Shown here one piece after another: positions 1 through 64,000 of a stretch of 64,000 bases of DNA. Numbering within the stretch: position 1 is the stretch's first letter; every line of letters starts with the position of its first letter. Under the pieces are notes generated by a model. That model saw nothing but the letters and a program-made list of their open reading frames with translations, was not told the origin of the DNA and ran no database searches. The position numbers were made by a program, and so were the translations under genes. Source of the DNA: Paraspadella gotoi (lineage: Eukaryota; Animalia; Chaetognatha); the NCBI GenBank assembly GCA_051294375.1, contig CM119263.1, positions 31,355,476 to 31,419,475 of the forward strand. Reading direction: 5' to 3'.

Positions 1-869
1 GAAACGTTTTTCTTCTTTTTTTCCATATTTTTTTTGACACGCTAATGTTCTCTGATTACGCAAAATCATGAAAAAAATAAAAATTAATAGTACCAATATT
101 TAGTGTTATGTCTCGAATGGATGGAAAAAAACCTCGTTAAAAATTCGATCGGGAAGTGGGGGTAACTAAGGCTTACCAATGGCATCCTCCACGCCATTCG
201 TCTCTCAAATAAATTTTTTTTATTAATCATTTGAAAGGAAAAAAAGAAAATTCAGAATGCAGGTTGCAGAAAGGGTACAGATAATCTGGACATACTGACA
301 TGATAATCATGACCTTTTCTGACAAATTTAAAAATTTATGGAGGAATCTAATATATGTATTTTTTGAAAAATTAGGAAAAAAAACCTTTTGACAATAGGA
401 GAAATAAAGATAGTTGATCACAATGTTGGGTTTCTGCACGTTTGATTGCACGATTAATTTAATGTTTTAGAAAGTTGATGATTGATAATTTTTGCTAGTT
501 TATTGCAGAGTTTTTATTACTGTTTTTATTGAACGCTTTTTCATATTAATAATATTATGCCTTTGCATCGTTCCTTTTTATAAAATGTTTATATTTTAGA
601 AATTCTTAAATGACACTAGTCATAAATAATTGGTTTTTATTACGGCACGAATTCTGTTGGCGAAATTCCGTGGTTAAGATTTGGTGAAGAGCAAATTACT
701 ACGACGTTGAAATTAAGAGTGAAGCCTTCGCCATTCGTTACCCGAAACCCACAGATTTGGCTTTTTTGATTTGTCCTCCTTTGCATCCTTTTGTTTCTTT
801 CTCTTATTCAGTCACGTGGCATATTTCTTTGCCAAAAAATAACTTTGGATCATTCATGTTTCTTACAAA

Positions 870-3520
870 ATGAACTTGTGCATCCCCTACTTTGAAGAAT
901 ATCCACTCAAGGAAAGTATGCTCGCTGGACCCATGGCCGCTATGCATATTCCAGCTTCTTTGGCGGTGGTGGACGTTTATGATTGCGCCTCTTTGATCGG
1001 GAAAGAGTTTGAACGACTCATCGAACAATATGGCGCTGAAAGGTGATTGGGTTTTAAACGAATATAAATATGGTTTGTTTTGATTGTGAAAGAAAATGAA
1101 ATTGTTAGCACAAAGAGCAATTCGCGATTATATTAATCAAAAATCGTCAACATTGTCCCACAGTTCTAGACTAAGATCTTTAAACGTACATTGCACAACG
1201 GATGATTCTCATTAAATTGCTATTATTATGATTTAGCATCACGACTCTCATGCCTATGATCATTCGGGTGTTGGAGCATTTGGAACTTTTTGCCGCGAAA
1301 GCAGAAAAAGAAAATGAAGAAGTTGAGGAATTAAAATTCGAAATCACGAGATTGAGATCAAAAGAAGAAGAAAAAGCGTCGGAAAAGCAAAGATTAGATA
1401 AGGTAAACCTTTTATAGAAGACTCCAAACAAGTGTCAAGTTACTATTATTATTATTACTATAAAATCTAGGAGCTGGAAATCATAGAAGAGCAGTGGAAA
1501 TCAGAAAGTCAAGACCTATTGAAAATGGTTTCTACCTTAACAGAAGAAAATTCCAAATTAAAAAATCGCCTTGCTGAGGAAATTGATGGACAAGATGCAC
1601 TAGGTATTGTAGATCTTAAAAAAGCTTTAATTTTTGTTTAATGATATTTTGTTTAATGAAATCTTATCAATTTGCATATTTTTAGTGACTCAATTTTATA
1701 AGAATCAACGTTATTTACATAAAGGTGGGAGTTTCGTGACGAATTTTTAAAAAAACAATTTCGTCATTTTCCATTTAAAATTGTTTCGAATTATTTCGGT
1801 GATCAATGTAGTTAATCACGATTAATTTGAAGAAAAAAAGTAAGAACATGTAAAATACTAGAAAAACGTATTTTTCAAAAAAATTTAAATAATCGCGTCG
1901 GAAATCGTTTTTTTCCGTAGCGTACATGCATCTTATAAATCACATTTGACTGGAAATCGGTATAAATAAATTAATCAAATTAATATTATTAAGAAATTTC
2001 AACATTTCTAAATTGTAATGTTCTAAAACTTGACGCTTTATCTTTGTTAAAAGCGTCTGAACAAGAAGCCAACATGATGGAGAAAATGAAATCCACAATT
2101 GAAAAACATCGAATGCAATTGAAGGCAGCGGAAAAAGAACAAGCGCAGAAAACGAAAGAAGTCGAAGCAGTTGAGTCAAATGTGTTTGAAAAATCCTATT
2201 TAATAAACATGTATAACTTTTGAGATGTTGAATTCAGCTTCAGGCTCAGATGGAAAGACTGACAAAAGTCAACGCGGATCTTCGAAGAAAGTCGAATCTG
2301 AACAATCGCAACTGCCACAAATTGATGGAAGACAAAGCTGAACTGGAGGCGAGATTGAGAGATATGGAGCAGCAGGTCACTTTTATTATTCTCTCTCTCT
2401 CTCCCCCCCCGTCTTTCAACTCGCCGTATGATTTTATTGTACTTCAATTTTGGCAATAATGTCATGAAAATATTACTTAGCAATGATTCATAAATTTTAA
2501 TTCGTATCAAAATTAATAATTTTAGGTGACCATCAGTCAAGATAAACTTTCGCGCGAAGGATCCAGTTTTCAAGAGTCCGAATTTTCTGCCAATAATATT
2601 GTAAGAAAAACCATATCGCGTTATTACTAATATTAATACTATTTTTAATAGAAATTTATTTTAGTATCGATCGTTTTTGAAACTGTTTTCCTTTTTAGGG
2701 ATTGGATCTGACCAATAAACTCATCATTGATTTAAAAGATCCAAATCGACCCAGATTCACTTTGACCGAATTGCGTGAAGTTCTTTTTGAAAGAAACGAA
2801 TTGAAAACTAAACTTTTAGAAGTGGAAGAAGAATTGTCACGATACAAACCACCGTGAGTATATCATTTTTAAAAAAAGACTTACATTTTTATTATTTTAT
2901 TAATAATTCCATTTTTGAATAACAAAAAAAGTTGATTTTTAAAAATCCTTTTACTTCGGAAACATGTAAGCCAGATGCGCTTTTATCATGAAACAAAAAT
3001 ATCAGGATCATATGGTCATAACGTTAAATTTTTTTCTTTCAGCTCATTCTTGGACAGTGACAGCGACGACGACGCCCCTGTTCAAGGTCCGTTACCAAAA
3101 GAACCGGATGAAAAATTGAATCCTTTGGATAAAAAAGAAGAATCTGTCATCCGCAAATTGTAAGGAAAATTTGGGAATATAAGTTCAAATAAGAAAAAGA
3201 TTTTTAAGTTATTAAGAAACCAGATTATCACCTAACAAAAAGAGCAATTTAACCAATGTCAAATGGCGTCGCGTGTTAGAGAACCATAATGCTGCATTTG
3301 GGGTTTAGTCCCGAGGGTCCTACCTTTCGGGAGTAAAGCGTTTCAGTGCTTGTTACACATTGGTAGGGGGGGTGTTCTTAACGTCCACTGATGATTCAAA
3401 GGCAATCCCGTCCTTGCTGAATTATATGAAAAGGTTATTTACAATATACTTTATTTTTATTTCAGATTTACATTTTTGAAAAAACGTCATAACATTAAAG
3501 AACTGAATGACGACTTCTAA
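870..3520 (+). CDS. RILP-like protein (RILPL1/2 family), multi-exon
   Basis: Spliced exons give RH1-type VVDVYDCASLIGKEFERLIEQYGAE..ITTLMPMIIRVLEHLE and RH2 DLKDPNRPRFTLTELREVLFERNELK..VQGPLPKEPDEKL; GT-AG introns; start ATG uncertain (870 or a downstream ATG). Confidence 0.85.
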
Positions 3521-4771
3521 CAACTGAAGAAATTTTGATTAGTTGGTTCCATTTTAGATTTCCCTGAGAACTATTAGAATAATTTATGCCATTTGTTATG
3601 AATCTCTTGTTCACTTGTCACGACTGTTATGTTGAATATTTTATGACCTATTTCATGCCATGTTTATCAATTTGTAATTTATTCTGTAATTATTTTGGTG
3701 AAAAAATGAAACGGAGAATACTTGCCTCTTTTTTTGATTTAAAATTTGTGGGCTGCCTGTATGATCACTTTGTAAAATGAAATCAATATTTCTCTCTTGA
3801 GACGGTATATTTCTGATGTGACAAAGTTTATTATAATCCAATAACCAAGTTAAAAGTTGCACTCAAGTTTTTGTGCTGTTTCACCAATTATAGATTTTAT
3901 GATACAATGAAGTGTTATGGTCAATTGCAAGCCCCTAAAGAATTTTTGGGATATTATGATTTATTTTAATGTACGCACAATTTGCTTATATCCCCAGCTC
4001 TGGCGAAATAATTTCTCTTTCTCTCAATTTTTCATTCAGATTGAATTTTTTTCGATCTGTTTTTACTCAATGCCAATGGATGTGGCTAATGATATTAATG
4101 TCTATTATAGATGTTATCTTTTTTCACTGATTTAGTTAATTTAAAGAGTAAAAGTAAATTAATTATCCATTTATTGTGAAAAATCCCAATGATTATTTTT
4201 AATAAAAAAGAGAGAGCTTGACTCGTGGGAAATTATAACAAACTGAGTCGAGCAACTTTCACTGATGAGTTTCGGTCTCAAGCCGTATAATAATGAATAT
4301 ATTGTATTATATTTATTATATTATATCATAATGAATAATTATGAGAGGAAGAAGATTTAACAATCATAGCGCTGGTCGCTTTGACTAATTTCATTCCTAG
4401 ATCTTTTTGCTTGCGGATTCTCTTACTATGAAAGCGCACCTCTAATCGATCAGTACGTATTTGTATCTTCCTAGCCGATCATAACAGGGTGCTCACTAAA
4501 AAGTAAAATGTTTAATTTGTAATATTCCACATACAACTTCTTCACTGAAACCTATCGAGGCCAAGCTTTACTCTTTAATTAAATATAGTAATTTATTTTA
4601 TATTTTTTGATCAAAATGTCTTAAGCTTTTTTCTCAGTGATAAGCCAGAATGGCCAAACTCATTCAAAACTCGAGATATCACAAAATAAACAACGAACAA
4701 TCTCCTCAACGGTTAAAAATTATCTCACTTGCTTTCAACTATGACCGTTTTTTGTCCTGACACCGTTCAAA

Positions 4772-7700
4772 ATGTCACAGGACGAAGATGTCAAAACCGT
4801 TAGCGCCTTTTGTCGGATCGATGACTCGAGCCACGCCCCCTTGAGCACTGGTCAACCCTCCTTCGCCAAACCATCTCGCATTCTCTCCTCCCTCTCTTCC
4901 TCCTCCTCTTCCTCCTCCTCCTACTATCACCCTCGATTCACTTCCTCCTCCAACAACGGTCGATCCTTCATCGCCTCCGCCGCCACCAACGTCTCCCTCA
5001 ACGGACGCTACGAGATCGAGGGCGCGCCTTTGGAAGAGGGCGTAACGGCGGTCGTCGTACGCGCTCGCGACCTCTTCCGATCGCGACGTCGCGTCTGCGT
5101 CAAGATCCTCCACGCGGAATTCTCCGTCGTCGGTCGTCAGGAGGCGGAGACGCTGCGGCGCCTGACGCGGACTGATCCAAACGACTGGGCGAATCTGCTG
5201 AGATTTCGTGACGGGTGAGGAAAGAAGGAGAGAGGAAGTCAACCTAGGGACTGATAATTGATAACTGCCTTGATAATTTATAACTGCTTGATATAGTGTC
5301 TTTATAATCGTTATGGAATACTTAAGCCAAAACGTGTGCTAGATTGGTCGTAGTGGGCCAAGTCGACTCTTCTACCTCACCTGATTAATGGATAAAAAAT
5401 CCTTGAGAATAACACATAAGAGTCAGCTGGAAAGTATTATTAAGAAGTTATGATAATTAGATAATTAAATACTTGTCAGCTAATATAACCATAAATAAAA
5501 TATTATGGGAACGGGAGGATAGCCTGTGATACCCGGGGCGCGGGGTATTCTCACCAACTGGCGTAGGGGCTGCGGACCCTCAGTGACCGCCTCCTGTCAC
5601 TGGCCATGTTTATACCGGCACCCGTCACATTTAAGCCAAAACCGGGATACCCAGGGATTGAAACCGGGACGCACGGATGGAATGAGATGATTTAGCCTGC
5701 TCAGCCATTGAGACGAGGCTGAGGACGGACAGCAGTGAGGCAGCTTTAAGTCTTGCTGCCACAGGATCCCCCCACCAGACTTCTCCACAGGGGCCTCAAT
5801 CCTGAGGAGATGTCTGAGAGAAGGTTTTGATCTCATTGCCATAGTGAGAGCGCAGCGGGCGATGCGATGCGAGCGAGTCTGGAGCGTTACCAGAGAAGTA
5901 GGGCATAGGCGTGATATGCATACCCTAAGCGACGTAAGCGTGTGGCGCACGGTGCGCAGCGGTTGCTGTTCGAGAGTAGGGCTCACCACTTATGGCAACA
6001 GCCGCGGTTGGCTGTGATGCCCATTGGGATGGGGCATCTCACTGTTGGCTTTGGGGGCTTCCGACCCTCAGTGACGCCTCCAGTCACTGGCGCGGTTACC
6101 CTAGGACGGTCTCGCTTTGCCAACGCAGAGGGAAGTCGTTAGGACTGTGGTTGGAACACTACGCTTGGGATGGTGTGTTCCCCCTCTGAGCAATGGATTT
6201 GGCTGAAGGATGACGGATGTGAGGTGGTGTGAATATACCGCCACAGGATCCCGGGCCAAGACATCACTCAGGTTCCTCAAGCCTGAGAGGTGTCTGACAA
6301 GACTGTTACCATAGTGGGAGAGAGAGAGAGAGAGCGCGAGTTGTGGGGGCATAGGCGTTTTTTGTTGTAGCGTACCCCAGGGGCATAGGCGTTTGTCGTA
6401 GCGTACCCGAAGTCGGCAGGGCATAGGCGTTTGTCGTAGCGTACCCTGAGAAGGTTGCGTGTTCGATAGTAGGGCTCACCACTTATGGCAACAGCCGGTT
6501 GCCTGTGATGCCCATTGGGATGGGGCATCTCACTGTTGGCTTTGGGGGCTTCCGACCCTCAGTGACGCCTCCAGTCACTGGCGCGTTACCCTAGGACGGT
6601 CTCGCTTTGCCAACGCAGAGGGAAGTCGTTAGGACTGTGGTTGGAACACTACGCTTGGGATGGTGTGTTCCCCCTCTGAGCCAATGGATGGCTGAAGGAT
6701 GACGGATGTGAGGTGGTGTGAATATACCGCCACAATATAATTTATTTGCCCGCGGAAAACAATATTAAACCTCCATAGTGATAGCTTAGAAATTTATCAA
6801 AACTTGATTTAATCACAACAATATGCTAAAAAGATCCGTAAATGACTTTGCTACAGATATTTTTTGGGAGAACCTTGTCCGATCCTTTCAGGCTTGAAGG
6901 CATAAAAACATTCTTTCCTCTTCACCAGATTTTCCTTCGGTCCCCACTTCTGCCTCGTCACCGACTTAATCGACTCTTCCTTTCCCGCCGTCGACTTCCG
7001 GCGCCGTCTCGCACCCCTCACCGACGCCGCCTCTTTCCTCCATCTTCTTCGAGGCGTTGCCTTTCATCTTCTTGTCACTCTCGGGTTTTTTCGATGGACA
7101 AATTTTATTCACGCCGATGTCAAACCCGAGAATATTTTGATTGCTGTTGATGGAGATAGAATGAGGGAGAGGTTTGGTGATGGAGCCGATGCTGTCATAG
7201 ATACGGGGTTAAGCAGGGTCGATGCTGAAAATCAATCTGAAAGTGGGAGTAAAGAAACCAATAATAAAATAGAATTATCCAACACCAATGCCAAAGAAAA
7301 TTCAACGTCAGCCAAACCCGAATTCATGACAATACCTCTTGCCAACCATTCTCCTCCTCCCTTCCTCCTTCATCCTCCTCTTTCCCTCCCTCGTCTCCTC
7401 TCTGCCAAACTCATCGACTATGGGAATTCCTTCTCCGACTCTTTCCAAGATCTATCCTCATTCCATGACGACTTCCAACTCCAGTCTCTTCTCTATCGCG
7501 CACCGGAAATCTTCTTTGGCGTTGCCGGTTTCGACGCCGCCATTGATGTGTGGAGTCTCGGCGCCGTTCTCGCCGAACTCTTTGTGGGGCGCCCTCTGTT
7601 TGAGGGGTCGACGCCGCGGGAAGTCGTCGGCTCAATCGTCGAAAGACTTGGGCCGCTGCCGAGGGAGTTTTATCGAAAGGTATAGTTGGGAAGTTTAGTT

Positions 7701-8710
7701 GGTTTGTCCAAAGGTTTAATGGTTTCAAATATAAATATAAGTGTTAATGATTAGTTCAAATTATAAAACTTTTTGGATTTAGAAATTAGGATTAATTAAT
7801 GAGGGAAAAACTTGCGAATAGTTTTATTAAACAATTCTCACTAATCGTAATTGCTTTTCCCAACATTTTCCAGGGAAAGTACTTTTCCGACTTCTCCGAT
7901 CTAACCGGAAGGGCGCGGAGTCGAGGCGATATCGTCGAGTCACTTAGCAACGCGATGGAGACGCGAGACGTCGCCTTCGTCGATTTTGTGGCGCGATGTC
8001 TAGAGATAACGCCGTCGCGACGAATGACGCCCGCGGAGGCGGCGCGCCACGCCTTTTTGGCGCCCATCTGTCCCGTGGGGTTTTTGACAGAGCCGCGTTT
8101 TGATTCTAGGCGGGAGAGAGTGCCTTACGAGGACGCCGGAATCTTAGGAAACTACGAACACAAGATGGCGCGAGGGTCGGCCGGAGGTGCAGGGGCGGAC
8201 CCAACCTTCGTGAGGGCCTTTCCCGGGGAGACGGTCCCCTTGGGATCAGATAAAGTTTTGACGGGCGCATTGAATTCGGGAACGGCGACTCTCTCTGCAA
8301 AAGGTTCGAGGGTAAAACTGATTGAATTGAACCACACCGCTGAAGACGATGCGAACGTCGAAGCCGATGCTTCATCTCCCGAGTCTTTCGCCGACGATAA
8401 TTTGATTTTTTCGAGACGATCAAATTCGAGGCTCGACTCTGCCTTTCGACGCCTGCCTGACTTGCCCGCTGACGATATGCCCACCATTCGCCGCATGCCT
8501 GACTCTCCCGCTGACGGTATGCCCACCTTGCCCGCCGATCGTCGGCCCGCCTCGACGAGCCAATTGATGGCGATGCTCGAGTCTGAAGAAAGGCGTCTCG
8601 ACGACGCGGAGAAAAACCAAAACTCGTTGAAGAGAAAAGCGAAAAATTTGAGTCGGATTTGCGAGGAGGCAAAGAGTGGGAGATCGCCAAGGAAAGAGGA
8701 TGCTTACTGA
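4772..8710 (+). CDS. CMGC Ser/Thr kinase, DYRK/HIPK-like, 3 exons (4772-5214, 6930-7679, ~7874-8710)
   Basis: VCVKIL, HADVKPENIL, KLIDYG, LQSLLYRAPE, DVWSLG and RMTPAEAARHAFL motifs; Gly-rich loop degenerate. Confidence 0.85.
5558..5639 (-). ncRNA. Candidate type-P5 twister ribozyme (LTR-A)
   Basis: Minus strand: P5 UUGGC / P2' AUGU / GA-CGG / P1 / UAA / P2 ACAU / GCC / P3 AGUGAC:GUCACU / P4 / L4 UCCGCAGC / P5' GCCAG; predicted cut between 5612 and 5611. Confidence 0.8.
6044..6124 (-). ncRNA. Candidate type-P5 twister ribozyme (LTR-B)
   Basis: GUUGGC..GCGA GA CCG UCCUAGGG UAA CCGC GCC AGUGAC..GUCACU GAGGG UCGGAAGC CCCC AAA GCCAAC; T1 CGG:CCG covaries with LTR-A CCG:CGG; predicted cut 6098/6097. 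Confidence 0.8.
6535..6614 (-). ncRNA. Candidate type-P5 twister ribozyme (LTR-C)
   Basis: Near-identical to the LTR-B copy, with one C missing in P2 (possible indel error); predicted cut 6588/6587. Confidence 0.75.
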
Positions 8711-8845
8711 ATCTCTCTCTCTCTCTCTCGCCGCGCAGTGAAACTACATCTTATTGTTTTTTATAACTTGTTATAAATGTCTTTCGTGATTTGGTTATTT
8801 TTGCTACATTCCTCTTATTGTTTCCGTTAATTGTTTCGCAAGACA

Positions 8846-9820
8846 ATGCCTCTCGCCAACACTGGCCGTTTGGCCGGAAAGACTCTCTTCATAACGGGGG
8901 CCTCTCGAGGCATCGGCAAAGCCATCGCGTTGAAGGCGGCCAAAGATGGAGCCAACGTCGTCGTCGCCGCTAAGACGGATGTGCCTCACCCCAAACTCCC
9001 GGGTGAGTTTAAGGGATTTGGTTTGAAACTTTTTAAATCTCTTCTTTTTGGTTTTTTTATGATTTTTTTCATTTTCTCTAGGAGTTAATTCTTAAACATC
9101 GTGGTTAAAAAGTAACGATATTAAAATTCAGATGTAGCGTAATTAAAAACTTTAACCCCACAATATGCAAATGAGATTAAGTGGATCCTAATAAACTACA
9201 AATTCTTTCCCCATCTCCTCAAGGCACCATCTACACCGCGGCCGAGGAGATCGAGAAAGCTGGCGGCTCTGCGTTGCCCTGCATCGTCGACGTCCGCAGC
9301 GAGGCGTCCGTGGCCGCCGCCGTCGACAGCGCCGTCGCCAAATTCGGCGGAGTCGATGTTCTCGTCAACAACGCGTCGGCGATCGCGTTGATCGGGACGC
9401 TCGATCTCGAGATGAAGAGGTGAGGACAAGACTGGAGTGGTCGAGACGAGACGAGAAAAGACTTCACTGGATCGGAATGGATGAGACTTGTCAAGACTAG
9501 ATAACATTGGAATTAACAATACGAGACTTAACTGGAGTTGACAAAAAGAGATTAGATTCGATTGGAATTGATGAGGGAAGCCTTTGTTTCGTTTGCTCTT
9601 CTGTTTCCTTTCCATTCTCAGCTGACCTAGTTTTACGCATGCGCGCCTCTACATTTTTAAAACTCCTCCTCCTCCTAGGTACGACCTCATGAACGAGATC
9701 AACGCTCGCGGAACTTTCCTCTGCTCTAAACTATGCCTACCTCACCTCCTCAAATCCTCCTCTCCTCACATCCTCAACCTCTCGCCTCCGCTCAGCATGA
9801 GGCCCCATTGGTTCAAGAAC

Positions 9821-9853
<33 letters not shown>

Positions 9854-10954
9854 TCCATGTGTGTGTTAGGCATGGCCGAGGAGTTCAAGGAACAGGTACG
9901 TTTTTTACACACTTAATTTAACTAAACAAATTCTAAAACAACCCCAGTTTTATTTTTTTTAATGTATTTATTTTCGCGAAATGATGAAGTTTTACCTTTG
10001 TGAGATGAACGCTGAGCCAAACGATTAGTCTTTCTGATGTATTCTTCTTTTATTCTCTTTTTCTTTAAACTGAAGAGTGAAGACCATTTATGCCTTTTTC
10101 TCCGACAACCCATTTCCACAGGGCGTGGCCGTTAACGCCCTCTGGCCCAAAACGGCCATCATCACCGCTGCGATGGAGATGTTGGGCGGAAAGGACATCG
10201 CCAAGGATTGCCGGACGCCGGATATCGTCGCCGACGCAGCTTATGTCATTTTAAGGTACATGAAAAATATATATATGACCAAAATTTGTTTTTATTATTA
10301 AACTTTTTCTTTTTTTTTTCTTCTTAAAGTCGTAATCCCAAGTCGTACTCTGGCAACTTCACCATCGACGAGGGAATTTTAAGAGAAGAAGGAATCAAGG
10401 ATTTCACCGAATATTCCGTCGACCCTAAAGTGACTCCGATGAACGACTTTTTTATCGACGAAGACGTCATCGCTGCTGCGGAGGGAAGGTCGGTCGGCGG
10501 CGCTGCGGCGGCGAGGTCCCTCTCTGATGCAGCGCCCGCTAGCCGAAGCGGCGGCGGCGGCGGCGGCGGCGGCGCTGCGTCGAAGCCCCCCGCTGATGCT
10601 CCCAGCGGAGGCGAAGTTCAGCCCATCTTCGCCGCCATTAAGGAACTTCTCAGTCCCGACGTCGTCAAACGCATCGGCGGGCTCTACGTCTTCCATCTGA
10701 GCGGCAAAGAACCCGGAACTTGGTACTTGGACCTCAAGAACGGTTCCGGCGCAGCGGGACCCGGCGACGCCGCCGCCGACGCCAAGCCCGACGTCGTCAT
10801 GAGTCTCACCAGCGAGAATTTCGCCAAGATGTTCTCGGGGAAGTTGAAGCCTTCGACGGCCTTCATGATGGGCAAGTTGAAGATCAAGGGAGACATGACG
10901 ATGGCCATCAAACTGGAGAAACTCATGAAGCAGATGAATGAGGAGAACAAATAA
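8846..10954 (+). CDS. HSDL2: Hydroxysteroid dehydrogenase-like 2 (SDR + C-terminal SCP2), 5 exons
   Basis: MPLANTGRLAGKTLFITGASRGIGKAIALKAAKDGAN, HVAYTMAKYGMS, NALWPKTAI; SCP2 FSGKLKPSTAFMMGKLKIKGDM. Confidence 0.95.
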
Positions 10955-11416
10955 ATGGGAGAAGGGGTTGGGAGGGAGGGTCGTCAACTGTGATGATTTT
11001 TAGGACGGAGAGGTATTGTTCCGTTGAGGCATTTCACACTATTTCTTGTTTGTTTTTATGGATTCCGGATTTTTTCGTTTTGAAAAATGGATGGAATTAA
11101 AATGCTATCAATGCAATTGATTTTTATTTTTTAGAAATGAGGTGCAGCTTTTCGAGGCCCATGATTAAAAAAAAATCGGGACTCGTTGGGTGATTTTCTA
11201 TTTTTAATCATAAGTTGAGTCGCTCATAATTTTGCACACCTGGTCTTTAAACACATTTATTATACTTTTCGTTGTTTGTTACACTCATCGAGTCGTTGTG
11301 TATTCCGTCTCTGAACGATGAGTATCTTGTATTTCGAAAACTTTTTTTCAGAGAATAATTGATAGCTTCTCCGCCAAAATATTAGACTTTTGCTAAACAT
11401 ATTTATTTAATAAACA

Positions 11417-13081
11417 ATGCTCCGCTTGGGTTTGCAACTTCTGCCCAAATGGGGATTGGCGTCGCGGGCCGCAGAAAAATTGGCCCCTTGCGCCTCCAAC
11501 ACATTGACTTCCAACTCCTTGGGCTCTAACACTTTGGCCTCCGAATTCAGCACGACGTCCGTGGCCCGCGTGAACATGGACAGCGACGAAGTTGGATTCT
11601 TCGAGATGGTGGAAGGATTCTTCGATCGCGCAGCATCCATCATGGAGGATCAATTGGTATCGGAAGTCAAGGGTCGACTCACCAAAGAGGAAAAGATCAA
11701 AAAGGTGAAGGGGATCCTCAAGTGCATCAAACCATGCAACAGCATCCTCGCCATTTCCTTCCCTTTCCGTCGAGACAACGGAGAGTACGAAGTTGTGAAA
11801 GCATGGAGAGCTCAGCACTCTCATCACCGAACGCCCTGCAAAGGCGGCATCCGCTACAGCGACGACGTCAATGAAGACGAAGTCAAAGCCCTCGCCGCGC
11901 TCATGACCTTCAAATGCTCCGTGGTCGACGTTCCCTTCGGCGGCGGCAAAGCCGGAGTCAAGATCAATCCCAAAAATTATTCTGATCGAGAGATAGAGAA
12001 AATCACGAGACGACTCGCGCTCGAGTTGGCCAAGAAGGGATTCATCGGTCCCGGAGTCGACGTCCCGGCTCCGGACATGGGAACCGGCGAAAGGGAAATG
12101 TCTTGGCTCTGCGACACTTACGCCAACACCGTCGCCCATCTGGACATCAACGCTCACGCTTGCATCACGGGGAAACCCATTTCTCAGGGCGGAATTCACG
12201 GCCGAGTCTCGGCCACCGGACGAGGAATCTTTCACGGAGTCGAAAACTTTATCGACGAAGCTAGTTACATGACGATGATCGATCTTCCTCCCGGATTCAA
12301 GGACAAAACCTTCATCGCTCAGGGTTTCGGCAACGTGGGTCTCCACGCCTGCCGATATTTTCATCGCGCCGGATCGAAATGTATCGGCGTCGCCGAGTGG
12401 GACGGTTCCATCTACAACAAGAACGGCATCGACCCCAAAGAGTTGGAGAATTACAAGTTGGAAAAGGGAACCATCGTCGGATTTCCAGGCGCCGAACCTT
12501 ACAAGGGAGAGAACCTTCTCTACGAACAATGCGACATTCTCATCCCCGCCGCATCCGAGAAGCAGATCACATCCTCCAACGCGCACAAGATCAAAGCGAA
12601 GATCATCGCTGAGGGCGCCAACGGGCCCACGACTCCCGCCGCGGATAAGATTCTCATAAAGAACAAAGTTCTCGTCATCCCGGATCTCTACATCAACGCT
12701 GGAGGAGTCACCGTCTCTTACTTCGAATGGCTCAAGAATCTCAATCACGTCTCCTACGGGCGACTCACCTTCAAGTACGAACGCGACTCCAACTATCATC
12801 TCCTCGAATCCGTTCAACAATCGTTGGAGAGGAAATTCGGTCGCGCCGGCGGCGCCATCCCGATTCAAGCGTCGCCGGAATTCCAGGCGCGCATCGCCGG
12901 CGCCTCTGAGAAGGACATCGTCCACTCTGGGTTGGCCTTTACGATGGAAAGGAGCGCCCGCGCCATCATGCGAACCGCGACGAAATACAATCTGGGGATC
13001 GATATTAGAACCGCCGCTTACATCAACTCAATCGAGAAGATCTTTAAGTGTTACGACGAGGCCGGGTTCACCTTCACGTAA
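11417..13081 (+). CDS. GLUD1: Mitochondrial glutamate dehydrogenase, intronless
   Basis: 554-aa ORF; [30 protein letters not shown], animal antenna region. Confidence 0.97.
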
Positions 13082-14146
13082 ACTCATCATGTGGCCGTCT
13101 TTTTCTACGGTCGCGAGGAGCTCAACAGAACTTTGGCCGCTCTCAGGATCGCGCTACCGTCCTCTGCCTTTCATTTTTACTTGCCTCCTCCTCTTTAAAA
13201 ACTAGCAGGGTACGACCAAAAAACAATGACTAGTCTTCCAGTGCCGCGCTTTTCAACTGAACGGTAAAAAATATTTGGTTTTATGGTTTTTGGTATTTGA
13301 TATTATTAAATATTAGGAATCGACTTATATGTAGTAATTGAGAGAAGATCTCCGTGGCTTTGAAAACAATTTATTTTCATAAAACAAAGTACGTAAACCT
13401 AACTCGCCTTTATTAAACAGCCGTTTGGATAAGGCACAATATTTATACAATTATTTGTGTATTCATATCTGTAGAATTAAACATTACTCTTGAAATATTA
13501 CTTTGAAAAAAAATATTATGGCTAAAAGATACCAGTTATTCTTTAGATATTTTGTGTTACTGAAAAATCATGTTTTGCGGGAAGATCTGAAACGTTTTTA
13601 TAATTCTCGTGTTTTTTAGTTCGGTGTTTTGTAATATAAATATTTTTGTTATTGCTATTTCTCTTACTATCACGTAACTTTCGATCCAAAAGAGCTATAT
13701 CACTTCATTTATAGATTATAAGTAGAAGTATATAACTATATATAGTGTAGGACTTGGTTCATATCCCACATTTATCATATGATTTGATTTTAAGTTGGAG
13801 CATCTATAAATTTGCTTCACTCACTATTCTTATTTTCTTCCGTTACGGAAGTAATTATGAAATACGTAAATAATATAGTATTTGTCTTACAAGTAACCTC
13901 TTCGCTTTAACAGCCCTCAACTGTCAACAGTTATATATACATTCGTTTATTAGAACCAGTTGTGGCTTTTTTCATCGCATTTTCTTTTATAATTATAACT
14001 ATTTATAATTATAATTATCTCAAAAATCTCTCCGGGCGCTCTGTTCTACTTTTTCCAGTTTTTACTTTTTTCTCCGCAGAGTTTGTAAATTTATTTGGGA
14101 CAGAGTCAAAAGAAGAGAGAGAGAGTGAATACCATTGTCATCAATC

Positions 14147-16136
14147 ATGGGTTTCGTCAAAGTGGTAAAGAACAAGGCTTATTTCAAGCGATACCAGGTC
14201 AAGTACAAGAGACGTCGAGAGGGACGGACCGACTACTTCGCTAGGAAGCGTCTCATCTGTCAGGACAAGAATAAGTACAACACGCCCAAGTACAGGTGAG
14301 GGGGACTGATTGATTGATTATCTTTTTGCTTGTTAGTCTCGTCTTCTTTTTTGCTTGCTCTCTGTAACTCTTCAGTCTTCTCCCCCCCCACGACATTCAG
14401 ACTGATCGTCCGCGTGACCAACAAGGACATCGTCTGCCAAATCGCTTACGCGCGAATTTACGGCGACGTTGTCGTCGAATCCGCCTACTCTCACGAGTTG
14501 CCCAAGTACGGCGTCAAGGTCGGCCTCACCAACTACGCCGCCGCCTACTGCACGGGACTCTTGGTCGCCAGGAGGGTCTTGAAGAAGGTGGGTTGCGTCC
14601 GGGGGATTGTTAGCTACATCTCTTATGAACTTGTGAGTTTCATTAATCTCGTCACAAATGGGTTGCGGTCTTCGTCGTCTTTGTCGTCGCCTATCTTCAA
14701 GCTTTGTTATGAGAAAGTCCTCGACTTAATTATTACATTCAACTCTGTTTCATTCCCTTCCCTTTTTTTTCTTTCCTTTTTCCTTTATTTCTTTTCTTTC
14801 TTTTTTCCTTTTTCCTTTCTTTCCTTTTGTTTCTTTCTCTATACTTCCCTTCCTTTACTTCTCTTCCTTTACTTCCCTTGCCTTTTCTTTTCCCTCTCCT
14901 TTTCTTTACATTGCTTTCCTCTCCCTCCCTTTCCCTTTTTTTCCTTTCCTCTCCCGACTTGACTCTTCCTTTTCCCTTCTTTCCTTTTCCTTTCCTTTAC
15001 CCCCTCCTTTCTCCTCCTTTCCTTTTAGTTCAACCTTGACGAGATCTACAAAGGCCAAGAGAACGCCGACGGCGAGGACTTCAGCGTAGAGGATCAAGAC
15101 GGACAACCCGGCGCCTTCCGCGCTTATTTGGACGTCGGCCTCGCGCGCACCTCCACCGGCGCCAAAGTCTTCGGCGCGCTCAAGGGAGCCGTCGACGGCG
15201 GCATCGACATTCCGCACAGGTGGGTTAATTGGAGATTGTGGGCGATTCAATGGAGGTTGAGGGAGATTGAATGAAGTCCTCCTTTCCCCCCCCCCCTTTT
15301 GAACGAAAGCAACAAGAGATTTCCGGGTTACGACGCTGAGAGCAAAGAGTACAACCCGGAGGTTCACAAGAACCACATCTTCGGCCAACACATCGCCAAC
15401 TACATGCAGCATCTATTGGAGGACGATGAGGAGGTGAGCTTCGCCGTATTTTCTGACCTGATGATGAAGGCTCCTGCTGACTCTTTTACCCTTTTTCCCT
15501 CATCCTTCCTCCAGGGATACAAGAAGCAGTTCAGTCAATTCGTGAAGAACGGCGTCACCGCCGACGCCGTGGAGGCCATGTACCGCGACGCCCACGCCGC
15601 CATCAGGGCCGACGCCGCCAGAGTAAAGCGTCCCGCCAAGGAAGTCAAGGTTCGTTGACGAGTTAGAGGCTGAATGTTGTAGATAGATTTGCTTTCTTTT
15701 TTCTTTTTCTTTTTCCGATGATGAATTTTATCCGACTCTTAAAATCAATTTCGATGTCGACACACTCAGCTCACTCTGAGATCGAGAAAAAAATAGAAGG
15801 GAAAATGCGAAGCGAAGATTCATTTTAAAATTAATGCGAGTTTTTTCTTCTTCTTTTTTCTTTCTCCGTTTTCTTCCGCTTTCTCTTTGCTTCACTTTGC
15901 AACCTCATTTCTAATCTTTTCTCTGTTTTTCTTCTTTGCCTTTCTTCTCTGCTCCACTTCCCTTTTTTCCCGCTCCCCCTTTCCCCTTCCCCCAGGCGGT
16001 GAAACGATGGGGCCAGAAGCGCCTCTCGATCCAGCAACGCAAGGCGCGTGTGGCGGAAAAGAAGGCAGCGTTCTTGAAGGCGCAGGGCGGCGCCGCCGAC
16101 GCCGGAGACGTAGAGATGGACGACGACGAGGAATAG
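14147..16136 (+). CDS. RPL5: 60S ribosomal protein L5 (uL18), 6 exons
   Basis: [57 protein letters not shown]. Confidence 0.97.
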
Positions 16137-16486
16137 AGAGAAGGACGGCGCCGACGAGAGATTTTCGGCGCTGATCGGCATCTTTGGCGTCGCGATCGCT
16201 CGCGATCTCTCTCTCTCTCTCTCTTGAAACAACATCTCGAAAAAAGAGGACGCGAAACTAAGAAATGAAGAAAAATAAATGGACTCTGAATCCCAAATAT
16301 TATGGAATTTTATTATGAAAATTGTTTTAAAATAAAAATATTTTAACTTCCGTATTTCTTCTCAATAGGAAATAATAAAAAATGTTTGAGTATTTGAGAG
16401 TTTCTCTTCTTTTTGTTAAAACATTTAGATAAAATTAAATAAAGTAAAACTATAACCGCGAAAGGAGACTTTTTAAAAGATACAAA

Positions 16487-16843
16487 ATGACGAAACGAAC
16501 GCAGAAAGTGGGAATCACGGGAAAGTACGCGACGCGCTACGGAGCGTCGCTACGTAAGACAGTGAAGAAGATGGAGGTGTCGCAGCACGCCACATACACC
16601 TGCCCATTTTGCGGCAAGGACGCGCTGAGACGCAAGGTCGTCGGCATCTGGCATTGCAAAGGTTGGCCGATTAGTTTTTTAGTAATAGTGGTTTTGATTA
16701 ATTTGAAATAATTATCATTTCGCTTATCTTCCTCAGGCTGCCGCAAAACGATCGCGGGCGGGGCGTGGACGCATTCGACGACGGCCGCCGTTACAGTTCG
16801 CAGCGCCATTCGTCGTCTGCGGGAAATTCGCGAAACTTCGTGA
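16487..16843 (+). CDS. RPL37A: 60S ribosomal protein L37a (eL43), 2 exons
   Basis: [45 protein letters not shown]. Confidence 0.97.
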
Positions 16844-17134
16844 ATTTTTTTTTGTGACGCGGGACCTTTTTTTTCCCCCTTCTCGCCGATGTGTTCTGTT
16901 TATTCGCCTTTCGCCGTATATTTTTAAATATTTTTTTTAATATGAAGAATATAGCTAAAATATATTTTGTTTATCTTAAGTTTTTTTGGGGCAATTTTGA
17001 AATTTGAGATTTTAATTTTTTCGCAGGTGTTGTTTCGTTTCTTTATCGCTTCTCGTGTAAAGAAATAAACAAAAATAACTAAACAAACAAACCTTAGCCA
17101 CAAAAGTAATTAAAAAAAATTATTTAAAAAAAAA

Positions 17135-17885
17135 ATGTCCGACGAAGACGATTGGGAGAAGCCGAACTTCGAGGCGCCGACGATGATGAAGACGACGACG
17201 AAGACGAAAGACTCGTGGGAAGGAGAAGACGAGGAGAGCGAGGAAGAGAACGAGGAAAAGACGCCGCCCACCAAAACCGGCGCCACGACGACGACGCCGA
17301 CGGAAAACGGCGCCGATGATGGAGGAATCGATCGGCTTCATCCTGTGACGGCGCCGGAGTTCGAGACGTTGAGGGAGAAAGTTGAGAAGAAGTTGGCGCC
17401 GTTGGAGGCGTCGCCTTTTTACAATGGGTTCGTCGACGACTTGATTAGGGATTTGTGCATGGGTGAGTTTAAAGGGAAGAGGAGGGTGAGGTGGAGGGGT
17501 TCAGGCCAAACGTCATGAATAAGGGTTTAAGTCCCTAACTTTTTGAATTTAAAATCTGACGGCTCCTCGGGAGAGGGATGGGAATACGAGGCCGAGGATG
17601 AAGATCGAGAAAATAATAGCGAAAGATCAACTCATTCGTTCGATCCGTAGAAGCAACAAAACTCATAATTTGTCCTCCCCCCTCCCGACATCTGAACCCA
17701 AACCAGGTCTTCCGCCCGAAAGTCTGAAGAAAATCAATTCTGGTTTGACTTTGATCATCAACGAGAAGACGGCGGCGTCGAAGCCCAAAGCTAAAAAGGG
17801 AAAGAAGGGACCCACGGTCAAGATGGACAGAGACATCGCCGCCGACGTCGACGTGGATTACGACGACTTTGACGACATGATGTGA
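17135..17885 (+). CDS. EIF3J: Translation initiation factor eIF3 subunit J, 2 exons
   Basis: MSDEDDWE..KDSWEGEDE, GIDRLHPVT..EF, FVDDLIRDLC, LKKINSGLTLIINEK, C-terminal YDDFDDMM. Confidence 0.85.
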
Positions 17886-18393
17886 CGACGGAGGAACAGT
17901 GATACGACATGATATTGACATTGACGTAGGACAATGACGTCGAGATAAAATAGATCGGGGACTGCGATATGACGGGACTGTTAGAGGACGACGAAAGTTG
18001 TGATAAGGGGCAACGTTTGACGAAACTACTGCATTTCCTTGTCCCATTTTTATTAAGTTTTTACGACGGATAACGAAAAAAAAGCTCTTTTTTACCAGAT
18101 CGGAGTCTTTGTATTTATTTATTTTTAAATTCGTTTTCTCCGAGTTTCGTTGAATCCGAGGTTTTTCGACTTTGTCTCAATCTCGACATCCCTTTTCTCT
18201 CCCCTCTCCGTTCCATTGTTTCCCTCTCTGTATAGCTCGAATTGTGTAAAACGGCAGTCATTACGAATACAGTTTTATTATTATTATAGTTTTAATCTAG
18301 CCATCGTCTTTCTTCCGTAGTCGGCGTTTGCTTTTTGTTATTTTTTTTTGTGCAGAGAGTTACAACATCTTTAGTTGAGCTAATTAGATTTGG

Positions 18394-20241
18394 ATGATGA
18401 CGATGACGACGACGAAATCGCGCGTCAGTTTCGTCTCGTGTCTTCTTGGATTTTGGTTCTGCGTTTCTGCGGCTCAATTGAGTCCAGGATTTTCGGAGAC
18501 AATTAACAAAGGCGAGAAGCCTGAGAGATAAAGAGGCGTTTGGGTTTTTGTTTAAATTAAGTATAGGCTATAGGCAGAAGTAGTTAAGTTAATCGATTAT
18601 TAAACTCAAAAATTCAGCTCGTTAAAAAGCTAAATATTGATTACGCTTGCTTGTAAGGGGCCTGGTGTTGCCAAGCAATTCAGAGGATCCAGGGTGATGT
18701 TCGCTTCGCTTCAAGGAATGCAAGGGCGTTCATGGAGTCCTCAAATAACAATCTCTTAAAGTAATAAAAAAATTATAAAGCTGTCAGGATTAAAAGCCGT
18801 ACGAATGGAATGGCTTTACAACCGTGCAGAGAATTTCAGTATTTTCTTTGACTATTCCCTTAAAAGCTAACTTGCTCATAGAACTTCAGTAGAAAGTTCG
18901 AAAACCCAAAGGCCTCTCACTCTCAGCCACGAATCTTCCCTTCTTCTCCTGCTCCTTCTCCTCTTCCTCCCTTTGCGGATTCGAACCTGTATCCTCTCAA
19001 CTCAACTTCGTCTGGAGATTCTCGATCCACGACCAACGCGTCGTCGCCGCCGAGAGACGCCAGCGCCGCCTGTCGTGGCCGAGCGAAGCTTATTTGTATT
19101 CGGCCTTGATGGAAGGACGGAAGGGGTGAGGGGTGCAAGATGTTGAGTGTTAGACAAAGTAAAAGAATAGATGTAAGAATATATGAAATTGGTACAACCA
19201 ATATAATAATAAGAATATATATATATATATATATAATAATAAGAATAATATAAGAATATATGTAATGTTTAAGTTAGTATTTCCTCTGCCAGCAGCATGA
19301 GGACATTGATGAGTCGAAAACCTCAACATAAAAAAATTGTTAAAAACAAGAACGGCAATTCAAATGTGTTGCGCCACAGTGACTGCCTTATCACGTGTAT
19401 TTCTCATAATATGACGCTACATGATTACAATAACTTTCTTAGCCTGCGTATTTATGATACGCACTGCATTGTGGAATTGTGTCTTTTATTCCTTATATTT
19501 TGGTTATAGTTTTAGGATTTCCTGAATGCGGCGCTTGCAGTCACTTATATTTTAAGTTTTTTTTTCAGTCTTAACGAACGAGCAACTATAGGCAAATTAT
19601 ATGCATTTTTAATGTAAGTGAGACGGACAGACATACTGACTTATAGAGTTTGATGAGAGATGGCGCCGTTTTATTCATTTTTCTCATTATTTTTCTCATT
19701 TTATTCAATTTCATTGACACGAGTTCTCGCGGCGCAACTAAAAACATTTATAATCCCTTTGGAAAAGTGCGCTGTTCTGTATATATACAGATTACAGAAT
19801 AGTTTTTAAAATATTCCGTTGAATAAGTTATTTTGTTAATTGAAAATCGGATAAACCGATCATTGAACTTTAGGAATTAGGGTCATTAAATAATAAATAA
19901 GGTTATCAATAATAAAGTTATTTTTTTGGCAAATTAATCATTTTTCCGTCTTTCTCCCGTTTTAATGAAATTTTAAGGACCGACAGATCGAATCCATGGA
20001 ATGCTTGCCTGAGATTAAAGTTCGAATATCAATTTCGCGGCGTCGGTTTCCTCCGTGTCGGTCTCCTTCCTTCCTCTCTGTCGGGCAACGGCTCCTTTGT
20101 CGGCTTCCACCCTCCCGACGCCTTTTTCGTTTGGAACGTGACCCGCGACGATGACGAATCGTCGGCGATCGTCGCCGATTCTTGGACTGAGGTCGTGGCA
20201 TTCGCCGTCGACCCCGGGCGCGAATTTCAACTCGTCTTTCA

Positions 20242-20277
<36 letters not shown>

Positions 20278-23200
20278 CGTGAATTCGGCCCAACTGAGAT
20301 TCGTTCAAGTTTCAGTCTCGAGTTGCGCGGGTGACGTCGAGAAAAGGGTTTGGCGGAGAGAAAGAGGGTTTAATTATAATCTTTGTTAAGTCATTTTTCT
20401 TACTCATTACTTTAGCTTTTAATAGCTATTCATGAGACTAAGAAAAACTTTGTCTGAAATTATGTATTTTGGTATTATAGTACTGAAACTTGTTGCGTCC
20501 ACAGTACTCGAGTTTTGCAAGATGCTTAGGGTTAGGGGAAATCTCGTTTTCACTGGATGCCGGGAAAGTTAAATTAGCTTAATGAAATTTAACAATTTAA
20601 TGTCTTTGTTACATTTAAATTGAGAAAGAAGCCAATATATTTATTTAATGAATAGGTAATTTTAATTTTGGTAGTACCATTATCCTTATTACAAATCTTC
20701 TATAATATAATCCTCTAGTATAATCCCAAGAATCATCTTTCTTTCTACTCCGCCAATCTCGCGCCGACCCCCAGATCCCGGTCAACGACCTTCCCTCCGC
20801 TCCTCTCCAAACTTGCGGCGACGTCGCCCGCATCGAAAAGGACTGCGCCGTCCACGGGCGCTGCCTGAGGGCCCTCCGCGGCGCAGGACTCAGCGAACCC
20901 TGGTGTCAATGCGACGCCGGTTGGGGAGGACTTCGGTGCGAGGAATGTCAAGGGTTCGGGAAGGCTTGCGAGTCGGCGGTGGAGAGTGGGGAGGGGTCGG
21001 TGGAGAGTGGGGAAGGGGTAGAGAAGGAAATTAATGAAGAAAAGAAAGGGATTTTCGCCGAAAGAATTTCTCGAGAGAAAGGAACAAATTTTACAGCGCA
21101 GAAATTTAAAGAGAAAAAGGAAAATGAAGGAATAAAGATTAAAGAGAAGAAGATTAAGAAAGAAGTTATGGGAAAAGTGGAGAGCTTAGGTTCGACTACG
21201 GAGGCGATGATTGATACCAAAATTTCTATTGGCGGACAAACTGATTCGACGATTAAGGAGAAAGTGATGAAGGGAAAAGCAAAGGAGAAGAGGCAAAGAG
21301 GGAAGAAGGAGAATAAAGGAAAGAAGAATAAAAAATGGAAGAAGGAGAATGAATGGAAGAAGGAGAATGAGGGGAAGAAGAAGAATGAAGGAAAGAAGGA
21401 AAGTAAGCTAAGGGCGAATGCGACATCAATCTCCGGAGTCATCGATGATTCAAAGATTTCTAGTTTTAGTGAAATTAATTTGACAACGAAAAAAGTTGAA
21501 AAAGAGGAGAAGGAAGATGAAGGTTTTAATGAAACCAATAAAAGGATAGTTGACTTGGTTTTCACAAATGAGACGTTCACCAGACCGGCCATGGATAATC
21601 AAATCAACTCGACGATGGAGACATTAAAAGTGAATGAGAAAAAAGTGATTGGAATTGTAAAAGAGAAAATGAGTAAAAAAGGAAAGAAGGCAGAAGGGAA
21701 AGAGGTTGAGAAGGTGGAAAGGAAAGAAGTTGAGAAGGCAGAAAGGAAAGAAGTTGAGAAGGCAGAAAGGAAGAAGTTGAGAAGGCAGAAAGGAAAGAAG
21801 TTGAGAAGGCAGAAAGGAAAGAAGTTGAGAAGGCAGAAAGGAAGAAGTTGAGAAGGCAGAAAGGAAAGAAGTTGAGAAGGCAGAAAGGAAAGAAGTTGAG
21901 AAGCAGAAAGGAAAGAAGTTGAGAAGGCAGAAAGGAAAGAAGTTGAGAAGGCAGAAAGGAAAGAGTTGAGAAGGCAGAAAGGAAAGAAGTTGAGAAGGCA
22001 GAAAGGAAAGAAGTTGAGAAGGCAGAAAGGAAAGAAGTTGAGAAGGCAGAAAGGAAGAAGTTGAGAAGGCAGAAAGGAAAGAAGTTGAGAAGCAGAAAGG
22101 AAAGAAGTTGAGAAGCAGAAAGGAAAGAAGTTGAGAAGGCAGAAAGGAAAGAAGTTGAGAAGGCAGAAAGGAAAGAAGTTGAGAAGGCAGAAAGGAAAGA
22201 AGTTGAGAAGGCAGAAAGGAAAGAAGTTGAAAGGAGAAAGGAAAGAAGTTGAAAACCTGAAAAGGAAAGAAGTTGAAAACCTGAAAAGGAAAGAAGTTGA
22301 AAACCTGAAAAGGAAAGAAGTTGAGAAGGCAGAAAGGAAAGAAGATAATGGGGAAAAGAAAGAAGGTAAGAATACGGAAGAAGTAAAAAGAGAAAAAGAA
22401 AAAATAGAAAAAGGAACTGGAGGCGCATCGACTGCGGAGGCGATGATCGACGCTCGGATTTCCGTCGCCAGACGAATTAACTCGACGTCAGCAAAGGTGA
22501 GAGACTCGCGTTAGCCGCTGAATTTTTAAAACTCGCTCTTCCCTGAATTAAGACTGAAGATGCACTTTGTAATCCTACTTCTGATAACCGTTTTTTCTCA
22601 CTTTCTCTATTTCATCCTGTCATCTTCACTTTCCTGTAATTTACTTTTCTTTATCTCATCTTCTCTTTACCTTTTCTCATCCTCTCCCCTCTCCCAGCCG
22701 GCCCTCTCTTCCACCCGGCCAGACGAGCCTCTCAAAGCCGCGACACTCTACGTCCTCATCGCCGTCCTTCTTACGGTCATCTTTGTCCTCCTCGTCTCGG
22801 TGCTGCTTCTGCTGCTGCAGGTGAGAATCATTGCAGCTTCTAAATCATGTAGGAAGCATTCCTGCTACTCCAAATTATTTTAACAGGATTCCTTCTTTAG
22901 TCATTTGCTCTTTAGAAATATTATTTTTGGTCTCTTCCTACACTCCATTCTTCCCTCCAGGTCCGCTGCCTCCGCCGTCGTCTCCGCGACCCACTCTGCC
23001 CCTCTCGCCTGGGAGAGGGCCTCGGCCAGGCGGCCTTCAAGGGTCTCGATCAGACGGACTACTGGACCCACTTCAGACGAATCCTCATGGGCGAAGGCCC
23101 CGTCCTAGGATCCAACTATTCCGAGGTTTTCTGCGACTCGAAATGAAAGTGAATTTCCTCAGTTTTGATTCACATTTGAGAAAATATAAAATTCGTGAAA

Positions 23201-24847
23201 ATTGAACTGATCCCGAGAGGAGAAAGGGGAAGCCCATGGAATAGTGAATGAAGCGCTAAGTGGGCTGAAGAAGACAATCCGTATTCCGTAACATCAACGC
23301 CCTCTTGCAGCCATGGGCTATGTCCTCAAGGCGGCTCACGGCCGTCCTCACGTTTTCCCTTGGGCTGGTACTGGGTTGGGATTGAACCCGGCACCTAGTT
23401 GTCATGAATGAATGAACCATTGGGTCTTGACTCACTCCGGAGTTGAAAGTGTGTGGATGGTCGACGAGAGGAGTTCTCCACAAGAAGTGGATAAGTCGAT
23501 GCACCGTTGTTGGTGAGAGGCGCACAAAGCGACGGCAGGGCCAGTCAAATGATCATCAGATTTTTACACCAGCTTAATGGCAAATAATAACGGTGCTCTA
23601 AAAGACCTGAATAAAATGAACAACCAATAATTATAATAATGAGTATGGAAACGTTTATTGATATGAGTCTTTAATGAGTTCAAAAGAGTCTGACGCGAAA
23701 GCTCGGTGATTCGACAAGTTCGCTCGACATGTGCAGCTCGCAGTAGTTCGTTCGTTGGGATTGAAGAGACAGTAATTATTGTGTTAGTGATATAACCGTT
23801 CAATATAAGCAGTCCCTGAGCTTCGGATCAGGCTGTAACACCGAGTTACAGGCGGGTTAAGCGCCCCGTCCCTCTTAACTGCTAGGCGGCCACCGGGCTA
23901 GAACCCTGGACCTTTGGGTTGGGAGGCGAATGACTTGCCTCCGGCACCAATGGCCGCTGATGAGCGGTTGGTGGATTTTAGTCCACCATACATCCCCCCC
24001 TCCTGTAGGGAGAAGTCTGTTGCGTCTCTTCAGTGAATTGTTGGTGGAAAGTTCGTCACCAAGTTGAGGCATGTCGCCTGATGTGTTGTGGGCGTAAAGT
24101 GCATCGCCAGGTTGAGGCATGTCGCCTGAAAGGGTTGTTGTTGCTGTTGTGTTCGGAAGTCGGGCTCACCAATGAAGAGACAGTAATTATTATTGTGTTA
24201 ATGATAGAACCGTTCAATATAAGCAGTCCCTGAGCTTCGGATCAGGCTGTAACACTGAGTTACAGGCGGGTTAAGCGCCCCGTCCCTCTTAACTGCTAGG
24301 CGGCCACCGGGCTAGAACCCCGGACCTTTGGGTTGGGAGGCGAATGACTTGCCTCCGGCACCAATGGCGCTGATGAACGGTTGGTGGATTTTAGTCCACC
24401 ATAGGATTTTATTTACTAACTGCTACAATATGTAAATGAGATTGAAGAACTCGATCTCATTTGAAATGAACCCCAAATTATTCTGCTACAATTTGCCTTG
24501 ACTTAATTTATTTAACTTTTGAATTTGAGGAGGACGAATCTGTGGCGGCTTACAACGTCGGTCGACCCGAGGAGAAAGGATCCAACGACGACGACGACGA
24601 CGTCACTCACGACGTTACAAACCAATTTACTTTCGAAGGCGAGGCTGCGGCCGATGCGAACAGGTGAGCTAGGAACTTAATATATTATATTATACAGTAA
24701 TTTCATTAAAAAAATTGAATGTTCTGCATCCTTAGGTCGTTGGGCAAAAATCGTTACCGTTTCCCCGGATCGGAAATGACCAGGGAACTTTACGAACGAC
24801 GCCAGGTCGATATCAACAACAACAACAACAACAGCAGAAATGATTGA
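18394..24847 (+). CDS. Putative single-pass membrane protein: signal peptide, MAM-like domain, K/E-rich repeat stalk, TM helix, cytoplasmic tail
   Basis: Signal-like VSFVSCLLGFWFCVSAA; MAM-like FSCSF..LCGF..W, ACLRLKFEYQFRGVGFLRV, W..V..EFQLVFHA; TM LYVLIAVLLTVIFVLLVSVLLLLL (~22745-22820); last exons ~24529-24663 and 24737-24847; frameshifts likely from assembly indels. Confidence 0.6.
21697..22343 (+). repeat. 24-bp coding minisatellite (AERKEVEK)n
   Basis: Unit GAAAGAAGTTGAGAAGGCAGAAAG, ~26 copies with scattered 1-bp deletions. Confidence 0.95.
23249..23537 (-). mobile_element. Degenerate tRNA-headed repeat (family 3), related to 27396-27671, with internal deletion
   Basis: Shares GCGCTAAGTGGRCTGAAGAA, GCCATGG and CGGCCGTCCTCACG blocks with the 27.4-kb copy; minus-strand B-box GGGTTCAATCCC; no TSD seen. 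Confidence 0.6.
23808..23883 (-). ncRNA. Candidate type-P5 twister ribozyme, family 2 3' LTR
   Basis: AGCAGU..AGG GA CGG GGCGCU UAA CCC GCC UGUAAC:GUUACA G CCUGA UCCGAAGC UCAGG G ACUGCU; P2 short; predicted cut 23859/23858. Confidence 0.75.
24222..24297 (-). ncRNA. Candidate type-P5 twister ribozyme, family 2 5' LTR
   Basis: Same as 23808-23883 apart from a P3 loop change; predicted cut 24273/24272. Confidence 0.75.
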
Positions 24848-27395
24848 GCCTCAATACAGAAAATTTATAAAGATTAAGAGTGAGAAGAAGACTTTTATTT
24901 GTCAGTTATACAAATGAATTCAATTATTGTTGATTTTGAATATTTTGTTAAATTTATTTTATTTAAACTATAATTATATTTAATTATTACGATTTTGACG
25001 TTTTTTGTTCGTCCTTGCGCCGGAAATTACTTGATATTTTTAATAATTTTTGAGAGACATCTATTTCTTTTTCATGCAATTGCCTACAATCATGTTCACA
25101 AGATGATGCTTCTGATTCTTAAAGTTAATTTTTCGAGCGATTTTTGTGCCAATTTTCGTTGTTTATATAGATTGTGTTCGAGTTTAGATTCCGTTGTGTT
25201 GGTCCTTAGTCGGTCACAGTCTTATAAAGTCTTTGAATCAAGTTGGGTAGACGTAGGCTACAGAAGAAAAGTTTGAAAAGCCAAATAATTTTTCCATTTA
25301 CAAATTTTTGTTCGAGTTTTTTTTCTAGTTCTATTCAGGTTATTCGCTCCTAAATCCTTTAAATCATAAACACAAAATGTCATTACTAATTAATGATTTA
25401 CTCATCGCCATAATTGACGCCCATAATGACTCGCCTCTCGATTCTTTTTCCGTCGCGTCTTTTGTTTTTTTTTTCTTCCGAAGAAAAACTCGTAGGGACC
25501 TGGAGCGGCCAAGGGCGGAATGAGGAGACGGAACCGCGAGGCTCACGTGACCAAAATCAGGCGACGGGTCTAGGATTCGCGACGAAAACAAATCCCCGGT
25601 CTGGCTCATCTCTCTCGTTCCGGAGAGAGAGAGAGAGAAAGGTAAGTTGTGAGGGGGGAAGGGAGAGAGAGAGATGATAAAAAATATTAAGTGAGGATGA
25701 GATCCCAAATCCAAATGTCTGTGACAGATATGAGACTCATTTGCTTTTGTTTTTTGTGTCTTGAAGAGGGGAATTCGGAAGTGAAGACTGGGATGTGAAA
25801 TAATGACTGACTGTGATTTGATTTTGAGGAGTTTAGTATTTGGAAATATGAGAGTTGACAGAGTCCGTGATTGAATGAACAACCGTGAGGCGGACCTTAT
25901 GTGTCACCTCTTTTGAGACAAAAAATAAACGGAAATTATAATAATAATAATAGTTATTAGTTATATTAGTTCTAAACTTAGTAAAATATTGATAATTGCT
26001 AATGCTATTATTATAATCAATTTTCATAGCTAGGCTTTCTTATATTTGTTATACAACTTCGTTTTGTGTTGTATTAATTTTATCATATAATACATACGTA
26101 TCTTCGATTTCTTTTTCTCACACAAACATAAAATTCAGGCGGTATAGAGTCCACAGTCCATAAGTGAATGTGATGCTGTGCACAAAAAATTTCAAGTCAA
26201 TATTTTTCTTGACACTAACAGGTCCTTTCGATCTCTTTTTACTTCCTTCGCTTCTACATTTCATCGTCGATAAAAAAAGAAAAAGAAAAAAGAATGAAAC
26301 GAAAGAAAAAAACTGGATCTTAGTTTAAGTTGATCTCATCTCCTAATTCGCCCCCCCCTCCACCGCCCCCATCCACCACCCCCCTCCACCACCTTCACTT
26401 ATCTTCCTCCGCCGCCATTCAACCTCGTCATTCGATTCCGTCGTCGTCGTCCTCAGCGTCGTCGTCGTCTTCCGGCGCAGAAATCGCGACGTCGCGTCGA
26501 TGGAGACAAAAAAATCGCGCGCGAAGGAAGAAGAAGAAGAAGAAGAAAAGAAGAAGAAAAAGAGGAAGGATAAAAAGAAGAAGATGCAATTGCGTAACGA
26601 GTCGAATCCAAGTTTTTTTTTTCTTTTTTGTCTGGAAAGAGAAAAAAAAGAATAACCGAGTCTGAGTGTACATGATATACTACATCGGATGCGCGGGGGA
26701 TTAATTTTTTTTTCCCGTTGGGTTCATTCGCACGAGAGAGAAACTGGGTGAGTTTTCATTTTTTTTCGGTTTTAGTGTAAATTTTACTTAAATTATTTTT
26801 GTTTTTCTCACTTTTTGGGGATAAATTTCTTTCTAAAGTTTTCGTTATAACGATTTTTTTTAATAACAAAAACGATTTTTACATAATATAATAAATATAA
26901 TGATAAGTAAGTTATAAGTCATGAAAACTTAATAAAACCATTTATTATTGTCTCTTCTACGTGAATTATCTTTGTGAATTATTTGTCTTTAGACTTTAGT
27001 GATTCCTGGTCAATCAGAGTAGGTTTTTATCTCATTTATGCGAGCCCTATTTTATTGTTGTTTGAGTTTTTATAACTTTTTTTCGTTGTTTACGTTTCTA
27101 AAAGCACTGAAATAAAAATGGGAGCTTATCTGTAAATTCTCTCATTTGTTAAAAAAAACAAAAACAAAATCAAAATCAGCTTTCATATTTGATTTTTATA
27201 ACAATGAAAACAATTTTAAATTTCGACCACTTTCGCACAGGCAAATAATTCTGAGCAAATTTTTTTAATAAAAAAATATCAAATTTTGAGGTAACGTTCA
27301 ACCGACATTTTTGTAACCTTTTATTTCTCAAAATTTATCAGACGTCAAAAAGAATAGTTTTAAATTTCGGTTGATAACTTCAAAAATATCAACTT

Positions 27396-27671
27396 TGAAA
27401 TCAAAGGCGCTAAGTGGACTGAAGAATGCTATCTGCAACCCCCTCTAGCGGCCATGGAACGGGTCCTGGGCTTTGAACCAAGCTCGCGGGTTTTCCACTC
27501 CCCCAAGGTGGTTTACGGCCGTCCTCACGCTTCTCGCAGGGTTGGTACCATTGGGCATCGATCCCTGTACCTAATGGTCATGAGCTGATGGTATTACTCA
27601 ATGAGCCACCGGGTCACGAGCGAAGGAGTCATGCTTATAGTTGGGAAAATATATTTCAATGCCCGACTACA
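27396..27671 (-). mobile_element. Probable degenerate solo LTR (family 3) with tRNA-like head and twister-like remnant
   Basis: TG...CA ends, terminal hairpin TAGTTGGG/CCCGACTA, near-duplication AACTT/AACTC on flanks; minus strand GA CGG..UAA..ACC, P3, CUUGG UUCAAAGC CCAGG. Confidence 0.55.
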
Positions 27672-28888
27672 AACTCTTTCTGTTTTGGCATCTACCTTCC
27701 CACCCTCCCACCTCTCCTCTCCTCTCCTCTCCTCTCCTTCCCTCAAACCACAATCGCTTCTCTTTCTCTAAAAATAAAAGAGAAGAAAAAACTTGGTCGT
27801 CATTGAGAATCTATTTTTAAACTTGGGGCGTAATTCAGACGACTGACGGAACCGTAGGCGCTTTTCTTTCTAATATATCTATTTTTAGCTTCTTTTTTCT
27901 TCTTCTCACCTATGGTTTCTCGCGCCTTATTTCGCCTGTTGCTTCGCCTGATTTGCTTTCTTTTTCATATTCCCTCAACTTGACGTATACGTTCGTTGAC
28001 AAACCTCTTTCTATTTCTACTCCTTTAACTAAAGTAAATATTTATTATATTGTTTCATTAGGGTCCCTTTTCTTTTAGTCTCTGCCGAACCAAACCTAGA
28101 CTTGATTCTATAATGGTCGCGATGTTCAATGTCCTGCTTAGTCCCCTTAACTCCCGCTCGATTCTCACTCGCCGTCTACAGCCAGAGTCACTCTCTCACT
28201 TCAGCCACGTTCACAATCTTTCTCTCCCGCCCAATTTTCACTCCATTTCCATCTTCATCTCCATCCATTTACTTCCACCTGTTTCTCACTTCATCCCTCA
28301 CTCCCGCCTTTTTCTCACTCCTCTCACTCCATTTCTCACTCCCGCCTCTTTCTCTCACTCCATCTCGCGCCTCGACTATTTTTGGCGTTTCGTTTCGCTC
28401 CCGCCGCCGAAGACGACGGCGCGGCCACTTTTTATGCGTAAGAATAGCTTTATATAGGAATGCTGAGCCATTACCCCGTCTCGAGTTGACAACGCCAGAG
28501 GACAATCTAGAATCTGCCTTTGGAACCGTTATGCCGTCTCTACATTGACAATGGACGATAACAATGTGATTTCATGATTTATAATTATGTAATTAACCAT
28601 TTTTACTGGAAAATGTGGAAACACATTTTAGCCTCATTTAGGCCAGATTTAGGCTTCTGGGGGTTATCTTTCAAGTCATTTCATAATTCTAAGACCAGAT
28701 GCGATGTTGAAAATTGTATTGCAAACGGCTCTCATGTTTAAATTCCTGGATCTTATGATGAAATGAATGACAAACAACTTGTAAACCTATATGAGTCGAT
28801 CGAGCCTTTGGAACAGAGATTCTCTTAGTACCAAGAATGCTCAACCAGGCGAGGATCGCGTATTCGACTTCCCTACTTTTCGACATGT

Positions 28889-29617
28889 CGCGCGTGCGAT
28901 CGAGCTCGAGGCCAATCTCCTTCGCGCGCGCGATCAAGCTCGAGGCCAATCTCCTTCGCGCGCGCGATCAAGCTCGAGGCCAATCTCCTTCGCGCGCGCG
29001 ATCAAGCTCGAGGCCAATCTCCTTCGCGCGCGCGAATGAGCTCGAGGCCAATCTCCTTCGCGCGCGCGTTCGAGCTTGAGGCCAATCTCCTTCGCGAGCG
29101 CGATTGAGCTCGAGGCCAATCTCCTTCGCTGAGCGCGATTGAGCTCGAGGCCAATCTCCTTCGCGCGCGAAGGCCAAACCTTCTTCGGCAGCGCGATCGA
29201 GCTCGAGGCCAATCTCCTTCGCAAGCGCGATCAAGCTCGAGGCCAATCGCCTTCGTGCGCGCGATCGAGCTCGAGGCCAATCTCCTTCGCGCGCGCGATC
29301 AAGCTCGAGGCCAATCTCCTTCGCACGCGATCGAGCTCGAGGCCAATCTCCTTCGCACGCGATCGAGCTTGAGGCCAATCTCCTTCGTGCGCGCGATCGA
29401 GCTTGAGGCCAATCTCCTTCGTGCGCGCGATCGAGCTCGAGGCCAATCTCCTTTGTGCGCGCGATCGAGCTTGAGGCCAATCTCCTTTGTGCGGCGCGAT
29501 CGAGCTTGAGGCCAATCTCCTTTGTGCGCGCGATCGAGCTTGAGGCCAATCTCCTTTGCGAGCGCGATCGAGCTCGAGGCCAATCTCCTTCGCAAGCGCG
29601 ATCGAGCTCGAGGCCAA
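28889..29617. repeat. ~30-bp tandem minisatellite with palindromic core
   Basis: Unit GCGCGCGATCGAGCTCGAGGCCAATCTCCTTC-like, ~24 copies. Confidence 0.95.
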
Positions 29618-31829
29618 TTTCCTCCTTTTTTTAGACGAAAAGGGACAAAAAACTGAAAAAGAGATCAATTGACGCTGCCGACGCTAAATTTAGACGCCGA
29701 CTCTTTACTGTACGACGACGACGAATTCTCTCAAGAAATGTAGACTTTTTTGTTACTTTTTAGTTGTTTCCGCTTTAATTCGGAGGGACGAGAGAGTGGG
29801 GGTGGTCGAATTTGGTAGAGACGGTTGAATGGGTCGGCTGGGTGAAGTTTTGATTTAGATTTTAATAGCAATTTGAATTGTGATTCTTTTGTTGACAAAA
29901 AAATATGTCAGGCTACGAAGTCAACGGAATTTAGGGGGGAAAAATATAAAAAACGCTCCCACTAAAGTCAAGAGGCGGAAAAACATAAGCCAAGCTAAAG
30001 GGGATAATTTTAGTTTTTAGTGACACCGCGGTTCCCGGATGAGCTACTACTAATCTGACGGTCCTTTATACTTTTTTCTTACGTAAACAAACTTTAAAAT
30101 AAGTTAAAATGTAAAAGCCTATGCGGCGCAACGCTTTGGAATTTCCTTTCCTTTCCTGGCCGTAATAAAGTTGTTAATAAAGTTATAACCCATGGCAAAA
30201 CCTTCCTCTGTAGTCTCTAACCACTCCTCCTTCCTCCTCCTAAATTAAACTCTTCGTCTCCTACCGCCCCTCTCCCCCTCCTCCCCCCTCCCCCTCCTCC
30301 CCCCCCAAGGCGTCGGGCGATAGTACAAAGGACTTTTTCGGCCAAAGGATGAGGAGGAGGAAGAAGAGGATGATAGCCGCCCTCGCGATTTCCCTTGGAT
30401 CGGAGGCGCGGCTTTATTCTCACCTACTCCCCCCATCCCTTGCCCGCCCCCCTCCCGGCCATCGCGCAGCCCGCCCCCTCTGGCCATTCCGTCTCAGGGG
30501 CGGAAATGGAGTCGAACTTTGACCCCGTCGTCCTCCGCCACAGAACGGAGACGCTTTCGATTCCACATTCACCCACGTCATTTTTTTTTATTAGGAGTTA
30601 ATAGTAAATATATAATTATATATGTCGTTAAATCGATGTTTCACATTACTCGCTCTCATTCTGTCCGATTAATGATTTTCATGATCTCTCTGTCTTCATG
30701 TCATTTTAATTTTTTTTTAAATTCTCTCCTGTTTCTGCGTTTCATAATTGTCAATTTACTATGTACATCACTTGAAAAGAATAAAGACGAACTTTTCCTT
30801 CAAACTTTTGGCGCTTTTTCTTTTCGACCAAAAACCGCGGGCGATCGCTAGTTTAAACGAGGCGGCGGCGGCTTCGGTTGCGGCGCCGGCGGCGTTGACT
30901 TGTCCGAGAGTGGGCCATCGTCCATGATTCTTGTCCTCTGCCATCATATTTGACCCCGCCTGACCCCGCCTCCATTTTTTCCCGGACACCCACACTTCTT
31001 TCCGTCGCGTTGCATTTGTTTCTGGTCATATGAATCATACGAGAAAGGAGAAGAGGCGAAGGATGATGAGGAAGAGGAAGAGTAGGATTCTCTTCTTTCA
31101 ATTCTTCTTTCCTTTTTTCTTTTCATTTTATCTTTCCTTTTTTCCTTCCTTTTTTCCCTCCCCCTTTCTTGTTTTCTCCATATATTTTTTCTTTTTCTAT
31201 TTCCTTTTTGACAATTTCTATTTCTCCTCTTTTTCAAATCTCTTCCTCCCTTCTCCTAATAGTTCCTTCTTCTATCCCCCCTTCACATTCTCTTCTTTGT
31301 CCTTATTCCTCCTTATTTAATCTCTCTCTTCTTCCCCTCACTCCTTCCTCCTTCCTCCCTATCTTCTCCCCGAAAGACGTAACTTTGTCAGTCTGAGTTA
31401 TTTTTGCGCTGCTCCGCGGCTCTAGTGGTGATGTACTATTTTTAAGTCCTCGTTTCAGAATATGTCCTCTCTCTCTCGCTCTCGGTTCTCTCTCTCTCTA
31501 GTTGATCAAGCGTTGGCTAAAAATAAATTTAGAGCGAAGAAAGAGGAGGCCGACTTACACCAAAGCAAAAAAAGAGGGGGGAAGCGAAACCACTATTTTT
31601 GGAAATGTCCTTCTCTTAAAAATCTCTTACATTCTGACAAAAATGTCATATTGCCATATTGTCAAAAGACGTAACCAATTTTTTAAGTGAGAAAAACATG
31701 ATCATTGACTTAATTTTCATGTATCAGTAAATCCTAAAATAAAAAAAATTGTTTTCAGAATCTAGGTACTAATAGTTATAGTTACTAATAGTTACTTTTT
31801 TGCTAATAGCTTTTTAATTTTTACTTTAG

Positions 31830-34800
31830 TGGCATCTTACGGATCGCTCGCTCTCTCCTCTAAACGCTCATAATAAACCCATGTCAGGTAATATTTTAAT
31901 TTTTGTTCAAATCTGAATTTAAATTCCGTCACACAACATGAATCTTCTTATCTAACTGTTGCTTCTATTTTCGAGAACGCACGTCCGCGCTCGATCTGAG
32001 CAGCGGGCACAGTGACCTCGCCGCTGGGCACAGTGATCTCGCTGACGGACACCGTGATCTGATCAACATGCGAATCAACGGAGAAAAAGAAAGAATAAGG
32101 GAGCACAATGATTCGATCACTGGAAACAAAAAGAACTCGGATTCCTCTGGGTCATTTCGAAAAAGCGACGTGGAATATTGGGTGAGAATAAAAGTATTGT
32201 TTAACTAAAGTCTTTAGGCCCAAATTAAACGTCGCTTTATCTTAAAATGCTCCCGGTAACACTGAGTGTAAGACATAGATCTTAGAATATTATCAATCTT
32301 ATTTGCATATAGTAGTAAATTATTTCAGGTCTCATTGCGGATTTATGTTCCGTTTTAATATTAGGCATATTTTTGGACTTTTTCTCGCTTTTTTATATTA
32401 ATTGAATCATAGAATATATTGTTATATTTTGATGGAATACTCCCCGGTCTTATATCCCCATCACCCTATTCTCCATCAAGTCGAATCATGAAGTTCTGGT
32501 CATCGAGACTCAGCTGGAGTCTCTTCGACGTCAGCACGCTCTGCAGCATCAGCTCCTGATGCAGCAGTTTCAGCAACTTCAAACGGATATGACGTCGAGA
32601 CAAAATCAGGAGCTGGAGTTTCACACGCGGGTGAGTCGGCGGTGGGGACATTGGGTATTGGTGTTTCGTTGATTAGTCATTCTGCAATCTGCTTTTGAAT
32701 CCGTTGCGTTCAGCGTCTCCTTTTGGTCCAACAAATTCGGCGTCAAACGTCAGCGTCGACGGAGAAAGACGAAGCCGTTTCTCACGGAGGCGTGGAGACA
32801 GGTTTGGTGGGCGTGGAGGAAGATTTGGTGGGCGTAGAGACAGGTTTGGTGGGCGTGGAGACAGGTTTGGTGGGCGTGGAGACAGGTTTGGTGGGCGTGG
32901 AGACAGGTTTGGTGGATTAGTGATGTGATTTAAAAAGCGATAAATCTTTTGCTCATTTCAGATTCGATGAAAGTAGAGAAAACAAAAGGCGTCTCAATGA
33001 TGGAGACCACGACGACGATAGCGACTCCGACGGAGAAAAATGAAACTGAATCGACGAAAGACGAAGAGTTGGAGAGATTTAAACATAAGGACAAATCACA
33101 GCAGAGTTAGTGCACGAATTTTAAACAATAACATTTATATTATTTTTATAAATATGATTTGAATACTGCTTGAATACTATTTTTAAATTTACTATTAGAT
33201 ATTATATTTTATCCAAGGCGCCAACGCATCTCTTCAAGTCAAGAAGCATCTCGCTTCATTCGTTCGACTCAAGCGGCGCCGACAAGAGGCCGACGGCGCC
33301 GGTCAGCCCCACGGCTTTGCGGAAGGCGGCGCCGATCAGTGCCACGGCGTTGCAGAACGCGGCGCCGTTGAATCTCTTTCGCCCACGCGATCTCTGGTTC
33401 GTGAAAATGCGGGGGCGGGAGAAAGGGGGGCGGGAATGGGTGAGACTCACACAGAGAAGTGAATTACGACCGACGATGAGTAAACGTAAAATTGTGTAAA
33501 AAAGGGAATGTGAGTGAAGACGCGACCCCCGACGCCTTTGCGTGACGAATCATATCGATTTTCTCAAGGTCACTCACATCGTGAGATCCAAATGCAATTT
33601 GCTTTTCCTTCTGGGTTTTTTTTTTTTGAGGGGGGGGGAATTAGTTTAGGGAAATTCGATCAATTATTCTCTTTTGTTTGGTTTTCTTGTTTATCTCATC
33701 TTCGGAGGCGTGGGTTCGAATCTCACCGCTGCAACCACATTTAAGGAAGAACTCATGGATTTCTAGAACGAAATCAAAGGATATTTTATTCTGAGATTAA
33801 AGGTGACGGTGAGATCAATGCTACTGAAACTAAGGGAAAGCTAAGTCTATTTATAACATCGATCTTGCAATCTGATTGGTCGATTCCGGTTCGGCGAATC
33901 CATTCCATTCTATATCCAAGAAATCTTTTTTTTCTTTTCTTATCCTTTAGCCGGCTTTGCGTCAACGGTCGATGCCGGCCGGATTCGCCGGATGGGCGAC
34001 GGCGTCATCGCCTTCCGCCGGTAGTGACGTCCATCGCGTCAGTCCGAATCCTCGACGCCGATTTCTCGATCCCGCCGTCGACGTCGGAGTCTCGCTTCCG
34101 TCTCCGCCGCCGCCGGTGAACTCTGCAGATCCGCGGCGCTGCAGCGGAGGCGAGAAAAGCGTCGGCGGCGGCGGCGAAGACTTTCCTCTCAGAAAAACAG
34201 GTGGAGTCTTCGAGAGGCGAACGAAGTATTAGTTTTTTTTAATTTTGACTAACGTCAAGGATTGAATATTTGTTTTCGTGAGACAATAAAATACAATCGA
34301 AAGTAGATATTGCTGGAAACAATTTAAAACTTTTCGTCTTCACCAGCTTCTGAACCAAATCTAAAAATGAAGTCCGCTCTTCGTCAAAATCTGTTCAACC
34401 GGAAAAACGTTTCACCTTTAGTCAGAAAGAAGCAGATCAAAAGTGCGGAACTTACCAACACCGTCGTTCCTGGCATCACCATTGGTAAGTTGCGAGGGAA
34501 TTTGTGTATAATAAGATAATATGATGCTGTCATTGTGCGTCATGATTGTTTAAAGCTGCTGAACGTATGTTACAGATTGAAGAGACAGTAATTATTGATA
34601 AGTGTTAATGACAGAACCGTTCAATATAAGCAGTCCCTGAGCTTCGGATCAAGCTGTAACACCATGTTACAGGCGGGTTAAGCGCCCCGTCCCTCTTAAC
34701 TGCCAGACGACCACCGGGCTAGAACCCCGGACCTTTGGGTTGGGAGGCGAATGACTTGCCTCCGGCACCAATGGCCGCTGATGAACGGTTGGTGGATTTT

Positions 34801-37800
34801 AGTCCACCATAAGATGTACGTATTAAAAAATAAAATGCCCTCAGTTTAATACTTACGAATTGAATTTTTTACGTTTTTGATATTCTATATGTAATTAATG
34901 AAATATTTGAATATTAATTGGAAAACTAAATTATTATAAGTATTGCCAAAATTATAAAAACCTTTGAAAACCTTATCAAAATATACGAGAAATGATCGAA
35001 ACTAATTCAATATGTAAATGAGATTCGAGAACTGAATTTCATTTAAAACGAACAACATATATTTATTATTATTTATTATTGTTTTTGTGAATCTCAGAAT
35101 CTTGCGATGATCTTCCTGCTTCATCTCCTTCTAATCCGATGTCGCCTCTTTCGTCCTCGTCTCTTTTTCCCACTCGAGGTTTGAACCAATCCTAATTTTC
35201 TTTATCGCCGTCACCGCGATATATCTTATTTATTTCATATACTTTTTTAATAGATATCCTTTGCCTGCTACTATTTACGTCATTAACTATATATTACACT
35301 TCCACTTTTTTGGTTTAATATTTATGCCACTTCCCCTCACGCGCTCTCATCCAGAAAAGTATTTTTGTCGACCGAAATCCTCAAATTCGATGATTTTCAG
35401 ATTTTGAGGCTCATTTGAACTTATGCGTTTTATGTTTTTGTGATAGTTTTAGTAGTGTTTGTGTTTGTTTTTTTTTTTTTAATTGACTGATCCTATACGG
35501 ACTTAACTAAGTAAAATTATTTTTAAAAAATATATTATTTATAAAACTTATTAGCTAAGTTTCTAGTTAAAAAAAGTTAATGACGCTGATCGCAAATTTA
35601 ACTAATATATACAAACATGTGATATTTTTAGAATGAACTGGTATACATATCTATTTTCCGTTTTATAAATTGCATCTTAACAATATTAACGTTATATCCT
35701 TTACACTCAAGGCATGCCCTTGATTGGGACCGTCAAATCTCCCTTCTTATCTCCCACAATGAATGTATCCAAGATTCCACAATGTATTTCTTCCGCTGTC
35801 GTGCACGCCTCACCTTCGCTGCCAAATTTGAGGCGGGTGCTCGTGGGTGAGTACGTTGCTCAGATGTTAATGTTCAATCAATTAATTCTTATTTTTTGAG
35901 TAATATTTCAAAAACATTTTAAACGTAATCTTATTTTTCAAATAAAAGTTCGTTCTATTAAAACTATTTAAAGAAAGTCATTAAATATTAAGCAATACAA
36001 AAAATTTGGTCTCAGGTTGGAGCGGTGACTCGGCGGCCTCGTCTGTTTGGCCGACAATCCACTCGCCCCCTGGGCCGACGCGGTTCTCCCGTTCCGTTCC
36101 GCATTTGCCTGCCGCCGCCGCTGCTGCTTCCCTCGCTGCCGGCGCCACTGCCACCGCCGCTGCTGTCCCCTCTGGTGTCCCATCACCGACCAATCATTTT
36201 TCCTTCCACTACCCTTTTAACTTTCCTCTTTTAAATGGTTAATAATTTAAATTAAAGCGTATTGATTAATAATTTACATATATATATATATAGGATTTCT
36301 ATAAAATATTTATAATTTCATCCCAGGTTCTGACTCTTCGTCCGTCGCGGCGCAAATGAAACTCTTGCATCAATTAAATCCCCAAAATGTTGGTGAGTTG
36401 ATGCGACGATTTAATTATGTGGCGAGTGATCATTGGCTTGTGCGGGAGGTAGATGCCTTTCGTCCAATGAATTTACATAGGTTCACAAATGAATGCGTTA
36501 AATCGATTCGATTTTCGTCCAGGATTTTCGGTCTCAAAACCCGTTGTGAACAAATCAAACTCAGCTCCTCTTACCAATCACGGCCCAGTTAACAATAACA
36601 ACAACAACAACGATGGTGCCAATTTGCAGATTAACTATCTAAAGCAGGTAGGTTTTGTTAGATTATTTAATAATTGCGAACAAATTGTTTGCGTAAAATC
36701 ATTACCAGGTTTTTTCTTATATCTTATAGCGCCTGCGTCAAACCGTTTTAAATCGCTCCTCGTCCAAGAATTTCGTGGATACTTTTGAGGATGAAACCAT
36801 GATAAATTATGTGGATGAGAATCGACGACGTCGTCCGAGTGGAGTTTCGGACGAGGCACCATTCGTCAACGATGACGTGGAAATCGTGAGGGAAGTTCGC
36901 GCTTTTGATGGAATCAAAGAGGCGACGGCGTCGGCACGATCGAGAAAGTCGGAGATAAGGAACAATCATAAGGTTGAGCGAGTGGAGTGAATGATAGTAG
37001 CGAGTGAAGCAAATAGATTTAGCGTAGCCGTTCCTTCCTTTTCAGCTTTCGAGGTCACCAAACCTTGGATCTTTCGACGGAGAAGGAAATCACGCGACGA
37101 CGGGTGCGTAGGCTCTTGTTGTCGTCGTCGTCGTCGTCGCATTTAATGTTCAATTCAATTAAGTCGAGGACGACGCGAAATTTGTTATTTTATTTTCCGT
37201 TAGAATGAATTAAATTATTTAATCTGGAATCCTCTTTTCTTTCCAGCCCTCGCCTACGACACGCTCATGTTGAAACACTCGTGTCAATGCAACAACAACG
37301 GGAAACACATCGAACACAGCGGACGAATTCAGAGCATCTGGTCAAGATTGCACGAGACCGGGTTGGCCGCAATGTGCAATAAGATTCGTTGCAGGAAGGC
37401 AACGGGTGACTTGAGACGAATTTAATACTTTTATTTATGAACAATTTGTTTGTTCGTTTCTTTGTTACTTCATCTTTCGTTCTTTACTTCGTTGCTTAGT
37501 TCGTTACCTTGTTCTTTTCTCATTTCAGTGGAAGAGCTGCAACTGGTCCACAGTGAACCGTACAGCCTATTGTATGGGACGACTAATCCTTTGAACCGAC
37601 AGAAACTCGACGGGAGGAAGCTGGCGGATCTGCCGCTTCGTTTCGCCGTGCTGCCCTGCGGCGGCGTCGGCGTCGACTGCGACACAGTCTGGAACGAACA
37701 GTTCACCTCCGTCGCCGCCAGAATGGTCAAATTTTTTTACCAGACTGTGTTTAATTAGTTGATTTGACGTTGAAACTGACGAGACCCTTTCTCGTTGACC

Positions 37801-40800
37801 AGGCGGCAGGCGCTGTGATCGAGACGGCGATGACGGTGATAACAGGCGGCGCGCAGAACGGCCTCGCAGTGGTCAGGCCGCCTGGTCATCACGCCGAGGC
37901 CAATCAGGCGATGGGATTCTGCTATTTCAATTCTGTCGCCATCGCAGCCAAAGTCGTGAGATCGAGACTCGATGTGAGACGGATACTCATTCTCGATTGG
38001 GTGAGCGGTTGTTGTTGTTTGTTTGTGTTTTTTGTTTGTTTTTTTTTGTTTTTTTAAAATAATTTTTCTTTCATTTGCTTCTTCCCTCATCCTACCCCCC
38101 CTATTCCCTCTCCTCCCCAGGACGTCCACCACGGGAACGGGACCCAGCAGGTTTTCTACGACGACCCCGGCGTCCTCTACATTTCCCTTCACCGACACGA
38201 CGCCGGAAATTTTTTCCCCGGCACCGGCGCCGTCGACGAGTGCGGTTGTGACGCCGGACTCGGCTTCACTGTTAACATTGCCTGGCAGGTGGAACCACGA
38301 GTGTAGCAGAATTAAATGCATAATTAAAATATTAAACTGATTTGATTATAAATTATTTGACTGTTAATTGAACCATGAACAAATATAAACATTTGCCAAT
38401 ATAAAATTGTAATATTAAATCTTTAACTTGGTAAGATTGGAATATATCGATACTTTTTAAATATATGACAATATGCAAATACGATTAATGAACTCCATCT
38501 CCTTTAAAACGACCTCTTTATTGCTCTGCGAGAAAAACAAGTGGGTGCTTTATTAACCTCCTCGCTCACCATCTTCAACTCCTCCAGGGCAACCTCTGCC
38601 CGCCGATGGGCGACGCGGACTACTTGGCCGCCTTCAATCGCGTCGTGATGCCCGTTGCCCGCGAGTTCGATCCTCAACTCGTCCTCGTCTCTGCGGGATT
38701 CGACGCCGCAGAGGGACACGCCCCTCCGCTAGGGGGATACAAGCTGACGCCAAGATGTGAGGACCGGGGTTGGAGAGGAAGTGAACGCTTGATTGATCTA
38801 TATATGGACTATTATATGAACTCTAAACTAATCTATTCATTTACCTATCTATTGATTTACTCATCTATTCATTTATTCATCTAATGATTCGCTCTATTGA
38901 TTTAATCATGCATTGATTTATTCATCGATTGATTAAATCATCAAATTTTATCGTCGCAATCGCTTTGCGTTTACGATGATATTGCTGTGGTTTTGCACAT
39001 AAGTGGCGGTCGTCGTCGTCGTCGGCGGCGTTCCAAATTATAGATCGCTTTTTTTATGATTAAATTTGGGTGTATGAAGCTGAAAATTTATATACAGCTT
39101 CTCATCATCGATGTGCTAAAATTGAGTCTGGACAGTTATTAAATATGTTTTGTTTACGTTTTATCAAAACAAACAAATTTTCTCTCTTTTATTTTCATAT
39201 TTCTTTCTCTCTCTCTTTTCTCTTTTAATTACTTGTCTCTCTCCCTCTCTCTTTTCCCTAGTCACTGATTCATAATCATAAGGGAAAAAACGAGTCTGCA
39301 GCTGGCTCTGCAGGGGCTTATTCTCATATCGGTCCGCCTCGCCACGAAATGCCCTTTTGTTCGCGCTAGTCGATAGATCGCGCGTTTATCAGAGTCAGAA
39401 AAACGAACAAAATAACATCGAAAAATGAAAAAAAGAAAATCCAGAGGGAAGCCGTCACGTGACCGGCCCCGACCAATGGGAGCCCGGCATCCACCGAAGC
39501 CGGCTTCCTCCCTCATCCGGGGAACTGAGATCCTCAATTCTTTTTTCGCGCTCAACTAGTTCGGTTATCACCTTACAATTTCGCGTTTTTTCTTGGCTTT
39601 TTCACGATTTTCTCGTATATCTACGTTCGAAATCCGCTCATACTATGTCTTCAGGCAGAGACGAACGTTCGGACAAGAAGTCTGACAGCCGAAAACGTTC
39701 GGACAAGTCTCTGAATCGTAGAGAGGGACTGGAGATCCCTCGGGGGCTTGAGAGGTCCAAGAGAGACCGAGCGGTCTCGCCCCCGCCGCCACCTCCCCAC
39801 CGCCGCCGCATTCTCCCCCCTCTACCGTGGTTTTCGGCAGCCCGATTCCGTCGGTTTTGGGGTCTCGGCCCGTACCAACCGACAATTCCGTTGCCCGGCG
39901 AGCGGTGGGCTTTGTCCGGGGCGCCCTCTCACGCTGCGCCCGGACCGAGTGGCGGCCGGTCTGCTCGTCCCCCACTGCCGGACGACGAGACCAGAGGACT
40001 GGAGTCCGTCCTTGCGACGATGGTTTCGTCGCTAAAGAACAGCTTTAGGAAGGATTTCGACGATCTTCGCCGCGAGTCTCAGCGGCGTTTCGACGCTTTG
40101 GAGCGGTGAGTTTTTCCCGCCGGGTGGCGTAGTGGGGTTTTTTAGCTCGTTTTTTCAAACGCCTCGCCTCCCTTTTTGTTTCTCCTTTATTTCTTTCTTT
40201 CTTTTTTCGAAGTTTTCGAATTTTGGAATTTTAGAATTTTTATTTCGTCTATTTCGTTCGAAATATTTTTGTTGAAATAACCGCTTTCCTACGCCTCTTG
40301 GCATGGGGCATTTCGTGGCGAGGCGGACCGATATGAGAATTTTTAATTCCTTTATGGAATATTAATTCTATATCGGTCCGCCTCGCCACGATCCACCGTC
40401 CGCCCCTTGTTTGTCTCCTACCATGTTTTTCGTGGCTTTGGCGTGGCTTAGGGAAAGGGGGGTTGGGGAGAAGGGAGGGGGGGGGGTTCGGGAGTTTTTC
40501 GTTTAAATTCTCGCGCTAATTTTGTTTACCGCTTACATTTTTTTACATGTGACGATTCTATATCGGTCCGGTTTTACTCTCCACTACGCTTCGCCTCATT
40601 TGATTCGTCTCGATTTCCTTCCATGCTGTTCTGACTCCAGTAGGCGGCCCCTCTCAGATCGGCGCCGCCTCGGACCGTCGCACGGCCTCGCCTCTACCCA
40701 AGCGTCATCGATCCCACACAGTGCCGGATCCGGACGCCGAATACTCCTCCGATTCGGCGGAGGAGGGAGAAGTTTCGTCTTCGGACGACGACGTCGGCGG

Positions 40801-43800
40801 CTTCGACGACTTCCTGCCCACGAGCAGGTCTGCGCCGGTTCCATCGCCATGGGTTCGTGACATGTGGCGTTCCCTTCGCTGCGTTGGGGAAGGGGACACC
40901 CTCACGGCCAACTGGAACGCGCTGGGACGCCCAGCGGCCGGCAGAATACGCCACTGGATCGACGTCGCTTCTCCGCCGGAGTTCACCGCTCCGACGCCGG
41001 ACACGTGCCTCTCCGCTCAATTCGAGTCGGCGTTCTCCAAGGGGACTAACGCGGCTACTCTCCGCTCCCTTTCTCGTGCGATGCAGGAGAACGGCGCTAC
41101 CGCGCATGCCATCCTTACGGTTGCCGATGAGCTGCGCGGAATCAAGGAGGCTCTCCGTTCCGGATCGCCCAAAGATGAGGTCATCGCGAGTGTAGACGCC
41201 CTTGCCGCCCCGCTTCGCGACGCGGCACTTATTCAGGCGGCTCCCTCAACCACTCTGTCGGCGAGATCCGTCGCCAAGTTCTCGCTGTGGCGCCGCAGGA
41301 TCTCCGCGCCACGCTCTCTCGCTCCGCGCCCACCGCCTCTTCCTTTTTTGGCGATCAAGAGGCGAAGGTGGCGTCGGCCCTCAACTCGACGCTTCTACGA
41401 AACGTCGCACGCGCCAAACCCGCTGCCGACAAGCGACCTCGTTTCCGCTCGAAGCCTTCCTTCAAGCGCAAGTGGACCAAGAAGTCTGCTCCCCGCAAAA
41501 AGTCGGGAAACGGGAAGGGCCGGGACTCGCGTCCCGGCGAATGACTCGAAACGCCTCCCTCGCGGTCGCCGCCGTCCGACCGCCCCGGTTTTAGGCCTGG
41601 ATCCGCCCATGGACTCGAGTCTCGACACGGACCTTTCCACGCCGGCGCTTCTCCCGGAAGTCCCCGTCGGAGGTCGGCTTCGTCTCTTTCGACCATTTTG
41701 GACGACGCTCGTTGGCGAGACGTCGCCCATTCTCGACAACATCTCGGGTTTCCGTCTCGAGGGGGCGAAGCAGATTCCAACACGCCTCCCTCTTCCCTCG
41801 GACGAGACGCCGTCTTTTGGAGACCGAGACGCCTTGGTCGACGCGGAGATTGCGGCGGCTTTGGAGAAGAACGCCATCGAGGAAGTCCCGGCTTCTCCGG
41901 TTTTCTTTTCCAAGATTTTCCTCGTTCCAAAGAAAGATGGAGGCTGGCGTCCGATTTTGAACTTAAAGAAGCTCAACTCTCGTTTCCTTTCGCCGCCTTA
42001 TTTTCGGATGGAAGGAGCCCCGGACGTACGAAGGATGTTTCGACGAGGCGATTGGGGTGCCTCGATAGACCTTCGAGATGCTTATCTCCATCTCCCGATT
42101 CACGAGGAGCATCGGAAGTTTTGCCGCTTCATTTGGAAGGGCCGCATCTACCAGTACAGAGTCCTTCCATTCGGCCTCTCGACGGGCCCTTGGCTTTTCA
42201 CCAAGTCGACGAGACCTTTAGTGCAGTGGCTCCGCCAACAGGGGATTCGATGCCTCTTTTATATAGACGACATCTTGATCCTGGGATCTTCGGCGGACGA
42301 TTGTCGACGAGCCACTCGGAAGGCGGTGTGGCTACTCAAGGAGGCGGGGTTCATCATCCACCTTCAGAAGTCGAGCCTGTCCCCTTCGCAGAGATTCGAT
42401 TTCCTCGGTTTCGTTTGGGACAGCCTCTCCCACTCCATCGCGCTCCCGGAGACGAAAATTACGACTCTTCGCTCTCTCGCGGAGAATCTTCTGTCAACGA
42501 CGGCACCAAGTGCCCGTCAGTGCCTTCAGCTTCTAGGCCATTCGACGGCGGCGTCCATGGCAGTTCCGCTGCTGCGTTGCCGGTCTTCGAGGATTCAGCG
42601 AGACGCCATTCGCGTCTACAAGTCGGAGAAGGATCTCGACCGCGTTGTTCCTCTCCACTCGCCGGCGATAGAGGAGCTGCGGTGGATCGCAGCCCTTTCT
42701 CCGGACCAGTGCTTCGCTCCGATCGACGACCTCCTCCCGGAGGACTGCACGCTGGAGGTGACGACGGATGCTTCGTCGCAGGGATGGGGGATTCTCCATC
42801 AGGGCCAGCTGTCGAGGGGAACCTGGTCGACTGCGGATGCCCCTCTCCATATCAATGTGAAGGAGTTCACAGTTCTGAAGATCTTCCTCCAACGATTCGG
42901 AGCTTCTTTCCACGGCGCGTCCATCCTTTGGAAGACGGACAGCCTCGTCTCTCTCACCTGCCTTCGTCGGGGCTGCAGCAGGTCGCAGGCTCTCCACGAA
43001 GTAGTCAGGGAGACACTTCTACTGGCCTCCTACCTGAAGATCCGGATTTCAGGAGTCCATCTCTCTTCGGAGGAGAATCTCATCACGGACGCGGCGTCGA
43101 GGGGCCGCAAGGTGGCGGACTGGAGACTCCTTCCGAGAGTTTTCCGCCAGATGGTCGACGTCTTCGGTCTCCCCAGCATCGATCTTTTCGCGACTCCCCG
43201 GTCGGCTCAAGTTCCACGCTTTTTCGCCTGGGAGGCGACGCCGGAGGCGGAGGGGATAGACGCCTTGGCGCAACGCTGGGTCTTCGACCTGGCCTATCTC
43301 TTTCCTCCCCCTCCTCTGCTGATGATGGTGATCCGCAAGCTGGAGAAGGCGAGGGGCTCCTTTCTCCTGATCACCCCGTTTTGGCCGGCTCAGAAGTGGT
43401 TCCCGAGCCTACTTCTCCTTCGGATTCTGGACGCGAGGCGCCTTCCGGCGCCGAAAAACCTCGTCGTCGACCTCGTGTCCGGACGTCCGCCACCGCAGGC
43501 GGACCGCTTCAGGCTCGTCGCCTGGAGGATTTTAGGCGGTGCCACAATCTCTCCGACATCGACGACTCCACCTTCTCCGTCATCGTCGACAGCTGGAGAG
43601 GTTCTACCAGAGAGCGCTACGCCAGAGCTTGGAGCTCCTTCTGCGATTTCCTTCAGGATAGAGAGGTTCGAGGATCTCAAGCCTCTCTAGAGGATGTTCT
43701 ACGATATCTCGGTTTTCTGTGCGAGAAGGGCCTCTCGTACAGCACGATCAACCTTCACAGATCGGCCATCTCAGCTACTCTCCCCCCCTGGCAGGAGCGC

Positions 43801-46085
43801 CGGTTGGAGAGCATCCTTTGGTCCGGCGTCTTCTCAAGGGAGTTTTCGAGAGACGCCCTCCCTCACGTCGAACCTTCCCCACGTGGAATGCGGCCTCGGT
43901 TTTACGCATTCTCGACTCGGCGCCACTTCCGATCGCGCCGAGGGATCTTCTACGACGCTCGCTCTTTTCTCGTCGCTTTAGCGTCAGCTCGTCGCCCTTC
44001 AGAGATCGTTTCTCTTCGTTGCAACGCGGGCTATCTTTCCTTAGCGGCAGATCACGTTCGTCTGGTTCCATCGACGCTCTCGAAGACGGACAGGGTCGGA
44101 CACATGGGTCCGGCGTTCCGTCTCGATTCGCTGCCGCTCTCGGATCGTTGCCCGGTTCGGGCGCTGCGCAATTGGCTCTCTCTTCGTTCGGAATTGGCGC
44201 CGCAGCACGATTTTCTTTTCTGCGCCCCCGCGCGCCGTTTCGTCAGCTCTCGACGCAGCGTTTCGCCTCCATTCTCAAGGAGCTCTTTTTGGAGGCAGAC
44301 GTTTCTGCGCCCCCGGGGTCGACACGCGCTATGGCGGTTTCAGAAGCCTTCGCTCGCGGCGTGGATCTCGGCGTCATTTTACGCGCGGGAGATTGGTCTG
44401 GAGCGCAGACCTTCTTCCGTTTCTACTGCAGGGACGTCGCGTGGGGCGCCCCTCCGGGACCTTCTAGGACAATTGAGGATCTCAGTTCCCGGATGAGGGA
44501 GGAAGCCGGCTTCGGTGGATGCCGGGCTCCCATTGGTCGGGGCCGGTCACGTGACGGCTTCCCTCTGGATTTTCTTTTTTCATTTTTCGATGTTATTTTG
44601 TTCGTTTTTCTGACTCTGATAAACGCGCGATCTATCGACTAGCGCGAACAAAAGGGCATTTCGTGGCGAGGCGGACCGATATAGAATTAATATTCCATAA
44701 AGGAATTAAAAATTCTTTTTCTCTCCTGCTGCTTCTGCTGCTGCCTTTTGATTTAAAACGATTTGGCTTCTGTCTCTCTTTCTCTCTCTCTCGCATCCGA
44801 TCAATCTGCTCGCTTATGCGGGCTAAAAGTAAAACAAAAGTACCTTCAATAATGTCTCTCCAGACTTAGCACTTGTCTAACAGAGGGATATCTCTGTTGT
44901 GATGATGGTTATTATATTAAACCTTTAAGGTCATAGAATAAAAATTTGTCAAAACTTAATAAGAATACGACAATATGCAAATGAGATTGAATAACTCAAT
45001 CTCATTTCAGACAATTCACAAATTAATCTCCTACACATGCTAAAAATTAAACTCGAAAATAAGTTATTTTACTGTTTTATATTTATTTTTTTTTCTTTTT
45101 CTTTCTGTTTATAAATTTTTTTTCTCAAATTTGATTTTTTTAGTATCAAAATTCGTCGTCAATCCAGATTTTTCTTATGCGATTGCGACGATCCTTATGC
45201 TTTTAAGTTTTTTTTTAATCATTTAATCATGTATTGATTTATTAATTTGCAAGTTAACGAATCCATCGACCGTTCTATTTATTCACTCAGGCTTCGGCTC
45301 GATGACCCGTCAACTTCAAAGTCTCGCCGGCGGTCGCATCGTTCTCGCCCTCGAAGGCGGCTACAACTTGACGGCCATCTGCGACGCGGCCGAAGCCTGC
45401 GCACGCTCCCTCGTCGGTCAAAAGGTCGATGTAGGTGACGGGGATGTGGACAAGCCTTCCAGACAGGTAGGTGGGACCCCCGAGTTGTTGATCTAAATCC
45501 TAACTTAAAAATGAGGAAATATAGTTTTGATTTATATCCAAATTCTTAGGCTTTAAAAACATTGGAGCAAGTCGTCAACATTCATTCCAAATTTTGGTCG
45601 TGTCTTCGAAAGGAAAACGTCTCCCTCGCTTCCTCATTCAAAGGTCAGATTGAACGCTAATGAACCAATATAATATTTTTTTGAATTATCAATTAATTAA
45701 ATTTATATTATTCTTTCAACGTCCGACAGATGAAACTCGTTTGACTACCCACGATTCCTTTCCATTTCATCTGGAATCGTCGTCGTCGTCTTCCCGTCTT
45801 CCTCGATCCTCTTCCAGTCCCCATTTCCTTCCCCACATCCCCCGCTCCCCATCTTATCCCCTTTCCCCTCCTCCTCTTCCCCTTTCCCCTTATTCCCCTC
45901 GATCTCCTCCCACGATCCCCGCAGATTTCCCAATGGACGCTTCGCTTCGACCCAGCTTGATCGAGTCTCCGGTTTCCCCGCCCGCTTCGTCCGGGTCGAT
46001 GGACGGCCGGACGGGCGCCGGGTCCGTCCCCATCAATCTCAAGGTCTCCGGCCCTGTCGTTGCTATGGAAACGGAGGAGAGTTGA
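31830..46085 (+). CDS. HDAC4: Class IIa histone deacetylase (HDAC4/5/7/9 orthologue), many exons; 5' start not resolved
   Basis: Q-rich helix [100 protein letters not shown]. Confidence 0.93.
32789..32916 (+). repeat. 21-bp tandem repeat spanning an HDAC splice donor
   Basis: GGCGTGGAGACAG|GTTTGGTG x6. Confidence 0.9.
34578..34811 (-). mobile_element. Solo LTR of family 2 with twister fold (34629-34703), in HDAC intron
   Basis: TSD AGAT (34574-77, 34812-15); highly similar to 23762-23990; a P4 change gives a U-G wobble on the minus strand. Confidence 0.92.
39645..41544 (+). CDS. DIRS gag-like ORF, apparently interrupted by an intron (40106-40640) and frameshifts
   Basis: ORF ends at CG|GTGAGT donor; CTGAC..CCAG acceptor; acidic patch, helical core and basic C-terminus. 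Confidence 0.55.
41609..43690 (+). CDS. DIRS pol: reverse transcriptase, RNase H, methyltransferase-like domain
   Basis: [78 protein letters not shown]. Confidence 0.93.
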   Translation: MDSSLDTDLSTPALLPEVPVGGRLRLFRPFWTTLVGETSPILDNISGFRLEGAKQIPTRLPLPSDETPSFGDRDALVDAEIAAALEKNAIEEVPASPVFFSKIFLVPKKDGGWRPILNLKKLNSRFLSPPYFRMEGAPDVRRMFRRGDWGASIDLRDAYLHLPIHEEHRKFCRFIWKGRIYQYRVLPFGLSTGPWLFTKSTRPLVQWLRQQGIRCLFYIDDILILGSSADDCRRATRKAVWLLKEAGFIIHLQKSSLSPSQRFDFLGFVWDSLSHSIALPETKITTLRSLAENLLSTTAPSARQCLQLLGHSTAASMAVPLLRCRSSRIQRDAIRVYKSEKDLDRVVPLHSPAIEELRWIAALSPDQCFAPIDDLLPEDCTLEVTTDASSQGWGILHQGQLSRGTWSTADAPLHINVKEFTVLKIFLQRFGASFHGASILWKTDSLVSLTCLRRGCSRSQALHEVVRETLLLASYLKIRISGVHLSSEENLITDAASRGRKVADWRLLPRVFRQMVDVFGLPSIDLFATPRSAQVPRFFAWEATPEAEGIDALAQRWVFDLAYLFPPPPLLMMVIRKLEKARGSFLLITPFWPAQKWFPSLLLLRILDARRLPAPKNLVVDLVSGRPPPQADRFRLVAWRILGGATISPTSTTPPSPSSSTAGEVLPESATPELGAPSAISFRIERFEDLKPL
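43500..44496 (+). CDS. DIRS tyrosine recombinase (frameshifted), C-terminal part of an ORF overlapping pol
   Basis: [56 protein letters not shown] across 2 frames. Confidence 0.85.
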
Positions 46086-47342
46086 CTCTGCGGCGGCGGA
46101 GAGAGAGGAAGTTTTCAAATTTGTGAGGATCGTGACTTCGCTCGAGACGGTTTTCTCCTTTCTTCCTTTTTATACCGATGTTAATTTCTCGTTTGTTTTG
46201 TTATTAGTGATGTTGTCGTTATTGTTGTCGTTATTCGTTCGCGCGAATCGTTTTCTAGTCAATTCCTTTGTTTTGTCTCTTCAAATCGCGATTCAACTTT
46301 TTTCTATTCAAATGTTTGTTTGTTTTTATTGCAATTAATGTGTTTGATAAAAAGATTCAAAGATGAAAGATTTGTATAATTTTTGATTTGTTGAAACCTC
46401 GATGAAAAGAAATCTTTGATTGATAAAAAGATATAATCATCTCAAAAAAAGAAACATAAATCGTAATTAAATTTAAACAATTTGTCTATTCCCTATTCGT
46501 TGTCCCGATTTTGCTGCCAATGTTCATTTTTTAATTTTTTTTTTTTTTTTTAAATCGGCTTCTAGTATTTTGGATGCTTGTTTACTTACGAGAAAAATTA
46601 ACAGATATTTTTCCTGCGTTTCGTTGTTGATTAATACCTGCGATTAGGAGTGATAGATATAAAAAATAATTCTAACTGTTAACTAGCAAATCTTTCACAT
46701 TCTGGGAAACTTAATATTATTAATTCGTTTAATTCAAAGACGAGTTTTTCATCTGTAATCATTACTTACCAAAAATTTTCTTCTGCGACAAAAATGAAGC
46801 GCTGATCTTTTGTTTCTCTTTAGTTTCTTCTCTTTCCTCTTTCGTCGCTTTCATCTACAGATATCTGCTTCAGAATAAAAATTGCTTTTCTGCTTTTTTG
46901 CTTTGTCACGATTTGAAAAATAAAAATACTGCTTTCTAGCTCTATATGCTTTTCCTTAAAAATGTTTATACAAAACAATAAATGAAGATAGTGTTATTTC
47001 CAGGTTTTATTCCTAAACACCAAAATTATTCGAGTTGAAAAGCCTTTCTATTTGACAGGTTGCCGGTTTTCAACAAAGGAAAAAAATATATTTAAGTTTA
47101 CAGTTTTCTATTTTTTTTAGCAGAGAATAACATTTTATATGGTTTGTCTTTTGGCGATCTTTTGATTAAAATTGATTTTCTTTAAACGTTATTGGGAGAG
47201 AGAGAGAGAGAGATTTTCTCGAACTGAATTACGTCCAATTGTCGTTTCTCGAAATACTACGAGCTTATCTCCCAATTCCATTCATATCATGTATTGAATT
47301 ATGACTTAATCATTACATGATTGACGGATCATTTTCTCAAAA

Positions 47343-48951
47343 ATGGATCCTGAGAGAAAAGTGAAGGATTTCAAAAATCTTCTTTCCACCGTCACGAATC
47401 CCGCGCCGAATCGCGATATCGAGAATAGAGGTTAGTCTCCACCTAGTTCAATGTTCCTTATTTAATTATCAATATTACTAATACATAGTCAACGTTTCCA
47501 TTGTGATCAAGACTCTCGACGCGTCGCCCCGTTGTCCCGCTCCTCCCGCCCCCGCCCCCCTCTCTTCCCGACGCCCCTCGCCGCCGTCAGCCCCACCGAA
47601 GTCTCCGTCGCCCATCGTCTCTCTTTCGGCGAAGAGTCCAACCTCCTCTCTTCCTCCTCCGCACCCTTCAACTCTTCCGCCATGGACATCACCTCCTGCT
47701 CCCCCGACGCCTCAGCGCGGCAGGCTGCTGGTGAGGGAGATGATGTGAGAGAGATTTAGAGAGGAAAGATTTATTGAGAGAGATTTTAAGGAAAAGAATT
47801 CGAGGGGGTAAAAATTTAGAGAGTTATACTTGAGATGGAAAACAGGAAAACAAATATTAGGAGTGATTTGATAAGAAATATTTAGGAAGATATTAAGTAG
47901 TAATTGTTTGTAAAAACAACAAATTATTTTCATGTATCTGGTAAGAAAGGTGGAGGCCTTAACCCACTATTGCCTTTTCAAAGTTAGTGGCAAAGTTAGT
48001 TACAGCTTGTTTATTGAATGAATGATTTATTTGTGTATTGGTTTTACCCATTTCACATTAACAACGCCTCAGGCACGAAGCGTAAACTCGATACCTCGTT
48101 TCTCGCTCTGGAAGGTGAGTTGTCCGCAGCGCGCGGGAAAGTTGCGTCGCTGACGAACCAGTTGGAGGTGGAGCGGAATCGCACCAAGAGGATGAAGGTG
48201 GAGCAGGAGAAGGAGCTGAGAGACGCGGAGGCGGCGAACGAAGCGATGGAGCGGAAGATGAAGGAGCTTTTGGCGTCGCTCTCTCTCGTCGAGAAAGCGA
48301 AGAAGGAGCAGACGAAGATCGCCATGGAAACCACTGAGGTGAGGAGAATGATAGATTGGTAGAATGATGAGGCTTGAAAAATGAAGATGGGTGATTCTAA
48401 AAATAGTCGCGAAGGTTGAAGAAGGTTTGTTGTGGTGGAGGAATGGTCATCAACCGTCATCGTGGTTAAAAGGTTATTGGGAAGACGTCCGTGACGAAGC
48501 AGCTCCTAATATAGACATTGCTTTATTTATTTTACTTTCGTTTCAAACTTGTTTCCTTCAGCGCGCGTCGGAGGAAAAAGCAAAGTTGGAAGCGGAGAAG
48601 CGAGAGTTGGATCTGCAACTCGAAGAGTTGAAGATGCAAATGCAAGAATTGCGCGGGGAATTGCATGACGTCAATGGAGAAGTGGACAGAGTCAATGAAT
48701 CCAAAGAGGATTTAAAGGATGATTTACAACTTAGGGTGAGGGGGGGATAAGATTTTTGGGTTCAAGCTGAACTGGGCTCAAAATTTGCGATTCGAAATGA
48801 GCTGGGGTAAGGAGATTTTAAAATCAAAACGAGAAATTTATTTCTATATCAAATTTAATAAGGAAAAGATTAACATTTATAAATGAGGTGAATTGAACAA
48901 AACAATATAAGGTATAAATTGTGGGACTGACGTCGAAGAATGATAAAGGTC

Positions 48952-49007
<56 letters not shown>

Positions 49008-51851
49008 ACTTCCAGATTGAGGAATTGGAGCAAACGTCGACGGCGGCGAAGGAGCGAATCAATATTCTCGAGTCGGAGAACGAGTCACTTCGCGACAGCC
49101 GCGTCGCCGCAGCCGAAGCTCAGAACAGGATGCTGGATTTGGAGAACAAAGTCGCGCTACTGCAGGAAGAGGCCGAATTGGGGAAGATATTTAAGGTCAG
49201 ATTTTTTTTAAGGCGGAAATATTGATTAATTTAGCCTATTATTCTTTCTCATATCTCCTTCCCGTTTTCAGGATCAATCGGAAGAGATTCGTACTTTGAC
49301 TCTGAACAACGATCAACTTCGCCAGCGGAACAGACTTCTCTCCACGACTCAGGAAGACACTTCGGTGCTGCAGGAGAAGTTGCGCAGCGCAGAGGCTAAA
49401 ATACAGCGGACCGAGGACAGGCTGCAGGGTGAGAGAGGGAAAGAAGAGGGGAGGGGAGGAGAGAGGTAGAGAGAAATGGCGGAATGTCGCCAATGTCCTT
49501 TGCAAACCATTATAAAAACCTCGTTTCCCCTGCTCCCCCCCCCCTCAAGAGATGGCGGGATTGAACCTGGAAATTACCCGCCTTCGTCGGCGCTTAGCGG
49601 AATGGGAGGAGGTGCTGAGCGAAGTCTTGGGAACAACAACGACTCGGCGCGGTGCGGAGCGCGGTGCGGAGCGCGGTGCGGAGCGCGGTGTGGAGCGCGG
49701 TGCGGAGCTCGGCCCCGATTCGTTAAGGAATTATTTGGCGAAGACTCAGCGGGAGATCATCTTCTCGTCGGAACAGAGGCAGAAGGCAGAATTAGAGCTG
49801 GGTCAGTTATTTTATAAATCATTCGTTCTAATTTTTTCATGTGTAATTTAAATTTATTTACTATTCATTTGATATTTGATATTGGTATTTCTTGTTTGGT
49901 TCTTTGTTATTTCTCTCTTCTAATTCTTCCCTAGGCTCCTCCCACGATTCCGAGACTCAACTCCGACAAGAGAACGATTCTATCGCCGCCTCGTTGCAAA
50001 AGGAACAGCAACGCGTCAAGCAGCATCAAGAACTCATCGTTAAATTGCGCAAGAAGTTCCAACTGGTCTCCAAGGAGCGGGACAGCTACCGCAACGTTCT
50101 CAACTCTTACGAGAGCGAAGTAACGATCGACGGCGACGCCCTCTGCCGACGGCGGATCGACGAGCTGGAGGAAGCCTTGGCGGGATATCGGCAATTGATG
50201 GAGACTGAGGTTATCAGCGCTGGAGAAGTCAGGGGAGCGTCAATGACTCAGCGGACAGTCGCTCGCTTCACTACTCCGGCTCGTATTGTCACCCCTACGA
50301 CTCCTACGATCGCTCCAAGGGCTCTTCTCGCTCCTCCGATTACTTCCGATACGAGCGACGCCTCCGCTCCTGCTGCGAATCCCATAGCTGAATCGAAAAT
50401 GGCGGAGGAGGCGACGTCGACGGAGAGTACCGTCGATTCCGGCGTCGATTCCGGATCCACGACGTCGACGACATGCGAATCAGCTGATGCCGCCGCCTCC
50501 GCCGCTGCTGTAGCCGATGCGGCAGCGGCCACCGCGGCAGCTGTCACTGCTAAAGAAGAGGAATTGAGCCGCCTTCACGCGGATCGAGAGGCGGAGCTTC
50601 GCTCGGAGGCGGAAGGACTTCGCGTTCGCCTCTCGGAGGCGGAAGCGGAGAAGGAACGTCTCCTCGACATCGCGGAGGGAAAGAGGATGAAGGGAGATTT
50701 CGATCCCGCAGAAACAAAAGTCGTTCATTTTAAGTTTAATCCATTCGAAGCTCAGAGGAGGAAGAGGGAGGAGGAATTGAAAGAGTTGAAGGTGAGAAGG
50801 GAGAAAAATTGGCAAATTGAAAAATTGAGTTGGAAAGAAAAAAAAAAGCAAAAAGATTATTGTAAAAAAGAAACAATTATTAAGTTATTAAAGATGATGC
50901 ATCATTTAAAATAATAAAAAATATTGTTAAGGAAACTTATAATGAAAAGAATGGGCAGATTGTAATAGGTAAATGAGATTTAGCGAAAATAAAAAAAAAA
51001 AAATTTCGCGATCAGATTGAAAACGAACGATTGATGGCGCGTCTTCGTCTCCTCGAAGAAACCGGAAGCAAAGAGGCAGGCCATGACCATTCATGCGCCG
51101 ACGATGAAGGTGGACGAGCGGTGGCGTCGGTTGCAGAACTCGAAGATCTCAAGACAAAAGTTGGTGCAGCTGAGTTAAAGAACAAAAGGCTCATGGAAGC
51201 CTTTCAGGTTTGACAATGAGACAAAGTACAGAAGGCTTCATAGTTCATATTATAAAATAATAATAAAATAAGACCCGGTTTCCACTAAACTATGTAGTAT
51301 GTACCAAATGGAATTTTATAAAATTTTACCTATAGAGTTCTCATGACTAAATAAATAAAATTATCCAGGCGAATTTTGATATTCGACCCCTGAAAAGAGA
51401 TACAGGGGCGGGTTTCATTAAATTAGAATTATTGTTGTTTAATTTGATTCCATACTATGTTCATTTTAAACAGAAAACCAGTCAAGATCTTCGCGAGGCT
51501 GTCTTTCGCCTCTTTGGCTACAAGCTCGACATCCCGATGACTAAGCAGTACAAGCTGATGAGCTTGTATGCTGAATCTCCTAACGATTTTCTCCTCTTCA
51601 AACAGTCGAGTATGAAAAGTTTTAATCGTATTAACTTGAATTAAATGCTAGTTCAATGTAATAAAGATTTAAAGGCGTTTTTTTTTCCTCGACGATCCAT
51701 TCCAGGTTCTGGTGCGATGCAGCTTCTCTCCACTGATTTCTCCAACACTTTGTCAGATTTGATTGATGCTTACTTAAGCAGCGCGGATTCTATCCCCGCC
51801 TTCCTCGCGTCAGTCACCATGGATCTTTTTAATAGACAAACCCTGGCTTAA
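47343..51851 (+). CDS. MAD1L1: Spindle checkpoint protein MAD1, multi-exon
   Basis: Coiled coil; LRKKFQLVSKERDSYRNVLNSYE, GDFDPAETKVVHFKFNP, RLMEAFQKTSQDLREAVFRLFGYKLD, SIPAFLASVTMDLFNRQT. Confidence 0.93.
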
Positions 51852-52047
51852 TGAAGTTGTTTGGGTAGCCGATTTGGCCGGTCCATCAGTTCGTCAAAAA
51901 ATTGTCGTGTATTGTTTGTTCCTCGTTTATGCAAGATATTCCCGTTTTTCTTTGACGCTTTTTGCCAAATATTTACGGAACTCATAATTGTTAAAAAATA
52001 TTTTGTTTTATCTCCTTAAGGCACAATTACAAAAAAAAATATTAATT

Positions 52048-52584
52048 ATGCGTCGTTTTTATGGCGTGAAACGCGGCCGATGCAGCGCCGGTTCCGGCAG
52101 CGGCAGCAGCCCCGGCAGCAGCTCCGGCACCTGGAACGACGAAGTAACGCGTCCCGGTTACGGAGGCGAATTGGCGAGAAGGCGGGAGGCGAATGAGAAG
52201 GAAGTGAAGAGGAGGGAGGAAGATAATCCGGGAGACGTAAGAGAGAAAATGAAGAAGGAAAAAAGGTTAATTAATAATTATATAATTATTAATATTAAAG
52301 TTTAAATCAAGATTTAATTTTCTCCTCCCCCACTTTCCTCCAGCAAGGACGAATCGTGGGGCAGCAACTTTTGTCCGGCGGAATTTCATCCCAAGACTTC
52401 GGTCGGGGATCGAGTCGCTGAGAATCTCAAGGCCTTTCGAGCCAGGACGGGCGAGACTCTCGGAGGGCACGGCGGACCCGACGACCCGCTCGATACCGAC
52501 GGGCTCTTCCGGGACTTGAGGCACGACTCCACACGCGACTACGCCCTTCAACTCTACGAAGATCGTCTCGCTTATCCACGCTGA
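52048..52584 (+). CDS. Small 2-exon orphan ORF (~120 aa)
   Basis: GC-rich codon-like segments 52048-~52181 and 52344-52584 (KDESWGSNFCPAEFHPK..YEDRLAYPR*); donor site ambiguous. Confidence 0.45.
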
Positions 52585-52881
52585 GCAAGGAGTTGTTGTT
52601 TTTTTTTATTCTTTTTTGTCCGCGGATGGGATCGCTTTGGTTTTGATGCGTTACTCTTTCCGTTTTAGGTTAACCTTTTTATTCTTTATTTTTTGTTTTA
52701 AAAATAATTGATATCTCTATTTTTATAACAAGTTCTGTCAGTTTTGTGTTTGATCTCGTCACTAAAATATATTTTGTTAATTTTGCTTTTTTTTGTTTTA
52801 GAAAAAAAATATAGGTCAGTGTCCTGTGACCTACTAACATCGATACTGTTAGAGAAGTCCAAACCACATTCTCGACTCAAA

Positions 52882-53904
52882 ATGGTCGTCATCGTGGAAC
52901 AATCTATGTCTTGGTTTTGGGGATTCGTTCTGGCGACCTTTCTCTCCGCTCTCTTAATCCTCTACTTCTCTCTCTCTCGCTTCTTCCCTCATCGTTTTCG
53001 CCTTTCCGGTTCCCACGTCGTCGTGACCGGCGGATCATCCGGCATCGGCCTCTCCTGCGCCGTCGACTGCGCCTCCCGCGGCGCCAGCGTCACTTTGCTC
53101 GCTCGCGACGAGTCTAAACTCGCCCGCGCGAAGGAGACGGTCGTCGCTGCCACCCGGGACCGCGACGTCCAACGAGTGACGACTCTCTCTCTCGATCTCT
53201 CTCGCGATCCCAAGGAAGTTGAAGCGGCGTTCGAGCGTCTCGTCGAAGATGCGGGTCCCGTCGATTGTCTCATCAACTGCGCAGGTTCTGGCGTCGCTGC
53301 CGCTTTCGATGACACTGACCCTTCGTCCTTCGAATGGTTCATGCGACACAATTACCTCTCTGCCGTCTACGCGACGAAAGCGGCTCTTCCTTCGATGAAG
53401 ACTCGAGGCGTCGGAAGGATTCTCTTCACTTCCTCGCAGGCCGGACAACTCGGCCTCTTCGGCTACACCGCCTACTCAGCCTCCAAGTTTGCTCTTCGAG
53501 GCTTCGCCGAGTCTTTGCAGATGGAAGTTAAGCCTTTCCGGATTTTCCTTACCCTCGCCTTTCCTCCGGACACCGACACGCCGGGCTTTGCCGAGGAGCT
53601 CAAATCTTTTCCGCCCGAGACCAAAGAAATCTCGGCGACTTCCGGCCTTCATTCCGCTGCCGGAGTGGCCCGTAGAATGGTCGACGACCTCGTGGACGGC
53701 ACCTTTCTCTGCTCGATCGGTCTCGACGGGTTTCTGCTCAACGTCGTGACGACGGGGATGTCGCCGGTAACTTCGATCTTGGAGTTGCTCGTCCAGTGCT
53801 GCTTGATGTCGCCCTTTCGCTTCGTCGCCGCCTTTTATCTGGCCTCCTTCGACGGGATTTGCTTCAAGTGGAGGACGAAGAAAAACGAGAAGAAAAGTCA
53901 GTGA
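52882..53904 (+). CDS. KDSR: 3-ketodihydrosphingosine reductase, intronless
   Basis: N-terminal TM, HVVVTGGSSGIG, SSQAGQLGLFGYTAYSASKFALRG, FPPDTDTPGF, C-terminal KKxx. Confidence 0.95.
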   Translation: MVVIVEQSMSWFWGFVLATFLSALLILYFSLSRFFPHRFRLSGSHVVVTGGSSGIGLSCAVDCASRGASVTLLARDESKLARAKETVVAATRDRDVQRVTTLSLDLSRDPKEVEAAFERLVEDAGPVDCLINCAGSGVAAAFDDTDPSSFEWFMRHNYLSAVYATKAALPSMKTRGVGRILFTSSQAGQLGLFGYTAYSASKFALRGFAESLQMEVKPFRIFLTLAFPPDTDTPGFAEELKSFPPETKEISATSGLHSAAGVARRMVDDLVDGTFLCSIGLDGFLLNVVTTGMSPVTSILELLVQCCLMSPFRFVAAFYLASFDGICFKWRTKKNEKKSQ

Positions 53905-54171
53905 TTTTTGTCAATTGTGTTTTGGTTCGAAAGACTTTATTTGGTTGTTTTTTTTTTTATTTTAATTTTAATCGATTTATTATATCATTTCCTTTTTAAG
54001 TACTTACATTTTGTCTCAAAATCAATTGAAATGATCGGTGTTACTTTATTCGGATATTTTTTTGGGGGGGTATCGCTTTATGGTTTTATTATTTTATAAA
54101 AAAATTTTTCGTTTATTTTATCGAAACCGAAAAAAATAGAATCCCCTTAAAAAAACAAACTTTGTTCAAAA

Positions 54172-56269
54172 ATGGCGCGTGACGTTGGGGGGTACATCGC
54201 GAAACTCCAGCAGCACAACGGACCCGACTATCACGACAGCCTCATGCGCATCGAGGATCAGTTCAACAAGAAACTCTGGCATCAGTTGACTCTCGGGGTC
54301 ACCGCCCTCTTCAATGATCAACGCTTCAGGGACAACAACGACCTCGTCGAGTTTTACGAGAAGTTCTTGAGCGATTTCGAGCACAGGTCTGTGCGGGTCG
54401 CGGGAGGATGGGGAGGAAAGGGGAGGAAGAGAAAGGAGAGGAGGGATGATTCAAAACTAGCTGAGAGGGAAAATGGTAAAATGGCATGCCATATTTCTAC
54501 AGAAATAAAGTGAGATAAAAGGAGTATTCTGTGTCTATTAATACGAAAAAATGGAATAAAAATCAAATAAACTTAAAACAGCGTCTGGTCGGGAGGAAAA
54601 AGACAGAAATCAATTGAGATTTTAGTAATATAACTTAAATAAATGAATAGTAGAACTTTAGTGATGATCGCTCCCCTACTCCATTTTTATTTCTCCTCCG
54701 CTCCACAGGATAAACTCTCTCGCTCTAGCTGAGATGAGTCTCCACGTGATTCGCTCCATCAAAGAGAAAGACGCCGCCCTTCAGTTCATCGTTTCCATCA
54801 GCGACAAAGTAAAAGGGAGCGAAGAGGCTTCCATTCTTCTCATGACCGAAGCAGGAAGAGTTCATCTGCAGGTAAGTCCCTGTCATTGAATGAAATTGGT
54901 ACCACCTATACAATATATATATATGTATAGTATTCATATAAAAATTGTCCATGACCCCTTACTGAGGTAGGTTAATGCCTCCATCCCTAAAATAATAAAA
55001 TAGGAGGATCCCTCCAGCTTTCAACTATGATTCACAGTCTAGTCTATTAACTAGCAATGCAACCTGCCTTCCCTATCAATGGATAAGTGAATATTTTTAC
55101 TTAAATTAATTCAATTAGTTCAAATTTTTATTAATTGATTCAGAACAACGAATTAGCGGAAGCAAAGAAGAAGGTGGAGATCGCGGGCGAGAAGTTGGAG
55201 GCTTTGGACGAAGTGTCGTCGATTCACAGTCGTTATTACCTCCTTTCCTCCGAGTATCACCGCAGGATGGCCAATCATCACAAGTTCTACCAGGAGGCGC
55301 TTAGGTAGACACTAGACGGGGGTAGCTTTTTGGCTTTCGAATAGCTATACAATATCATTATAATAATTATGATCCTAATTTGACTTCTTTCTTCCATCCA
55401 GATACCTCGGCTGCACCTCCCTCGCGGACATCCCCCTCCTCGAACAGCGGGAGCGCGCCTTCCAACTCTCCCTGGCCGCCCTCCTCGGCCCCGACATCCA
55501 CAACTTTGGCGAGCTCCTCCAACACGAGATCCTCCAGTCGCTCGTCGGCGGAGACCGCGAGTGGCTCGTTGACCTTCTCTACGCCTTCAACTCGGGAGAC
55601 ATGAAGAAGTTCGAGGTTCTCAAACCCAAGTGGAGCTCCCAGCCGGACCTTCAGCTAAGCGAGAAGGCGCTGAGACAGAAGATCTGCCTCATGGCGCTCA
55701 TGGAGATGACCTTTCAGGTTTTACTAAAACATTACTGAAAACTTTCCCAGGCATTTTTGCCATTTTACTAGTCTTTTTTTATTTTTGCTCTTTTAGGTAT
55801 TATTTTTCTCTGCCTTCATTTTGCCACTTTGCAACTTAGGTCCGTTTCCAGATCTCTAATCTCCCTAATCTCTCTAATCCGCCCACTCCAGCGTCCCGCC
55901 ACCAATCGAGCGATGAGCTTCAAAGAAATCGGAGAAAAGACTCGACTTCCTGTAAATGAAGTCGAGTACCTCGTCATGAAGGCTCTCTCCCTCGGTCTCG
56001 TCCGGGGATCCATCGATCAGGCAAACAAAATATATGGACTTATATGGATAATATCCATATATGGATATGTATCGAGATTTAATGTCATAATTAAATAATT
56101 AATCAATCTAAAACAGGTGGAGCAGAAGGTGTCGATGAACTGGGTGCAGCCTCGCGTTCTCGATCGCACCCAGATCAAAATCATGCACGACCGACTGGGG
56201 CAGTGGTGCGTTGATGTCAAGTCTATGGAGTTGCTGCTGGAGGATAAGGCCAAGGACATCCTCACTTGA
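54172..56269 (+). CDS. PSMD13: 26S proteasome lid subunit Rpn9, 6 exons
   Basis: [60 protein letters not shown]. Confidence 0.95.
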
Positions 56270-56571
56270 TGTGGGAAGGCAGTGGACGTCATGGCTTGCT
56301 GTAGAAGTTGCTGGAGAAGACTGAAAAAACTGTGCGATTGATGGAGAAGGGAGGGAAAGACTTTGATGCGGTTTTAGCTCAACGCAACCATCATTTATTT
56401 ATTTTACGAAATGTAGCTATTAAGTTGCTATTTTACTTTCTATTGATCGATAAATATCCAAAGTCTTCGTCTCTCTTTCTCGTTGGATCCGTCGCTATTA
56501 TTTTCTGCGTTTATCATTCCTATAGTTGCCACTTGTGAACGCTAATAAATAATATCAAATACAATTCTTAG

Positions 56572-58713
<2,142 letters not shown>

Positions 58714-59646
58714 TCCATTTTCTATTTGGAGACTATTATCATATTTTGGATGTTATATACAAAGAAATGGATACGAAATTCCCTTTTTACTTTCGATGAA
58801 TGATGTTATCTTTGCTTTTTTTAAATCTAGCTAATCGAGATAATTTGCAATAGAAAAGAGAGGGAAACCCAGAGCTAGTTATTGCTTATTGTTATAGACT
58901 CGTCAAAATGTCATCGTTGGAGACTCAATTTTTCTTTTACTCGAGACTCAAAAAATTCTCGTTGATATCGATTTGATTTTTGGCGCCCTCGTTTGAGGGA
59001 ACTACTTTTGTTTGTAACCTGAGGATGAATGTAGTTGTGGTTCATAGAAGGCGGAGGTTGAAATCATCCACAAATTAATTACCTTGATCCGCGAGTCCCG
59101 AGTGCTCTCAATATATTATTTATCATTATTCCGATATTTTATTTTATAATTCAGTACTCCGTAGGCACGATAGCTTGTTTAGGGAATAATTGAATAACGA
59201 ATACTACTTTGATTGGTCATATCTCTTTCATAGTAGTCAAGTTAGCAAAGAAACCTCTTTTCTTTCCTGTTGCGACGACGAAGTCTAATTGAGAAATTCT
59301 AACTCTTAGCAAAAGAATGATGGGGAAGCGAAATGGGATGAGGGGAAACTGGGTCGATCTGTAAATGGTCCTAAATGGATGATGTAATATGTTAAAACAT
59401 AAAAAAACAGAGTGTAAAATGTACATTGAAGTGATATCTTAATATGTCAAGTTTATTTCACTCTCAAAGCAATTTCAAATTGAGATTAAAGTATATTGAA
59501 CTCCCACTCTAATGATGTGGATTAACATTTTATTGTTCATTTAAACTCGCTATTGGAGAAAAGACTTGTTCGTGTGGGCGTCGGTTTGATGAGCATTTCC
59601 TTCTCGAGGCGATAATTCGATTGCTTCATCTTCCCGAGATAAAAAA

Positions 59647-60113
59647 GCGCAATCAAATCCGGCTTTGATGCAGCCAACTCCTGCTCCGATGCAGTCAAAT
59701 CCGACTCTGATGCAATTAAATCTTACTTGATTAAATTTTTACTAAAAAATATCGAGTTATTTCATGTATAATTATAAAATTAAAATTATAATGATCGAAG
59801 ATCATCAACAAAAAGAGGAAACGTGAAAGAAAAACAATAAAAAGATTACTATGGTCACAAAACATATCAATAGAGAAAATCATGAACGGGTAAACAAGAT
59901 TAACTGGTTACTTGGTCAAGTTTAAATGACCACTAAACGGTAAAGTGGTTGTTTGGTGATAAGTTGTTGTTGTTATTTAGACCGCTATAAGTTCTAGTAG
60001 AACTCTGATTGAATCCAATCCGGATTTGATGCAGTCAAATCCGACTTGGCACTCAAATTTGGCTCTCACGCAATTAAATCCGACTCTGTTGCAGTCAAAT
60101 CCGGATCTGATGC
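59647..60113. repeat. Two degenerate clusters of a ~21-bp repeat
   Basis: GATGCAGTCAAATCCGACTCT-like units at 59647-59731 and 60003-60113. Confidence 0.6.
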
Positions 60114-60779
60114 TTTTTTTTTGTCGTATTACCTGGATTTTTGCTTAAATTTATTTTGTTTTTCCTTATATTTTAACAGATAATGTTTACGAGTTTAGAT
60201 AGATAGTCAAGATAATTAGCCACTCTTTATTTCATTTAATATTTTTAGGAATTTTTTTCAATTGTCCCCCTTTTTTTTTTAAATGCTTAATTATAAAATA
60301 ATCTTATAATCACTATTATTTCTCAATACGCTTTTCCTCCTTTCTCTTTACCTTTCCCCCTTTTTCGTTTTCTCCCTCTCTATCTCCTCCCCCCACTAGA
60401 CTCGGCTCACCTCCCTCCGCCCGAAACACGGGCAGGTGCGAGAGAGAGAGAGAAAGAGAGAGAGAGCGAGCATCCCTAGGAAAAGACAGAAAAGATTCCT
60501 GCATTTTACGCACGACGCAAGAGAGAAGAGAGATACTCTGGAGATAGTAAGCGCTCTCTCTCTCTTTTTCTCTCTCTCTCTCCACCCTCGTAGGATTGGT
60601 CCATTTCCCTTTCTCCATTCTGATTGGTCTATTCCCGTGCTCGGAAGCAACGCTCGTTCGGGGCCTAACCGACGCCCGCGTTTCGTGCAATGCTCGGTCG
60701 GGGCCTCGTCACTCTGCATAGTCGGAGCTCCTGTCGCCATGTTCTCGGTGCTGATGGTCGAGGGACCCAGCGCTGGCCG

Positions 60780-60826
<47 letters not shown>

Positions 60827-60985
60827 GCCTTTTGGATTTTTATAGAAAGAGTGGGGTGATTTTTGCTCTTCGTCGTTCTCTGCTTTTTTTTCGTTGGGAG
60901 CCGAAATATCCTTGCTTTTTTTTTTGCTCTAATCAAATTTATGTCAGTCGCCTTCGCCGACATCGTTTTGCTCTCGTCCTCCTCT

Positions 60986-61021
<36 letters not shown>

Positions 61022-62711
61022 ACGATTTGGGGAACGTGCTTTGCCAAAGAGAGAGAGAGAGACAGAGACACGGAGAGCCTGGGATACTCGGGGCGGTTGT
61101 CCACTTTCCTTCTAATTCCGTTAGTTTCATCGCAAAAAAAAAAGAAAGAGAAATTCGGCCTTCGTATGCCCGGCGTTTTAAGTGGGCGTGTCAAAACCTT
61201 ATCTTTTTCCAGTTCATTCCACAGTCGATCCTCTTGACGCGTCTTTTCGCGTTGTGAAGTTGATCGTTCCGCTTCCGTCAACCTTAACGTCGCGAAGCGT
61301 CACCAATTAATTCTTCGATTTAATCAATCTTCATTTATCGTTTTGATATTTCTACGTTTCCCCGTTTTAATTCTTCGTACGAACAATATTTAAATTTAGA
61401 AATGTTTTTCTAATTATGAACTGAATTTTTTTTTCTTTCGTCTAATTAATTAGAGAGATAATAGCAGGGAAAAGATTAGATTTTCTCATTTTGGTAAAGA
61501 AACGAGTTTTTCTGCTTCGTAGAATACAAAAGATTTGCGTCAATGGAAAAGAATATTTTGATTCGAGAAGTTTGTTTTGATTTGTGATATATGCATGGTT
61601 TGGTTACGTCGTCCGACTTTACGCTGTCATAATTAGTGACACGACACAAAACTTCTGTTAAATTCGTGTTTTCTTATGCCACTTTTTTGACATGAAGATG
61701 TCTAGATCATATTAGATTAGATTAGATTAGTTTTTTTCCCCCCGTGTTTTTTACCTATTGTACGACTTTGCTTACTACTTTTTTGTGTGAAAATAATTAT
61801 TAATAGCATGGAATCGTTTTGAATGAGAGTCTGTTGTGGACCGTCGACACCCGAAAACCTGTTTAAAAGTCTTCGTTTCGCTTCGAGGGCCACTTCCCTC
61901 CCACCACGCCGCCTTGTAGACTCCGTAGAATTTCATGTCGGTTTAAATTTGCTCTTAAATATGAATAACCGTTCTCTCCGTTTTATTTCAGAAATAAAAA
62001 AAAATTATCACCCTACTATCAGCCGCAGCATCACCCCTTGTTTTTTTTTCAGAATTAATAAATAACCACAAGATCTCAGATCATCAAAAAAAGAAAAAAA
62101 AGAAAAAAGTCAAATCTCATTTCTCCTTTTTTACGTCGACGGATAATAATATTTGTGCCAAATTAGTTCCCTTCCTTTTTTTCCCAGTTTTTTCGTCAAT
62201 CGTGATGTTCTCGCCTCCACGTCTCTCAAGAAAAAATTAAAACAAGTTCCTCCTTTTCTCTCTCTCTCTCTCTCTCACTATCTGTCTGTCTGTGTGTCTC
62301 TCCCTCTTTCTTTTTTTTCTCCCCCATCAAAGAGGCCAGCGACTGAAATTTTTAATTGTTTTTAACCCCCCTTAAAAAAAGCTGCACATCTAACAACAAC
62401 AACAAGTCTTAACATCTTCGCCGCTTTTTTTTCCTTCGCGTTTCTCGTCTTTGTCTTTTTTTTTTGGTCGTCGTGTGGCACCGCATCAAAAATAAGAATT
62501 CAAACAAAACTCTCCCCCAAGACAAAACAAAAAAAAAACAAAACAGCGGCGAATCAGCGGCACGCCCCCTTGTTATTTGATCTTGAAGCGAGAGTCGCCT
62601 TCAGTTCAAGCGACAACTAAATCTTAAGAGAGAGAGAGCGAGACGATCCTCCCTAAAACCTCTCTCTCTCTCTCGCTCCGCCTCTCCCCATTCCCCCTTT
62701 CTCCCTCCGCC

Positions 62712-63952
62712 ATGTCCTCGAGCGCCCCGTCGGCTCCGGCCGTCGACTCCCCGAAGGCGACGTCGACGACCGAGCGCGTGGTGACATCTGTCCCTCCGCC
62801 TCCGAGTAATCGCCTCAAGATGAACGAGGTCTACGATCCTCGCGGGAAGCCTCGACCCGACGTCCTCAAGGCCCACTTCATCCGGGAGGGCCGTACCGAA
62901 GAGGACGTCGCCCTTCGCGTCATCAACGAGGGCGCGACGCTCCTGCGCAAGGAGAAGACCGTCATCGACGTCGAGGCTCCCGTCACCGTCTGCGGCGACA
63001 TCCACGGACAATTCTACGACCTGATGAAACTCTTCGAGGTGGGCGGACCCCCGGACAAAACTCGCTACCTCTTTCTCGGCGACTACGTGGACAGGGGCTA
63101 CTTCAGCATCGAGTGCGTCCTTTACCTCTGGGCGCTGAAGATCCTCTATCCGGACACGTTGTTCCTGCTGAGGGGCAACCACGAGTGCCGACACCTCAGC
63201 GAGTACTTCACCTTCAAGACCGAGTGCAAGATCAAGTACTCGGAACGCGTCTACGACGCCTGCATGGACGCGTTTGACTGCCTCCCGTTGGCGGCGCTGA
63301 TGAATCAACAGTTCCTCTGCGTCCACGGTGGACTCTCCCCCGAGATCCACTCCGTCGACGACATTAAGAAGATCGACAGGTATATCAATCTCATTTGCAT
63401 CTTGTCGTATTTTGATCGGGTATTGATAAATTTTTAGTCTGTTAATAGTGTTACTTTTCTTAATTATTTAACCACAAACATATTTGTTAGGATAACATGA
63501 GAGACCTGTCTAGTTTGTAGTTTGTAGAGTCAATTATAGGAGGCTAGAGTAGGGTTTCGACTATGCCTTGCTCAACCCCCTGGTTCTAAACTGTTAAGTG
63601 TAAAATGTCAAAGTCATACTCATAGCTTAGTAATGAGCCTTCATATGACCGAAGGAAATGTGAATTCATTTACCCAAAGAACCTAAAAAGATAAATGTTA
63701 ATAATCTTTAAAAAGGGAAACCCGAATTAATCATGAAACTAAAATAAGTAAATAAGTAATCATAAAGATTATCTTTTGCTTCATTAGAGAATAGAATGTT
63801 ATTTGGATCCCTTTACGCAGGTTCAAAGAGCCCCCGGCCTTCGGGCCAATGTGCGACCTCCTCTGGTCAGATCCAAGTGAAGATTTCGGTTCAGAAAAGA
63901 CGAATGAGCACTTCACTCACAATACTGTCAGGGGATGCTCGTATTTTTACAG
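62712..63952 (+). CDS. PPP3CA: Calcineurin A catalytic subunit (PP2B), 5' part; continues beyond the window
   Basis: [65 protein letters not shown]. Confidence 0.95.
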
Positions 63953-64000
63953 GTGAGAAAGAGTAAGGGGAGATGATGATGATGAGTAAGACGGTGGGCG

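Follow-up and report, generated by a model that had tools for sequence, protein, structure and literature searches.

Do the short LTR elements in this stretch of the chaetognath Paraspadella gotoi genome represent an animal form of LTR retrozyme? The window, which is the whole 64-kb stretch of DNA that was analysed, carries three insertions of protein-free mini elements on its minus strand, with LTRs of three types termed A, B and C (Table 1). We consider it likely that these elements are animal LTR retrozymes that use a twister-type ribozyme.

Table 1. Positions and properties of the elements in the 64-kb window.
Feature	Position	Strand	Details
Protein-kinase gene intron	5214..6927	plus	holds locus 1 antisense; GT..AG; spliced out in run X1
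Locus 1	6734-5504	minus	1,231 bp; three LTRs (A1, A2, B); TSD ATAT
TSD of locus 1	6735..6738 and 5500-5503		ATAT read on minus strand
LTR A1, type A	6484..6734	minus	251 bp; box A-like at 6683, degenerate box B-like at 6647
Core in A1	6535..6614	minus	P5 topology; GA at 6601; predicted cut 6588/6587; P2 5′ strand one base shorter than in A2
Interior 1	6246..6483	minus	238 bp, non-coding; PBS from 6481; PPT degenerate in this copy
LTR A2	5991..6245	minus	255 bp; 97% to A1
Core in A2	6044..6124	minus	GA at 6111; predicted cut 6098/6097
Interior 2	5764..5990	minus	227 bp; PBS from 5988; G-rich PPT ~5764-5776
LTR B, second subtype	5504..5763	minus	260 bp; box A-like at 5707, box B-like at 5664
Core in B	5558..5639	minus	GA at 5626; predicted cut 5612/5611
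Family 2 element	24403-23762	minus	642 bp; LTRs C1 and C2; TSD ATCC
TSD of family 2 element	24404..24407 and 23758-23761		ATCC
LTR C1	24173..24403	minus	231 bp; box A-like at 24363, box B at 24318
Core in C1	24222..24297	minus	GA at 24284; predicted cut 24273/24272
Interior C	23991..24172	minus	182 bp; PBS 24171-24159; PPT ~23991-24004
LTR C2	23762..23990	minus	229 bp; 96% to C1
tRNA-like head in C2	23886..23957	minus	72 nt; 7-bp acceptor-like stem; T-arm with box B; immediately upstream of twister core
Core in C2	23808..23883	minus	predicted cut 23859/23858
Solo LTR, type C	34578..34811	minus	234 bp; 93-94% to C1 and C2; TSD ATCT
Core in solo LTR	34629..34704	minus	predicted cut 34680/34679

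Architecture of the elements and their tRNA-like head

A 4-bp TSD flanks each of the three insertions, the LTRs measure 229-260 bp, and no ORF of at least 150 aa overlaps the elements. The PBS is tRNA-Trp-like, agreeing with the tRNA-Trp PBS of Kojima 2024 (Fig. S2) at 12 of 13 positions in type C and at 11 of 13 in locus 1. These results bear out the minus-strand architecture that a sequence-only reading of this DNA had described (4-bp TSD, LTRs, tRNA PBS and non-coding interior). The PPT that it had included is present in interior 2 and interior C but degenerate in interior 1, and its two LTR families are indeed distinct, except that locus 1 (family 1) contains subtypes A and B, so that there are three LTR types. 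LTR B shares 61-62% identity with type A, while the C LTRs share only 50-52% with A and B (shuffled control 47% in both comparisons), and blastn found no match between family 1 and family 2. Interiors 1 and 2 are 63% alike, with their first 16 nt identical. Locus 1 is an A/B chimera with the junction near the PBS, and its 486-nt unit is therefore a hybrid. The earlier reading had overlooked this chimerism, the tRNA-like box A/B head and the stunted, palindromic P1. The sole RT seen in the window, at 40604-43690, is DIRS-like in look, and no helper element was identified.

Boxes A and B both occur in LTR types B and C, and box B is degenerate in type A. ARAGORN called no tRNA in the elements, and Rfam likewise returned none for the head of C2. 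Judged by its sequence, the head is likely a Pol III promoter; according to the available text of Kojima 2024, Pol III transcription is unvalidated for Helenus too (PMC10886601). Because their LTRs carry a box A/B tRNA-like head, the elements are assigned to the Helenus type (TRIMp3). As far as that paper's available text describes them, Helenus TRIMs already include animal members and share with the present elements a short, non-autonomous LTR organization, a box A/B tRNA-like LTR, a PBS, a PPT and, in animals, a 4-bp TSD (PMC10886601). Family 2 and locus 1 both match the non-coding, PBS- and PPT-bearing Helenus format and its size range of ~300-1300 bp.

The nearest Helenus elements in the part of the published set that was available are Helenus-2_SyJa and Helenus-2_SyUm, which have in common with ours the Trp PBS, the TGTGG start and a mid-LTR tRNA head. 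Read by eye, the Synergus Helenus-2 LTRs hold an unannotated hammerhead-like core in the slot that the twister occupies in the present LTRs. With a hammerhead-like core in this same slot of a Trp-PBS Helenus published from wasps, the ribozyme module looks, from sequence, to be swappable between elements. In the available text of Kojima 2024 (PMC10886601) ribozymes are mentioned nowhere but in one reference title, and a loop-motif search of the available supplement, which was not exhaustive, gave no twister-like LTR context.

A twister-type core in each LTR

A descriptor for the P5 permutation of twister, applied to both strands of the whole window, produced exactly six matches, one per LTR, with U(-1) at 6588, 6098, 5612, 24273, 23859 and 34680. 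When one deviation was allowed, the same six matches and none further were returned. The mean on 200 dinucleotide shuffles was 0.015 matches per window, a significance that is overstated because the descriptor was written after the motif was seen. When a covariance model was trained on A1, A2 and B alone, the three C cores ranked next (E 0.0009-0.004), and the match that followed had an E of 1.9. Each core occupies the same LTR position, directly behind the tRNA-like head. The P5-permuted twister core that had been proposed for all six LTRs was thus recovered by the descriptor, by T1 and T2 pairing and by the cross-family covariance model, and the cut sites and units of ~490, 486 and 414 nt proposed with it agree with the U(-1) sites and with predicted cut-to-cut distances of 490, 486 and 414 nt. 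T4 runs are absent from the A and C units, as expected by chance.

The suggested check against Rfam twister-P5 (RF02684) had the opposite outcome: the LTR cores gave no Rfam match at gathering score, the only level at which the solo LTR was scanned, and twister-P5 at E<=10 had no match in four stretches, including those of 176 and 181 nt. Weak matches of 15 bits to Rfam twister-P1 were found on the three family-1 cores (15.4 bits for B, against a gathering score of 67). Because no score exceeds the gathering threshold, we file the core as a twister-type variant and not as a member of RF02684. A P1-type reading of core B, following the Rfam twister-P1 alignment, was rejected; it leaves T1 unpaired, whereas the P5-type T1 pairs. 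Rfam detected no hammerhead in the elements, and exact-pattern scans of metagenome contigs for the motif gave no match.

The U-A cut step, the A that follows it and the conserved G-A opposite are present in all six LTRs. Pseudoknot T1 forms three Watson-Crick pairs in every LTR, as CCG/CGG in type A and CGG/CCG in types B and C, a swap that by sequence is a compensatory pseudoknot change; the two pairs of T2 are likewise intact in 6/6. All seven pairs of P3 are kept in the six cores, with a different sequence in type C, and the chain ends in P5, which has 5-7 pairs and a sequence that differs in each type. P4 has 3-5 pairs, closed in type C by an A-U where a near-invariant G-C pair is found in twisters, and in type B a C replaces the first A of AAGC. 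P2 is perfect in B and carries one C-A mismatch or bulge in A and C, being weak in type C (two pairs plus C-A, or three with a bulge). The solo-LTR core differs from that of C1 at two positions, both of which retain pairing as G-U. An extra base at 5604 in the window copy of type B is missing from most of the depth in RNA run X1 (9,155/11,467), and without it type B has the spacing of the Rfam consensus.

What the sequence-only reading had labelled P1 does not form an ordinary stem-loop. It is a self-complementary segment of 6-8 nt, with no intramolecular hairpin predicted and at most 1-2 pairs over a tetraloop. As reported in the available text of two studies, natural twisters tolerate loss of P1, which is dispensable, and mismatches in P2 or P4 (PMC5408937, PMC11662667). 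For the type A core, energy minimisation yields an alternative structure. Circular folds of the units are moderately stable (z about -2.5, 52-59% paired), with the antisense strand about as good in two of the three units.

RNA of the elements

Run X1 was judged from its spliced contigs to be RNA of the same species. In one of its contigs the kinase exons are joined with two GT..AG introns removed and 0 differences, and no depth was recorded in bin 5235-5381 of the intron. Contigs of both families also occur in this spliced RNA, including a 231-nt interior-2 contig at a depth of 897.5. At the family-2 cut site depth shows no dip and contigs bridge the site, which fits circles and uncut RNA equally. 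Over the LTR body (24199-24406) summed contig depth, a poor measure, was ~10x that of the interior, an excess that a dominant unit-length circle would not predict. Contigs extend into unrelated flanks at the start of the LTR (38 contigs) and at its end (21 contigs), and part of the RNA is therefore read-through. An unrelated repeat at 24423-24450 likewise reaches ~2,000 summed depth. Variants at >=2% in run X1 occupy 2/68 positions of the C1 core, compared with 18/163 other LTR positions (one-sided Fisher p 0.03), and 3/5 positions of the P3 loop in the C1 core. Run X2, which carries another study and organism label, had family-1 pieces at depth 2-6 and lacked the kinase exons; runs X3 and X5 matched a CT microsatellite only, and X4 and X6 gave no match.

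Proposed copying route, alternatives and relation to known retrozymes

We think it probable that these are non-coding mini LTR retrotransposons in which a tRNA-like Pol III head and a twister-type fold yield a 414-490-nt unit that becomes a circle copied by a Gypsy-type helper. Pol III would start at the head and read through both LTRs, and the twister-type fold would cleave the transcript in each of them at the same U-A step, releasing the unit. Normal LTR reverse transcription requires terminal redundancy (R), which the two cuts would remove; a host RtcB-type ligase could then join the 5′-OH and cyclic-phosphate ends into a circle, and tRNA-Trp would prime reverse transcription on it. Copying beyond one unit by the Gypsy-type helper may rebuild two LTRs or tandem arrays, and the Gypsy integrase would make the 4-bp TSD. 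The logic of an R-less circle is that of plant retrozymes, as set out in the available text of PMC4918200.

The stunted P1 may be dispensable or may pair between two ribozymes. Developing the second option, we tentatively suggest that animal LTR retrozymes driven by Pol III form a lineage whose ribozyme module can be exchanged (a twister in the present elements, a hammerhead in Helenus-2 of gall wasps). In the present elements the two LTR twisters would form a domain-swapped double ribozyme through the P1 palindrome, so that only two-LTR transcripts would cut and the one-ribozyme circle would be stable and abundant. In models that omit pseudoknots, the two-copy minimum-energy fold is a P1-swapped double structure for B and C and lacks it for A. 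The dimer energy gain was no better than with scrambled P1, scrambles being equal or better in 200/200 (A), 24/200 (B) and 174/200 (C); the probability that the P1 segments of a transcript's two LTRs pair with each other was 0.000-0.009. No natural dimeric twister was found in a literature search, and the argument for the dimer is the conserved palindrome alone.

An active twister might instead merely trim linear RNA, by excising units from read-through or lowering RNA levels, while an uncut fraction with a long R, or linear strand transfer, allows retrotransposition without a circle. Schistosoma Perere-3 twisters process the 5′ end of linear retrotransposon RNA (available text of PMC8501958), and tandem arrays are also described for the Helenus LTR-11_DR, which has no known ribozyme (available text of PMC10886601). 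In addition, a transcript from the tRNA-like head past the 3′ LTR would carry ~200 nt of terminal redundancy, and the contigs bridging the cut site, many with genomic flanks, fit this account. Against it, cuts in both LTRs destroy the template for normal strand transfer, so that one would hardly expect three diverged LTR types to have retained the core if the template were anything other than the cut product; the absent dip is also weak evidence against cleaved linear RNA being the predominant form. We regard trimming as rather unlikely.

It is quite improbable that the elements are ordinary Helenus TRIMs using the standard LTR route, with a fold that is non-catalytic or decayed and serves, for example, as a packaging or dimerisation signal. 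Dimerisation signals in retroelement RNA are typically palindromic, as is the P1 segment here. The lack of an Rfam twister match at threshold, the stunted P1 and the deviations in P2, P4 and L4 also point this way, as does in vitro cleavage in just 1/9 predicted Xenopus retrozyme elements, according to the available text of bioRxiv 10.64898/2026.07.22.740005. This account is opposed by the catalytic G and A, the UAA and both pseudoknots, kept with compensatory change across LTRs that are otherwise little alike, and by the scarcity of RNA variants in the core. A motif that arose by chance in a single repeated sequence is very improbable given its rarity in shuffles, the cross-family model match and its constant slot, even though the descriptor postdates sight of the motif and the six matches are only three independent sequence types.

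How does the proposed circle-copying retrozyme compare with known systems? Our literature search agrees with the earlier statement that LTR retrozymes are known as hammerhead-bearing plant elements, and the only elements for which that search found the unit-circle copying strategy described are those of plants, whose ribozyme is a different one. As the available texts describe them (PMC4918200, PMC5680766, PMC7761336), the plant elements resemble ours in being non-coding and in having a 4-bp TSD, a PBS and PPT, a ribozyme motif that takes up the same position in each LTR, solo LTRs, arrays of three and a predicted unit RNA without an R region. Ours differ in having an animal host, twister versus type III hammerhead, a Trp-like versus tRNA-Met PBS, a tRNA-like LTR head and a unit of 414-490 versus 600-1000 nt, and here cleavage and circles are predicted. 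Compared with the type-P5 twister (RF02684; available text of PMC5408937), the core likewise ends in P5, has GA, T1, UAA, P2, GCC, P3, P4 and L4 in the expected order and keeps both pseudoknots, but it is unmatched by the Rfam model and has a 6-8 nt palindrome as P1; T1 is CGG/CCG here versus GGG/CCC in the Rfam twister-P1 consensus. Perere-3 twister variants share a weak or missing P1 and a place inside an animal retrotransposon, which, unlike the present elements, is autonomous and non-LTR with one ribozyme at its 5′ end (available text of PMC8501958). Animal non-LTR retrozymes are similar in host, short units and tandem ribozymes, and the axolotl hammerhead, which cuts better as a dimer, has a one-pair helix with a palindromic tetraloop; they differ in their type I hammerhead, lack of LTR, PBS and PPT, and Penelope-like link (available texts of PMC7229834 and bioRxiv 10.64898/2026.07.22.740005).

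If this account is true, the LTR retrozyme life cycle would cover animals as well as plants and twister as well as hammerhead. Twister ribozymes would acquire a defined role in producing a circular template without R, and a link would be made between the Helenus and retrozyme classes.

Element anatomy and the chimeric locus

The three minus-strand insertions placed by the sequence-only reading lie at the positions it gave, each with a 4-bp target-site duplication (TSD). Locus 1 lies antisense within a kinase gene intron. We found that its two type A LTRs are 97% identical to each other and 61-62% identical to its type B LTR (shuffled controls 47%); type C copies are 93-96% identical among themselves and 50-52% identical to types A or B, near the 47% of shuffled controls.

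Features of the window (by-eye assignments marked)
Feature	Position	Strand	Remarks
Locus 1	5504-6734	-	LTR A1, interior 1, LTR A2, interior 2, LTR B; TSD ATAT
Glutamate dehydrogenase	11414-13081		Long intron-poor host gene; mitochondrial GDH1 type
Minisatellite	21652-22399		Period ~24 bp
Family 2	23762-24403	-	LTR C1, interior, LTR C2; TSD ATCC
Dispersed repeat D13	24425-24490, 35007-35072, 38468-38533, 44970-45035		AT-rich
Minisatellite	28857-29667		Period ~34 bp
Minisatellite	32768-32935		Period ~21 bp
Solo type C LTR	34578-34811	-	TSD ATCT
DIRS-like tyrosine-recombinase retroelement	39429-44642	+	By eye; overlapping ORFs, RT domain, frame breaks
Short-chain dehydrogenase	52729-53904		Long intron-poor host gene; by eye
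Calcineurin-like phosphatase	62628-63437		Long intron-poor host gene; by eye

Because its outer LTRs are unlike (A and B), locus 1 cannot, judged by sequence, be a simple retrotransposition product, and its predicted 486-nt cut-to-cut unit is a hybrid. Interiors 1 and 2 share an identical first 16 nt (63% identity overall), and one contig of X1, a sequencing run of the same species, carries the B LTR 3′ end directly upstream of the PBS (primer-binding site; loose end at 5999), so B and interior 2 are likely a natural unit and the A/B junction falls at or close to the PBS. Such a join would result from plus-strand transfer if A and B templates were packaged together; alternatively, it arose later by DNA recombination.

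Upstream of each core are box A- and box B-like motifs, missed by the sequence-only reading (box B is degenerate in type A and box A altered in A2); in the C2 LTR the tRNA-like head spans 72 nt and includes a 7-bp acceptor-like stem. The PBS matches the tRNA-Trp PBS of Kojima Fig. S2 (PMC10886601) at 12 of 13 nt in type C and 11 of 13 in locus 1. Since all three PBS copies differ from tRNA-Trp at one common position, this primer is likely rather than certain.

The three host genes listed are long and intron-poor, indicating a compact genome, and the GDH1-type dehydrogenase marks it as animal. The DIRS-like element is an unlikely helper because it would not make 4-bp TSDs. Two D13 copies lie <200 bp from family-2 insertions, and D13 has a summed X1 depth of ~2,000.

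A twister-type core in each LTR

A P5-permuted twister descriptor, written post hoc, matched six times in 64 kb, once per LTR, against 0.015 matches per shuffled window (200 shuffles), and a relaxed descriptor added none in the window. With a covariance model built from A1, A2 and B alone, the three C cores ranked next (E 0.0009-0.004) and the following match had E 1.9, on a rough calibration. Pseudoknot T1 has three Watson-Crick pairs in 6/6 cores, inverted in orientation in type A relative to types B and C, T2 is unbroken and P3 has 7/7 pairs; P4 (3-5 pairs) and P5 (5-7 pairs) are type-specific in sequence. The order of conserved blocks agrees with the Rfam twister-P1 consensus and with the topology in the accessible part of PMC5408937. 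The twister-P5 assignment of the sequence-only reading was not borne out by Rfam, which gave no match at gathering score and no twister-P5 at E ≤ 10 in the stretches scanned.

The cores are imperfect: P2 is weak and A-U replaces a near-invariant G-C pair of P4 in type C, type B has C instead of the first A in AAGC, and an alternative fold is preferred in silico for type A. Natural twisters tolerate imperfections in P1, P2 and most of P4, whereas changes that affect the pseudoknots or catalysis are not tolerated (PMC11662667, portions available), and the present cores show this same pattern.

The P1 segment (6-8 nt) is fully self-complementary in all three types with G-U allowed (type B minus its first base), with a self-duplex energy of -8 to -11 kcal/mol; no P1 hairpin was predicted in any type. 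This stunted palindrome parallels the axolotl hammerhead, whose one-pair helix carries a palindromic tetraloop and whose dimer cuts better (PMC7229834, in part). By inference, two LTRs might form a double twister, leaving one stunted ribozyme at the circle junction that possibly resists re-cutting. Folding models gave mixed support: two-copy folds contained the P1-swapped structure for B and C but not A, the energy gain did not exceed that obtained after scrambling P1, and P1-P1 pairing over the full transcript was predicted at <1%. Because P1 is reported as dispensable (PMC5408937, in part), cleavage as a monomer is at least as likely.

RNA data and the proposed route of copying

X1 contains a kinase mRNA contig at depth 143 that is spliced over two GT..AG introns and shows 0 differences, and intron bin 5235-5381 has zero coverage, so we take this run, one sample of one study and not catalogued as RNA, to be RNA. 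Both families are present (647 contigs matched to 4500-8900 and 1,002 to 23991-24450); contig depth cannot rank expression, since ~2,000 is reached by an unrelated repeat too and many contigs continue into flanks of differing sequence, demonstrating both a multi-copy family and read-through. At 6246/6734 one X1 contig (depth 142) fuses the element with its own complementary strand at the GGATCC palindrome between PPT and LTR start; this reflects either a fold-back artefact or a copy in head-to-head arrangement. In X2, a run of a second study under another organism label, family-1 pieces at least 95% alike occur at 5556-5999 and 6399-6672 (depth 2-6), and host exons are absent.

Transcription from the tRNA-like head would run through both LTRs, and cutting at the same step in each would yield an RNA without an R region, to be circularised and then copied round the circle. 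Plant retrozymes solve the missing R region in this way (PMC4918200, in part), and animal retrozyme monomers are ligated by RtcB in vitro (PMC7229834, in part). We consider this course reasonably probable. Type C LTRs also have a 9-bp long-range helix, ~24379-24395 with ~24207-24215 (-), enclosing head and core; as modelled, it would join the two ends of the unit and could aid ligation.

An active twister on a linear route is distinctly less probable. The predicted cut site is spanned without a dip in depth, as expected alike from circles and uncut RNA, and the type C LTR body has ~10x the depth of the interior, which circles alone would not predict. Depth falls ~tenfold ~25 nt ahead of the LTR 3′ end (24167-24198, AT-rich and indel-prone), where either the RNA terminates or the alignment is at fault. 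An inactive fold seems less probable again: C1 variants fall at 2/68 core versus 18/163 other LTR positions (p 0.03). One of the two core variants, carried by 4% of the depth, disrupts pairing in T1. A chance pattern, set against the shuffled windows, is highly improbable.

Relation to Helenus and known retrozymes

The elements fit, as far as testable, the definition of Helenus, short non-coding LTR elements (tRNA-like boxes, PBS, PPT, 4-bp TSD), in the accessible part of PMC10886601, where ribozymes are named only in one reference title. One of 11 parts of its supplement was covered and the other 10 by text search only, and twister elements could lie therein. In that supplement, Helenus-2_SyJa and Helenus-2_SyUm likewise have a Trp PBS, TGTGG start and tRNA head. 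Behind this head, the LTRs of these two Synergus families contain a type III hammerhead-like stretch, read by eye as GUC step, helix I, CUGAUGA, helix II and GAAAC. We take this order to be the hammerhead core motif. The paper, in its accessible part, leaves the stretch unremarked, and on sequence grounds these elements are candidate animal LTR retrozymes already published as sequence.

LTR retrozymes carry type III hammerheads and occur mainly in plants, according to the accessible part of a July 2026 preprint (10.64898/2026.07.22.740005), and twisters are known in non-LTR Perere-3 (PMC8501958) and viroid-like circles. No twister in an LTR element was found by literature searches or in the portions available of PMC7761336, PMC5680766, PMC6765202, PMC8501958 and PMC11662667, or of PMC5408937, PMC7229834, PMC4918200, 10.1101/2022.07.19.500677 and the July 2026 preprint; outside these lie the original twister survey lists, Repbase and the supplements of PMC11662667 and the preprints, where such sequences may already be present. 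Each component is known on its own, and the combination appears new. Because the Synergus hammerhead-like stretch follows the tRNA head, the LTR slot occupied here by a putative twister appears to be the one that would hold a hammerhead in Helenus-2_SyJa and Helenus-2_SyUm.
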